A DNA stretch of 64,000 nucleotides from Massalongia carnosa (taxonomy: Eukaryota). Below are positions 1 through 64,000 of this stretch, in pieces. The stretch covers positions 1,178,001 through 1,242,000 of the forward strand of contig OZ287087.1 of assembly GCA_965645245.1 (NCBI GenBank), given 5' to 3'. How positions within the stretch are numbered: the stretch's first letter is position 1; the number at the start of each line of letters is the position of its first letter. The position numbers were made by a program, and so were the translations under genes. A model generated the notes under the pieces. The model was not told the DNA's origin, made no database searches, and saw only the letters and a program-made list of their open reading frames with translations.

Positions 1-2113
1 TCCTGCAGTTTTCTTCCGTGCTCTTGCCGTATGCCAATACATTTACGTCGTCTACAAATCCTAACGCGCTCGTATTTGTGCCGGGTCTCTCGCATATCTC
101 TAAAAGGTCCGTATTGTAGAACAGGTAGAGAATAGGGGAAATAGGTGAGCCTTGAGGAATGCCCGTGCGCACCGCGAACTCCTCGGTTACTCGCCGATTT
201 ATCGTTAGTGTGGTTCTTCTTTCCTTCAGAAAGCTTGCCGTCCAGTCTGTGATCCATTTCGGGATTTTCCTTTTTCGCATATTGTGTATCAGCCTGCGAT
301 GAGACACTGTGTCGAATGCGCCTGCTACATCCATGCTGAGGAGAGTTGCCACCTTATTGTTGCCTTGTCCCGATACAGTGTGTACCTGTTCGGTGAGGAG
401 TTCGAGCGCAGACTCGGTAGATCGCCCACGCCGAGCGCCCATTTGTGTGTCCGGCAGGAGACTGTGCTGTTCCGCTATATAAGTAATCTTCCTTGCTATG
501 ACTGCTTCTAATGCCTTACCTATTGTGTTCAGTAAAGCTATGGGTCTGTATGCCTTTGGACTGGTATTGTATTTCTTTCCCGGTTTTCTGAGCGTGATCG
601 TGTTTGCTCTTTTGAACTCGCGGGGATGATACGCATGCGTGACGCAAGCCTGAAATAAAGGGGTTAGCAACTCTGCTAGCTTTGTGGAGCATGCCTTGAG
701 AATTCTGTTGGTGATCCCGTCAGGGCCCGGAGCCTTGTCGGACTAAAGACGTTGTATGTTTGTGATCACTTCATAATTTGTGATTGTCATGGGGCAATCC
801 GCGGCGGCGGGGTAGAACGACCCAGGTATGTCGCTCAAGTCGGTCGGCGGGTGGGGGGGAAAGAATTTGGCTTTCAGCATTTCCGCTTTTTCTTCGAACG
901 TCTCCGCTGTTTGCCCTTCGTGCCTCAATGGCGGCATTTTCGGTATCTCGCGGGGCTTCTGACTCTCGTCTTTTGCCCATCTTGCTAGCTTCCATATGCC
1001 TAACGGCGACTCGGTGGCTTTGCTTATCTCTTTGCGAAATGAGAGCGTTTCAGCTTTTTGGATTATCTTTTGCTTCTTGTCGTTGGACTTCATATATGCC
1101 TTCCAGTCGTCTAAGTGGCGCGATGACGACCAGACGCGGCGCAATTTGCGAGTCTTGCGGGTGGCGCGGTTGCATTCTTCGTTCCAAAAGGGTTTCGCAT
1201 ATTCGCTGGGTCTGGCCCAGGGGACGGAGGCGGTTATGATTTTCTGCAGTAACTCTTGAATTGTATGGGCGTACTCATCTATTTCTGCGGTTGAGCGGGG
1301 GTGGGTCACGGGCGGGGCGTTGCTTTCAGCCTCCCTCAATTTCTCCATGTTCAGCAGCTTCCATCCTCTGCGCTTTACTTTCGTTAGCTGTTCACTCTCG
1401 AGAAGAATGCGAGTGGATATCGGAATGTGATCAGAGGATTGATTCATTTCCGGTCTTGACATGCAGTGTTCCAGTTTTTCCGCCAGAAATTCCGACATGA
1501 ATACTAGATCTATAGTGCTAAAAGAGTTCCGGGCCTCCCACGTGACGGTTCCTTTGGGCAGCGTCAGTGAGAGGTCAAATTCTTCTACTATATCCAATAA
1601 CTGATCTGCGGCTGCGTGTTGTGTTGGCCTTATGATTCCATTCCAAAAGTGGTGGTAAAGATTGAATTCGTCGAGAAGAACGTGCTGTGCGTCTGCGGCA
1701 AGCTGCTGGCGTACGACGGGGAGTGTTGACGGGCTGTCTGTGGACGAATAAGAGGACGGGGACGGGTTGTAAACGTTATGAATGTGCAGCACTTTTGTAA
1801 CCCCATCGGTACACACGTTCAATTTCAACGTGCATAGATCTGCGGTAGGGAATTCTACTTCCCAGCTTTCCGGGTCTATTTTCTCGTTAACGTAAAAACA
1901 TACGCGTGTGTCACTGCCGGGATGATACAGGAGGTGAAATCAACTTTGATGTGAGCTGAGCGTTGTAGGAGCGTGCGTGCTCCGCCACGGTTCCTGTATT
2001 GCTATAACATCGTAGTTCTGCGTGTTTAAATCTTCCAAAAGTGGAATTATTGTGCTTACTCGATCATTTCTGACGTTGTACTGTAGTATATTAATGGAGT
2101 TTATGTCCTTCAT
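1..2113 (-). pseudogene. LINE ORF2 (endonuclease + start of RT), interrupted
   Basis: ATG at 2113 overlaps the ORF1 stop (ATGA). In-frame stops near 1945 and at 743-745. ORF 743-1828 is clearly similar to ORF2 of 42029-45403. Confidence 0.88.
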
Positions 2114-3703
2114 AAATCTCCTTCTTCCATTACGTCCGTTGCCGGGGCGGTGGGGTGGTCCGATTCTGGGTCGGCGGGGGAGGGAGATGATTCAAGAGTC
2201 GGCGGGGGGGGGGCCAGATCCGTGCGGAACGGGGCGGGTATTGCTGCGGTTGGTGTGTTTGTTGGTCTGCCAAGAGTTGGCTTTGCCATCGCTCTTTGCA
2301 TGTTCATGGGTTTCATGATCTCCGTGTCCTTCCATGACATGCCCGCTTCGCGGCTGGGACCTGCCGAGGAGACTTCTTGGGAACCCGCTGGGGCGGTTTT
2401 CCTTTTCTTGTTGGTGACGACCTTCCAGGAACCGTTGACAGGTCTCTCCGTTGCCTGCCCTGGTGTTGCGCTGCATTCCTTGTCCGTTGAGGTTTGAGCC
2501 GAGAAGATGAATGACCGCGCTACGATCGGGTCGCCCGTGACGAAGAGCTGGGATGAGCTTTTCCTGGCCTTCTCTATCTTGCTTATTTCTACTGAGTTTA
2601 CATGTTGGGGCCCACGCTACGTGGCCTCTCTCCTCGTTGCATGCGCACCATTTGTGTTTACCTGTTGTTTCTGGGTTGCATTCGTTGGTCGAGTGCCCGC
2701 CGGCGCAGAGCCCGCACGCCGTTGGGTTGCGGCAGCGTTTTGCTATGTGTCCGTATTTATAGCAGTTGAAGCACTGCGTTAGCTTGCAACTTTTTACCAA
2801 TTTTTCGCAATTCTTAATCTCATGATCAACGAAGAAGCCCTCGGTGATGAGGCGGTTCGCCATCGCGGGAGTCTCTACTTCTACATGCAGCGACGAGTAT
2901 GTCTTCGTTTCTTTGATGGCCCTGAACGACCAGGCGATTCTCGTGATTTTTAGGCCTGAGCGTAATCGTGCGTTAGCTGCCTGCAGGTACTGTATGGTTT
3001 GATTCTGATTGGTGGCATCGATATGTGCCATCTTTACTCCGCTAGCTCGCACTGCATAGGTGCGGCGTTGGACTATAGTAGACGCCGCAATCGCAGTGGT
3101 CTATTCAGTGTTTTCATATAAGGTCTTCTTGACCTCTGCTGATTCTGTGTGAATTCGTATGTCTCCGCTTGTAAGTCGCGATATTCCCACTATCCCTTCG
3201 ACGTTTTTCCGCAGCGATTCCACCAACTCCTGAGTGGGCATCTGTCTCACTATTTCTCGATCGGCCTCGTTCGTGACTCGTAGTGTGATCTCCCGGGCCT
3301 TTTTGGCCTCGCCGGGGGATTGCTCTTTGGTTTTTTGGGGTTTGGGGTGCTTAAGATTGTACGTCGGGCTTTCCCCGGCCTGGTTCTGGGGCGCCAGCGG
3401 GGAGGCCGCGGCGGCGTAGCTTGTGGGGGGCTCGTTATTCTTTTTGGTGCCTTCTATGCGATTAAGTACGTTTCTTATGTCCCGTAGGGACTCTGTTACC
3501 GTGACGGTGTCTTCGTTTTCTGAATTAATATGAAGCTGGGCTTGCAACGTGGCTTTAACCTCCTTCAACAGAGTTTACGCCACCGGGTCTCCTACGCTGT
3601 TACCGGGCTTTAAGTACTCATCTATCTTTGCTCCCAAGAGCTTTATCTTCTCCTCCTGCTCCTTCTAGCGTTTGTCACGGTCTTGCGCGACTGTGTTTAT
3701 CAT
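2110..3703 (-). pseudogene. LINE ORF1 (gag-like, zinc knuckles), broken by stops/frameshifts
   Basis: ORF pieces 3101-3568, 2192-3052 and 2110-2340 are collinear with intact ORF1 61217-62839. Confidence 0.88.
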
Positions 3704-4321
3704 TTTCGAAGTTTTTCGTGAATGTATGTATGTATCAATCCTCTTATAGACGGGTAAAAGTACCAATTTGCTGCAAGAGTCCGTCAATTGTCTTTTTACT
3801 TCCTTATCCCAATTCTATTCGTTTCTAGTATCCGTATGACTTTTCTCTAGGTAGATCATAACAATTCAGACCTCTGATGTTTACGACGAAACGATTTTTT
3901 AAAACGTTATCGATTTTTTTTCGGACGATAAAAACAGAATAACTGAATAAAGTATGTGTATTGATTTATATTAAACGTTTCTGTCAATGCATTTAGTCAA
4001 AGATTTTATCTATTATTCTCCTGTCATTTATTTTCAGAAGATAGATCTTGAATTTTTCAGAGAAATTAAAATGTCAACCCTTGCGAAGAGGTAACTTCAT
4101 TTACTGATTTATAGTAATATTAATGAAGTCTTCGTCCTTTTATAATGAGAGAAACTCGTCTATCAAATCTGAATAAATTCTGATTAATATCATGTGGTCA
4201 TAAATCATGACATCGTTGACTAATTTATTTTCATAATTTTTATTAGATACCGTGATAATTTTCTTAATAAAATATTCGGAAGATAATAATAAAAGATTTA
4301 ATGTAGATTAATTTTTAATAA

Positions 4322-4423
4322 ATCGGTCCACTTCCTTCTATACAATCGGTCCTCCACCTTCTACACCATCGGCCCTCCTCCTTCTACACTATCGGTCCTC
4401 CTCCTTCTACAATATCGGTCCTC
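4322..4423 (+). repeat. 23-bp minisatellite, ~4.5 copies (ATCGGTCCTCCTCCTTCTACACT-like)
   Basis: Units start at 4322, 4345, 4368, 4391 and 4414 (partial). Confidence 0.85.
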
Positions 4424-6125
4424 ACCACGGAGAAGCCAAAGGCCTTACCGTGGGCCGACCGTTAAAAATAAAGATTTGCTCCGTTCTCTTCGCATCAAAA
4501 CAATGCTAATTTAACGCTTTCACAAACGTCGCAGACGTACGTACGGAAGAGGATATGAAGGCCTACCGCCGGGGGGTCGAATGCGCACTTCCCCGCTCTA
4601 CGCTTCTAAGGGCTCAAGTCTATTTATGCAGTTATCAGCTGGAAGAAGATATGGATCAAAGGAGCCGCATTACCCCCCACCCGAGCACGGTCGAAACGCG
4701 TTCTAGCTCCTGATTACGCCGCGTAACGGTATAGAAAGGTTGAGTAGAACTCTACCGGGTCTGTGGCAAGTAAGGTTATGAGTCAGGTGATTAGTCATGT
4801 GGTCGGGTGCTGGCCTCTTGGCGTTCCGGTTATATGAGTCTATTTCTCGCACTTTCCTTATTATCTTTCGGGATATCCATCTTCGGAACAAACTGCTATC
4901 AACACATACAGCTATTATAGAAACTTTTATTCATATAGCTAGTCGGCCATTGATGGGCATGACGATTCATTTATGGATGCAGTAAGGCTCTGTTGGTTCG
5001 CTCGTTTGTTTATTTGTTTCATCCTTCTATCGTTCGCCACTACCCAGTTTTTCCCTTCACAACGGGTGGGGTTTTCGCTAACAATTTCGTTTTCGCCACC
5101 GGTTTGTTCTTTCAAAACTTAAACAGAACACCATAAATCATAGGGTTCGAAACAATGCAGAGTTCCATTCAGCAAGTGGAACCTCGAAGTGCTTTCACAA
5201 TATGATTTTATTAAAGCGGTTACGAAAGAAACTTTTTATATATGAAACATAGTTAACTGCATGCAGTACACAAATATTCAAGAATTTTGAGAATCCGACT
5301 TGATTTGATGAAGCTATTCATGAAAACAATATCAATTAACAGAAAAACCTCGAACTTCAAAAATTGAAATTTTGAAAAGTGAGTAACGCAAAAAATATCA
5401 TATATGTTAAATACGCAAAGTTGATTCGAAATTTCAAATCTTCAAGAAATTCGAGAACCGCACGTGATTTGATAAAGTTGTTAATGAAAAGAGTATTGAT
5501 TTCTTAGAAATTCAACAATATCAAAATAAAAAATATTGAAAAGTTGATAACATAAATGACGATATATGTATTAAATATGTATTTTTTACTGAGAAAGTTA
5601 AATATTTAAGAATTTTGAAAATTCGACTTGATTTGATGAAGTTATTCATGAAAACAATATCAATTAACAGAAAAACCTCGAACATCAAAATTTGAAATAT
5701 TGAAAAGTGAATAACGTAAAAATCATTATATATGTTAAATAGGCAGAATTAAATTAAAATCTTAAATCTTTAAGAATTTTAAAATCTAATTATGATTTCA
5801 TAAAGATATTCATGAAAATTTTAATTTATGTAATTTATGTTCGTGTATTTAACGTCTATAACATTTTTTACGTTATTAACTTTTCGATATTTCAAATTTT
5901 GAAGTTCGAGGATTTTGTAATAATAAATATTATTTTCATCAATAACTTCATTTAATCAGTCGAATTATCAAAACTCTTGTATATTTAATTTTCTCATTAA
6001 GAAATGTGTATTTAACATATATATAGTCTTTAACGTTACTCATTTTTCAAGATTTTTAGTTTTAATATTGATAAATTTCTAAGTAACAAATACTCTTTTC
6101 ATAAATATCTTTATCAAATCATAAT

Positions 6126-7734
6126 ATAGCGCTGAAAAAAATAGGCAAAGGAGACTATACCACGCCGAAAGCCTACTGACCAATTGCACTGCTCAACACG
6201 TTCAGTAAAGTCATGGAATCTATCATTGGATCGAAAATAATCTATCTGGCGGAAAAACACCTGCTCCTACCCGATATACAGATGGGAGCAAGGAAGGGCA
6301 GATCCACAGAGTCAGCACTAGAACTGCTAACTGAACAGGTTCACATGATTTAGGGACAGGGAAAAGACAAAGTAGCCACACTGCTAAGCATGGACGTCGC
6401 CGGCGCCTTCGATACGGTATCACGTCAACGACTAACGCACATCCTACTGAAAAGAAAAATTCCAAAATGGATCACCGACTGGTTAAACAGCTTTCTAAGC
6501 GATCGAAGCCCCACTTTAGCAATAAATCGAAAAGTCACTGGGCGTTTTGCGGTAAGATCGGGTATCCCGCAGGGCTCTCCCCTGTCATCTATTCTTTACC
6601 TATTTTACAATGCAGATCTATTGGAAATATGTGATCGACCAGGCAGAAACACAAGTGCCATAGGATTCGTAGACGACGCAAACATTTTGGCATATGGAAA
6701 AAGCACCGAGGAAAACTGCAAAACTCTAGAGGCAATACACAGATAATGTGAGATATTCATAGCGCCCATAGACACGCATCTCGACATATTACAAGCATAG
6801 CCAAGGCATCGGTTCCGAGCCGGAGGCCAATTGAAGATCATCTCCTCCGCATGCAACAAAATAGCTGACAAACTTCGAGGCATGGCAGGTCGTAAACGAC
6901 TTCAAACGCCCACACCGGGAGAGCTGAAACACATCTGGACAAAAGCCTACTGATCGAATCAAAAATAGTTCAACCACTAAAGGCACACCTACCATGGTTC
7001 GAAGTCTACCCGGCGTGGCACCGCGAAGCTACCGTTGCAGCAACGGCCCGACACAAGCAGATGCAAACAATCAAAGCACGACAAATGAAGGTCTGGAACG
7101 ACTTGTGGTGCGCATATCAAAATCGCGTCATCGAACCCTCCATAGCACAATCAGTCCCACTGAGCAAAAAACGGCTGAAAATACACACGCAGCTAAAAAA
7201 GGCAGAAAGCGCTCTAACAACTCAAATCCGCACTGGCAAAATCGGGTTAGCTGACTTCCTCTTCAAGCGACGGGTGCCCTCCGTCACCTCACCGGCCTGC
7301 TCATGTGGCTGGCACAGACAAACTCCAGAATATGTAATCATGTTCTGCAGACTTATTGACAATAGAGAACAGATGTTTCGCGCCGCCGGCACGAGCGACT
7401 ATCAGCAGCTGACCATATCATCAAAAACTCTAAAGATACTAACTGCTTGGCTAATGAAAACAGGCTTATTGAATCAATTCTCACAACAATCAACATTATT
7501 GGAAAATCAACAATAGTTGAATCTTTCTTTCTTTCTTCTCTTTTCACAAGGTATTACAGTTCCCACACGTCTTTTGCACAGCGTCTCCCGCCCGACATCG
7601 ACCCGTAGTCATAGGGACATGGTTTTTACACCTGTGAGAGGTTTTCCATGTAATATAACTTAGATAGCTTTGCCCGCATGGGCCGGGCTACGGCCGGTGT
7701 CATATCGGAGTATGAATATATCATCATCATCATC
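6126..7734 (+). mobile_element. 5'-truncated Tad1-like LINE with internal deletion
   Basis: RT fragment (GIPQGSPLS...FVDD), C-terminal CSCG..H..C motif and (ATC)n tail. 13-bp TSD ATCAAATCATAAT at 6113-6125 and 7735-7747. Confidence 0.9.
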
Positions 7735-9369
7735 ATCAAATCATAATCAAATTTTAGAATTCTTAAATTTTTAATATTCTGATCTAGTTTTGCGTATTTA
7801 ATACATATAATTTTATTTACGTTACTAACTTTTCGATATTTCAAATTTTGAAGTTCGAGATTTTTGTATTAATTTATGAATTTTGAGAATTGATAAAGAT
7901 ATTCATGAAATCAATATAAATTAATATAAAAACCTAACAGTAGTATTCTCTGGAATCCTCCGATGTTCCACTCAGGGAACCTTTCCGATTGGACGGCGGA
8001 GCCGGAAAATCATTTTCCGAATAGAATCCTGCAGAGTTCTATTCGGCGAGTGGAACCTCGAAGTGTTTTCAAAATATGATTTTATTAAAGCGGTAACTTA
8101 AGAAACTTTTTACATATGAAACATAGTAAACTGCATGCAGTACACAAATATTCAAGAATTATGAGAATTCGACTTGATTTAATGAAGTTATTCATGAAAA
8201 CAATGTCAATTAACAGAAAAACCTCGAACTTCAAAATTTGAAAATTTGAAAAGTGAGTAACGCAAAAAACATTATATATGTGAAATACGCATAATTGAAT
8301 TGAAATTCTAAATCTTCAAGAAATTTGAAAATTGACTACGATTTAATAAACATACTAATGAAAACAGTATTAATTAACAGAAAAACCTCGAACTTCAAAA
8401 ACTGAAAATTTGAAAAGTGAGTAACGTAAAAAACATTATATATGTTAAATACGCAAAATTAAATCGAAATTATAAATCATCAAGAAATATAAGAGTATCA
8501 CGTGATCTGATAAAGTTAGTAATGAAAAGATTATTGATTTCTTAAAAACTCAACAATATTATAATAAAAACAGTAAAAAGTTGATAACGTAAAAACGATA
8601 TATATGTTAAATATGCATTTTTTTTGAGAAAATCAAATATTTAAAAATTTTGAAAATTTGACTTGACTTGATAACGATATTCATGAAAAACCCTAACAGT
8701 AGTATTCTCTAGAACCCTTCGATGTTCCACTCGGGGAATCTTTCCGATTGGACGGCGGAGGCGGAAAAATATTTTCCGAATGGAATCCTGCCGAGTTTCA
8801 TTCAGCGAGTGGAACCTCGAAGTGTTTTCACAATATGATTTTATTAAATCGGTAACGTAAGAAACTTTTTATATATGAAACATAGTTAACTGCATGCAGT
8901 ATACAAATCCTCAAAAATTTTGAGAATTCGACTTGATTTGATGAAGTTTTTCATGAAAACAATGTCAATTAATAGAAAAACCTCGAACTTCAAAAATTGA
9001 AATTTTGAAAAGTGAGTAACACAAAAAACATTATATGTGTTAAATACGCAAATTTGAATCGAAATTTCAAATCTTCAAGAAATTTGAAAATATCACGTGA
9101 TTTAATAAAGTTATTAATGAAAAGAGTATTGATATCTTAAAAATTCAACAATATCAAAATAAAAAACATTGAAAAACTGATAACGTAAATAACAATATAT
9201 ATTTTAAATATGCATATTTTACAAAAAAGATTAAATATTCAAGAGTTTTAAAAATCTGACTTGATTTGATGAAGTTATTCATGAAAACAATATCGAATAA
9301 TACAAAAACCACGAACTTCAAATTTTGAAATTTTGAAAAGTGAGTAACGCAAAAAATAATATATATGTT

Positions 9370-9953
9370 GATGATGATGATGATGATGATGTATTCATAC
9401 TCCAATATGACACCGACCGTAGGCCGGCCCATGCGGGCAAAGCTATCTAAGTTATATTACATGGAAAACTTTTACAGGTGTAAAAACCATGTCCCTTGAT
9501 ACCCGTCCGATGTGACTACGTGTCGACGTCGGGCGGGAGACGCAGTGCAAAAGACGTGTGGGAACTTTAATGCCTTGTGAAAACAGAAGAAAGAAAGAAA
9601 GGTACAACTATTGTTGATTTTACATTAATGTTGATTTTAGTAAGAATTGATTCAATAAGCCTGTTTTAATTAGCCAAGCAGTTAGTATCTTCGGAGTTTT
9701 TGATGATTTGGTCAGCTTCTGATAGTCGCTCGTGCCGGCGGCGCGAAACATCTGTTCTCTATTGTCAATAAGTCTGCAGAACATGATTACATGTTCTGGA
9801 GTTTGTCTGTGCCAGCCACATGAGCAGGCCGGTGAGGCGACGGAGGGAACCCGTTGCTTGTAGATGAAGTCAGCTAACCCGATCTTGCTAGTGCGGATTT
9901 GAGTTGTTAGAGCGCTTTCGGCCTTTTTTAGCTGCGTGTGTATTTTCAGCCGT
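9370..9953 (-). mobile_element. Short 3' LINE fragment (ORF2 end, 3'UTR, (ATC)n tail)
   Basis: Reverse complement of the 7170-7735 segment. (GAT)n at 9370-9391. TSD imperfect. Confidence 0.85.
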
Positions 9954-10452
9954 TATTATATATGATAAATACGCAAAATTAAATCAAAATCTTAAATCTT
10001 CACGATTTTCGAAAATAAGTTATGATTTGATGAAGTTATTTAAGAAAACAATATTAATTATTACAAAAATCTCGAAATTTAAAATTGAAATTTTGAAAAA
10101 TAAATAACGTAACAATCGTTATGTAAGTAAAATACGCAAAAATGCGTCAAAATCACAAATCTTTAAAAAATTGTATACATAGAATCGCGGTTAAAGATTC
10201 AAACTACAGCAAAATTGATAAACGTGTCTTTATTCGCGTAATTTTAAAGATTCAAATCTAACGAATTTAATGTTAAGACTAAATACGAACAGTATGATTA
10301 TATGAGGTTTATGTAGCTGTTGCTGATCAATAACAAGAAAATTCCTGAGAAAAAGTAGGGTGTGAGAATGAATCAAGTAAATTGATCAGTGATCTTCGAA
10401 AGAAATGAGCAATAAATTCTTTATTTTATAGTTTCATCTCGATCAGATCACG

Positions 10453-10755
10453 TCTAACCTATATGCGTAATTGAACTGAAGGTCTCATTCAATAAAACTG
10501 TTAGTGATCAGATTTACTTAAGCGGCGTACTTGTAATCTGAGGAAACCTCATTGAATTAGTTTCTATTTTCTCAATTCATTTACAAGAAGTGTTAGAATT
10601 TCTTTCAAAAATTTGAAGCAGATAGCCCGTTCTCGAAATTGTAACATATGTTTCAAGAAAAAAAAATTAGATCATTGCTTGATTTTAGAAAAATCGCGAC
10701 GCAAAGAATGTTTGAGAAGGTTTTCAGCGACGAAAGTACAGAAAAATCATAACTC
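10453..10755 (+). repeat. Decayed copy of ~300-bp module found intact upstream of the central helicase gene
   Basis: TCTAACCTATATGCGTAATTGAA...GATTTACTTAAGCGGCGTACTT...AACTC matches 34382-34683 with many C>T/G>A changes. Confidence 0.88.
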
Positions 10756-11260
10756 TAGCAGTAGTATTCTCTGGAACCGTCCGAAGTTCCACTCAGGGAA
10801 TCTTTCCGATTAGACGGCGGAGCCGGAAACACATTTTCCGAATGGAATCCTGCAGAGTTCCATTCAGCGAGTAGAACCTCGAAGTGTTTTCACAATATCT
10901 TTTTATTAAAGTGGTAACGTAAGAAACTTTTTATATATGAATAATAGTTAACTGCATGCAGTACACAAATATTTAAGAATTTTGAGATTCAGACTTGATT
11001 TGATGAAGTTATTCATGAAAACAATGTCAATTAACAGAAAAACCTCGAACTTCAAAAATTGAAAATTTGAAAAGTGAGTAACGCAAAAAAACATTTAATA
11101 TGTTAAATACGCAAATTTGAATCGAAATTTCAAATCTTCAAGAAATTTGAAAATATCACGTAATCTGATAAAGTTATTAATGAAAGGAGTATTGATATCT
11201 TAAAAATTCAACAATGTCAAAATAAAAAACATTGAAAAACTGATAACGTAAATAACAATA

Positions 11261-12756
11261 ATGATTATGATCATGATCATGTTGATGTATTCATATTCCG
11301 ATATGATACCGGCCGTAGGCCCGCTCATGCGGGGAAAGCTATCTAAGTTATGTTAAATGGAAAACCTTTCAAAGGTGTAAAAACCATGTCCCTTGATACC
11401 CGTCCGATGTGACTACGGGTCGACGTCGGGCGGGAGACGCAGTGCAAAAGACTTGTGGGAACCGTAATGCCTTGTGAAAAGAGAAGAAAGAAAGAAAGGT
11501 TCAACTAATGTTAATTTTACAATAATGAAAATGCTAGTGAGAATTGATTCAATAAGCCTGTTTTCAATAGCCAAGCAGTTAGTATCTTCAGAGTTTTTGA
11601 TTATTTGGTCAGCTGCTGATACTCGCTCGTGCCAGCGGCGCGAAACATCTGTTCTCTATTGTCAATAAGTCTGCAGAACATGATTACATGTTCTGGAGTT
11701 TGTCTGTGCCAGCCACATGAGCAGGCCGGTGAGGCGATGGAGGGCAACCGTCGCTTGTAGAGGAAGTCAGCTAACCCGATTTTGGCAGTGCGGATTTGAG
11801 TCGTTAGAGCGCTTTCTGCCTTTTTTAGCTGCGTGTATATTTTCAGCCGATTTTTGCTCAGTGGGACTGATTGTGCTATGGAGGGTTCGATGAGGCGATT
11901 TTGATATGCGCACCACGATTCGTTCCAGAACTTCATTTATCGTGCTTTGATTGTTTGCATCTGCTTGTGTCGGGCCGTTGCCGCAACGGTAGCTTCGCGG
12001 TGCAACGCCGGGTAGACTTCGAACTATGTTTGGTGTGCCTTTGGTAGTTGAACTATTTTTGAGTCGATCACTAGGCTTTTGGCCCAGATGTGTTTCAGCT
12101 CTCCCGGGGTAGGCTTACGAAGTTGATTGCGACCTGCCTTGCCTCGAAGTTTGTCAGCTATTTTGTTGCATTTAGCGAAGATGATTGTTTTGCATGACGG
12201 AGAGCTTTCTCGTTGACGTTTTTGACTTTTTGACTTCTTTAGGCATGTGCCATACGGTTGACCCATATATCATGGCCGGACGCACCACGGCACTGTAAAT
12301 CTGCCTTGCCTTGGCGAAGGTGGCACCCTAGGTTGATTTGGAAATTTTTGTCAATGCCATGGATTTTTTGACCATTTTCTCTTGCGTTTTGCGAACGTGC
12401 GGTCCCCATTTCAATTTGGTGTCGATTTGTAGGCCCAATACTCTGATATCCGTTTTAGGTTCAATTTCGGTGCTAGCAATATTGATGGATGCAGTCATGT
12501 TGAATCTTATGGGATTTCTAGACAAGTGTATGAGTTCGTACTTCGTCGGAGCGAATACGGACCCGTGCCGGGAAGATCACGTCTCACATTGTCTGTGTAT
12601 TGCCTCTAGAGTTTTGCAGTTTTCCTCGGATCTTTTTCCATATGCCAAAATGTTTGCGTCGTCTACGAATTCTATTGCACTTGTGTTTTTGCCTGGTCGA
12701 TCACATATTTCCAATAGATCTGCATTGTAAAATAGGTAAAGAATGGATGAAAGGGG
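11261..12756 (-). mobile_element. 5'-truncated LINE, shared by both arms (mirror at ~58693-60321)
   Basis: RT-to-3'UTR fragment with degenerate tail. TSD GTAAATAACAATA at 11248-11260 and 12757-12769. Internal deletion near 12187 relative to the mirror copy. Confidence 0.88.
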
Positions 12757-13468
12757 GTAAATAACAATATATATGTTAAATATGAATATTTTACTGAAAA
12801 GATTAAATATTCAAGACTTTTGAAAATCTGACTGGATTTGATGAAGTTATTCATTTCAAAATTTGAAATTTTGAAAAGTCAGTAACGCAAAAAACATTAT
12901 ATATGTTAAATACGCAAAATTGAATCAAAATCTTAAATCTTCATGAATTTTGAAAATGAGGTATGATTTGATGAAGTTATTCAAGAAAAGAATATTAATT
13001 ATTACAAAAATATCGAAATTTAAAATTGAAATTTTGAAAAACAAATAACGTAACAATCGATGATGATGATGATGATGAATTTATACTCCGATATGACACC
13101 GGCCGTAGGCTGGCCCATGGGGGCAAAGCTATCTATGGTATGTTACATGGATAACCTTTCACAGATGTGAAAATAATATCTCATGATATTCGTTCGATAC
13201 GATTTCGAGTCGTCATCGAGCAGAAAACGCAGAGCAAAAAAATGTGAAACAGTGATTGCTTATAATGTGAAAATGAAAAGAAGTTCAACTATTGTTGATT
13301 GTACAATATTGTTGATTCTAGTGAAAATTGAATCAATAAGTCTGTTTTAATTAGTTAAGCAGTTAATATCTTCAGAATTTTTGATGATTCGATCAGTTGT
13401 TGATAGTCGTTCGTGTCGACGACGAGAAACTTCTGTTCTCTGTTGTCAATAAATCTGCAGAACATGAT

Positions 13469-14192
13469 TAGGGTGGCCGTTGGGTTGGGTTTAGGACAAA
13501 GTTGATGTCCTAGTCCGTCCGTTGGACCCCAACAGGGTTGGACAAATTCGGCCTAGTTGTCAAACCCTAGGACGTTTGTCCGTTGGGTTGCCCTACTCGA
13601 TTACTCCCGAACGAACATCAATACAGTTCATTATCTGCATCTACATCTAAATTATCATCTACTGACTACTCTTTAGAGAGAATTTATGAAATTATAGACC
13701 TCATCAGGCGCATTCTAATAATGCAAAAATCATCAACAACGAATCGCTTTTGATAACGTTATGATGGATAGAAGTTGAAATGATCAGAAATATTGCGCCC
13801 GGTGAACGGAGGTGGTGCAAATTGCTCACCGGGCGCAATATTTCTGATCATTTCAACTTCTATCCATTATAAAGTTATCAAAAGCGATTCATTTTTGATG
13901 ATTTTTGAATCATTTGAATACGCCTGATAAGGTATATAATTTCATATTTTATATTTATATAGTAGTTAGTAGGTGATTTTACAAATTTATATGCAGATAA
14001 TGAACTGTTTTGATGTTCAACGTAAGTTCTTTTCTTATCTAAGCTTAGGACATGCCCTTTTAGGGTTGGGTTGGGCGTGGGACAAACGACATGTCCGGTC
14101 AACCCTAGTGGACATTATTTATGTCCGAAATTGTCTATTGGGTTGGGTTGGGAGCACTATTATGGTTACAACCCAACCCATCGGTCACTCTA
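13469..14192. mobile_element. 724-bp non-autonomous hAT-like MITE
   Basis: TIRs TAGGGTGGCCGTTGGGTTGGGTT / AACCCAACCCATCGGTCACTCTA. 8-bp TSD AACATGAT/AACAAGAT. Uninterrupted LINE copies read GAACATGATTACATG here. Confidence 0.88.
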
Positions 14193-17100
14193 AACAAGAT
14201 TACATGTTCTGAAATTTGTCTGTGTCAATCACATGAACAGATCGATGAAATGACGAAAAGCATTCGTCGCTTGTAAAGAAAGTCAGTTAATTCGATCTTG
14301 TCAATGCGAATTTGTGTTGTTAAAGCGCTTTTGTCTTTTTTAACTGCGTGTGTATTTTCGGTCGTTTCTTGCTCAATGAAACTAATTGTATTATAAAGAA
14401 TTCGATGACGCGATTTTGATATGCGCATCATGAATCGTTTCAGATTTTCGGTTGTCGTGCTTCGATTGCTTGCATCTGTTTATGTCGAATTGTAGTCGCA
14501 ACGATATCTTCGCGATATCACGTCGAATAGATTTCGAATCATGATGAGTATGTCTTTGATGAATGAATTATTTTTGAATCGATCAGTAAACCTTTGACTC
14601 AGATGTGCTTCATCTTTCTCGAAGTGAGCTTTTGAAATCATTTGCGATCTGTCTTTCCTCGAAGTTTGTCAGCTATTTTGTTGCATGCGAAGAAGATGAT
14701 TTTTGATTGACCTTCGACTCGGAGTCGATGCCTTTCCTGTGCATGTGAGATGTCGAGATACGTGTCTATGAGCTCTATGAATGTCACTGCTTCTAGTACT
14801 GAGACGAGAGTGACTTTAAAGACATCGATTATGATGTGAAGACAATTGTTTTGCATGACGAAAAACTTGCTCGTTGACGTTTTTGACTTTTTGACTTTCT
14901 TGAGCATATGTCATACGATTGATTCATATGTCATAATCGATCGCATCTCGACATTATAGACTTGTCTAGTCTTGACGAAAATGACACTTCAGATCGATGT
15001 GAAAATTTTTGTCAATGTCATGAATTGTTTGATTATTTTCTCTTGCGTTTTGCGTACGTGCGATCCTTATTTAAATTTGATTTCAATTTGCAGGCTCAAT
15101 ATTCGTATGTTCGTTTTTGATTCAATTTCGATGCTAGCAATGTTGATAGATGCAGTCATGTTGAATTTTTTGAGATTTTTGAACACTTAAATTGTGCGTT
15201 ATTCGTTGATATAAAATCGTGTCAAACGCGTCGACGACGTTCATACTTAACAGTGTTATTATTTTATCTTTTTTCTGTTCTCAAATCGTGTGAACCTGTT
15301 CAGTTAACAGTTTCAGTGCTGACTTTATGAACTGTTCTTTCTTGCTCTCATCTGTGCGTCTAGTAATAATCGATGAGTTTTCGCTAAATAAATTATTTTC
15401 GATTCAATGATGAATTTTATAACTTTACTGAGCGTGTTGAGCAGTGCAATTGATCGACAAGCTTTCGATTTTGTATAATCTTCTTTGTCTGATTTTTTCA
15501 GCGTTATTCTATTTGTCACTTTGAAGATTCGCGAATGATACGAATATGTGACGCAGGCCTGAAACAGAAATGTTAATAATTCGACAAATTTTTCACTGCA
15601 TACTTTGAATATTTTGTTAAATATGCCGTCTGAGCTCGATGTCTTATCGGACTTGAATCGATTCAGAGTCGACGATACTTTCGATTTGATTATGATTATT
15701 GAACAGTACGGCGATGTAGAATAGAAGAACCCTTTTATGTCGCTTAAATCGACTGATGATGATGCGAGAAAAAAGAGGCCTTTCAGCATTTCGACTTTTT
15801 GATCGAACGTGTCTGTTACTTTATCATTGAATTTTAGCATTGACATTTTCAATACTTCTTTAAATAAATAACTTTTGTCTTTGATTCATTTTATTAATCG
15901 TCATAGTCTTTGAAACGTTTCGATGATTTTATTGATTTTTTGACGAAAGTTTGTTTTCTTTGTCTTTTGAAAAATTTTCTGTTTTTTGTCATTGAATTTC
16001 ATATAATTAAATCAGTTCGTTAGATTTAGCGTGCTAGATCATATGCGACGTAATTTTCGTGTGACTTTGATGACAGTGCTGCATTCTTCAATTCAAAAGA
16101 GCTCAACATATTCGCTGAGCTTTGCTCATGAAACGACTTCGTTGATGATCTTTTGTAGAAATTTTTGAATCGATTTCGTGTACGCATCAATTTCGACAGT
16201 AATGCGAAAAGATTTCGATGCAAATGCGTGACGTTCGATTTCTTTTAATTTTTTCAGATTTAAAAGTTTTCATGTTCTGCGTTTGATTTTCGATTGCGAT
16301 TCGCTCTCGAGTAAAATGCGAATTGATATCGAAACATGATCAAATGATTAATTTAATTCTGATCTGAACATGCAGTGTTCGAGTCTTTCAACTAAATATT
16401 CTGACATGAAAATCAAATTTATCGTTTTAAACGTGTTTCTTGCTTTTCATGTTACGATGTCTTTCGACAGTGTCAACGAGAGATTGTGATCATCGATTAT
16501 TTTTAATAATTTATCAGCAGCAGCGTGTTGTTTGAGTATTGAGAAATCATTTCAAATGAAATGATGCAGATTGAAATCATCAAGTAATATGTGATGCGCA
16601 TCGACGATAAGCATGCTTGGAGAGGTCGATAAAGTAGTGAGATTATTTGATAATGAATGAAAGACGAAAGAGAGATTATACACATTATGAACGTGAATTG
16701 TTTTCATGATGTCTTTGACTTAGATTTTTATTTTCAAAGTGCGCATGTCGATAGAGAAGTATTTCATTTTTCAGCTGTCAGTATCTATTAAATCGTTGAT
16801 ATAAAAGCACACTCTGATGTCACTTTCCGAGCGATATAGAAAATGAAAGTCGCTTTGATGAAAACTGAGCGATGTGAAAACAAATGAATTTCGTCACGAT
16901 TCCTGTATTGCAATAATATTATAATTCTGAATGTTTGTGTCTGTTAAGAGAGATATCATAGTATTCACTCTGTTATTTCTGACATCATACTGCAATATAA
17001 AGAGATATTTTGTATCTTTCATAGAATTTTCATCGTTTCGATAACTGTGTTTGATGTGATCTGAGTTTCTGTCGTTAATGCTACGAAATCTGCACGAAAT

Positions 17101-18097
17101 CTTTTCAGTACTGATTTTGCTAAGATCTTTATCATATTTTCTGGATTCATGATGTCTATATTAGCTCAGATGATTACGTCTTCTTTTCGATGAAAACTCG
17201 AAAATGAATCGAATGATGACGTGATACTATGTAGTTTTCTCCTCTTGTAGTTTACTATATTTCACGTTGACGAGATTTCGTTCGTTTGTGTGACTGTAAG
17301 TGTCGATTCTTGTTGAAGTTAAAATTGAAATGTGAACGACTGTGATTCGATTGCGTAAAGAAAAGCGCGATTTTGCATTGTTATTTCAGTTTTTCGCTTT
17401 TTAGCTTTTCAGACTTTGCATGCTGTGAATCATGCTTCGTGTTTCTTTTTTTCGCATACGACGCAGCGACGATACTGTTCTGTTGTCTTTAGATTGCATT
17501 CTTTGCTTTGATGTTTATCGACGTAATGATCACAGGCGACGAGATTGCGACATGATTTATCGATGTGATCTTAATTTTAAAAGTTGAAGTATTGATTCAT
17601 GATGCAATCACGTGTAAAGCGCTCGCAATTCTTTATTTCGTAACTTTTCATTAAATTCTCGATGATTAATCGATTAATCATCTCGACGATGACGATCTTT
17701 ATATGAAACGTCGAATACGCTTTTTTCTTTCTGATGATCTTGATTGATCAGATTATTTTTACGATCTTCAAATTAAAGTGCAGAGGTGTGTTAGCGATCT
17801 GCAGATGAATGATGACTGTTGATTGATTGATCACTTTAATGTTTTTTATTTTTATTTCATTCGTTCTTACGATGTAAATGCGAGTGTGCATCGCAGTTGA
17901 AACGATCATCATGCGAGTTTAATCGATCTTCTTTTGCAGAAACTTCTTTGCTTTCAATGATTCGACTTGTATTTTGATGTCGTCGTTTAACAGTCGCGAT
18001 ATTTATATTATTTCTTCAACTTCATTTTGTAATGTTGTTATCAACTTCTTGATTGACATTAATTTTATTTTATTCTTGATCGCATCTTTCGTGATGT

Positions 18098-18566
18098 TGT
18101 CAGGGCATAGAAGGAATAAGGGCTAAGCTAACTAAGCGGGGCTTAGTTCTACGGCTAGGCTTAGTCATATGGAAAGCAGTTGGTCTGCGTTACGCGGTTG
18201 GTATCCACTGCCGAGAGTATAGTACGAGCGATCGAGATATACGAGGATGCTCGTACGACAAGTGAGCGGATGGTACGATACAGTCAGCAAAGTGTCCACG
18301 ATGCAGTCAGCAGAGTGTTTAGCCGGCTTATCCGGTAGGAGTAATGGGCGGTCAAGATAGTTACAGTATCAAGGGCCCAGAGGGTCAAGGGCTTCGGTCC
18401 GGGTATATAAGGAGGCTGCTCGAGGGAGATGCGATCTTCAACGATTAGTCTTCCGCTTTACCTACATACTTCTTTTAGTATATTAGTATAACAAATCATT
18501 AGTGTCTTCACATTGTCACATATCCCTTGGCCTGGTGTCTGATAATCGCCAGGTCTGACTCTTACA
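18098..18566 (+). repeat. Gypsy 5' LTR (469 bp)
   Basis: TGTCAGGG...CTTACA, with TATATAA at 18404-18410 and two 23-bp internal repeats. Confidence 0.95.
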
Positions 18567-18643
18567 ATTCTAATCGTTCTATCCTTCAAGGAGTGACGAT
18601 CCGTTGACACATTTATACACCTTCTATACACTATCGTCCTACC

Positions 18644-19872
18644 ATGTCCGCGCAAGAAGTTGCCTCTGATACCCTGATGCCGGAGGAGCGGATCGAAGAA
18701 CTTTCGGATTCTGAGGGCCCTGGAAGAGGAGCCCTGACCCCAATGGAAAAAGTAGTCGAACCCATTCAACCCCTGACGTTGGACGAACAGATAGCGCAAG
18801 CTGAGCGCAGGCGTAGCGAACTTAAGAAGGAAGTACGTCTGAGGAATTTGAAAGCCAGTATTGAGCAACTCAAAAGCCTTCGAAACCTCCAAACCCTACC
18901 GGATCATCCAAGGAACCGGTAATGAGAGGAGCCGTTAACCCTCGTTCTGACGACAATGTAGAGATGACGAGTAGCCAGTCAGTACCTGTTGTTGTTTACA
19001 GGAGACGCGCTGCTAGACCCGAGAAAGTCAGTCCCTATCAAGGAAAAACGGTCAAGGAACATCTGGATTATGAGCGGAACTGCAGAGTGGCGTTTCGCGT
19101 GGCAAAAGAGGATTTCCCAGATGATGAATCCAAGATCGCTTTCGCAATGCAATCGCTGGAAGGGGAGCCTAAGGAAGCTTGGCATCGATATGAGGCAGAC
19201 GGTGAAATGCAAAATTATACCTTCGAAGAGTACTTGAAATTCTTGTTAAATATTGTCGAGGACCCAGTTAATCGAGGTCTGCATATGGCCCAATTATTTG
19301 CCGAAGCCAAGCAAGGAGAGAAGCAAACGGTAAGAGCTTTCGAGGCATACTTGAGTAGCCTCGAGGACCAGTTGCCCTCCTATACCGAAGAACAAAGAGC
19401 GACTCATCTGTTTACTAAGTTGCGGCCGTCTATTAGAGCAGCTATAGGCAACTATCAGAATATTCCAAGGACTAGAGAAGCTCTGGTGACTCTGGCCAGT
19501 AGGCTGGAAAACAATCAGAAAAGAGAAAACGATATCTTAACGACGTCGAAGCATGAGCGTCCAAATGTTTCTCACCCCCCTCGCACTAAATCACATAGAG
19601 ATAAGAGGAACGAGGAGATAAAGGACACTGACAAACCAAAACCTACGAAAGACGGTAAAAGGGGTCAGAAAAGAAAGCATGCTGAGACAAAGGAAAGTAC
19701 CGACGAGGTGACATGTTATCGCTGCGGAGAACAGGGTCACTACTACAACAAGTGTCCCAACCCTCCTAAAGACGACAAGGAGCCGAAGCACGGTGTGAAC
19801 GCCGTCGCAAAGTCGGGAAAAGCCAAACATCCACGGAAAGCTCGCCAGCCGATGGAGGGAAACGATCAGTAG
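18644..19872 (+). CDS. gag: Gypsy Gag (split into 92-aa and 316-aa ORFs at a TAATG overlap)
   Basis: Retrotransposon capsid-like region and CYRCGEQGHYYNKC knuckle in ORF 18922-19872. Confidence 0.85.
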
Positions 19873-22800
19873 AAAGCGAGCCAAGCCTATTTCCTGAGGG
19901 GACTATAACGAGGGGAGTCCAAAAATACCCGGCGACAGTGTTGCTTGATGGAGCAGTCGAGATTAATGTGACTAATCAGGGATTCGCCGTCGCTTCAGAT
20001 CTTAGACCTATTGAAAGCGAACTACCTGCTCCTCAATTCATGGATGGTAAAGAGGTTTACTGCTATCGAGCTTATGAGGTAGTAATGGCTCTCGAGGATA
20101 CTTGGCAGCGACATCGCACCTTTACCAGCGTGTTTTACGCAATTGACAAACAGGGCCCTGACTTGGTGTTGGGTCTCCATTGTCTCAAACAGCTGGGTAT
20201 CGTAATCGATTATGGAGCGAAGCGCTGGCGTTATGGCTTTCAGTCTGATATGTTCGAGTTGTGCAAGCCTAAACAGTTTGCGAAGACCCTGGATTCCGAG
20301 GCACCACTCTATGCTATAGTGGCTCAACCCAATGCACCTTCTTCCGAAAGACAACCTGTTAATGTTGGCGCTGTTGATGAGAACAACAGCCAGAACACCA
20401 ACGAAACGCAGGGGATACCTGTGGAATTTGCTGAATTCCAGGATGTTTTTTCTAAGGACAGAGCCAATCAATTAGCTACGCACAAGGACTGTGACAACGC
20501 TATCGATTTAGAAGGCGGTGATCCACCTTATGGTCCTTTATACAACTTATCGAATACGGAACTTAAGACTCTTCGGGAATATCTTGACGACGCCCTGGCG
20601 AAGGGTTGGATCCGGCACTCCACCAGTTCTGCAGGTGCACCAATACTATTTGTGCCTAAGAAGGACGGTACTCTGCGCCTCTGCGTTGACTATCGAGGAT
20701 TGAATAAGGTGACCAAAAAGAATCGTCATCCGCTCCCTCTTATCACGCAGATACTGGATCAGTTAAACGGGTGTTCCTATTTTACCAAAATGGATTTGCG
20801 AGATGCTTATCATCTACGAATCCGCAAGGGCGACGAGTGGAAGACGGCATTTCGATCCCGTTACGGACACTACGAGTATATGGTTATGCCTTTTGGATTA
20901 GCCAACGCCCCTGCAACTTTTCAAGCTTACATCAATAAAGCTTTATCTGGGATCGTGGATATTTTCTGCGTAGTCTATCTGGACGATATATTGGTATTTT
21001 CCAAAGATAGAACCAGCCATGTGGAGCATGTTAAAGAGGTGTTACGTCGTCTAAGGAAACACGATCTCTATGCAAATCTTAAAAAGTGCGAGTTCTTTGC
21101 TCCGGCCGTGGAATATATAGGGTTTATCATTAGCAGCGATGGTATCTCCATGGATCCACGCCGGGTTGAAACCGTGCGGGATTGGCCTGCACTTCAGTCC
21201 TTTCGAGAAATTCAGGTCTTTCTAGGGTTCGCCAATTTCTATCGACATTTCATACGTCATTATTCTCAAATCACTAGGCCATTGACTGACATGCTGAAAG
21301 GCATGCAGGCTGGGATAAAAAGGGGTACTTTTTATCTTACGGCCGAAGGAGCGGAAGCGTTTAGCAAGCTGAAAGAAGCCTTTCAGGGCGCGCCCATCTT
21401 GGTTCACTTCGATCCAGAACTGCTCATTCGCCTAGAGACCGATGCATCGGATTTCGGAATCTCTGGCATTATCTCCCAGTTGCAGAAGGATGGGCAATGG
21501 CATCCCGTCGCTTTCTACACGCGGAAGATGATACCGGCCGAGCGCAACTATGAAACCCATGATCAAGAGTTGCTGGCCATTGTGATGTGTTTTAAACACT
21601 GGAGGCATTACCTGGAGGGTAGCCTGCACCCCGTTGAGGTCCTGACAGACCACAACAATTTGAGGGGTTTTATGAATATTAAGGTGTTGAGTGGTCGGCA
21701 AGCGCGATGGGCTATGAAATTAGCCGCTTATGATTTCGTAATCATGCATCGCTCGGGAAAGACCAATCCTGCCGATGCACCGTCTAGGCGCCCTGATTAT
21801 CAGAGCATCAACACCGTGGTGACGAGATTGTTGCCTACTCTTCAAAAGAAGCTGAGCAAAATAGATTCCTTATGCGTAGGTTATACGCCGGGAATTCGTA
21901 CGGTGCTTGACGCACTTAGGTATGATCTTCGCTCAAAGATAGCTTCGTCCGGGATTGAACCCCTGGAGAATTTAGAGTGTGAAACCTCTAAATCAATTAC
22001 TTCTCTTGACGAAGAGAGTGATACTTTTGAAGTCGGCTTGACGCAATGTATTCCCCGGGCTGTAGCTGTTGCCTTATCAGATGAAGAAAAGCCTTTGGAA
22101 AGTGCTTCCAAGTCAGTGCTTGAACTCATCAAGGCGCTACAGGGGAAAGACGCATTCGTGTCTAGCAGGCGAGAGACCGTTGCTAAGTCTTTGAAGCGCA
22201 AGGGTGGTCGCTCCCCCGAAGCAATTTGGACTATAGATAGCAATGATCTTCTCAATCATCGTGGCAGAATTTACGTGCCCGATGAAGAATCTATTCGTGC
22301 GGAGCTGTTGCGGCGTCATCATGACGACGAGCTCGCGGGTCATTTTGGTGCGGAGAAAACAGCTGAGTTGCTTACCCGCAAATACTATTGGAAAGGACTT
22401 AACAATACTGTGAAGAAGTACACGGAATCCTGCGACATTTGTCAAAGGACGAAGGCGCCTAGGCACCAACCTTACGGGGTTATGCAATCGCTTCCACGTC
22501 CTTCCGGTCCTTGGAAAGAAATCACTATGGATTTCATAACTGGGTTTCCACCTAGCAAGCGTTTCGGCCGGGTTTATGACTCGTGCCTAGTAATTGTGGA
22601 TAGATATACCAAAATGGCGCTATATATCCCGGTTACGAAAAAAATCAATGCAGTGGACCTGGCAGAAATTCTGTTTGAATCGGTAGTATTAAAGTTCGGC
22701 GCTCCTGAGGGCATAGTATCGGATAGAGGGTCGGTCTTTACCAGTGAGTACTGGTCAGAAATTTGTTTTCATTTAAAGACGAAACGCCGGCTTAGCACGG

Positions 22801-23618
22801 CCTTTCACCCTCAAACTGATTGCCAAACCGAACGACAAAACCAGACCCTTGAACACTATTTGAGAGTTTACTGCACTGACAATCAATCCAACTGGGTGGC
22901 ACTATTGCCCCTAGCACAATTTGTCTACCAAGTCAGTTATCAAAGTACGCTTGGGTGCAGCCCCTTTTATTGTATGTACGGCTATAACCCGGAGATTCGC
23001 TACGAAGTCGGGGACGACATCGCTGTGGAGAGGGTGCCCGCTGCGAAAGAACGAGTAAAGCAATTACACGAGTTCAGATATTCTTTAGAGGCACGCTGGA
23101 AAAGCGTATCCGAAGCGCAGGCCAAGTACTACAACAGGAAACATCTTGAGAAAGATTTCAATGAAGGGGACTTGGTAATGTTATCTGCCAAGAATCTAAA
23201 ACAAAAAAGGCCTAGTAAGAAACTTTCACATAAGTTTTTAGGTCCTTTTCGCATTCTAGAAGCAGTCGGCAAGCAGGCGTATCGTCTTGCTCTTCCTACG
23301 ACTTATAGAATTCACCCGGTCTTTCATGTCTCTTACCTAAAACCTTACAAGCGAAGAGATGGTCAAGAGCATATACCGTTTCTACCCCCACCTGAAATTA
23401 TTAACGATGAACAGGAATGGGAAGTGGAAGAAATTATAGGTAGAAGGTCTGAGAAAGGGGAAATATTCTATAAGGTAAAATGGGTAGGATACCCTGAAGA
23501 ATATGATGAGTGGGTACCAGAGAAAGATCTGGATGGAGCCTTAGAACTGAAGCAGGATTTCGATGCAAAGCCGAAAGCAAAGCGCAGGCGAATCAAGAAA
23601 CTACAGGTTACTCGCTGA
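19821..23618 (+). CDS. pol: Gypsy Pol: protease (degenerate LLDG), RT, RNase H, integrase, chromodomain; -1 frame relative to gag
   Basis: Motifs YLDD, ETDASD, HH..CC zinc, DFITG/SDRG/QTER, GPF and WEVEEII..YKVKWVGY chromodomain. The frame is open from 19821. Confidence 0.95.
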   Translation, partial: SQTSTESSPADGGKRSVESEPSLFPEGTITRGVQKYPATVLLDGAVEINVTNQGFAVASDLRPIESELPAPQFMDGKEVYCYRAYEVVMALEDTWQRHRTFTSVFYAIDKQGPDLVLGLHCLKQLGIVIDYGAKRWRYGFQSDMFELCKPKQFAKTLDSEAPLYAIVAQPNAPSSERQPVNVGAVDENNSQNTNETQGIPVEFAEFQDVFSKDRANQLATHKDCDNAIDLEGGDPPYGPLYNLSNTELKTLREYLDDALAKGWIRHSTSSAGAPILFVPKKDGTLRLCVDYRGLNKVTKKNRHPLPLITQILDQLNGCSYFTKMDLRDAYHLRIRKGDEWKTAFRSRYGHYEYMVMPFGLANAPATFQAYINKALSGIVDIFCVVYLDDILVFSKDRTSHVEHVKEVLRRLRKHDLYANLKKCEFFAPAVEYIGFIISSDGISMDPRRVETVRDWPALQSFREIQVFLGFANFYRHFIRHYSQITRPLTDMLKGMQAGIKRGTFYLTAEGAEAFSKLKEAFQGAPILVHFDPELLIRLETDASDFGISGIISQLQKDGQWHPVAFYTRKMIPAERNYETHDQELLAIVMCFKHWRHYLEGSLHPVEVLTDHNNLRGFMNIKVLSGRQARWAMKLAAYDFVIMHRSGKTNPADAPSRRPDYQSINTVVTRLLPTLQKKLSKIDSLCVGYTPGIRTVLDALRYDLRSKIASSGIEPLENLECETSKSITSLDEESDTFEVGLTQCIPRAVAVALSDEEKPLESASKSVLELIKALQGKDAFVSSRRETVAKSLKRKGGRSPEAIWTIDSNDLLNHRGRIYVPDEESIRAELLRRHHDDELAGHFGAEKTAELLTRKYYWKGLNNTVKKYTESCDICQRTKAPRHQPYGVMQSLPRPSGPWKEITMDFITGFPPSKRFGRVYDSCLVIVDRYTKMALYIPVTKKINAVDLAEILFESVVLKFGAPEGIVSDRGSVFTSEYWSEICFHLKTKRRLSTAFHPQTDCQTERQNQTLEHYLRVYCTDNQSNWVALLPLAQFVYQVSYQSTLGCSPFYCMYGYNPEIRYEVGDDIAVERVPAAKERVKQLHEFRYSLEARWKSVSEAQAKYYNRKHLEKDFNEGDLVMLSAKNLKQKRPSKKLSHKFLGPFRILEAVGKQAYRLALPTTYRIHPVFHVSYLKPYKRRDGQEHIPFLPPPEIINDEQEWEVEEIIGRRSEKGEIFYKVKWVGYPEEYDEWVPEKDLDGALELKQDFDAKPKAKRRRIKKLQVTR

Positions 23619-24095
23619 ATCCAGCGAAACCCTTCTTATTCGCCATCTCATCACCATCGGAACCTTCTGCTTTCTCGTCCGGCACCTCATCATCACCATC
23701 AGTATCTTCTACTTCCTCGTCCGACTCCTCATCACCCTTTTCTTCCTTGAGACTCTCGCTGGAGGAGCTTTCGGAGACAACAATCTCGTACTCCTCACCG
23801 TCTTCACCTAAATCAACAAACCACCAACGCTAGCGTTACCGAGCTCGGATCTCTGCTGATAATCGCCATCGTCCCCTTCTCCGCTACTTCTAGCGCTCGG
23901 AGCGGCATCGGCGACCCAGCATTACCAAGAAGCTAGTGATATTTACATCTACCTACGTCAAGCGCCAGGTATTCGCGCTTTCTACAAAACAAACTTGCTA
24001 TCTACGCGACATCTTCTATCACGTCCCTACACACTCCCTTCCGCGTTCGAGTACTGTACGTGCTGGAGGACCAGCACTATAGGAGAGGAGGCAAT

Positions 24096-24610
24096 TGTCA
24101 GGGCATAGAAGGAATAAGGGCTAAGCTAACTAAGCGGGGCTTAGTTCTACGGCTAGGCTTAGTCATATGGAAAGCAGTTGGTCTGCGTTACGCGGTTGGC
24201 ATCTACTGCCGAGAGTATAGTACGAGCGATCGAGATATACGAGGATGCTCGTACGACTAGTGAGCGGATGGTACGATACAGTCAGCACAGTGTCAACGAT
24301 ACAGTCAGCACAGTGTTTACGATACAGTCAGCACAGTGTCCACGATGCAGTCAGCAGAGTGTTTAGCCGGCTTATCCGGTAGGAGTAATGGGCGGTCAAG
24401 ATAGTTACAGTATCAAGGGCCCAGAGGGTCAAGGGCTTCGGTCCGGGTATATAAGGAGGCTGCTCGAGGGAGATGCGATCTTCAACGATTAGTCTTCCGC
24501 TTTACCTACATACTTCTTTTAGTATATTAGTATAGCAAATCATTAGTGTCTTCACATTGTCACATATACCTAGGCCTTGTGTCTGATAATCGCCAGCTCT
24601 GACTCTTACA
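24096..24610 (+). repeat. Gypsy 3' LTR (515 bp)
   Basis: Matches the 5' LTR plus two extra 23-bp units (array at 24274-24365). Confidence 0.95.
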
Positions 24611-25624
24611 GATGTGAACAATGATTTCTCGAGCACGTCGCGCTTTTCTGAATGTGAATGCTTTGTCTTTGCGAGTCTGTTGAGATTTGATATTTTGATT
24701 CTATGAGAATGCGAGCTCGTCGCGACCTAGTCCTGCGACAGCAGCGACATAGATGCGAAGAATGATCTCGTTGCACTTTATGCGTGTTATTGATTGTTGA
24801 ATTCCCTTTAATATTTCATTTATGTTGTTGAGAGTTTCTGCAACTTTGTCATCGACTAGGTTTTGCGCTTGCAGAATTTTCGCTGAATTTTTCAGCAACA
24901 GCAACGCCTTCGAGTCAATCACGATGCTCACTCGATCAATGTACTACTTGATATTTACGTGCAAACCATCCCTCCTTTCGCTGTGCGTTCTCGAGAGCGC
25001 CTTTGATTGTTCGAGTGCCGTCATTCTTCCTTCCGTTTTTCAATAATCGTAACAATCGATATGTAAGTAAAATACGCAAAAATGCATCCAAACCCCAAAT
25101 CTTTAAAAAACTGTATACATAGAATCGCGATTAATGTTGCAAACTACAGCAAAATTGATAAACGAGTATTTATTCGCGTAATTTTGAAGATTCGAGTCTA
25201 ACGAGTTTAAATTATGAAAATTAAAATAAACGAAACACATATAAAAATAAACGAATCTTAAAATAATAGATAACGTGACTAACTTTGTATATATAATTGT
25301 AATCAACTATATGCAAAAGTAAAATTTTGAAAAATTTGAAAATCAAACGTGATTTGTTGAAGTTATTCATGAAAAAAGAATTCTTTTTTTTTTTTTTTTT
25401 TTATTCATTCATTAAGTGTATTCAACCTAAGGTTATGACACTAAACTATTTTAAGATATGGTTTTATTTTACAAATAAATCAACCCTTTATAACCCAACT
25501 ATCTATCGTCAATATTGCCCCGTTTTTACTCCGTGTTAGTAACAACCTTTAGTAATCGAAATATCGATTTTACAATTTGTTTTTGTAAAGCTCGTAAATA
25601 TTCCAGCATAAATCATTTCTAATT

Positions 25625-28600
25625 TTACTGTTCGATCTCTCCCCAACCTCCCGTTTCGATATTTTCGTCATCGAGCTGACCTAGCATCCATTTTCTAGTC
25701 GCGATTTTGTTATCAACAATAAATTTAATCAAAATATTATTTCCGATCCTAGTATTAAACAACATTTTTAAAGTAATTGTGGTATCGATATTTTGTTTCA
25801 TGTTTAGGATTTCATTTGAATAATGTATGCAATTCATCAATAAGTGTTCTGGCGTTTGACGTTCGTTGCAGCGCCCTGTGCATTTTGACGAATTATAATC
25901 TTTCAATCGGTGCAGATATGATCGAAAATAACCGTGTCCGAATTTCATTTGCATAATAGTCGCAAATATTAATTTCGAACAATTATTCGACAGATAATAA
26001 AAACTCGATTTGCCCGGCTGCATTTCGAATTTCTCATAGTATTTGCCTTTTGACTTGCATTGTTGCCATTGATTCTCCCATGTGGCTAACATAGTTCGAT
26101 TTATTTGACCCTTTACATAATCAAATGTTATTATCGAAGACTCGACTAGGATTCGACTATGTCCCGCTTTTGCTGCTTTATCTGCAATTTCATTTTCGAC
26201 GATTTTCGAATGACTAGGAATCCATTGTAGAACCACCTGATAATTGTTTCCGAATAAGCATTTCGAGAATTTTCGAATTTGTTTTGCGTAAGTATGATTT
26301 GTCAAGTTCTGAATTTCGTTTATCGCGTTTATGCTATCGGAAAAAATCCAAATCGTTTTTTCCAAATTGAAGAGAATATTCGCAATTGTCAATTTGTATG
26401 CCCATTTTATTGCTTGTAGTATCGCATAGAGTTCAGCGTTTTTATCGCTTGACTGTTTGTTTAATTTCCAGCTTTTCGAAATCGTATGATGTTTGAGGAG
26501 ACAATCTTTTTCGATAAAACGATTGAAGTTATCGGTAAAATTGTTCCAATTTCGCATAATTGGTGCAAATGTGACAGCGGAAGTTGAAAACTCGGTTTTT
26601 GATCCATCGGTATAGAGTAACATTCGCGATTTATCGGCGTTTATTGATTGGATTTTTGATAAAGTCGAATAATAACTTGACTTTGCTGTTTCTTTGGATC
26701 TTTCGATTTGGAACTTGATTTTACAAGACGGCTTCCATGGTTTGATGAAATTATTTACTGATTCGAATTCATCAGTTCTGTGAACTATATCCGAAACGGA
26801 ATGAAGAATACGGATAAGCTGACTAGGATGAGGTTTACTCGATTTTTTCTCGTCTTCGTTCCATTCAGCATATCTGTTGTTCCATAAACTAGTGTCAAAA
26901 CCGATGTTTTCGAATTTCACAGAATAGGTACTGGGAATTCTTTGACAAATAGGATTATTTTCGGCAATCTTCAATAATCGAATTGCGTATTTTTGATTTT
27001 TCAGCAACAATCGTAGCTTGGCTGGTAAAATATGCGATTCAATTTCCATCGCCTGAACAGGCGTGGTTTTGAATGTGCCTAAAATCTTTCGAATCATTCG
27101 ATTTTGCAGATTCTGAAATAGCTTTTCATATTTATTTTGACCGTTATACCAGATTTCTGAGCCATAGTCCGAAATAGGAATAATACATGACAGATAGAGC
27201 TGTCTGCATGCAGTTGGCTTTAGTCCCCATTCAGACTTCATCAAATTTTGAATTGCGAAAAACGATCGATTTGCAGAAGCAATTCGCGTTTCGACGTGTT
27301 TTTTGTAATTTAGTTTTCGGTCTAACCAGACTCCTAACCATTTGACAGAATTTTTCGGTTCTAGTATTGTCCCGTTTGGTAATTGCACTTTGTCTTTTGA
27401 TGCATTTCTTGACTTTTCGAAGTGAATCAACTCAGATTTGTCGTCATCAAATTTGACATTATTCGTTGCGGCCCAATCAAAAGCTGTTTTGACGATAATT
27501 CGATTTCTTTGCAATTCTGTGTGGCAGTTTTATTTTCGACATATATTGCAACATCGTCTATAAAGCTAGGTGAATGAGCATTGGATTTCATTCGTATTTT
27601 CGGAAATAAGTAACGAATATAAATCAGAAATAGAATTGGCGAAATTGGTGAACCTTGTGGAATTCCAGATTCGATATAGTACGTTTTGCTTTTGTGTTCA
27701 TCGAATATCAAATTGATCGATCGTTTTGTCATAAAATGCTTGACCCATTGAATAACTATGCGAGATAAATGCAGCTTTTTCATGACATTTAGCAATTGAT
27801 TAATCGAAACAAAGTCAAATGCTCCTTTGACGTTGAGTAATAGACATGATAAAACGTTTTTGTTTCGGTTTGCGATTTCGATATCATGAACGACGTTCAT
27901 TACCGCATCGATTGCAGAATGATTTTTCCGTCCGCCCATTTGTTCGGTATCTAACAAGCTAGAATTTTCGCAGAGGTAGGCTAGTCGATTAGCAACTATT
28001 TTCTCCGCAATTTTACCAAGACAATTCAGTAAGGTAATAATTCGATATGATTTTGGCAGCGAGTAGTCTGGTTTATTAGGTTTTTTTAAAACAGCACCGA
28101 GTCCTGTTCGCCAACATAACGGGTGAAAACCGATTTGTATAAACTTAGAATAAATAGTAAAAAACACGTTTTTCAATGGTTGAAACGATTTTTGAATTAT
28201 TGTGAAATTGATTGCATCAGGTCCACATGATTTCTTTGGATTAAACAAACTAATCGCATTTTGCAATTCATTTTCGGTTAAATTCGGCCAATTGTTGTCA
28301 TTTTCGCTGTCTTGATTCGTTAAATCTTCAATATTATCATCCGTGAACGGGTTTTTTGTGTACATTGCTGACACAAACGCATCGCATTTGTGATCGAATT
28401 GAACATTTAACTTATTTTCATATTGAATAGGTGGTATTTTTTCGAACATGCGCGGTTTAGTGTATTTATAAGCTGTAAATACGTCTTTATTCGCTGCGTT
28501 TTCGAGGAAAGCCAACCAAGTTTGCTGTTTCGCTTTTCGAATTGCATGAAAGTACTCGATTCGACTATGTCTAAATGTTTGATGACTTAAATAGGACGGA

Positions 28601-29632
28601 TTATTCTTCCATTCTCGACGATGTCTACACATGATTTTTCGAAGTCCGGATAAATCTTGCGACCACTAATTTTTCGATTTTGCGCATATTTTTGTCTTCG
28701 GAATAAACATTTCAGCCGCGTTTTTGATAACGTTTTGCAAATATAACGCTGATTCATCAAATTGATAATTGTTCAATAGACTTTGTATTTGGGATTCGTA
28801 GTTTACTGCATTTTCGTAACTTCGCGAATTTATCCCAATCGGCTTTATTGCAGTTATATTTATTCGATAATGCGGTTGCGTGTGACGTCAAGTTCTTGAA
28901 AGACGCGATAAGTTCAAATCGAATAACTTCATGATCTGAACCCGTGACTGCGTTTTCATCGATTGACCAATTTGTAATTGCGTTTTCGATTTTAGAATTT
29001 GCAAATGTTAAATCAATAATAGATGAAGAGTTTCCTGAATGAGCAAAAAATGTATATAGATCAGGCGTATTTATCAAACTACATTTGTTTAATTTTAACC
29101 ATTTGACTAGATTTTCTGATCGAATTGCATTTTGAATCTTCGAATTCCACCAGCTATGATGTGCATTGAAATCTCCACATATGACAAATTGATCAGTTGA
29201 TATAGGTTGATATTTAACTAAAAGTCGATCGATTGTATATGTTTCTCGGTCGTTTAGACTTTTTTCATTGTAAAGGGTAAAGATCTGCACTTTTCGAACT
29301 TCATCAATTGTAATTTCGATAATTTGCAGATCAGTATCGTTTATAAGATCCGTTCTAGGCGTGCATTGTAATTTTGGATTGCATTTTGTAACGAATATAG
29401 CTACTCTCGGCCGATAAGTCGCTATTTTCGGCATAATACATGTGAATGACGGATGGGAAATTGTGTTTTGATCTCGCGTCCATGGTTCCTGAAATAAAAC
29501 AATATCAACACGATTTAATACTGCATATTCCAGACACGAAATCATTGCATTCGTTGACTTTGCACAATTATGTTGAATAAATTTGACATTTTGTGTATTT
29601 TCGATATTTGTCAACGAATGTTGTCCCGCCAT
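25625..29632 (-). pseudogene. LINE ORF2 EN-RT-RNaseH, split into three ORFs
   Basis: Endonuclease (QEPW, GDFNAHH, SDH) in 28757-29632. RT (GIPQGSPISP, FIDD) in 27427-28632. RNase H (YTDGSK, AELYAI, FSDS, WIPSH, NEIAD) in 25625-27514. Confidence 0.92.
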
Positions 29633-31215
29633 TAACCAAGCATTAATTCATCATTCGATTTTCTAGGATTTAGCGAGATAAACATTTCGCAACCTATATC
29701 GTTCGATTGATGATTTTTGTTGCAATTGACGCATTTCAGAATTGCATGTGCGCATGCGATTTTAGACTTGCAGGTTGTGCATTCATGATTATGCGTTTCA
29801 TGACTTTGTGCGCATATATTGCATTTTGCCGGACTTTTGCATTGATAATGCTTATGTCCAAATTTCTGACAATTAATACATTGCGTGTTTGGACGAACGG
29901 AAGCAAATATTTCCGTGTCACAATGTCTACCCGCGATATTCACGCCTCTTAACGCGTTTGACGCTTGATTTTGATTATTGAAAGTCAAAACTACCGACGA
30001 CGTGACTTTGTTTTGACGATCCCGAGCAAGCCATCTTGGTAAATCGCATAGTTGCATATTCGAATTGTATTTTTCGATTTCGGTTTGCAAATATTGCATG
30101 TTATTATCGAATAACGAGATATTTACTCCGTGTGCTATGACTTTAAACCAGGATTCGTCTTTTCGAATTCTTTGTGATTCGAAAATGTGTTCCCATGAAG
30201 ATTTATTTTTCAACAATTCTTCGGCATTGTTGTCAGGGCTAGTGGTGAGAACGATATTCTGACCGGTTTTGGACTTTTCAACAGTATTGACGATGATGTT
30301 TAAATTTGCGTTTTTTAATAGCGCGTTAATTTGATCACGCAACTTCATAGAGTCGATTTGAGCGTCAGGATTTTTCGGTGAAATCACGAGTCGTCTGGCC
30401 TTGATTGCATCATATCGATCGACTTTGTTCGAATTATGATTCGAACTTTTCCTTTGAATAGTAGTCCAATTTTCGGAGTTTTCGGTTGCTTTTCCAAGCA
30501 TTTGACTCCATGTACCGGTTGTGCTAACATTGTTACCAGAGACCCCGGTAGCTCCTTTGCTAATGGTCTGATTTTCGATAATCGAATTTTCGTTCAATTT
30601 AACAACAGGTTTTTGGATTTTTGGACCATTCTGTAGTGGAGTCGTTTGTTGTTGTGACGTTTTTGAGGAAAGATGACTAGTTTGATCAAGTACTATGCCC
30701 ATTTTATAGTTAATCATATCTAAGGATGTTTGTAAATTGATTGATTTTTTCGAAATCAACGAATTAACGTTGTCAATTACGATAGCCGTTTGTGGATTTT
30801 GGTCTAGTACAAATGATTGCAATAATGCTTTTTTGGCCGACTTTAGAAGCTCAATTGAATTTGCCCGATTGATCGCTTCTTGGCTATCTCTCGAATGTTC
30901 GTCAAATGTGCCTCTTTTATTTCGTTTGATTGGTGGGCTTGATCCAATGTTTAAGTTCAATGAAGGCATCGGCAAGATAGTGGAAAATGGACCCGATGGG
31001 AATTTCGTTGCCTTTGGTGTCGGTGTTGACGGGGCTGATGCATATTCGCGAGTTTGATCCATAGGTTCAAGACGGGGAGAGCTCCCTATCAACGCCACCG
31101 GAGATGGTCCGGGGGAGTGTCGGGGGGGGGCCGGGTAAGGGGTCGATAGGGGGGCGGGACCGGCTGGGGGTGGTGTCCTTGGTATATTCCGGCGGTTCAT
31201 TACCGCGTTAAACAT
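29632..31215 (-). CDS. LINE ORF1 gag-like protein, 527 aa
   Basis: CINCQKFGH..C, CNICAQSH and CVNCNKNH knuckles. Its stop overlaps the ORF2 start (TAATG). Confidence 0.9.
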   Translation of the reverse strand: MFNAVMNRRNIPRTPPPAGPAPLSTPYPAPPRHSPGPSPVALIGSSPRLEPMDQTREYASAPSTPTPKATKFPSGPFSTILPMPSLNLNIGSSPPIKRNKRGTFDEHSRDSQEAINRANSIELLKSAKKALLQSFVLDQNPQTAIVIDNVNSLISKKSINLQTSLDMINYKMGIVLDQTSHLSSKTSQQQTTPLQNGPKIQKPVVKLNENSIIENQTISKGATGVSGNNVSTTGTWSQMLGKATENSENWTTIQRKSSNHNSNKVDRYDAIKARRLVISPKNPDAQIDSMKLRDQINALLKNANLNIIVNTVEKSKTGQNIVLTTSPDNNAEELLKNKSSWEHIFESQRIRKDESWFKVIAHGVNISLFDNNMQYLQTEIEKYNSNMQLCDLPRWLARDRQNKVTSSVVLTFNNQNQASNALRGVNIAGRHCDTEIFASVRPNTQCINCQKFGHKHYQCKSPAKCNICAQSHETHNHECTTCKSKIACAHAILKCVNCNKNHQSNDIGCEMFISLNPRKSNDELMLG

Positions 31216-32125
31216 GGATTTATAAATAAATCGATGTTGCCTTTGCTATATCCCCTTTATCGCCACCAAATAATTTATTCTGACGTTCCCCGGACGTAAT
31301 AGTCAGAATAGAGAGTTTTTACACCGATTTACTGGTCTAAAGACTCTTGCTTTCCAAACCCTATTTATTTGACAAGAATAAGTCAAATAAATCCTAGTCG
31401 AGTTAAAATAGACCGTTCCTCGCTTAGGCAATAGATCTTATTTAACTCTTTACCTTGACACTACGATATATGGAATATAATAAGAATTTTACGATCGAAC
31501 AGAAAAAATTTTTTTTTTTTTTTTAAAAAATGTTTTTGATCCAGAAATAAAAATCAAGTACAATGAGAGAGAGGAGACTTCCAATTCTGGTTAGCCTGAA
31601 ACACGGCCTTTGGTTTAACCCTATTTCAGACGTTTTTCCCCTTCGTTTCAGCAGATTGTTGGTCGGCTGTTCAACGAAAATCGAAAAAACCCAAAATGGA
31701 ATAGTGTATACGGTACCGGTAACCTTAAATTTCAAATGAACACCAAGAAGTTTTGTTGTCTCGAGAACAGGTTCTACAGTTACGCGACAGTGATGATATT
31801 TTGTAGATAATTTTTGTGATAATAGATGAGATCTATGCGACAATTAAACCGAAGAAATATCGAAAATCGAGCGATTTTTGACGTTGTTGTTGGTGTTTTT
31901 GTGTTTTGTAGATTTTTTGGACGCGCTTTTTGGTGAAGGGGCGGACAGACCGCGAGGAAAACTCTGCAGGAGCAGTGGAAGAGCTCTCCTGTACCCAATT
32001 CTGTTGGGTTTTAGCTTCTGGTAGGCTCAAATGAATGAGAAGAATGAGGAGAATAAGTTGGGAAAGTTTCAGTATATCAAAATATAGGGTACCGATGTTT
32101 TGGGGGTTGGCTTTTTGCTGATGAC

Positions 32126-34140
32126 TGAAAAAAGAATATATTCATATAAAAATCTTAAACTTCAAAATTGAAATATCAAAAATTGAATAACATAAAAAAC
32201 ATTAATATTTTAAATATGCAGAATAAAATCAGAATCTTAAATTTTCACAAATTTTGAAAATTTGATCTGATTTGATAAAGTTATACATGAAAACATTATT
32301 AATTAAAACAAAAATCTTAAACTTCAAAAACTGAGTTTTTTGAAAAGTAAATAACGTAAAAAACGTTATATATGATAAATACGCAAAATTGAATCAGAAT
32401 CTTAAATCTTAAAGAAATTTGAGAGTATCACATGATTTGATAAAGTTATTCATGAAAAAAGTATTCATTTCTTAAATTATTCAACAATATCAAAATAAAA
32501 ATATTGAAATGATAACGTAAAAACAATATATGTGTTAAATATATATTTTTAATTGAAAAACTAAAATAATCAAGAATTTTGAAAATTTGACTTGATTTGA
32601 TAAAGTTATTCATGATAACAATAATAATAAATAGAAAATTTTAACAGTAATACTTGTCACGATTTTTCTCGATACTACTTCATTATCAAATTATCGATTT
32701 AACTACTTTAAATTTAATTTTCGAATGAAAATTAATACAAGCAAAAGAAATCGTGATTGAATCGATTGAAAATTAGTGAACGCAGAATTATATAAAAACG
32801 ATATGTGTCTTTTAATTGTTCTTTTATTTTTTATTTTTATTATTTTCGCTTTTAATTTTTCTATAAACTAGTTCAAGAGAAATCATAACAAAATTTTTTA
32901 AAAATTGTCGAAATTTCATTTATCAAATAAAAATTCAATTCTTTTCATAACATAATTTTATTGAAACGATAACGTATGAAGTTTTTATGTATAAAACTTA
33001 ATTGAATGTATATTTAAAATCGCGATTGAAGATTCAGACTACAGCAAAATTGATAAACGAGCGTTTTTTCGCGTAATTTCGAAGATTCAAATCAAACGAT
33101 ATTAAACGACGAAAATCAAAATAAAAGAATTTAACAATAATATTATCTGAAAATTTGCGAATTTTCATTCAAAAAATCTTTTCGATTGAACGACGAAGTC
33201 GAAAAAACACGATTCGAATGAAAATCAACGAGTTTTAATTCAGCGAGTAGAAAATGAAAGTTTTTTCACAATATGATTTTATTGAAGCGGTAACGTAAGA
33301 AAATTTTTACATATAAAAAATAATAAACTGCATGCAGTATTCAAATATTCATAAAGTTTGAAAAGTAAGTAACGTAAATAACCTTATAAATTTTAAATAC
33401 GTAAAGTTTAATCAAAATCTTAAATCTTCAAGAAATTTGAAAGTATCACGTGATTTGATAAAGTTATTCATGAAAAGAGTATTGATTTCTTAGAATTTAA
33501 ACAATATCAAAATAAAAATATTTAAAGTTGATAAAATAAAAAACACTATATTTGTTAAATATTAATTTTTTACTGAAAAAGTCAAATATTCAAAAATTTT
33601 GAAAATCGAACTTGAATTGACAAAGTTGTTGATGAAAACAATATTAATTGATACAAAAACCTCGAACTTCAATATTTGAAACTTTAAAAAATGAGTAACG
33701 TAAAAATCATTTTATACGTTTAATTTATGTAATAAGATTAAAGTTTTAAGTCTTAAATTCAAGAAATTTAAAAATCGCACAAGATTTAAAAAAATTTTAC
33801 TGAAAAAGTCAAATAATCAAAAATTTTGAAAATTGAACTTGAATTGACAAAATTGTTGATGAAAACAATATTAATTGATACAAAAACCTCGAACTTCAAT
33901 ATTTAAAACTTTAAAAATTGAGTAACGTAAAAAAAAACATCTTATACGTTTAATTTACGTAATAAGATCAAATTTTTAAATCTTAAATTCAAGAAATTTA
34001 AAAATCAAACAAGATTTAAAAAAGATATTAATCAAAATAATATTTATTTTTTAAAAATTCATCAATATCGAAAATGTAAAAATTGGAAAATTAATAATAT
34101 TAGACATAATATATATGTTAAATATGCGACTTATTTTATA
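32126..34140 (+). repeat. Continuation of satellite array, including a ~227-bp local tandem duplication
   Basis: Same monomer motifs. TACTGAAAAAGTCAAATA recurs at 33571 and 33798. A decayed GC module lies at ~33131-33350. Confidence 0.8.
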
Positions 34141-34381
34141 GATTTGTTAAAAATTCATTAAGAAAACTAATTAAATGAAATAAAGTTAAAAATGTAACAA
34201 TTTTAATGTAATCAAATTCGACATTTTAACTCGACTTTTAATGTTCTTCAACGCGAAATTGAATGCTAATTTCAACGTTTTCTTGATCGAGTTTATTAAC
34301 GTCACGAATTATAACTTTTAAATATTAACGATTTTTTGTTATTGATACGATCTCGAAATAACAATTCGATTTCGAAAGTTT

Positions 34382-34683
34382 TCTAACCTATATGCGTAAT
34401 TGAATTGGGGGCCCAATTCAATAAAACTGTCAGTGATCAGATTTACTTAAGCGGCGTACTTATCATCTGGGGGGGCCCCATTCAATTAATTCCTACCACC
34501 CCAATTCATTTACAAGAGGTTTCCGGATTCCTTCCGGAAACTTGGAGCAGATAGCCCCCCCTCGAAATTGTAACATATGTTTCAAGGGAAAAAATCCGAT
34601 CATTGCTTGATTTTAGAAAAATCGTGGCGCAAAGGGTGTTTGAGGAGGTTATGAGCGGCGAAAGTAAAGGAACATCAAAACTC
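34382..34683 (+). other. ~300-bp palindrome-rich non-coding module upstream of the helicase gene (least-mutated of three copies)
   Basis: Hairpins ATTGAATTGGG-GG-CCCAATTCAAT (34399-34422) and TTTCCGGA-N5-TCCGGAAA (34520-34540). Homologous to 10453-10755 and 60826-61125. Confidence 0.85.
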
Positions 34684-34947
34684 GCCGCCGCTTCACATTA
34701 GCAGAAGATGAGTACCGTGAATATAATATATATACAAATTGTACAGTGTAACTTGACCATTCGGAATATCCAAGAATTAACGTTGTCGCATGAAAATGAA
34801 GTTATCATTTCCATAAAACCATTCCATTTCATTCAACATGAGATCCCTCTTGCGCCCACAGCGAATAAGCGAGAGCCCATATACTGTATCACATATAATG
34901 AAAAATCCCATCCCCGAATTGCAATCATCATAATCATCATTATCATC

Positions 34948-37900
34948 ATGAGCGCATTTCCTATTGTGCATTTGAGCGAGTGGCGAATGATCGTGTGGTG
35001 CAAATGTCAACACGTCATTTGGCCCGCTCAGGTGCAATCCTATTTCCAAAGGCCCGCAGCATCGCATGAAAGGCAAGGAAGCCGCACCCATCGCGGAGAA
35101 GGCGCAATCATAGCCCAATTTAATTCAATATACCGTTGAACTACAAATCCCCATTCGAATCGATAATCCCGTCCGTATGTTGCCCGTGTTTTCCGATGGG
35201 TTATTATGTCAAATGGAACCGGAACGATGTCAATACATTTGTCGCAATGAGGACGGCATGAGAATGCATAGCAAGCAAAAACATGGATTGTCGGCGCAAG
35301 CGCGAAAGGGAAGACCCAGTAAGATTTCCACATTGAACCCGACTCCTAAGCCATGGCGAATCCTCACGTGTCAGCGGTTTATCGTTCAGGGTCAAGGATC
35401 ACATTTTATAGAGATTGTTAATGCAGGATCGACGTCAAGAACGGATGCGAGAGTTGAAATGAATGTGCAAGGTCAAGCGCGACAGACCATGCATCAGGCC
35501 ATGAGGGCAGTAAAGGAGAAAGAGCGCATGATGATACAGGAAGGAGAAATAACGGAAGTAAATCCATGTTTGGAACGAACTGGATGGTTACCGTATTTGA
35601 CCGGATTCGAAAGACCGGCATTAATGACAATAGTGGCTCAGCCCGACAAAGCAGAGGAACCCAGCATCAGCGAAATGTGGACGTCATTTGATCGCATGAT
35701 CCGAGATTGTCAACAAACTATCATTTCCCGGGCGGGGATTTTCGTGCGCATGGAAGCAGTGCGCAAAGACAACAGTAGTCAGGAATACACGCCTTTGCAA
35801 TCATTCATGGACACCCAATCCATTCAGGATCACAGTCGACCATGGAAGCAGGTGTTGATGTTTTTTGCCCGTGCGCGGCCACCAGGTAGCGAGAGCAGCC
35901 AGCCATATCGATTCACCCCAGCCCAGAAACGAGCTTGGAGACGATTTTGCGCCGCCATTGAAAGGGCCATTGAAGACAATGAATTCGGGGAGGAAGTCGA
36001 ATCCATATCGTCAGCCGTGGAAATCCCAGATGGGGAAGCGACAGACCGTTCCGTTCATGAAGAGGCCGAATTGAATCAGGTTGATAAATCGTGTTTGAAT
36101 TTTTGCATTGAGTTGTTGGACCAACGCATCACACGCACCGAATACGAAAGTCCATTGGTGAACGCGTTGGCGGTGTTGGGAGTGGAAGAGGATAGATGGT
36201 TAGGACTAGATCGATACCCACCAATATTGTCACGCATGATAAAATTGGCACGCATGATTGTGGTGCAACATGCATGGGAAAACAGCAACGAGGACGAACA
36301 AGCGAACACGTCGGGTTCAGTGTCACAGATGAGGGAGTTATTGAGCAACGAAAGCGACCATGACGAGGAGAACGAGTCGGAACCCGAGGGGTTCGTGACC
36401 GAAGGCACGGGATTTTTGGAACGAGTCCGAGACATGATGAATCGATTTATGATTCGGGGCAGTCACAGTCCTATGCAATAGATGTTGGATTTACGCACGT
36501 ACGGGTTGAAGATTCATTACAACACCACCAGTGCCGGTCATATTGATTGGATTGGAGATCGGACTATATATAAAAATATTCAATTAGCATGCGACAGTTC
36601 CGCAGCATGATTCATGGACTGGTCACGGAAACTCGACGCTTGATGATGGAGGATTTGTTGTTTGTTCCCCAATTAGGGGCGATACCCGGCATCGAGTGGG
36701 CTGCATTACGCGACAACCCCAGCGAAAACAAGCCAGGATTGAATTTTATGAACGACGAGCGGCACGAGTTCGCGGTGGATAGGGAATGGTGGTTGTTCAA
36801 TCGAACATGGAATCATGAGGAGGTGAAACGACGTTTCGTTCAGCCCCAAGCCGAAATGCAATGGAATCGCAAGGGAATCGAGACGTACATGGCACAGGTG
36901 ATAGAATTTCGCGAGAAATTATTGGTGTTAATGCACATGGGCGGCGGACAGCCCGGACGAGGCCCCAAAATATTGAGTTGTCGACAGAGCAATACGGCTC
37001 GAGGCGAGCAGCGCAACATATTCGTGGAGCAGGGATTGATGGTCTACGTGACCCAATATCATAAAGGATACGTGCAGAAAGGAGATATCAAGGTTATTTA
37101 TCGATATTTGCCCCGCGAGATCGGGGAGTTGTTGATTTATTACATATAGTTGGTGTTGCCGTTTCAGCAACAACTGGAAGTCTACGGTTTGTGAGAAGGA
37201 TCAGGTGTCAGCGTTCATGTGGCCGTCCGACCCGGATGGCAAACGGTGGACGTCGCAGCGACTGCGGACGGTGTTGCAACGCGAGAGTCGAATCGGCATG
37301 GGCGTGTCATTGGGCATTCAGTCATATCGGGATATTGCCATTGGCATCAGTCGAAAGTACATGCGAGAGGGTTTGTCATTTCATGCCGACACGGAAAACG
37401 AGGAGACGGCCGAGGATGGGTTCAACGATATCGCTGACGTACACGCGGGGCATGGATCGCACGTGGCGGGCATGATATATGGTCGAGTCATTATGGAGGC
37501 CGATGGGGAAGTGGCTAGCATGCGTCTGTGGTTACGTCAAAGCAGTGAGGAATGGCATCGATTTTTAGGGTTTGCATCGGTCATGACGACACACGAGTCG
37601 TCGAAACAGGAAACCACACGCCGGACGGTATGGGAAGGGGAGAATCAAGAGATTCGGATGCATCGATGGAAACGATTGCGTGGAGTGGACATTCAACAGC
37701 AGTTGGAGTGATTGATAGGCGCAGGCAGTCGGTTCCGCGGGGTGCAACGGGTCACGATCGAGGCGATAATGGCCGGCGAAAGCCCCGTAATCGCGGTGAT
37801 GCCCACCGGGGGCGGCAAAAGCATCACATTCATGTTGCCGGCTTCGTGCGGGCACGGCGGGGTGAGCGTGGTGGTGTTTCCGTTGATCGCGTTGCGGCAA

Positions 37901-39517
37901 GACATGCTGCGTCGGTGCGAGATCATGGGCATTACGTGCGCGGAGTGGAGCAGTCGTCGGCCACCCGAGGCGGCGTCATTGGTGTTGGTGACGCCGGAGT
38001 CGGCGGTGACGGGAGATTTTCAGACATTCATCAACCGGTTACGAGCCATGCAGCAGTTGGATCGTATTGTCATCGGCGAATGTCATTTCACATTGACCGA
38101 GCAGTGGGATTTCCGACCGCAGTTGCTGCAATTAGGGCGTTTAATCGGGGCAGAAACGCAGATGATATTGTTGACGGCGACGTTGCCGCCCCGGCAGGAG
38201 ATGGATTTGCGTCGGATTGGATTCGTACGCGACGAGGTGCGAATGTTTCGCAGCGGCACGAGTCGCGCCAATATCCGTTATCGCATCGTGCGGGGGATGA
38301 ACGGCGGCTGGCAACAAATCGAATTTTTGACGGAGATGTTGCGGAGCCGGGCGAGCGGAAAGATGATTGTGTACGCCGACACGGTGTCGAAAGTGCAGCG
38401 GTTGGCGCAGGAATTGGAATGCGGCGCAAATCATTATCATGCGACGGACAAGGACGCGATATTTCAGGGATTGGTGCAGGGGACCCGTCGGGAGGTGGTG
38501 GCCACCAGCGTGTTTGGGTTGGGGATTGATTTATCGGACATTCGGGTGGTGGTGCACATGGATGTCCCGCGCAGTATGGAAGAATATGCGCAAGAAAGCG
38601 GACGGGCGGGACGAGACGGCGACATCAGCGAAGTTTTCATCATGATTCGATCGGAGGCGCAGCCATCAAGCGAGATGTTTCCGGACAGCGAATCCGGGCA
38701 GATCATGAAACGGTTTATCATAGCGACGGAACAAAACTAATTTCAACTGGTCATATTGGATAAATATATGGACAGACGTCAAGACCGCGAGGGATGTGAA
38801 ACGAATAATGAGTTATGTTAACGATGTCATGACATGCAGAACCGAAGACGAGAAGAAGACGTGGAGGAAGGACATAAAAATGTGGCGAGCAGTTCCCCGA
38901 CGGATACACCATCGTTGTGGGAATTCGAGGAGCAACAACGAGAACGCCTAGGATTACGAGAGCATCAAACGATGCAGAACCGTCAAGAAAGCACGGAACT
39001 CGAAAGATTCACGCGACATTTGCAATTTTGGCAGGATCGATGCCCGGCATGTGAGTCGATCGAGACAACGGATTACATGCGAGTGACGAGTCATTCGTTG
39101 ACACAATGCGTTTCGGACGAGGTGTCGACGATGCAAGAATTAGCGAAGGAAATTGCATCGAAGATTCGATACGAGGGATATTCGTGTTGTTATCATTGTG
39201 GATTGCCACAGGGAATATGTCGTCGATATGAGGCCAAGTCGGAGAAGGAGGCCGGATTTTGGGTACGGATTCCCGGGGCGGAATATCAATATTCAGAGGT
39301 GATAATGTGGACATGGGTGGGATTGATATCGAAGTATCTGAGGGCCATCTGAGACCCGGCGTGGTCGCGAGCGCGAGCGGATGGGATTTCCATTGAGCAA
39401 AAAGAGGAAGTTATTCAATGGTTTGGGCGGCGAGTAATGTGGGGAGGATTACAATGTACGAAATTGTTCAAGGAATTTTATTATGCGGCGGAAAAGTTTC
39501 AAGGATTTTTATATTAA
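34948..39517 (+). pseudogene. Telomere-linked-helicase-like gene: DUF3505/C2H2-like Zn domain + putative tyrosine-recombinase-like domain + RecQ-type SF2 helicase + Cys-rich tail
   Basis: Consecutive ORFs 34948-35139, 35177-36481, 36589-37149, 37205-37711, 37712-38740, 38834-39352 and onward to 39517, joined by stops and ~3 frameshifts. Helicase motifs MPTGGGKS, IGECH (degenerate DECH), LTAT, ATSVFGLGID, QESGRAGRDG. Confidence 0.88.
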
Positions 39518-39589
39518 TGGAATAAATTTTCGAATTTTATATTATCCTACAACAATTCACATGCAAATTTTCATTTGAATCATCAAATT

Positions 39590-40083
39590 GTCAAAAATAT
39601 AAATATAATTCAAATCGCAATTAAATAAATAAGAGGAAATAGTTATAAAGAGGAATATAAGAATAAATGTAAAAATAACAGTAAAAACGAAAAATAGAAG
39701 AAAAATAAAAGTGAAAAGATATATAAATACAAAAGATTAGAAGAATATGAAAAAAAATATAAAATGAAAAAAAGACAAATGTGAATAGAAGTAGAATAAG
39801 AGTAAAAATAAGAAGATAAAAGAAAGAAAAACATAATAAGAACAACAATAAAAGTAAAAAAAAAATAGAATAAAAATAAAGAGAAATAAAAGTGAGAATA
39901 AGAGAAAATACATGCGAAATCAAGAAAAAGTAGAAGAAAAATTAAGAATAGAGATAAAAACAAGTGTATGTAAATATAAATGTAAAAATAAATATGTATA
40001 GAAAGATGAAAGATAATAAAAGTTTAACAATAAGACAATATTGTAATATAAGAGAAAATAAGAATAAGTAAAAGTATAGGATC
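39590..40083 (+). repeat. A/G-rich low-complexity tract
   Basis: Almost C-free runs such as AAATAAAAG / AGAAAAATA between the helicase stop and the right arm. Confidence 0.8.
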
Positions 40084-40421
40084 AAGTTCGAGGTTTTTAT
40101 ATCAATTAATATTGTTTTCATCAACAACTTTGTCAATTCAAGTTCGATTTTCAAAATTTTTGAATATTTGACTTTTTGAGTAAAAAATCTATATTTAAAA
40201 AATATAGTGTTTTTTATGTTATCAACTTTCAATATTTTTATTTTGATATTGTTTAATTTCTAAGAAATCAATACTCTTTTCATGAATAACTTTATCAAAT
40301 CACGTGAGATCAACGTTGATTGAGAAAGACTCTTTTCCGGAGCTGGAGCTTAATCTTAAATTTGTTTGGAGAATAGGGAACTTTCAAATTCTTGAAAGGC
40401 CGACGCTGGTGATTCTAAAGA

Positions 40422-42032
40422 ATGATCACGAACGAATACGCCTTGACGCGTGAAATGAGTGAAGCCTACCACTTAACATGTAAAGCGAGGGAGGTACTAA
40501 AAGGTATGGGGGAGACCGTACCAGGCGCAGTAGTGAGTCGCTGGATACTCGCATTGGTGGAGTTCATAGAACAAAACGAGGCAAAACGCGACGCGCCTGA
40601 CGCGTCGAATCAAGAAAGTCTTCAAAGCACACTGCACGACATACAACAAAGATTACAGAAGATTGAGAAGCAGGGAGAAAACAATGGAAAAGCGCTCAGC
40701 TACGCCGCCGTCGCGTCTGGGGGCCGTAGGGGAACGACTGGGGATATCGGAAAGACGCAGACCCAAATCGATGAAAACATGCTTAGAGAAAAGAGAAAGA
40801 TGAAAGAACTCATAGTCAGAATAGAAGATCCCAAAGAGCAAGAGGCCTTGGGAAGAAAGACGACAAAAGAAATCATAGAAGCTATAAAAATCCCCAACAG
40901 CGAGATAGCGGGTATCAGGAAGCTCCCCAGCGGGGATTTGAAAATCCACACCAAAACAGCGCAGGCTAAGCAGAGCCTCCAATCACAACCAGCATGGATA
41001 AAGAATGTGGCGGCATCGGCGACGATTCGTAAAGAGGGATACGCGGTAATAGCACACGGCATGCGGATGAACGATGTACGAGGACCAAAACAAATGAAGG
41101 CCATAGAATATCTGATAAGAGAAAACAAGGATCTGCACGAAGACCTAAAAATTAATAGAGTGGCATGGAGCACTAGAGCCATTAAGCAGAACAAGAGATA
41201 CGCGTCTATGCACATCGAGGTAGAAACTGCGGAGATGGCCAATCGGCTCATCCTCGTAGGTCTAGCAGACAGAGGAGAAATCAAGACGTGCGAGCTATTC
41301 GAAGCCGGATGCAAGCTCACACAATGCTTCAATTGTCAACAATACGGCCATATAGCAAAGTTCTGCAGAAATCCCACCACATGTGGATACTGCGCGGGGA
41401 GACACGAAAGCCGATCGTGCCCCGGCAACAAGGCGCCGAGGTTCCTACGATGCGGAGCGTGTGGAGAAAAAGGCCACCCAGCATGGGCGGCAGAATGCAG
41501 AACAAGAAAGGAGAGAAAGCATCGAACGGAAATCGCAAGGGACTCCGCTAGAAGACTTTACGCAACACCTCCGAGCGGGAGAGAAGAGGAAAAGAGAAAG
41601 GAAAGAGGATTAGGATCGAAAAGCACACCATCTCCCAACGCACCGCTGCAGAACGTCGAAGTGATCATCACAACCGACAACAACAAAGACACCCAACGAA
41701 GCCAGACCGACGGGACAGGGAGCACCATAGTAGAGGAGGAAGAGGTACAGGAGACAAACGATGAAGAAATGACAGAGGCTATGGAAACAATAAGAAAAAG
41801 AAAGCCAAGCACGAACCTCGCAGGAAGACCGCTGGTGGCACGATCGCGATCATTATCGCCCAGGAGAGAGGATAGAGAGAAGCCCCTACGAGGAAGAGAA
41901 GAATGGAGAACGACAAGAATGATGAATCCGGAGATTCGAGAAATGGCCTTCGCCAAGCCGGTGAGAGGTCGTCCACGCATCAGGACGCCAAGCACTAACG
42001 AAGAACTTCTCAACAATGACGATCAATTATGA
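40422..42032 (+). CDS. LINE ORF1 gag-like, 536 aa
   Basis: CFNCQQYGHIAKFC, CGYCAGRH and CGACGEKGH knuckles. Confidence 0.93.
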   Translation: MITNEYALTREMSEAYHLTCKAREVLKGMGETVPGAVVSRWILALVEFIEQNEAKRDAPDASNQESLQSTLHDIQQRLQKIEKQGENNGKALSYAAVASGGRRGTTGDIGKTQTQIDENMLREKRKMKELIVRIEDPKEQEALGRKTTKEIIEAIKIPNSEIAGIRKLPSGDLKIHTKTAQAKQSLQSQPAWIKNVAASATIRKEGYAVIAHGMRMNDVRGPKQMKAIEYLIRENKDLHEDLKINRVAWSTRAIKQNKRYASMHIEVETAEMANRLILVGLADRGEIKTCELFEAGCKLTQCFNCQQYGHIAKFCRNPTTCGYCAGRHESRSCPGNKAPRFLRCGACGEKGHPAWAAECRTRKERKHRTEIARDSARRLYATPPSGREEEKRKERGLGSKSTPSPNAPLQNVEVIITTDNNKDTQRSQTDGTGSTIVEEEEVQETNDEEMTEAMETIRKRKPSTNLAGRPLVARSRSLSPRREDREKPLRGREEWRTTRMMNPEIREMAFAKPVRGRPRIRTPSTNEELLNNDDQL

Positions 42033-45000
42033 GAGACACGAACACTCTCACAATTCTGCAGTACAACGTCAGGAAAAGTGCGAAAGGCACACTGATACCA
42101 TTGCTTGCAGACGAGAAAACAAAGAATTTCGATATCATTGCTATTCAAGAACCATGGAAAAACCCTACAACGGCCCTACTACTCAACCCCTATCAGAGCG
42201 GGTTTCACTTACTTTACAAATCCGGAGGAGACACACGCGTCTGCTTCTATATCAACGAGAAGATAGATCCAGAAAGTTGGGACGTGGAATATCCAACAGA
42301 AGATCTATGCACATTGAATATAGAAATCAGAATAGGAAGCGTGTTAAGAAAAATTCATATACACAACATCTACAATCCATCCCCGTTATCTATCTCAGCG
42401 ACGGATAGTCCGTCTACCCTACCGGCCGCCCTGCGTCAACTGAACGGGCCAGGAGAACACATCTTGCTAGGGGATTTCAACCTTCATCATCCACATTGGG
42501 GAGGTGCGAGAGTGCGAGGTCAACACGAGGCGTCCGAACAGCTACTAGACATCATTGAAAGTAAAAATCTTTCGCTCACCCTGCCAAGAGGAACAGTGAC
42601 ATGGGAGGCAAGAAACTCATTCAGCACCATCGATCTGGTGTTCATGACGGAAGATCTCGTAGAAAGATTGGAACACTGTATCACAGTCCCGGAGCTGAAT
42701 CAAGACTCAGATCACGTACCAATATCGACGAGGCACCGCCTCACCTGTGAACCCCTTACGCCTCCCCGCCGAAGACCCTGGAAACTCCTGGACATGAATA
42801 AACTGAGAGAAGTTGAGAGAAATGCCCCCACACCACGCGTCGTACGAGGCGCCAACGAAATTGATGCATACACTGCAGATATTCAAGACTACCTCAAAAG
42901 AATCGTTCAGGAGGCGGTACCATGGGCTAAACCTAGTCCCCAGGCGAAGTCCTTCTGGAATAGAGAGTGCGAGGAGGCAACGAAGGAGACCCGCAGGCTT
43001 CGTAGGATCTGGACGGCGGAAAGAAATCTGTCAGACTGGAAAAACTACATCAGAATGAACGACAAAAAACAGAAAATCATCGGTAAGGCAAGAAATCTTC
43101 ATTTCAGAGAACAAATGGCCGAAGTTGCAGCATCAAGAACAGGACTCTTCCGACTCGCAAAATGGGGCAAAGACAGAAGCGACGCACCAAGAGAAATTCC
43201 AAAAATGCCCCCGTTAGCAACAGCACAAAATCCCAATACGATAGCAGACACGTTCGAGAAGAGAGTAAATATGCTGAAGAAGTCCTTCTTTCCCCCTCCT
43301 CCTAACGCGGATCTCGGGGATCTCGTAGGATATTCGTACCCTCCAACACCAGAATGTCCAGCACTGATAACGGAAGAAGAAGTGGCGGCGGCGCTGCGAA
43401 AGCCAAAGCCAGACAAAGCCCCAGGACCGGATGGAATCACAAATAGAATTCTCAAAGCCTGTTCAGAAAACCTAATCAAATTGCTGACACCACTTTTTCA
43501 AGCATGTGTGAATGAAGGATATCATCCGAAAGTCTTTAAAATCGCCAACACTATCACGCTAAAGAAGCCAGGAAAAGGAAACTATACGGATCCCAAGGCA
43601 TGGAGACCCATAGCGTTGTTGAACACGTTGGGCAAAGCATTGGAATCCATTATAGCAAGGAAAATTAGCCATCTGACGGAAGAATTTAAACTGATCCCGG
43701 ATACTCAAATGGGTGCAAGGCCGGGCCGCGGAACGGAAACAGCACTGGAGCTGCTCACTGAACAAGTGCACACCGTATGGAATCAGGGTAACGATAAAGT
43801 GGCATCTCTATTGAGCATAGACGTATCGGGAGCCTTTGACACCGTCTCTCATCGTAGGCTCATTCACAACATGAGAAAACGAAAGATCCCAGAGTGGATA
43901 GCCAAATGGACGGATAGTTTCTTGAAAGAAAGAGAAACCACGCTCACGATTAATCAACGCACCACTAACGCATTTCCGCTGAGCATAGGAATCCCTCAGG
44001 GATCTCCTCTATCTCCCATTCTATATCTCTTTTACAATGCGGACCTCTTAGACATTTGCAATAGACCCAGCACAAACGCGGCAGGCATAGGATTCGTAGA
44101 CGACGTGAACATCCTGACATATGGCAAATCCACGGAAGAAAATTGCAAAACATTGAAAGAAATACACGATAATTGCGAACGATGGGCGAAACGCCACGGC
44201 TCCGTGTTCGCGCCGCATAAATACGAGCTCATACATCTAGCAAAAAATCCCAAGAAATTCAATCTCGAAGCTTCCTTCACAGTAAACGGCAAACTACTCA
44301 ACGTCACGAAATCTGTACGAGTGCTGGGGGTGTACATAGACACGAGGCTCAATTGGTCGGCGCACTACAAAGAGATACAGAAGAAAATGACGAGACAAAC
44401 GAGAGCGCTGACTAGAATCGCCGCAGCCACTTGGGGTGCGACCCTCCTACAAGCCCGTCACGTGTACACGGCGGTGGTACGCCCGGCAATGACCCATGGT
44501 TCTCTGGTATGGCACACGCCGGAGGAAACACAAAAGCACGTCAAAGTCACGAGGAAAAGCAAACTCGAGATCGTACAAAACAAATGTTTACGAGTAGTAG
44601 CCGGAGCGTACAGGGCCACACCCATCGAGGTGTTACAGGCGGAAACATTCATCTGTCCATTGACGCAACATTTGGATCATCTGCAGGCCAAAGGTAGATC
44701 GAGGCTACAACACAACGGTCAGGCAAAAGTCATAGAACAGGCATGCGAGAAAATCAGAACGAGATTGAAAGGGAAAAGAGGGCGACAACGGATTATTGGA
44801 GAAACACCGGGAGCTCGTAGACAGAGATGGGTGGCCAAGCTGACAGCTGAAGTATCAACAAAGAGAAAGCCCAAACGCACACCACCATGGGAAAAAGCGG
44901 AGAATGCACAAGAGGAAAAACGAGCAGAATATGCCGCACTTCAAAGAGAAAGAGACGGAATCATAGCGAAACGATTTAAAGAAAAATGGAAGGACAAATG

Positions 45001-45403
45001 GATAGCGTATCAATCAATACATACGCTTGATCCAACAATAGCACAGTCGGGTCCATTGCACAAAAACAGGTTGAACACGCACAAGCTGCTGAATAAGGCG
45101 CAAAGCTCCCTCGCAATTCAAATTAGAACAGAGAAAATCGGGTTAGCGAGTTTTCTATTCAAACGCAAGGTGCCAGACATTGAGTCCGCGGCCTGCCTGT
45201 GCGGAAGCCGCTTTCAAACGGCGAAACATGTGATAATGTTCTGCGGATTGCATAATAGAATCGATATGTTGCGTGCAGCTGGCTCGCTGGATTATCAAAA
45301 ACTGATAACAGACCCCAAAGCGATCAAAATAATCACTGCATGGCTTATGCGTACGGGCATACTAACACAGTACACTATTGCCGCGCAAATGACGGAGCAA
45401 TAA
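42029..45403 (+). CDS. LINE ORF2 APE endonuclease-reverse transcriptase, 1124 aa, no RNase H
   Basis: Motifs QEPW, GDFNLHH, DSDH, APGPDGI, GIPQGSPLSP, FVDD and C-terminal CLCG..H...C. ATGA overlap with ORF1. Confidence 0.96.
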   Translation: MRDTNTLTILQYNVRKSAKGTLIPLLADEKTKNFDIIAIQEPWKNPTTALLLNPYQSGFHLLYKSGGDTRVCFYINEKIDPESWDVEYPTEDLCTLNIEIRIGSVLRKIHIHNIYNPSPLSISATDSPSTLPAALRQLNGPGEHILLGDFNLHHPHWGGARVRGQHEASEQLLDIIESKNLSLTLPRGTVTWEARNSFSTIDLVFMTEDLVERLEHCITVPELNQDSDHVPISTRHRLTCEPLTPPRRRPWKLLDMNKLREVERNAPTPRVVRGANEIDAYTADIQDYLKRIVQEAVPWAKPSPQAKSFWNRECEEATKETRRLRRIWTAERNLSDWKNYIRMNDKKQKIIGKARNLHFREQMAEVAASRTGLFRLAKWGKDRSDAPREIPKMPPLATAQNPNTIADTFEKRVNMLKKSFFPPPPNADLGDLVGYSYPPTPECPALITEEEVAAALRKPKPDKAPGPDGITNRILKACSENLIKLLTPLFQACVNEGYHPKVFKIANTITLKKPGKGNYTDPKAWRPIALLNTLGKALESIIARKISHLTEEFKLIPDTQMGARPGRGTETALELLTEQVHTVWNQGNDKVASLLSIDVSGAFDTVSHRRLIHNMRKRKIPEWIAKWTDSFLKERETTLTINQRTTNAFPLSIGIPQGSPLSPILYLFYNADLLDICNRPSTNAAGIGFVDDVNILTYGKSTEENCKTLKEIHDNCERWAKRHGSVFAPHKYELIHLAKNPKKFNLEASFTVNGKLLNVTKSVRVLGVYIDTRLNWSAHYKEIQKKMTRQTRALTRIAAATWGATLLQARHVYTAVVRPAMTHGSLVWHTPEETQKHVKVTRKSKLEIVQNKCLRVVAGAYRATPIEVLQAETFICPLTQHLDHLQAKGRSRLQHNGQAKVIEQACEKIRTRLKGKRGRQRIIGETPGARRQRWVAKLTAEVSTKRKPKRTPPWEKAENAQEEKRAEYAALQRERDGIIAKRFKEKWKDKWIAYQSIHTLDPTIAQSGPLHKNRLNTHKLLNKAQSSLAIQIRTEKIGLASFLFKRKVPDIESAACLCGSRFQTAKHVIMFCGLHNRIDMLRAAGSLDYQKLITDPKAIKIITAWLMRTGILTQYTIAAQMTEQ

Positions 45404-46301
45404 TGAGAGGAGAATTGGTTTTTTCTTCTACTTATTTTCTTTTCTTCTCTTTTATTCTTGCACTTACTCAGGCGCATAACGGGTATAGCGGGTTTCCCAA
45501 ACCGTAGAGATCAACCCGGGGAAAGAGCGAGTCCTCTACAAACCTGGTACGCAGGAGCAGTTTTTTACCCGTTCGGGTTTTCTGCCTTTATATAGCCTAT
45601 GTAGTATCTCCCGCATGGGCCAGCTTCAGCTGGTGTCATATCGGCGTAAGAAAAATCAATCAATCAATCAATCAAATCACGTGATACTTTCAAATTTCTT
45701 GAAGATTTAAGATTTTGATTAAACTTTACGTATCTAATATTTATAACGTTATTTACGTTACTTACTTTTCAAAATTTCAATTTTTGAAGTTCGAGGTTTT
45801 TGTATCAATTGTTATTGTTTTCATGAATAACTTCTTCAAATGAAGTCGGATTTTCAAAATTCTTGAATATTTGAATACTGTATGCAGTTTATTATATTTT
45901 ATATGTAAAATTTTTATTACGTTACCGCTTCAATAAAATCATATTGTGAAAAAACTTTCATTTTCTACTCGCTGAATGAAAACTCGTCGATTTTCATTCG
46001 AATTGTGTTTTTCCGACTTCGTCGTTCAATCGAAAAGATTTCCTGAATGAAAATTCGCAAATTTTCAGAGAATATTATTGTTAAATTCTTTTATTTTGAT
46101 TTTCGTCGTTTAATATCGTTTGATTTGAATCTTCGAAATTACGCGAAAAAACGCTCGTTTATCAATTTTGCTGTAGTCTGAATCTTCAATCGCGATTTTA
46201 AATATACATTCAATTATGTTTTATACATAAAAACTTCATACGTTATCGTTTCAATAAAATTATGTTATGAAAAGAATTGACTTTTTATTTGATAAATGAA
46301 A

Positions 46302-46575
46302 TGTTGAAATAGGTGTATGACTATTGCTATATGGCTATGTAATAATAAAGGTATGTATGACCGTGATGTTAAGGATGAAGAGTTGCTAGGCAGCAATCTT
46401 TTCCTATTACTGGTCACCCCATTCTAAGCGAGGTGATATTATCTTATCTTGGGACTAAGCCTAATGCGGCATCTACGATTTCCGTAGATGATCTGTCCAT
46501 CTAGGGCAGCCGTAGGTGCTATGTTCATCGTACTGATAGGTGTTCATTGTGCTGGTAGGAATTGGATATTCAACA
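46302..46575 (-). repeat. Copia 3' LTR
   Basis: TGTTGAA...TTCAACA; matches 51186-51459. Confidence 0.95.
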
Positions 46576-46643
46576 ACCCCCCTCAAGTCCTACCAGTACT
46601 TGTTTCCATCGTGGATTCAACCGTGGTTGAACTTCTTTACCTC

Positions 46644-49600
46644 TCATGTCTGTTTGTCCATGTTGAGCTGTCTGATAAAGGAGAAGAACATGACGTGCGT
46701 GAGGGTTTTTGTCAGTCCATCTGCAATCATGTCTTCGGTCGGAACATAGGTGAGTTCGATTCTTCCTTCTATCACCTCGTTTCGTATCAAGTAGTGCTGA
46801 ATGTCGATATCCTTGGTCCTGGAGTGTAATACGGTGTTATTGGCCAGTGCTATTGCGCTTTGATTGTCGCCTTTCAATGCAATTGTGCCTTATCCTCTTA
46901 ACACGTTTATTGTCGGGGATCCGTCATCAGAAGTCGTCAATCCGAGTTCGATCATCAGTAAACGTAGCCATGTTGCCTCCTTTGCTACTAAGGTGAGTGC
47001 CATATACTCTGCTTCGGTTGATGACAATGTGACGGTTATTTGTCTTTTGGAACACCAGCTTATTGGTCCATTGTTCAGCATGAACACATAACCCCAGTTG
47101 GATTTTCGCTGCTATTTGTCGAAGGTGATGTCTCTATTCTTAGTACCGCTAAGGTATCTGAGAATGTGTTTGGCCGCTTCCATATGTGTTTTGCCTGGAT
47201 TCTTTGCATTTCGACTGATTACGGACGTTGCGAAAGCTACGTCTGGCCTGGATTCTATCATTGCGAACGTGATGGATCCGACAATGGTTTGATATTGCTT
47301 TATGTCCTTGTCGGAGTCCTGAAATTCATTGATGAAAAGACAGCCTTCTCGCATGGGAGTGCTTTATGGTTTTGTTGACTCGATCTCGTTCGACTTTAAG
47401 GCCTAGATAGTAGCTGATTGGTCCCATGTCTACCATCTTGAAAGCTAGCCTGAGCTGTTTCTTGACTTCGGTGATCATCGGGGAACCCTTGGGCCTATGA
47501 TGTTGAAATCGTCAACGAAAGAGGTAACAATGTGTCCTTTTATCCCTTGAGGTGTGACGAAAATGTTATGATCTGCGTGGAGTTTCTCCAATCCTAATTT
47601 GCTCAATAGAAAAGCTGACAGTCGTTCATACCAGGGACGCAGAGACTGTTCAAACCGTATAGGGCTTGTTCAACCTGCACACCATGCAAGCTGTTTCATA
47701 TCCTTTCGGCATGTGGAATAGATGAGTTGATAATGAGATCGTTCAGAAAAGCTGTCACTATATCCAGTCGCTCGATGTGCAGAAAATGATGAGCAGCTAA
47801 CGCGAATAGCAAGCGAAAAGCCATTGTTTGGCCATAGATGCAAAGGTTTGATCGAAATCTACTCAGTATTGTTGGAGATATCCTTGACAACCCATCTGGC
47901 TTTAAAGCGAACGGTCTTTTCATTTACGTCCCGTTTCAGCTTGAATACTCATTTGCCACTTAAGACTATATGTTCGGGTTCCATGGACTCGGTAGGTAAT
48001 GTATACCATCTTTGAATGTGGCGTCTTCATGAATTCGTAAGTGCTTGACCCTAATGACCTTGTAGTCTTTTTCCATAATGACGCGATAGATGGTGCTTCT
48101 GACATATCCACACAGGATTCCTTTCTGAGCCCTCGGAGAAAATTTAGCAGCCTTGCTGTTTATTCCTTTTCGCTCTTCTTCGTGAATTAATGCATAGACT
48201 GTAGATCCGAGAATTCTCAGGTGATCCAGCTTAGGTGACTTCTTCTCGAAGATCTCATACGGGGTTTTACCTGCTAAGGCGTTGGTTGGTCTGACGTTCT
48301 TGGTATGAACCATGGCTAGAACCACTTCTGCCTACAAGTAGTCTGGAATGTCTCTGGCAATGACACTGCATCTTGTCATGTATATGATGGTTCTGCCCAT
48401 TCGTTCCGCGACTCCGTTTTCATCTTGAGAGTATGGAGCAGCTGTTTCAAACGTTATGCCTTGTTCCAAGGACCAAACGTCTGACTTGTGACTGCGAAGC
48501 TCCGCGCCGAAGTCAGTGCGAAAACTGCTTATGAGTTTAGCCTTTCCGGATTTTTTTTTGAGCCATGCTGTAGTATGTCAACAAGTGATCAAACCATTCA
48601 CTCTTCTTGTGTCCGGTATAGACATGAGTGTATCTGCTAGCATCACAGGTGAAAGCAAAGAGGTAAAGTTCTTCAAGAAGTCCTGATGGCTTGATTAGTC
48701 CCACTAGGTCAGAGTTTATCTTTTGAAAGAGCTCTGTGGCCTTCTCTTGCCGTGATCGGTTATATATCTTTTTGGCTTTTCCCATTTCGCATGCATGGCA
48801 AAACCAACCGTGGTTGATATCGTCATCGTACGTTATGTCTAGCGTTTTCAGATATTTTCGACACGTTGCTATGTTGAGATGACCAAGCCTTCCATGCCAT
48901 GTAGTGAGTTTTGATTTGACAGATAATGACGTCCAGTCCTTGATAGGTGTCCTCGTCTACTTTGCTCAAATGCATCCTCAAATCTGGAGTGTCAATGGTC
49001 GTTGAAATGTTGGTTGATGTATGATATAAGTCCGCCTTCGTTTCTAACGAGGTAGTCTTTTGTTCCTTTGCTCTTCCGGATTCGAGCGAACTTCTATGTC
49101 TTTTTAACTGTGGAAACTTCTGCAAACAGGTATCTAGCCAATGACAAGTGTTCTTTCTCTTGACACATTAAGAGAAGGTGCCGTTCCCTGATGGGGCTCG
49201 ACCTCTTGAGTCAGGTGTGCTGATATGAAGTGCCTTGGTGATTTTCATTTTGACATAATAAGCAATAATGGTCTTCATTGCTTCCGACAGGTTTGTGGTT
49301 TCGTATATTCAATCTCGTCGAAGTTGGGCTATCAATGGGGAATAGACGTCTGGTGTTACCCAGCATCATTCCCTTAAGCATAAACTCCACGGTATGCAAA
49401 TCCACTTTGGCCTTGTCGTCCAGCATTCCTTTAATCTTGTTTAAAGCGCTCTCGTAATATGCACAGTATAGACTGGTCGTCTCTAAGTCGGTCATCTTCT
49501 TGGAAGTAACCTTCAGAATGATGTCGCTGATGCTCATTGGTGCTATATCTTGGAATCTATCCTTCAGGATTTTCCACATTTCTGCCACATTCTTGTTGTC

Positions 49601-49930
49601 GATGAGGCTGTAATAGCACTCCGCAACTAATCCGTGAATGATTCCTATAGCCTTGGTCATCTCGGCCTTCTGTCTATTATTCTAGTCACGCAGTTCTTTT
49701 ACCAAGATGCTGACTGAAAGACCTTTGGCGTCGAAGCCTGCTTGTATTAAACCTTCCTCGATGGTTTCAGCGGTGATTTCTGATTGATTCTCCAGAATGG
49801 CTCCTTCGCAGTTGTTCTTGAGCAGAATGCCCTTCGTATAGCTTGCCCAAGCCGAATATCTTTCGCTTTCTCCAAAAGATGTGACGTATCTATGATATAC
49901 ATAATGGGACAATGGGGAGCAATTGAACAA
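46644..49930 (-). pseudogene. Copia gag-pol, fragmented
   Basis: Integrase (SDLVG, TPYE, LRILGS), RT (LDIVTAFLN) and RNase H ([26 protein letters not shown]) in many short ORFs. Confidence 0.9.
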
Positions 49931-50385
49931 GGCGAGAAACTTAGTAGTGACTGAAAGAATGTGGATCTGTGACCTTTCTTATAGACAAGGAAAAAACAGT
50001 CCCTCCTTAGCCAGTGTCCACTCTGATGTCTCAACAGAGAAACCTGTTAGCTTAACATGCTTGTTTGCCATGATGAGAATTTCAACTCCGGCTTTTTCAA
50101 GGGTCCAATTGACCAAAAGAAAATTGATTATTCCAATTGATTTAACCGGCCTTAGGCCGGTTAGATAATAAGAGGCAACTGCCGCACAATCTCATCTAGT
50201 GCCTTAAGGAGGCATAATTGCCAAAAAGAAAGGTCTTTGTGCCTTCGATCAATGAGTTTACTAAGCTCTTTGATGTCCGAGGGATTTTGTATTGTTTGCG
50301 TGTCCAGAACTCAACCACGGGTGAACTGACGCTTTGATGATTTTTGAACCAATGGGGCGCTCAGGGCCAGCAATATACTTTTTTT

Positions 50386-50936
50386 GCCTTCGACCATCGA
50401 GCTTAGCGAGCTCTTTTGGTGTCCGAGGACTTCGGTGCCTTCGACCATCGAGATTAGCGAGCTCTTTGGTGTCCGAGGACTTCGGTGCCTTCGACCATCT
50501 AGCTTAGCGGGCTCTTTGGTATCCGAGGACTTGAGCGACTTCGACCATCGAGCTTAGCACGCCCTTTGGTGTCCGAGGACTTGAGTGCCTTCGACCATCG
50601 GGCTTAGCAAGCTCTTTGGTGTCCGAGGGCTTGAGTGCCTTCGACCATCGGGCTTAGCAAGCTCTTTGGTGTCCGAGGACTTGAGTGCTTTCGACCATCG
50701 AGCTTAGCAAGCTCTTTGGTGTCCGAGGACTTGATTGCCTTCGACCATCGAGCTTAGCAAGCTCTTTGGTGTCCGAGGACTTAATTGCCTTCGACCATCG
50801 AGCTTAGCAAGCTCATTGGTGTCCGAGGACTTGAGTGCCTTCGACCATCGAGCTTAGCAAGCTCTTTGGTGTCCGAGGGCTTGAGTGCCTTCGACCATCG
50901 AGCTTAGCAAGCTCTTTGGTGTCCGAGGGCTTCGGT
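50386..50936. repeat. 11 x 50-bp tandem repeat in Copia 5' leader
   Basis: Unit GCCTTCGACCATCGAGCTTAGCAAGCTCTTTGGTGTCCGAGGACTTGAGT starts at 50386, 50437, 50487 ... 50887. A degenerate extra copy lies at ~50241. Confidence 0.95.
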
Positions 50937-51185
50937 GTAGTACGATCAATGTGTTCATGCTCTTTCTAACACCCAGTTTTTGTTCTTCTGACAAGAAATC
51001 GCTGTGTACAGAAGAGAGAACTGATTGATGTGATTTAAGGGATCGTTTCTAAAGATACAGAAAGATTTTAGTCATGTGTCTACGATTCATTGAATAGGAA
51101 CGATGCTTAGCTGATTGCACTGCGAAGCTGCGGATTAAAAGTTTCGATTCGTTTAAATCGATAGCACCCTTCCGGGCTCATAACC

Positions 51186-51459
51186 TGTTGAAATAGGTGT
51201 ATGACTTTGGCTATATGGCTATGTAATAATAAAGGTATGTATGACCGTGATGTTAAGGATGAAGAGTTGCTAGGCAGCAATCTTTTCCTATTACTGGTCA
51301 CCCCCTTCTAAGCGAGGGGATATTATCTTATCTTGGGACTAAGCCTAATGCGGCATCTACGGAATCCGTAGATGATCTGTCCATCTAGGGCAGCCGTAGG
51401 TGCTATGTTCATCGTACTGATATGTGTTCATTTTGCTGGTAGGAATTGGATATTCAACA
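51186..51459 (-). repeat. Copia 5' LTR
   Basis: Matches 46302-46575; followed on the minus strand by the PBS. Confidence 0.95.
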
Positions 51460-52552
51460 TGAAATTTCGACAATTTTTAAAAAATATTGTTATGATTTAT
51501 CTAGAACTAGTTTATAGAAAAATTAAAAGCGAAAATAATCAAAATAAAAAAGAAAAGAACAATTGAAAGACACATTTCGTTTTTATAAAATTCTGCGTTC
51601 ACTAATTATCAATCGATTCAATCCCGATTTCTTTTGCTTGTATTTATTTTAATTTGAAAATTAAATTTAAAGTAGTTAAATCAATAATTTGATATTGAAG
51701 TAGTATCGAGAAAAATCGTGACAAGTATTACTGTAAAAATTTTCTATTTATTATTATTGTTATCATGAATAACTTTATCAAATCAAGTTGAATTTTCAAA
51801 ATTCTTGATTATTTAAGTTTTTCAATTAAAAATATATATTTAACACATATATTGTTTTTACGTTATCATTTCAATATTTTTATTTTGATATTGTTGAATA
51901 TTTAAGAAATCTCTTCTTTTTTCATGAATAACTTTATCAAATCATGTGATACTCTCAAATTTCTCTAAGATTTAAGATTCTGATTCAATTTTGCGTATTT
52001 ATCATATATAACATTTTTTACGTTATTTACTTTTCAAAAAACTCAGTTTTTGAAGTTTAAGATTTTTGTTTTAATTAATAATGTTTTCATGAATAACTTT
52101 ATCAAATCAGATTAAATTTTCAAAATTTGTGAAAATTTAAGATTCTGATTTTATTCTGCATATTTAACATATTAATGTTTTTAATGTTATTCAATTTTTG
52201 ATATTTCAATTTTGAAGTTTAAGATTTTTATATAATATATTCTGTTTTAATGAATAACTTCAACAAATCACGTTTGATTTTCAAATTTTTCAAAATTTTA
52301 CTTTTGCATATAGTTGATTACAATTTATATATATAAAGTTAGTCACGTTATCTATTATTTTAAGATTCGTTTATTTTGATTTTCATAATTTAAACTCTTA
52401 GACTTGAATCTTCAAAATTACGCGAATAAATACTCGTTTATCAATTTTGCTGTAGTTTGAATCTTTAATCGCGATTCTATGTATACAGTTTTTAAAAGAT
52501 TTGTGATTTTGATGCATTTTTTGCGTATTTTACTTACATATCGATTGTTACG

Positions 52553-55500
52553 ATTATTGAAAAACGGAAGGAAGAATGACGGCACTCGAACAATCAAACG
52601 CGCTCTCGAGAACGCACAGCGAAAGGAGGAATGGTTTGCACGTAAAGATCAAGTAGTACATTGATCGAGTGAGCATCGTGAGTGACTCGAAGGCATTGCT
52701 GTTGCTGAAAAATTCAGCGAAAATTTTGCAAGCGCAAAACCTAGTCGATGACAAATTTGCAGAAACTCTCAACAACATAAATGAAATATTAAAGGGAATT
52801 CAATAATCATTGACACGCATAAAGTGCAATGAGATCATTCTTCGCAGCTATGTCGCTGCTGTCGCAGGACGAGGTCGCGACGAGCTCGCATTCTCAAAGA
52901 ATCAAAATATCAAATCTCAACAGACTCGCAAAGACAAAGCATTCACATTCAGAAAAGCGCGACGTGCTCGAGAAATCATCGTTCACTTCACGAAAGATGC
53001 GATCAAGAATAAAATAAAATTAAAGTCAATCAAGAAGTTGATAACAACATTACAAAATGAAGTTGAAGAAATAAGATAAATATCGCGACTGTTAAACGAC
53101 GACATCAAAATACACGTCGAATCATTGAAAGCAAAGAAGTTTCTGCAAAAGAAGATCGATTAAACTCGCATGATGATCGATTCAACTGCGATGCACACTC
53201 GCATTTACATCGTAAGAACGAATGAAATCAAAATAAAAAACATTAAAGTGATCAATCAATCAACAGTAATCATTCATCTGCAGAACGCTAACATACCTCT
53301 GCACTTTAATTTGAAGTTCGTAAAAATAATCTGATCAATCAAGATCATCAGAAAGAAAAAAGCGTATTCGACGTTTCATATAAAGATTGTTATCATCGAG
53401 AAGATTAATCGATTAATCATCGAGAATTTAATGAAAATTTACGAAATATAGAATTGCGAGCGCTTTACACGTGATTGCATCATGACTCAATGCTTTAACT
53501 TTCAAAATTACGATCACATCGATAAATCATGTCGCAATCTAGTCGCCTGTGATCATTACGTCGATGAACATCAAAGCAAAGAATGCAATCTGAAGACAAC
53601 AGAACAGTATCGTCGCTGCGTCGTATGCGAAAAAAAGAAACACGAAGCATGATTCACAGCATGCAAAGTCTGAAAAGCTGAAAAGCGAAAAACTGAAATA
53701 ACAATGCAAAATCGCGATCTTCTTTACGCAATCGAATCAATTTCAAATTTAACTTCAACGAGAATCGACACTTACAGTCACACAAACGAAAGAAATCTCG
53801 TCAACGTGAAATATAGTAAACGACAAGAGAAGAAAACTTCATAGTATCACGTCATCATTCGATTCATTTTCGAGTTTTCATCGAAAAGAAGACGTAATCA
53901 TCTGAGCTAATATAGAAATCATGAATCCTGAAAATATGATAAAGATCTTAGCAAAATTAGTACTGAAAAGATTTCGTGCAGATTTCGTAGCATTAACGAC
54001 AGAAACTCAGATCACATCAAACACAATTATCGAAACGATGCAAATTCTTTAAAAGATACAAAATTTCTCTTTATATTGCAGTATGATGTCAGAAATAACA
54101 GAGTGAATACTATGATATCTCTCTTAACAGACACAAAAATTCAGAATTATAATATTATTGCAATACAGGAATCGTGACGAAATTCATTTGATTTCATATC
54201 GCTCAGTTTTCATCAAAGCGACTTTCATTTTCTATATCGCTCGGAAAGTGACATTAGAGTGTGCTTTTATATCAAGGATTTAATAGACACTGACAGCTGA
54301 AAAATGAAATACTTCTCGATTGACATGCGCACTTTGAAAATAAAAATCTTAGTCAAAGACATCATGAAAACAATTCACGTTCATAATGTGTATAATCTCT
54401 CTTTCGTCTTTCATTCATTATCAAATAATCTCACTACTTTATCGACGACTCGAAGCATGCTTATCGTCGATACGCATCACATATTACTTGAAGATTGCAA
54501 TCTGCATCATTTATTTTGAAATGATTTCTCAATACTCAAACAATACGCTGCTGCTGATCAATTATTAAAAATAAAAAAAATCGATGATCACAATCTCTCG
54601 TTGAAACTGTCGAAAGACATCGTAACATGAAAAGCAAGAAACACGTTTAAAACGATAAATTTGATTTTCATATCAGAATATTTAGTTGAAAGAATCGAAC
54701 ACTGCATGTTCAGATCAGAATTAAATCAATCATTTGATCATGTATCGATATCAATTCGCATTTTACTCGAGAGCGAATCGCAATCGAAAATGAAACGCAG
54801 AACATGAAAACTTTTAAATCTGAAAAAATTAAAAGAAATCGAACGTCACGCATTTGCATCGAAATCTTTTCGCATTACTGTCGAAATTGATGCGTACACG
54901 AAATCGATTCAAAAATTTCTACAAAAGATCATCAACGAAGTCGTTTCATGAGCAAAGCTCAGCGAATATGTTAAGCTCTTTTAAATTGAAGAATGCAGTA
55001 CTGTCATCAAAGTCACACGAAAATTACGTCGCATATGATCTAGCACGCTAAATCTAACGAACTGATTTAATTATATGAAATTCAATGACAAAAAACAGAA
55101 AAATTTTCAAAAGACAAAGAAAACAAACTTTCGTCAAAAAATCAATAAAATCATCGAAACGTTTCAAAGACTATGACGATTAACAAAATGAATCAAAGAC
55201 AAATGTTATTTATTTAAAGAAGTATTGAAAATGTCAATGCTAAAATTCAATGATAAAGTAACAGACACGTTCGATCAAAAAGTCGAAATGCTGAAAGGCC
55301 TCTTTTTTCTCGCATCATCATCAGTCGATTTAAGCGACATAAAAGGATTCTTCTATTCTACATCGCCGTACTGTTCAATAATCATAATCAAATCGAAAGT
55401 ATCGACGACTCTGAATCGATTCAAGTTCGATAAGACATCGAGCTCAGACGGCATATTTAACAAAATATTCAAAGTATGCAGTGAAAAATTTGTCGAATTA

Positions 55501-58353
55501 TTAACATTTCTGTTTCAGGCCTGCGTCACATATTCTTATCATTCGCGAGTCTTCAAAGTGACAAATACAATAACGCTGAAAAAATCAGACAAAGAAGATT
55601 ATATAAAATCGAAAGCTTATGGATTAATTGCACTGCTCAGCACGCTCAGTAAAGTTATAAAATTCATCATTGAATCGAAAATAATTTATTTAGCGAAAAC
55701 TCATCGATTATTACTAGACACACAGATGAGAGCAAAAAAGAACAGATTCATAAAGTCAGCACTGAAACTGTTAACTGAACAGGTTCACACGATTTGTGAA
55801 CAGAAAAAAGACAAAATAATCACACTGTTAAGTATGAACGTCGTCGACGCGTTTGACATGATGTTACATCAACGAATAACGCACAATTTACGAAAAAAAA
55901 TATTTCAAAATGAATCACTGAATTGATTAAACAGCTTTTTGAGCGATCGAAACATCACTTTAATCATGAATCGAAAAGTCATCGAGCGATTTGCGATAAA
56001 AACGAGTATTTCACAGAATTTTCTTCTGTCATTCATTCTCTATCTATTTTACTATGCAGATTTACTGAAAATATGTGATCGATCAGACAAAAACACAAGT
56101 GTAATAGAATTCGTAGACGATGCGAACATTTTGACATATGAAAAAAGCATCGAGAAAAATTGCAAAACTTTAGAGACAATACACAGGCAATTTGAGACGT
56201 GAATTTTTCGACGCGAGTTCGTATTCGCTTCGATCAAGTACGAACTCATACATTTGTTTAAAAATCTCAAAAAATTCAACATGACTGCATCTATCAACAT
56301 TGCTTGCATCGAAATTGAATCAAAACGAACATAAGAATATTGAGCCTGCATATTGACATCAAATTAAATTGAGGATCACACGTTAGCAAAACGCAAGAGA
56401 ATATAATCAAACAATTCATGACATTGACAAAAATTTTCACATCGATCTGAAATGTCATTTTCGTCAAGACTAGACAAGTCTATAATGTCGTGATGCGATC
56501 GATTATGACATATGAATCAATCGTATGACATATGCTCAAGGATGTCAAAAAGTCAAAAACGTCAACGAGCAAGTTTTTCGTCATGCAAAACAATTGTCCT
56601 CACATCATACTCGATGTCTTTAAAGTCACTCTCATCTCAGTACTAGAAGCAGAGACATTCATAGCGCTCATAGACATGCATCTCGACATGTCACAGGCAC
56701 AGAAAAGGCATCGATTCCGAGTCGAAGGTCAATCAAAAATCATCTTCTTCGCATGCAACAAAATAGCTGACAAACTTCGAGGAAAGACAGATCGCAAACG
56801 ATTTCAAAAGCTCACTTCGAGAAAGATGAAGCACATCTGCGTTAAAGGTTTATTGATCGATTCCAAAATAATTTATTCATCAAAGACATACTCATCATAA
56901 TTCGAAATCTATTCGACGTGACATCGCGAAGATATCGTTGCGACAACAATTCGAAATAAACAGATGCAAGCAATCAAAGCACATGATGCGCATATCAAAA
57001 TCGCGTCATCGAATTCTTCATAACACAATTAGTTTCATTGAGCAAGAAACGACTGAAAATACACACGCAGTTAAAAAAGACAAAAAGCGCTTTAACAATA
57101 CAAATTCGCATTGACAAGATCGAATTAACTGACTTTCTTTACAAGCGACGAATGCTCTTCCTAATTTCATCGATCTGTTCATGTGATTGACACAGACAAA
57201 TTTCAGAACATGTCATCATGTTTAAAGTGACCGATAGGTTGGGTTGTAACCCTAATAGGGCTCCCAACCCAACCCAATAGAAAATTTCGGACATAATTAA
57301 TGTCCACTAGGGTTGACCGGATATGTCGTTTGTCCGACGCCCAACCCAATCCTAAAAATGCATGTCCTAAGCTTAGATAAGAAAAGAACGTACGTTGAAC
57401 ATCAAAACAGTTCATCATCTGCATCTAAATTTTTAACATCACCTACTAACTACTATACAGATATAATTTATGAAATTATATACCTTATCAGGCGTATTCA
57501 AATGATTCAAAAATCATCAAAAATGAATCGCTTTTGATAACGTTATGATGGATAGAAGTTGAAATGATCAGAAATATTGCGCCCGGTGAGCAATTTGCCC
57601 CTCCTCCGCTCACCGGGCGCAATATTTCTGATCATTTCAACTTCTATCAATCATAACGTTATCAAAAGCGATTCGTTTTTGATGATATTTGCATTATTAG
57701 AATGCGCCTGATGAGGTCTATAATTTCATAAATTATCTCTAAAGAGTAGTCAGTAGATGATAATTTAGATGTAGATGCAGATAATGAACTGTTTTGATAT
57801 TCGTTCGGGAGTAATCGAGTAGGGCAACCCAACGGACAAACGTCCTAGGGTTGGACAACTAGGCCGAATTTGTCCAACCCTGTCGGGGTCAAACGTACGG
57901 ACTAGGACATCAACTTTGTCCTAAACCCAACCCAACGGCCACCCTAATATAGTTCTGCAGATTTATTGACAACAAAGAACAGATGTTTCGCGTCATCGAC
58001 ACGAACGACTATCAACATCTGATCGAATCATCAAAAATTCTGAAGATATTAACCGCTTGACTAATGAAAACAGACTTATTGATTCAATTTTCACTAGCAT
58101 CAACAATATTGTACAATCAACAATAGTTGAACTTCTTTTCATTTTCACATCATAAGCAATCACAGTTTCACATGTTTTTGCTCTGCGTTTTTTGCTCGAT
58201 GACGACTCGAAATCGTATCGAACGAATATCATGAGATATTATTTTTACATCTTTGAAAGGTTTTCCATGTATCATAACCTAGATAGCTTTGCCGGCATGG
58301 GCCGGCCTACGGCCGGTGTCATATCGGAGTATAAATTCATCATCATCATCATC
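52553..58353 (+). mobile_element. Mirror copy of hypermutated LINE (without Gypsy, with MITE)
   Basis: TSD ATCGATTGTTACG at 52540-52552 and 58354-58366. Decayed ORFs nearly the same as the left copy (55225-55926 vs 15325-15852; 54854-55051 vs 16026-16223). Confidence 0.92.
57223..57946. mobile_element. Mirror copy of hAT-like MITE
   Basis: Same length (724 bp), same insertion site in the LINE; flanks ATCATGTT/ATATAGTT. Confidence 0.88.
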
Positions 58354-58692
58354 ATCGATTGTTACGTTATTTGTTTTTCAAAATTTCAATTTTAAATTTC
58401 GAGATTTTTGTAATAATTAATATTGTTTCCTTGAATAACTTCATCAAATGATATCTCATTTTCAAAATTCGTGAAGATTTAAGATTTTGATTCAATTTTG
58501 CGTATTTAACATAGATAATGTTTTTTGCGTTACTGACTATTCAAAATTTCAAAATTTGAAATTCGAGGTTTTTGTATCATTTGATATTGTTTTCATGAAT
58601 AACTTCATCAAATCAAGTCAGATTTTCAAAACTCTTGAATATTTAATCTTTTTCAGTAAAATACTCATATTAACATATATATTGTTATTTGC

Positions 58693-60321
58693 CCCCTGTC
58701 ATCCATTCTTTACCTATTTTACAATGCAGATCTATTGGAAATATGTGATCGACCAGGCAAAAACACAAGTGCAATAGGATTCGTAGACGACGCAAACATT
58801 TTGGCATATGGAAAAAGAACCGAGGAAAACTGCAAAACTCTAGAGGCAGTACACAGACAATGTGAGACGTGGGCTTCCCGGCACGGGTCCGTATTCCCTC
58901 CGACGAAGTACGAACTCATACACTTGTCTAGAAATCCCAAAAGATTCATCATGACTGCATCCATTAATATTGCTAGCACCGAAATTTAACCTAAAATGGA
59001 TATCAGAGTATTGGGCCTACAAATCGACACCAAATTGAAATGGGGACCGCACGTTCGCAAAACGCAAGAGAAAATGGTCAAAGAATCCATGGCATTGACA
59101 AAAATTTCCACATCAACCTGGGATGCCACCTTCGCCAAGGCAAGGCAGATTTACAGTGCCGTGGTGCGTCCGGCCATGATATATGGGTCAACCGTATGGC
59201 ACATGCCCAAAGAAGTCAAAAAGTCAAAAACGTCAACAAGTAAACTCTCCGTCATGCAAAACAATTGCCTTCGCACTATAGCCGGTGCCTTTAAAGCCAC
59301 TCCCATCTCAGTACTAGAAGCAGAGACATTTAAAGCGCGCATAGTCACGCATCTCGACATACTACAAGCACATACAAGGCACCGGCTCCGAGCCGGAGGC
59401 CAATTGAAGATCATCCCCTCCATATGCAACAAAATAGCTGACAAACTTCAAGGCAAGGCAGGTTGCAATCGACTTCATAGCCCACCCCGGGAGAGCTGAA
59501 ACACATCTGGGCCAAAAGCCTACTGATCGACTCAAAAATAGTTCAACCACCAAAGGCACACCCACAATAGTTCGAAGTCTACCCGGCGTTGCACCGCGAA
59601 GCTACCTTTGCGGCAACGGCCCGACACAAGCAGATGCAAACAATCAAAGCACGACAAATGAAGGTCTAGAACGACTCGTGGTACGCATATCAAAATCGCG
59701 TCATCGAACCCTCCATAGCACAATCAGTCCCACTGAGTAAAAAACGGCTGAAAATACACACGCAGATAAAAAAGGCCGAAAGCGCTCTAACGACTCAAAT
59801 CCGCACTGGCAAAATCGGGTTAGCTGACTTCCTCTATAAGCGACGGTTGCCCTCCGTCGCCTCACCGGCCTGCTCATGTGGCTGGCACAGACATGTATTC
59901 ATGTTCTGCAGACTTATTGACAATAGAGAACAGATATTTCGCGCCGCCGGCACGAGCGACTATCAGCAGCTGACCAAATCATCAAAAACTCTGAAGATAC
60001 TAACTGCTTGGCTAATGAAAACAGGCTTATTGAATCAATTCTCACTAGCATCAACATTATTGTAAAATCCACAATAGTTGAACCTTTCTTTCGTTCTTCT
60101 CTTTTCACAAGGCATTACAGTTCCCACAAGTCTTTTGCACTGCATCTCCCGTCCGACGTCGACCCGTAGTCACATCGGACGGGTATCAAGGGACATGGTT
60201 TTTACACCTGTGAAAGGTTTTCCATTTAACATAACTTAGATAGCTTTGCCCGCATGAGCGGGCCTACGGCCGGTATCATATCGGAGTATGAATATATTAT
60301 CAACATCATCATCATAATCAT
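58693..60321 (+). mobile_element. Mirror copy of 5'-truncated LINE
   Basis: Same 5' truncation point and flanks as 11261-12756. RT FVDD fragment through 3'UTR and tail. Confidence 0.88.
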
Positions 60322-60825
60322 CATTGTTATTTACGTTATCAGTTTTTCAATGTTTTTTATTTGACATTTTTGAACTTTTAAGATATCAGTACTCCTTTCA
60401 TTAATAACTTTATCAGATCACGTAATATTTTCAAATTTCTTGAATATTTGAAATTTCGATTCAAATTTGCGTATTTAACATATTAAATGTTTATTTGCGT
60501 TACTCACTTTTCAAAATTTCAATTTTTGAAGTTCGAGGTTTTTCTGTTAATTGACATTGTTTTCATGAATAACTTCATCAAATCAAGTCGGATTCTCAAA
60601 ATTCTTGAATATTTGTGGACTGCATGTATTTAGTTATGTTTCATATATAAAAGGTTTCTTAAGTTACCGCTTTTATAAAATGATATTGTGAAAACACTTC
60701 GAGATTCCACTCGCTGAATGGAACTCTGCAGGATTCCATTCGGAAAATGTGTTTCCGGCTCCGCCGTCCAATCGGAAAGATTCCCTGAGTGGAAAATCGG
60801 AGGGTTCCAGAGAATACTACCGTTA

Positions 60826-61125
60826 GAGTTTTTATGTTTCTGTACTTTCGTCGCTCAAAACCTTCTCGAATATTCTTTGCGTCGCGATTTTTCTAAAATC
60901 TAGCAATGATGGAATTTTTATTCATGAAACATGTTTCAATTTCGAGAACGGGCTATATGCATCAAACTTTCGAAAGAAATTCGAACATTTCTTGTAAATG
61001 AATTGAGAAAATAGAAATTATTTCAATGAGGTTTCCTCAGACGACAAGTATGCCGCTTAAGTAAATCTGATCACTAACAGTTTTATGGAATGAGACCTTC
61101 GATTCAATTACTCATATAGGTTAGA
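60826..61125 (-). repeat. Mirror decayed copy of the ~300-bp module
   Basis: Reverse complement of 10453-10755. Confidence 0.87.
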
Positions 61126-61216
61126 CGTGATCTGATCGAGATGAAACTATAAAATAAAGAATCTATCGCTCATTTCTTTCGAAGATAACTGATCAATTGA
61201 TCTGGAGCTTGTACAA

Positions 61217-62839
61217 ATGATGATCAACAAATCTACACAAGACCGCGAGAGACGCAAGAAGGAGCAGGAGAAGACGATAAAGCTCTTGGGAGCAAAGATA
61301 GATGAGTATTTAAAGCTTGGCAACAGCTCAGGAGACCCAGTGGCGCACTCTTTGTTAAATGAGGTAAAAGCCACGTTGCAGACGCGGATCCATATTAACT
61401 CGGACAATGAAGACACCAGCATGGTGGCGGAATCCCTACGGGACATAAAGAACGCGCTCAATCGCATGGAAGGCGTTAGAAAGAACAACGAGCCCACCAC
61501 AAGCTACGCCACCGCGGCAACCCCATCGACATCCCGAGCCCAAGTCGGGCCCAACCCAACGTACAATCTAAGACACCCAAGACCTCAAAAAACCAAAGAA
61601 CTATCCCCTAGCGAGGCCAAAAGAGCCCGGGAGGTCACACTACGGTTCACCAATGAGGCCGATCGAAAAAGAGTAAGACAGCTGCCCACCCAGGAGCTGG
61701 TGGAATCGCTGCAGAAAAATGTCGGAGGAATAGTGGGAATATCTCGACTCACAAGCGGGGACATACGGATCCACGCAGAATCAGCAGAGATCAAGAAGAC
61801 CCTACACGAGAACACCAAGTGGATCACCGCGGTCGCAGCGTCAGCCACGGTCCAGCGCCGCACCTTTGCAGTACGAGCTAGCGGAGTCAAGGTGGAACAT
61901 ATCGATGCCACCAATCAGAATCAAATCATACAGTACCTGCAGACAGCTAATGCACGATTACACCCAGGCCTAAAAATCACGAGGATCGCCTGGTCGTTCA
62001 GGGCTATCAAAGAAAAGAAGGCATACTCATCGCTGCACATAGAAGTAGAGACCCCTTCTATGGCCAACCGCCTTATTAACGAAGGCTTCCTGGTCGACCA
62101 CGAGATAAAGAACTGCGAAAAATTTGCGAAGAGCTGCAAGCTGACGCAGTGCTTTAACTGCTACAAATACGGACATATAGGAAAACGTTGCCGCAATCCT
62201 ACGGCGTGCGGCCACTGCGCCGGCGGGCATCCGACCAACGAATGCAACCCGGAAACAACCGGTAGACAGAAGAGATGCGCATGCTGCGACGAGAGAGGCC
62301 ACGTAGCGTGGGCCCCCACATGCAAACTCAGGATACAAGAAATGAGTAAGATAGAGAAGGCTAGGAAAAGCTCGTCGCAGCTCTTCGCTACGGGCAACCC
62401 GATCGTAGCACGATCATTCATCTTTTCGTCCCAGGCCCCAACTGACAAAGAAAGCAATGCAGCACTAGGAGAGGCAACGGAAAGCCCCGTCAATGGTATC
62501 CCGAAAGTTGCCAGCAGCAAGAAAAGTAAAACCGCCCCATACGGCTCTCATGAAGTATCGCCGGCAGGCCCAAGCCGCCCAACAGGAACGTCGTGGAAGG
62601 ACACAGAGATCATGAAGCCCATGAACATGCAAAGAGCAATGGCAAAGCCCATTCTAGGCAGACCACCCAACACGTCAACGACGATGGCTGCAACACCCGC
62701 CACCACCCGCACCAATCCCGCCGCCCACCCGCTGCAACCTTCCCCGCCGACCCCCGACACACCTCCCCCCCTCGACGACCAAGGACTAATTACCCGCACC
62801 GCTCCTGCAACGGACGTAATGGAAGAAGGATGTTTATGA
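61217..62839 (+). CDS. LINE ORF1 gag-like, 540 aa
   Basis: CFNCYKYGHIGKRC, CGHCAGGH and CACCDERGH knuckles. Confidence 0.93.
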   Translation: MMINKSTQDRERRKKEQEKTIKLLGAKIDEYLKLGNSSGDPVAHSLLNEVKATLQTRIHINSDNEDTSMVAESLRDIKNALNRMEGVRKNNEPTTSYATAATPSTSRAQVGPNPTYNLRHPRPQKTKELSPSEAKRAREVTLRFTNEADRKRVRQLPTQELVESLQKNVGGIVGISRLTSGDIRIHAESAEIKKTLHENTKWITAVAASATVQRRTFAVRASGVKVEHIDATNQNQIIQYLQTANARLHPGLKITRIAWSFRAIKEKKAYSSLHIEVETPSMANRLINEGFLVDHEIKNCEKFAKSCKLTQCFNCYKYGHIGKRCRNPTACGHCAGGHPTNECNPETTGRQKRCACCDERGHVAWAPTCKLRIQEMSKIEKARKSSSQLFATGNPIVARSFIFSSQAPTDKESNAALGEATESPVNGIPKVASSKKSKTAPYGSHEVSPAGPSRPTGTSWKDTEIMKPMNMQRAMAKPILGRPPNTSTTMAATPATTRTNPAAHPLQPSPPTPDTPPPLDDQGLITRTAPATDVMEEGCL

Positions 62840-64000
62840 AGGACACAAACTCCATTAACATACTACAGTACAACGTCAGAAACGACCGAGTAAGTACAAT
62901 GATAACACTTTTGGCAGATTCAAACACGCAGGACTACGACGTTATAGCAATACAGGAACCATGGCGGAGCACGCACGCCCCGACCACTCTTAGCTCTCAC
63001 CAAAGCGGATTCCACCTTCTATATCGCCCCGGCGGCGACACACGCGTATGCTTCTACGTCAACGAGAAAATCGACCCGGAAAGCTGGGAAGTAGAATTCC
63101 CAACCGCAGACCTATGCACGTTGAAATTGAACGTGAGCACCGACGGTGTTACGAGAACGTTGCACATTCATAACGTGTATAACCCGTCCCCGTCTTCTTA
63201 TTCATCCACAGACAGCCCCTCCACGCTCCCGGCTGTTCGTCAGCAACTCGCCGCAGATGCACAGCACGTCCTCCTCGGCGATTTCAACCTTCACCATCCA
63301 TTTTGGAACGGAGTCACAAGGCCAACGCAACACGCAGCCGCGGACCAACTACTGGATATAGTAGAAGAATTCGATCTCTCACTTACACTGCCCAAAGGGA
63401 CCGTTACATGGGAGGCTCGGAACTCTTTTAGCACCATAGACCTAGTATTTATGTCGGAATTCCTGACGGAAAGACTAGAACACTGCATGTCGAGACCGGA
63501 AATGAACCAATCCTCTGATCACATCCCGATTTCTACCCGCATTCTTCTCGGTAGTGAACAGCTAACGCAAGTCAAGCGCAGAGCATGGAAACTGCTGAAC
63601 ATGGAGAAACTGAGAGAGGCAGAAAGCAACGCCCCGCCCGTCACCCACCCCCGCTCCGCCGAGGAAATTGACCAGTACGCTCAGACAATCCAAGAGTATC
63701 TTCAGAAAATCATAGCCGCCTCCGTCCCCTGGGCCAGACCCAGCGAATACGCGAAACCTTTTTGGAACGAAGAATGCAATCGCGCCATCCGCGAGACTCG
63801 CAAATTGCGCCGTTCCTGGTCGTCATCGCGTCACATTGACGACTGGAAAGCGTACATGAAGTCCAACGACAAGAAGCAAAAGATAATCCGAAAAGCAAAA
63901 ATGCTCTCATTCCGCAAAGAGATCAGTGCAGTCACCGAGTCGCCGCTGGGCATATGGAAGCTGGCAAGATGGGCAAAAGATAGAAGCCAGAAGCCCCGCG
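62836..64000 (+). CDS. LINE ORF2, N-terminal endonuclease part (partial)
   Basis: ATG at 62836 overlaps the ORF1 TGA. Reads MKDTNSINILQYNVRN...IQEPW...HNVYNP; homologous to 42029+. Confidence 0.9.
   Translation, partial: MKDTNSINILQYNVRNDRVSTMITLLADSNTQDYDVIAIQEPWRSTHAPTTLSSHQSGFHLLYRPGGDTRVCFYVNEKIDPESWEVEFPTADLCTLKLNVSTDGVTRTLHIHNVYNPSPSSYSSTDSPSTLPAVRQQLAADAQHVLLGDFNLHHPFWNGVTRPTQHAAADQLLDIVEEFDLSLTLPKGTVTWEARNSFSTIDLVFMSEFLTERLEHCMSRPEMNQSSDHIPISTRILLGSEQLTQVKRRAWKLLNMEKLREAESNAPPVTHPRSAEEIDQYAQTIQEYLQKIIAASVPWARPSEYAKPFWNEECNRAIRETRKLRRSWSSSRHIDDWKAYMKSNDKKQKIIRKAKMLSFRKEISAVTESPLGIWKLARWAKDRSQKPR

Follow-up and report, generated by a model that had tools for sequence, protein, structure and literature searches.

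Many copies of the telomere-linked RecQ helicase (TLH) genes of Magnaporthe oryzae are dead, only 4 of 11 being full length, according to the available part of that report (PMC1635262). As in the DNA analysed here (a stretch of 64 kb, hereafter the window), these subtelomeric genes form a multicopy family with a distinct proximal boundary and with transposons inserted nearby. The M. oryzae genes adjoin telomere repeats, and the available part of the report describes no palindrome (PMC1635262), whereas in the window an inverted arm follows the gene. In budding yeast, telomere loss or a break leads to palindromes at chromosome ends (PMC4981268), and the resolution of dicentric chromosomes into fold-back inversions is a known process, with inverted repeats lying 6 and 35 bp apart in the cases described in the available part of PMC10622511. 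These yeast structures resemble the window in that distal sequence is lost, as it would be here, and a mirrored second copy of the proximal DNA is present; an unprotected end is where such an event would be expected, which is also what we propose (PMC4981268; PMC10622511). The window would differ in being a natural and old example (4.4% divergence between the arms) from a filamentous ascomycete, with a spacer of 6.4 kb, with neither a short inverted repeat nor microhomology visible at the junction, and with an end position that we infer.

More distant parallels share the layout. Sex chromosomes, for instance the human Y with P1-P8, have large spacer-bearing palindromes with arms that carry genes and are kept >99.9% identical; the window likewise has arms of many kb around a unique spacer, but these are gene-free and 95.6% identical. 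In the yeast 2-micron plasmid, the Flp tyrosine recombinase is encoded between 599-bp inverted repeats. The window also has a gene with a predicted tyrosine-recombinase fold between inverted repeats, but that gene is dead, and the arms consist of at least 10 kb of transposon debris that is missing from 44 of 45 other loci of the family. In the centromeres of S. pombe (imr/cnt) and Candida tropicalis, which also lie in repeat-rich DNA, a central core is flanked by inverted repeats, whereas the core of the window is a pseudogene of a dispersed family and has no tRNA boundaries.

Structure of the palindrome

Once four arm-specific retrotransposons are removed, the window contains two collinear inverted arms (10380-33669 and 40084-61198) around a core of 6.4 kb (Table 1). 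A repeat search and a minus-strand self-BLASTn of the window yielded the arm pairs 10380-12185/61198-59410 (92.6% identity), 12175-15185/59274-56255 (93.2%), 15188-18097/55890-52985 (96.3%), 24611-25381/52989-52239 (93.3%), 32128-32919/52248-51459 (96.0%), 32913-33364/46302-45851 (96.5%), and 33446-33669/40307-40084 (96.4%). After removal of the four insertions and of one copy of each target site duplication (TSD), the arms are 10,016 bp (left) and 10,575 bp (right) long and align with 9,502 matches, 435 mismatches, and 717 gap columns (95.6% identity), which is far above chance. The palindrome of >50 kb with arms of about 10 kb, which an initial annotation had described, is thus borne out, and its arms and both junction positions are directly visible. 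Nearer the centre the arms become more alike, their identity climbing from 91.5% to about 97%, and gene conversion could be a source of this rise. The true outer ends lie outside the window: the left arm continues beyond 10380, and a LINE at 61199 interrupts the right arm, as had already been recognized.

Table 1. Features of the palindrome and its core (positions in the window)
Feature	Position	Strand	Remarks
Left arm, outer segment	10380..18097		old TLH 5' module copy, satellite, truncated LINE, MITE, most of the old full-length LINE
Old copy of the 300-bp 5' module of the TLH unit	10453..10752	+	C>T/G>A-mutated; mirror 60826-61125
MITE-like element	13465..14196		27-bp terminal inverted repeats, internal hairpin with 193-nt arms; mirror about 57253-57984
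Gypsy/Ty3 chromovirus	18098..24610	+	left arm only; TG..CA ends, TSD GATGT, intact 1226-aa pol ORF
Left arm, middle segment	24611..25381		5' part of the old LINE, then satellite
LINE	25382..32125	-	left arm only; APE endonuclease, RT, RNase H; poly-T at left end; TSD TGAAAAAAGAAT
Left arm, inner segment	32126..33669		164-bp satellite
Unique core (spacer)	33670..40083	+	satellite continuation, TLH unit, A-rich tail
TLH repeat unit	34382..39517	+	multicopy in public runs; 5' edge is the departure point of contigs of other copies
Perfect GC-centred palindrome	34399..34422		ATTGAATTGGGGGCCCAATTCAAT; 17 bp inside the 5' edge of the TLH unit
TLH pseudogene	34948..39517	+	OrsD zinc finger, predicted tyrosine-recombinase-fold domain, RecQ helicase
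A-rich strand-asymmetric tail	39518..40083	+	degenerate (ATAAAA)n period; cut at the right-arm junction
Right arm, innermost segment	40084..40307		satellite
LINE	40308..45670	+	right arm only; ORF1 and ORF2 intact; (ATCA)n tail; TSD ATCAAATCACGTGA
Right arm segment	45671..46301		satellite
Degenerate Copia-type LTR element	46302..51459	-	right arm only; TGTTG..CAACA ends, TSD TGAAA
Right arm, main segment	51460..61198		mirror of 10380-18097, 24611-25381, 32126-32919
LINE, 5' end	61199..64000	+	interrupts the right arm; continues off the window

The arms are ordinary repeat debris, mostly old LINE relics together with the 164-bp satellite and the MITE. By a rough count, LINE relic makes up more than half and satellite a smaller part, which corrects their earlier description as satellite-built. 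That older insertions occupy identical sites in both arms was upheld by the arm comparison: a truncated LINE (about 11410-12756 and 58693-60053), an old full-length LINE (left arm, about 14192-18097 and 24611 to about 25100; right arm, 52636-57223), and the MITE, which falls within a 95% arm pair (12853-14341/57074-58562). Both arms also carry an older, heavily mutated copy of the TLH 5' module, and among the differences from the core copy that the arm copies share, 34 of 43 are G>A or C>T. TLH-type DNA was therefore present at the locus earlier.

For all four arm-specific insertions, the previously reported boundaries, the TSD, and the empty site in the opposite arm were confirmed. The Gypsy element bears a chromodomain, and its LTRs differ at nine sites and by one 46-bp indel (1.9% divergence). 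The Copia-type element, on the minus strand, encodes gag, pre-integrase, and SH3 domains; its LTRs differ at 9 of 274 sites (3.3%). The order of the insertions is directly visible, and the divergence of the arms (4.4%) exceeds that of both LTR pairs.

The initial annotation had assigned to the spacer essentially only a TLH-like gene and its upstream module. Both are present, and the spacer also holds about 450 bp of left-arm satellite (33670 to about 34125) and the 0.57-kb A-rich tail. The junctions lie 712 bp upstream of the TLH unit and 566 bp beyond the stop codon; the latter is bridged by a contig from a public run (X1, record 7) across 39896-40129 with zero differences.

The core gene is a decayed TLH copy

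Judged from its sequence, the core gene belongs to the fungal TLH family. Intronless TLH proteins of 1477-1570 aa align with it collinearly (48-57% identity across the helicase part), and it has the Pfam domains OrsD, DEAD, and Helicase_C; a profile built from its relatives matches the structures of RECQ5, RECQ1, BLM, WRN, and E. coli RecQ (E-values 1e-54 to 1e-41). The middle domain models as a tyrosine recombinase fold, with motif residues invariant or nearly so in the alignment, so that the earlier label "recombinase-like" is right at the fold level. The core copy itself is dead, with six in-frame stops (36479, 37147, 37709, 38738, 38819, and 39350), three frameshifts (near 35055-35117, 36585, and 37150-37190), and a mutated DExH box (DECH to GECH at 38075), which speaks against its proposed role as the driver of a mobile element. 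At least two of these lesions are absent from other TLH copies: in four public runs, contigs of other copies have a C at 37709, which removes the stop, and an extra C after 36585, which removes the frameshift.

In the runs, it is the 5.1-kb TLH unit that is present in multiple copies; summed word depth, which is not a measure of copy number, falls on both sides of it. Loose contig ends at 34382/34383 occur in runs X1, X4, and X5, with up to 13 variant contigs at one place. Among TLH relatives, perfect GC-centred palindromes like the one near the 5' edge of the unit have a density of 2.79 per 10 kb in the 1 kb upstream of the gene, compared with 1.02 farther upstream, 0.95 on the downstream side, and 0.26 within the ORF.

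TLH loci elsewhere

The comparison set comprised 78 related TLH loci on metagenome contigs, of which 33 have at least 1.6 kb of downstream flank and 36 at least 1.6 kb of upstream flank. Six of the 78 carry a (TTAGGG)n array, which in each case lies at the contig end on the downstream side of the gene, 1.6-4.8 kb beyond the matching region; none of the 78 has an upstream array. Of 30 non-redundant loci whose downstream flank spans at least 1.2 kb, 12 have an A-rich strand-asymmetric tract behind the gene (upstream control: 3 of 30). Telomere repeats, where present, often come after such a tract. Both the direction of the family and its 3' tract are observed directly in relatives. In the window, the tract has 59% A and 22% T and gives way to the inverted arm after 566 bp.

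The initial annotation had also raised the question of whether other copies sit between inverted arms. Among 45 loci with flanks on both sides, 42 lack an inverted repeat and two have one of 95-174 bp, so that none >174 bp was found at 44 of the 45. The remaining locus, L021, looks like an assembly or amplification artefact. At L021 and at L076, the gene lies between or inside perfect inverted repeats with arms of about 100% identity that run to both contig ends, and the record names of the two belong to one series, so that both may be artefacts.

Origin of the palindrome

We consider it probable (roughly 60%) that the palindrome is the fossil of a fold-back or head-to-head end fusion that followed the loss of a chromosome tip. 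Among the three hypotheses offered initially, a fold-back or fused subtelomere fits best, and a giant mobile element is not supported as stated. Besides the arms with their arm-specific insertions, the TLH membership of the core gene, and the yeast processes cited above, the following points favour our reading: telomere arrays occur only downstream of TLH in relatives; the A-rich tract, present behind the gene in many relatives, stops short here at the inverted-arm junction; the arms hold the older 5' module copy; the relative ages fit; and the core gene is dead while other copies lack at least two of its lesions.

The ancestral order would have been proximal LINE/satellite DNA (now the left arm), the 164-bp satellite, the TLH unit (a palindrome-containing 5' module followed by the ORF and an A-rich 3' tract), and the telomere. 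The chromosome end may have been lost inside the A-rich tract, about 0.57 kb beyond the TLH stop codon. By joining or by priming, the broken end would then have connected, in opposite orientation, with the satellite that lies 1.3 kb upstream of where TLH starts. This may have been a fold-back involving the same or the sister chromatid, or a head-to-head fusion with an end of like structure; in both cases proximal DNA would have been mirrored beyond the gene. Subsequently, the arms would have diverged by 4.4%, with losses of 146 and 362 bp in the LINE relics of the left arm. Five retrotransposons would have inserted, namely an early Copia-type element, a later Gypsy, and three LINEs, and the stranded TLH copy would have decayed.

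Several points count against this reading. A telomere repeat, even a degenerate one, was not found in the 64-kb window, nor was microhomology or an older inverted repeat at the homology ends 33669 and 40084. The spacer of 6.4 kb contrasts with the 6 and 35 bp of the yeast fold-backs described in the available part of PMC10622511. The window stops short of the right arm's outer end and gives no sign of how a dicentric product would have been stabilised. Since the A-rich tract is present in only 12 of 30 relatives, the interpretation of the tail as a cut-off telomere-ward tract rests on a frequent but not universal feature.

Within 64 kb, a passenger TLH relic in a mid-chromosome duplication would appear identical. 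Such an internal inverted segmental duplication in repeat-rich heterochromatin, produced by replication template switching or by recombination between inverted LINE or satellite copies, is conceivable but unlikely. It is in line with the missing telomere repeat and with a window that consists of repeats only (no tRNA, no Rfam family, and no ORF of at least 150 aa with a Pfam match other than to transposons or TLH were found), and 3' fragments of one LINE family, a few kb apart and in either orientation (for example 6837-7747 versus 12185-11258, 90%), could be substrates. Against it, the right junction sits in the tract that leads telomere-ward in relatives, the gene faces this junction as it faces the telomere in all six telomere-bearing loci, and the arms hold the second, older TLH remnant.

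We regard it as quite improbable that the TLH enzyme itself made the palindrome, its recombinase-fold domain and RecQ helicase acting on symmetric sites which, being directionless, would allow head-to-head joins or hairpin ends and yield palindromic ends as a regular by-product. The modelled recombinase fold with its conserved motif residues, the perfect palindrome just inside the 5' edge of the unit, and the enrichment of palindromes upstream of TLH agree with such a process, but neither junction lies at the palindrome site, the enzyme has no known activity, the upstream palindromes could equally be promoter elements, and the perfect inverted repeats at L021 and L076 may be artefacts.

An inverted-repeat regional centromere or pericentromere, which the window neither demands nor contradicts, is even less probable. 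The layout is a formal match, a unique core being flanked by long inverted repeats within satellite/LINE DNA that is AT-rich and gene-free and into which a chromodomain-bearing Gypsy element has landed, but the core consists of a decayed member of a multicopy gene family and not of unique non-coding DNA, the window has no tRNA genes, and only a single such structure is visible.

There is very little to recommend a giant DNA transposon, with the arms as terminal repeats and the central recombinase-helicase as its motor: a recombinase-fold protein between inverted arms and a multicopy unit with a sharp 5' edge are in its favour, but the gene is dead, the arms are LINE relics, satellite, and MITE, comparable arms are missing at the other TLH loci (L021 being suspect), only the 5.1-kb unit is multicopy in the runs, and neither ends nor a TSD of the whole structure are seen within the window. 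Palindromes are a known type of long-read artefact, but a fold-back chimera of the assembly can practically be dismissed given 435 differences and several indels between the arms, separate transposon insertions with TSDs in each arm, and the contig from X1 (possibly the assembly's own source) that bridges the right junction without a difference.

Structure of the palindrome

Upon repeat search and minus-strand self-BLASTn of the window, the palindrome described in the initial annotation was recovered as a single collinear inverted series, which runs from 10380/61198 inwards to 33669/40084. The inverted matches between the arms show 92.6–96.5% identity, and the series is interrupted only at sites where one arm holds DNA that is absent from the other. 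The arms are collinear mirror images which meet at one junction, as in a fold-back or terminal inverted duplication. The four arm-specific retrotransposons had been placed with exact coordinates, and each is associated with a TSD and with an uninterrupted site in the opposite arm. Equally, older insertions common to both arms were found as claimed, here identified as a truncated LINE, a broken full-length LINE, and a MITE.

Features of the palindrome and its surroundings
Feature	Position	Mirror position	Remarks
LINE at window start	1-3703		same family as the LINE at the window end
LINE sequence	6120-7611		within 164-bp satellite
LINE sequence	9513-9957		within 164-bp satellite
Left arm	10380-33669	40084-61198 (right arm)
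TLH 5' module, arm copies	10453-10752	60826-61125	300 bp, near the outer end of each arm
Old LINE, 5'-truncated	~11410-12756	58693-60053	tblastn; within 164-bp satellite
MITE	13465-14196		732 bp, 27-bp terminal repeats; within 95% arm pair
Old LINE, full-length but broken	~14192-18097 and 24611-~25100	52636-57223	tblastn
Gypsy	18098-24610		left arm; TSD GATGT; proteins by Pfam
LINE, young	25382-32125		left arm, minus strand; TSD TGAAAAAAGAAT; proteins by Pfam; within 164-bp satellite
Core	33670-40083
TLH unit	34382-39517		plus strand; one long gene inside
GC-centred palindrome	34399-34422		perfect, 24 bp
TLH pseudogene	34948-39517		plus strand
A-rich tail, periodic part	39560-40083		6-base period
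LINE, young	40308-45670		right arm; (ATCA)n tail, TSD ATCAAATCACGTGA; proteins by Pfam; within 164-bp satellite
Copia-type element	46302-51459		right arm; TSD TGAAA
Tandem repeat	50385-50932		50-bp unit, inside Copia-type element
LINE at window end	61199-64000		open ORFs; interrupts right arm

After removal of the four insertions, the arms are 10,016 and 10,575 bp long. Their alignment has 9,502 matches, 435 mismatches, and 717 gap columns, which corresponds to 95.6% sequence identity; the left arm has lost 146 and 362 bp within LINE relics, which accounts for two of the larger gaps. The arms are about 91.5% identical at the outer end and 96–98% identical in parts of the inner half, an increase which could be due to gene conversion near the centre or to differences between sequence types. 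Because a fifth element, the LINE at the window end, cuts the right arm at 61199, with the left arm extending beyond the matching point, the outer arm ends lie outside the view, as had been noted.

In the mobile-element hypothesis of the initial annotation, the arms had been considered to be built from satellite. A degenerate 164-bp satellite is indeed present, but old LINE sequence makes up over half of either arm, as determined by tblastn with the LINE proteins encoded in the window itself. The remainder, beyond LINE, MITE, and the copy of the TLH unit 5' module, consists of this satellite. The two arm copies of the 5' module have 43 shared differences from the copy in the core, of which 34 are G>A or C>T; this strong hypermutation is mostly in CC/GG context. 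Among the mismatches between the arms, transitions (185) are not in excess over transversions (250), and the classical RIP indices did not indicate RIP in any segment examined. Hence, since their origin, the two 10-kb copies have been spared RIP-type mutation in spite of more than 95% identity.

The arms differ by 4.4%, the LTRs of the Copia-type element by 3.3%, and those of the Gypsy element by 1.9%. This places the arms first, followed by the Copia-type and then by the Gypsy element. Fragments of gag, pre-integrase, and SH3 domains were detected by Pfam on the minus strand of the Copia-type element, which also contains a tandem repeat (10.9 copies, 93% match). No tRNA and no Rfam family was found in the window, and its ORFs of at least 150 aa have no Pfam match beyond transposon or TLH domains.

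The core carries a decayed TLH gene

The core had been described as containing essentially only a TLH-like gene and its upstream module. One long gene is found in the unit, but the core also holds satellite and an A-rich tail: from left to right, the satellite of the left arm runs on for about 450 bp and is followed by AT-rich sequence, the TLH unit, and a 566-bp A-rich tail.

OrsD, DEAD, and Helicase_C domains were detected in the core gene by Pfam, the latter two in the ORF at 37712-38740 (E-values 1.5e-17 and 2e-16). When the helicase ORF served as the query, 2,720 of the 8,000 candidate proteins scored reached E ≤ 1e-10. Those with a name that match best (48–57% identity) are from Aspergillus, Pyrenophora ('telomere-linked helicase 1'), Alternaria, and a lichen fungus. 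A profile of the relatives matches structures of RECQ5, RECQ1, BLM, WRN, and RecQ (E-values 1e-54 to 1e-41) and points to a RecQ-type core. When the TLH protein of a relative (P0013; 1,477 aa, intronless) was compared to the window by tblastn, the core gene proved collinear with its residues 5-1449. The full TLH architecture is present, with an N-terminal OrsD/DUF3505 zinc finger, a long middle domain, the helicase, and a Cys-rich C-terminus. From its sequence, we assign the core gene to the fungal TLH family (telomere-linked RecQ helicases).

In-frame stops are found at 36479, 37147, 37709, 38738, 38819, and 39350, those at 36479 and 37147 being TAG where relatives have Trp. Frameshifts occur near 35055-35117, 36585, and 37150-37190, and the DExH box of the helicase is mutated from DECH to GECH. 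The gene is thus annotated as a pseudogene.

Five public runs match part of the core, three of them from 'organism A' (word shares 0.64–0.67), one from 'organism B' (0.39), and one labeled as lichen metagenome (0.17), the contigs of which cover only the TLH part. All five consist of contigs, so that depth is not a copy number. The stretch from 34382 to about 39520 occurs in many sequence variants, with as many as 13 different contigs covering a single place in run X1, and contigs of other TLH copies depart from the window at 34382/34383 in runs X1, X4, and X5. Position 37709 is C in every covering contig of four runs, and every contig covering 36585 has an extra C there; that stop and that frameshift are therefore absent from these contigs. 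With respect to a possible inversion of the core, no opposite-strand joint was found in runs X1, X3, and X4, the contigs of which are too short to phase the arms; the single one in run X5 (32340 to 40084) lies within satellite and is uninformative on this point.

No match to (TTAGGG)2 with one mismatch or to (TTAGGG)3 with three mismatches was found in the window. The A-rich tail (59% A, 22% T) is 566 bp long and borders directly on the inverted arm. It has a 6-base period (TRF consensus ATAAAA, about 37 copies, 58% match), but an origin as a mutated telomere array was rejected given the consensus and the number of TTARRR words, which is lower than in shuffled sequence (2 vs. a mean of 5.8).

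Related TLH loci

The window was compared to 78 related TLH loci from metagenome contigs. None is close to the window gene, the closest showing about 67% nucleotide identity. Six of the 78 loci carry (TTAGGG)n of at least three units, always at the downstream contig end, 1.6–4.8 kb past the match, and never upstream, with at least 1.6 kb of flank being covered downstream in 33 and upstream in 36 loci. With all six telomere arrays downstream of the gene, the TLH family is taken to be transcribed toward the telomere. Among 30 non-redundant loci that extend at least 1.2 kb past the gene, 12 have an A-rich, strand-asymmetric tract after it (upstream flanks: 3 of 30). The tail of the window is alike in character, and its 566 bp can be set against the gene-to-telomere distance of the six telomere-bearing relatives, a comparison between different loci.

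A test for inverted arms around other copies of the gene, as proposed in the initial annotation, drew on 45 loci which extend at least 150 bp beyond the gene in both directions. No flanking inverted repeat was found in 42 of them; two have repeats of only 95–174 bp, and one (L021) is suspect. Locus L021 has 1.6-kb arms (1-1643 and 7082-8724, identical over 1-1640) which hold a LysM gene fragment, and its TLH gene is cut at about residue 1303; it has no close relative among the 78 loci. It was considered as a young twin of the window locus, which was dropped once locus L076 was seen when the 62 loci with a length of 3 kb or more were scanned for inverted repeats of ≥ 300 bp anywhere. The arms of L076 (1-1035 and 6157-7191) are 100% identical and overlap the TLH gene itself. 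As the records of L021 and L076 have names of one series, and as their (near-)identical arms reach both contig ends, we gave them no weight; they may be real young palindromes or artefacts of assembly or amplification.

A predicted tyrosine recombinase fold and a palindrome at the unit edge

The gene had been labeled 'recombinase-like'. The catalytic fold is found in the predicted structure of the middle domain of a relative, but there is no sequence match to a family model: Phage_integrase (PF00589) did not match two full-length relatives (E ≤ 0.1) or 11 middle-domain fragments (E ≤ 10), and a PDB profile search matched the helicase part and nothing in the middle domain. The AlphaFold (AF2) model of this domain (locus L011, 1763-3418; 82-sequence alignment) has a mean pLDDT of 68.6, with 80–96 over most of residues 150-430. 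In a wide search with VIA-align, it matched XerA (Z 11.6, rmsd 3.4, 173 aligned), XerH (10.0), Brujita integrase (9.5), Cre (9.1), XerD (8.8), and topoisomerase IB (8.5), and the best 19 matches are all tyrosine recombinases or topoisomerase IB. The best 14 Foldseek matches are XerA, XerH, Cre/Tre, or integrase, with weak E-values of 0.02–0.18 and none ≤ 0.001. The TLH middle domain models as a tyrosine-recombinase/topoisomerase IB catalytic fold.

In an alignment of TLH middle domains, R292 (QPAR) and K327 (HKG) are invariant, and R415, H459, and Y468 (GHTxHVAGxIYAR) are found in at least 90% of the sequences. From the motif order and spacing of XerD and Cre, these five are tentative candidates for the catalytic Arg-Lys-(His)-Arg-His/Trp-Tyr set; the segment carrying the candidate Tyr has a pLDDT below 50 in the model. 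There is no His three residues ahead of R415. A full-text literature search found no paper linking TLH to tyrosine recombinases.

The perfect palindrome of the window lies 17 bp inside the 5' edge of the TLH unit. In the 1 kb upstream of the TLH genes of relatives, 12 GC-centred palindromes were counted in 43 kb (2.79 per 10 kb); the ORF has 0.26 per 10 kb, the downstream region 0.95, and the DNA still further upstream 1.02. A recombinase site and a promoter element are both conceivable roles of the upstream palindrome.

Origin of the palindrome

We consider it likely, with a probability of roughly 0.6, that the locus derives from a TLH-bearing chromosome end by loss of the tip and a fold-back or head-to-head join. 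Ancestrally, the locus would have been a typical TLH chromosome end. After loss of the tip, a head-to-head join of the broken end with proximal satellite DNA would have followed, either by folding back on itself or on the sister chromatid, or by fusion with an end of like build; transposons would have invaded the joined structure later. We favor the lost tip because it agrees with three observations, the direction of the gene, the truncation of the A-rich tract, and the presence of an older TLH remnant in the arms.

A fold-back or fused subtelomere was one of three hypotheses in the initial annotation, and it is the best supported of these, but the locus lacks a telomere repeat, a small spacer, and a visible junction microhomology. 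At the inner arm ends, homology stops abruptly after ...CGAACTT at 33669/40084, with no further bases in common, and neither microhomology nor an older inverted repeat was seen there. A microhomology of a few bases could have been lost with 4.4% divergence. In yeast, telomere loss is an established trigger of palindromes (PMC4981268), and fold-back inversions resolved from dicentric chromosomes are likewise established (PMC10622511). The fold-back cases described in the latter have spacers of 6 and 35 bp, and the 6,414-bp spacer of the window locus is far larger. A passage on Pyricularia in a review of fungal telomeres states that breakage-fusion-bridge events have not yet been detected or explored there (PMC8381367). 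Our literature searches found no paper on fungal subtelomeric fold-back inverted duplications and nothing relevant on lichen RecQ genes at subtelomeres.

Alternatively, the duplication may have occurred in mid-chromosome with the TLH relic as a passenger, which we regard as unlikely. A palindrome made by the recombinase, a centromere, a giant transposon, and an artefact share the remaining probability. That the palindrome was generated by the TLH element, and is not a passive scar of repair, is improbable. The units would then be selfish elements that target chromosome ends, and a protein combining a zinc finger with a tyrosine recombinase and a RecQ helicase would have the symmetric GC-centred palindrome at the 5' unit edge as its substrate. 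Lacking a direction, such a site would give rise to head-to-head joins or hairpin ends, and palindromic chromosome ends would thus be recurrent where units are active. A possible inverted-repeat regional centromere, another of the three hypotheses, is matched by the locus in its formal layout. As to an artefact, the right junction is bridged without a difference by a contig of run X1 (39896-40129), and position 34382 by contigs of runs X1 and X3, runs which may be the source of the assembly itself. A giant mobile element driven by its central gene is disfavored because 42 of the 45 TLH loci with flanks on both sides have no inverted repeat around the gene; the recombinase fold does not rescue this reading of the locus, although with such a fold TLH units themselves may be mobile.

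If the origin from a broken chromosome end is true, the locus is a natural and datable fossil of chromosome-end breakage with fold-back or end-to-end fusion in a filamentous fungus, at which the pre-event sequence, the junction, and the order of transposon arrival are all readable. In this reading, it would also show that a TLH copy stranded away from the end decays. The recombinase fold beside the RecQ helicase, together with the palindrome at the unit edge, could explain how TLH genes spread among chromosome ends.

LINEs in the satellite and palindromes upstream of TLH genes

LINE copies and 5'-truncated LINE fragments are found repeatedly within the 164-bp satellite, as marked in the table. 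Both young arm-specific LINEs have their TSDs in satellite units, and the (ATCA)n tail of one matches its own target (ATCAAATCA...). This LINE family may target the satellite. The two LINEs at the window ends are in mirror orientation, with their 5' ends facing the palindrome; being only 83% identical, they are too diverged to belong to the same duplication.

Perfect GC-centred palindromes (arms of 9–16 bp, spacer ≤ 8 bp) are found 410–740 bp upstream of many TLH genes (loci L001, L007, L008, L012, L016, L028, L038, L041, and L050), which is an approximately 3- to 10-fold enrichment relative to the remaining parts of these loci. In seven contigs that start near the unit, the palindrome is located about 100–150 bp from the contig start.

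What the first reader, a model, noticed from the sequence alone, without database searches (positions are those of the whole stretch)
56040..56400. Non-canonical RIP-like signature: C-to-T at CpC and CpT, sparing CpG and mostly CpA
Comparing the decayed copy (56040+) with the unmutated relative (58711+): GACCAGGC>GATCAGAC, ATAGGAT>ATAGAAT, TTGGCA>TTGACA, CCCGGC>TTCGAC, CACTT>CATTT, TCTAGAAA>TTTAAAAA. The 5' C of CC and CT mutates on both strands (GG>GA, AG>AA), while CG and CA/TG survive. The same pattern hits the satellite module (TTCCGATTGGACGGCGG at ~8742 versus TTCGATTGAACGACGA at 33181). Established: Neurospora RIP prefers CpA. Standard TpA/CpA indices would miss this, implying a methyltransferase or deaminase with different specificity.
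Basis: partly seen in the sequence, partly recalled or inferred. Interest (0 to 1): 0.7.

Follow-up and report, generated by a model that had tools for sequence, protein, structure and literature searches.

The report
Fossil CpC-targeted repeat mutagenesis, lichen fungus
Old transposon copies in this lichen fungus had nearly every C that sits before another C turned into T, a variant of the fungal repeat-mutating defence that standard tests miss; it has stopped, and a second copy of the enzyme thought to drive such mutation lies broken in the same genome.

Summary
Confirmed, with a correction: CpC dominates and CpT is secondary. Against young copies of the same LINE, the decayed copy (52575-58355) shows C>T at CpC 456/553, CpT 179/530, CpA 75/691, CpG 36/539, on both strands. 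The base two positions downstream matters (CCA/CCG/CCT >> CCC, CTA > CTC > CTG/CTT); the 5' base hardly does. The last ~95 nt of the element are spared in all three decayed copies. A Gypsy family and the satellite module show the same order. Standard RIP indices score these tracts negative. The process is a fossil: 33 of 33 young copies and later insertions are untouched. The genome (lichen-type Lecanoromycete) has DIM-2, DNMT5, an intact long RID and a second, short RID paralog that is a decaying pseudogene. Best reading: a RIP-like, homology-guided process with 5'-CCD preference; the short RID is the candidate enzyme (correlation only). The scan noted CpC hypermutation before in three other-genome notes (unchecked); my paper searches found no CpC-dominant RIP.

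The parts
52575..58355 (+). Decayed full-length LINE copy c1 (contains the finding; interrupted at about 57226-57944 by a later insertion)
   Evidence: Aligns over 4689 + 417 nt to a young 5.1-kb LINE at 79-83%; CpC 456/553, CpT 179/530, CpA 75/691, CpG 36/539; 19 of 21 new ORF2 stops are TGG>TGA
56040..56400 (+).
   Evidence: CpC 31/39, CpT 10/34, CpA 4/59, CpG 4/34 against 58696-59110
58262..58355 (+). Spared 3' end of c1 (about the last 95 nt, up to the (ATC)n tail); coordinates approximate
   Evidence: 0 of 11 CCD sites mutated in each of c1, c2, c3, against 404/439, 378/414, 405/436 in the body
57226..57944 (.). Later insertion with terminal inverted repeats, not CpC-depleted; ends approximate
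   Evidence: LINE homology stops at 57222 and resumes at 57945; CC/GG observed/expected 0.94-1.10 in 57001-58000; ends read
58693..60312 (+).
   Evidence: 95% to young copies; CpC 5/170, CpT 1/164, CpA 17/242, CpG 6/165
13060..25025 (-). Decayed LINE copy c2 in pieces (13060-13470, 14193-15185, 15195-18097, 24611-25025); a duplicate of c1 made after the mutagenesis
   Evidence: CpC 427/524; shares CpT states with c1 at 480 of 488 sites; shares the upstream flank 52239-52700 = 25381-24900
18099..24610 (+). Ty3/Gypsy LTR retrotransposon inserted into c2 after the mutagenesis; open gag and pol frames, not CpC-depleted
   Evidence: 335-aa and 1282-aa frames, Pfam RT/RNase H/integrase/chromo; LTRs differ at 9 of 464 sites, none at CpC
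33121..33806 (+). CpC-mutated copy of the 164-bp-repeat ('satellite') module
   Evidence: Head CpC 12/14 against reference 8683-9376; period 164
8683..9376 (+). Less-mutated reference copy of the satellite module
51740..52560 (.). Satellite-derived, CC/GG-depleted flank upstream of c1
   Evidence: CC/GG observed/expected 0.00-0.19 in 51501-52500; matches the satellite copies

Best explanation
A RIP-like genome defence with a shifted target. Shown: repeats in this TE cluster suffered directional C>T change on both strands, near saturation at 5'-CCA/CCG/CCT, less at CCC and CTA/CTC, little at CTG/CTT and least at CA and CG; the context was re-read after neighbouring changes were fixed (repeated rounds); element ends were spared; the process stopped before the c1/c2 duplication, the Gypsy and TIR insertions and the recent LINE burst. 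Inferred: homologous copies were recognised by pairing, as in RIP, and a RID/Masc1-family cytosine methyltransferase that reads the two bases 3' of the target C modified them, the modified C ending as T. Candidate enzyme (inferred, about 0.4 on its own): the short RID paralog on contig C17, now a pseudogene; its loss would explain why the signature is a fossil while DIM-2 and the long RID look intact.
For: Spectrum in three LINE copies, a Gypsy copy beyond the window (CpC 204/246, CpT 125/273, CpA 61/279, CpG 39/180) and the satellite head. +2 dependence: CCA 146/153, CCG 147/159, CCT 105/131, CCC 58/110, CTA 68/116, CTC 54/127, CTG 28/141, CTT 29/146; weak -1 dependence (ACC 122/142, GCC 128/170, TCC 108/132, CCC 98/109). 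CCC runs end as CTC 32, TTC 28, TCC 1 of 76; a stepwise simulation reproduces this when the CCC rate is about a third of CCD, not when equal (other rates set by hand). Ends spared, p<1e-9 per copy. 0 of 200 1-kb windows of a spaced genome sample were CC-depleted. Four PF00145 genes: DIM-2, DNMT5, two RID-like. Short RID: in-frame TGA before the recognition domain and motifs IX-X, Asp>Val in motif I; same letters in contigs of three runs, and an allele from another study adds a nonsense change and a 1-bp insertion, 10 non-synonymous to 5 synonymous. Its clade of 22 rows is separate from the long RIDs (quick tree) and has Gln for His in the loop after the catalytic PC (21/21 versus His in 97/99 and 82/83).
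Against: No methylation, cross or expression data. The link to the short RID is one genome's coincidence: loss of sex would also silence RIP, and the intact long RID leaves no CpA-type RIP on young copies either. I could not read repeats of relatives with an intact short RID. c1 and c2 are one event, and c3 shares part of their history (CpT both 111, one only 144, neither 260), so the number of independent events is small: about two LINE histories, one Gypsy, the satellite, one tract on C1. All three decayed copies of this LINE lie in one 95-kb cluster while the dispersed copies listed are unmutated, which a regional or imported origin also predicts. One of the breaks in the short RID (frame change plus TAG at L067:5507) may be an intron. 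Xanthoria genomes, whose order carries shorter RID proteins of another clade, are reported with index-detected RIP regions (context not given in the passages read).
Confidence: 0.72

Rival explanations
1. DIM-2 (or DNMT5) methylated heterochromatic repeats at CC/CT in vegetative cells and slow deamination of 5mC produced the transitions; no pairing step.
For: DIM-2 looks intact; a review says Neurospora DIM-2 methylates all CpN with CpT preference and that older repeats need DIM-2 for RIP; decayed copies cluster near a centromere-like region.
Against: Sharp sparing of element ends; unmutated copies and insertions sit inside the same cluster; DIM-2 is still there while the change has stopped; the slow background in young copies leans to CpA/CpG (66/6237, 45/4347) and not CpC/CpT (23/4499, 24/4041).
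Confidence: 0.12
2. The mutated stretches were imported already mutated (introgression or a large mobile element) from another lineage where the process is active; this genome's own enzymes never did it.
For: Decayed LINE copies are confined to one cluster on C21; the spaced sample found none elsewhere.
Against: The decayed copies differ from this genome's young LINE family by only about 3% transversions; a further CC-depleted tract lies on C1 and two depleted windows on C16. It moves the process to a relative without removing it.
Confidence: 0.08
3. A cytidine deaminase of AID/APOBEC type edited the elements directly.
For: Only C>T/G>A is raised and a CC dinucleotide is preferred.
Against: Here the 5' C of CC changes and the determinants lie 3' of the target, both strands are hit equally (256/306, 200/247) and non-LTR, LTR and satellite DNA are all affected. 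APOBEC3G edits the 3' C, reads 5' neighbours and marks one strand (recalled). I did not search the genome for deaminases.
Confidence: 0.06
4. UV damage at dipyrimidines in a sun-exposed lichen, or an alignment/assembly artefact.
For: CC and CT are dipyrimidines.
Against: The C in TC, the usual UV hot spot (recalled), is spared unless followed by C or T (TCA 18/182, TCG 8/134); near saturation is confined to repeats and stops at their ends; long gap-poor alignments and several families agree.
Confidence: 0.02

Closest known systems
Repeat-induced point mutation (RIP) of Neurospora crassa and other Pezizomycotina
   Same: Directional C:G>T:A in repeats, TEs destroyed, AT-rich tracts, RID and DIM-2 homologues in the genome.
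   Different: Target is CpC (CCD) then CpT, not CpA; TpA is not produced, stops are almost all TGA from TGG, GC stays near 30-34%, and the composite RIP index is negative. Badet and Croll (PMC12543289, passages) conclude that RIP-like defences share a CpA preference.
CpT + CpA RIP-like bias of Botrytis cinerea, Sclerotinia sclerotiorum and Magnaporthe oryzae (Amselem et al. 2015, PMC4352252, passages)
   Same: [quoted passage not shown]
   Different: Those fungi keep CpA as a main or second target; the paper's signatures are CpA, CpT and CpG, and the word CpC does not occur in its main text.
RIP regions reported in lichen fungi (Cladonia rangiformis PMC12542154; Xanthoria bioRxiv 10.1101/2024.08.16.608140 and PMC13486527; passages)
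   Same: Low-GC TE clusters, read as centromeres in Cladonia; RID and DIM-2 found in Cladonia.
   Different: Called by GC content or by standard indices; the passages read give no dinucleotide context; Cladonia tracts fall to 10-20% GC.
M.CviPII of chlorella virus (recalled, not checked)
   Same: A C5 methyltransferase recalled to modify the first C of CCD, showing that the fold can read this target.
   Different: A viral restriction-type enzyme; no such gene among the four PF00145 genes found here.

Membership tests
Canonical RIP | Directional excess of C:G>T:A over reverse transitions and transversions | tested here: met
   c1: 746 C>T-type changes against 73/2475 reverse and 153 transversions
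Canonical RIP | Confined to repeated DNA | tested here: met
   Change stops about 95 nt inside the element end; 0 of 200 sampled 1-kb windows depleted. Two depleted tracts (84100-91000 in window-relative numbers, and C1) were not assigned to a repeat family
Canonical RIP | CpA preference | tested here: not met
   CpA 75/691 against CpC 456/553
Canonical RIP | RID/Masc1 homologue in the genome | tested here: met
   One intact long RID on C15 and one broken short RID on C17
Canonical RIP | Near-identical long duplications are hit efficiently | tested here: not met
   At present not: 33 of 33 young copies unmutated; c1/c2 gained almost no CpC/CpT change after duplicating. Fits a past process
Canonical RIP | Premeiotic timing in the sexual cycle | not testable with these tools
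   Needs crosses or parent-ascospore comparison
Canonical RIP | Genetic dependence on RID and/or DIM-2 | not testable with these tools
   Only the coincidence of a dead paralog and a dead process
Canonical RIP | 5mC on the mutated repeats | not testable with these tools
   No methylation data
RID/Masc1 family (short paralog, G000:C17) | C5-MTase motifs of RID type and RID N-terminal region | tested here: met
   PF00145 1.8e-28; 37% to the long RID, 40-48% to the long and other short RIDs aligned; N-terminal homology
RID/Masc1 family (short paralog, G000:C17) | Intact coding sequence | tested here: not met
   In-frame TGA at L067:6135-6137, motif I Asp>Val; further lesions in another allele
APOBEC3G-type editing | 3' C of CC edited, one strand (recalled) | tested here: not met
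   5' C edited, both strands
UV signature | C>T at the 3' base of TC and CC (recalled) | tested here: not met
   TCA 18/182, TCG 8/134, CCA(3' C) 21/148

The most novel reading that the evidence does not exclude
Some lichen fungi split RID into two genes: a conserved long RID and a short paralog that became a dedicated repeat mutator reading 5'-CCD. Loss of that paralog in this species switched the defence off, froze the CpC signature and let a LINE family expand unharmed. RID's recognition loops would then set the RIP target, which could be tested by swapping RID genes in Neurospora, and a whole class of RIP would have been invisible to index-based surveys.
Probability: 0.35. Interest if true: 0.85.

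Novelty: new variant of a known kind. Interest (0 to 1): 0.66.

Why it matters
What sets the sequence target of RIP, and whether RID itself makes the change, are open questions; surveys conclude that RIP-like defences share a CpA preference. A saturating CCD signature shows another target and shows that the usual indices can call heavily mutated DNA 'RIP-free'. A named candidate enzyme with clade-specific loop changes, dead in a genome where the process is dead, gives a direct heterologous test.

Tried and rejected
Equal CpC and CpT targeting: rejected (456/553 vs 179/530, p=5e-62). Treating c1 and c2 as independent: rejected (shared states and flank). Reading the TGA in the short RID as a TGG>TGA product of the process itself: rejected, homologues have no Trp there. 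The frame change and TAG before motif I and the TGA at L067:4747 are not counted as certain lesions (possible 52-nt intron with a branch-site-like word; possible downstream start). Metagenome scan for short-RID loci gave 4 distant hits at 25-29% identity, of no use. No RNA holder was listed for the short RID, so nothing is said on expression. Pattern-guided search for more depleted tracts: 1 of 14 fetched pieces depleted; most hits were an AT-rich LINE or microsatellites. The tract at L139:200-2700 has no close relative in the genome search, so no spectrum. The careful tree did not finish; only the quick tree is used. Cluster look-up named no organisms. Ten paper searches gave no report of CpC-dominant RIP in the passages read; Clutterbuck 2011 and the Letharia genome paper were not read, subscription papers are mostly missing, and supplements (e.g. 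the k-mer tables of PMC12543289) were not opened and may bear on novelty.

Full report
Setting. The window is G000:C21:1,178,001-1,242,000 of a 52-Mb genome in 25 contigs. It is a transposon cluster: LINEs, a Ty3/Gypsy element, a 164-bp-repeat module. Named homologues of its RID-like genes come almost all from lichen fungi and a lichen metagenome holds its DNA, so I take it as a Lecanoromycete; I did not place it further.

The observation. The quoted word pairs are all present in register. In the named stretch C>T falls at CpC 31/39, CpT 10/34, CpA 4/59, CpG 4/34. To fix direction I used 33 young copies of the same LINE taken from the best-scoring loci (40 matches listed in each): the decayed copy has CpC 114/133, CpT 34/117, CpA 14/179, CpG 7/123, and only 18/572 reverse transitions. 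So the claim holds, with CpC far ahead of CpT.

The whole element. With 7 of 10 fetched long copies as reference (3 dropped as truncated or rearranged), three decayed full-length copies were scored: c1 (52575-58355) CpC 456/553, CpT 179/530, CpA 75/691, CpG 36/539; c2 (25025-13060, minus) 427/524, 164/499, 71/651, 32/510; c3 (beyond the window) 469/551, 199/532, 78/678, 45/548. Both strands are hit alike. Four shorter copies in the window are unmutated (CpC 5/170, 3/161, 6/150, 1/53). c2 is a duplicate of c1 made after the event (CpT state shared at 480 of 488 sites; shared flank); c3 is only partly independent. A Gypsy copy beyond the window gives CpC 204/246, CpT 125/273, CpA 61/279, CpG 39/180, and the satellite head at 33121 gives 12/14, 6/15, 3/18, 1/16. 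Of 21 new stops in c1 ORF2, 19 are TGG>TGA (21 of 30 against a second reference).

The target. The base at +2 matters: CCA 146/153, CCG 147/159, CCT 105/131, CCC 58/110, CTA 68/116, CTC 54/127, CTG 28/141, CTT 29/146; the base at -1 matters little. Runs of three C end as CTC 32, TTC 28, TCC 1, CCC 1 of 76 in c1. A single simultaneous hit on every CpC would give TTC; random order at equal rates predicts about 71% TTC among these two outcomes (rejected, p=9e-5 in c1, 0.008 in c3). A stepwise simulation with hand-set rates matched best, of five CCC rates tried, at about a third of the CCD rate. The inferred motif is 5'-CCD, then CCC and CTM, applied over repeated rounds. Reading 3' neighbours is typical of cytosine methyltransferases, 5' neighbours of AID/APOBEC deaminases (recalled).

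Boundaries and spread. In all three copies the last 11 CCD sites (about 95 nt) are unchanged, and the first two or three, while the body is 91-93% changed. That is what a homology-pairing step would leave and not what regional methylation would; the pairing is inferred. CC-depleted kilobases run through about 95 kb of C21; 0 of 200 kilobases sampled on C1-C8 were depleted; 1 of 14 pattern-guided pieces was, on C1, and two windows on C16. The signature is thus rare and clustered, but not unique to this cluster. Standard indices are negative on every depleted tract tested (composite -0.94 to -1.11).

A fossil. All 33 young copies are unmutated (CpC 23/4499) with a slight CpA/CpG lean; two of them differ by 0.5% over 5.1 kb. 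Searches with decayed queries found decayed partners only in this cluster (top 40 candidates each). c1 and c2, 3-5% apart, gained almost no CpC or CpT change after duplicating; the Gypsy inside c2 has open frames and LTRs 9/464 apart.

Enzymes. PF00145 finds four genes: DIM-2, DNMT5 (seen only in part), a long RID with all motifs intact, and a short RID. The short one belongs to a separate clade of 22 rows that includes a Heterodermia protein (quick tree); a Physcia protein is of the long type, so both types occur in related lichens. All 21 clade members have Gln where 97/99 and 82/83 other hits have His, seven residues after the catalytic PC; a role in specificity is a guess. This genome's copy has Val for the motif-I Asp and an in-frame TGA in the last exon before the recognition domain. 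Contigs of runs X1 (possibly the source), X3 and X4 show no difference at these places; X4, from another study, adds a nonsense change and a 1-bp insertion, with 10 of 15 coding differences non-synonymous against 74% expected at neutrality. It is a decaying pseudogene. The match between a dead paralog and a dead process is suggestive but is one case; loss of sex would explain the stop as well.

Known systems. It works like RIP but fails the CpA criterion, so I file it as a RIP-like variant and not as canonical RIP. [quoted passage not shown] Ten searches showed no CpC-dominant case; the library lacks most subscription papers and supplements were not read. Earlier notes of this scan report the same signature on other lichen-type genomes; I could not check them and do not count them as support.

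Verdict. Real, well beyond chance, a new variant of a known kind. Confidence in a RIP-like CCD process 0.72; in the short RID as its enzyme about 0.4. Interest 0.66.

Noticed in passing
window 25600-31245 (-); marker at 30414-30444: An AT-rich LINE whose 31-nt marker occurs 63 times, on every contig C1-C22 and mostly in one cluster per contig: a centromere-like, chromosome-wide targeting pattern. The window lies at the edge of the C21 cluster (1.08-1.21 Mb).
   Followed up: partly
window 25625-31245 (-): The open frames of that LINE avoid CT/AG (0.65-0.76 of expected) and partly CC/GG (0.70-0.98) at synonymous sites and are rich in CG (1.35-1.56), unlike the other elements and host genes tested: possibly an element that survived or adapted to the CpC/CpT process.
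   Followed up: partly
L067:4669-6479 (G000:C17:565,668-567,478, about): Short RID paralog, pseudogene; an allele in run X4 carries further lesions.
   Followed up: yes
window 5156-9376, 10751-11260, 32126-34127, 45659-46095, 51740-52380, 58357-58690, 60323-60838: The 164-bp-repeat module was found only in this cluster and at two places on C16, and LINE 3' ends repeatedly abut it; it may be the end of a DNA element or a LINE insertion target.
   Followed up: no
window 35114-38740 (+): Frames with an OrsD domain and a RecQ-like DEAD helicase, GC-rich and not CC-depleted; probably part of a helicase-carrying mobile element.
   Followed up: no
L172:1-3000 (G000:C1:985,100-988,100) and L139:200-7000: Strongly CC-depleted tracts with no assigned repeat family; if they are single-copy genes or mobile-element cargo, the process leaked or their partners were lost.
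   Followed up: partly
young LINE copies L008-L036 and window 58693-60312: Background change leans about twofold to CpA and CpG, the opposite of the fossil signature; may reflect present-day methylation.
   Followed up: no
window 57480-57780 and 50385-50932: An internal inverted repeat in the TIR insertion and a 50-bp tandem array of 11 copies.
   Followed up: no
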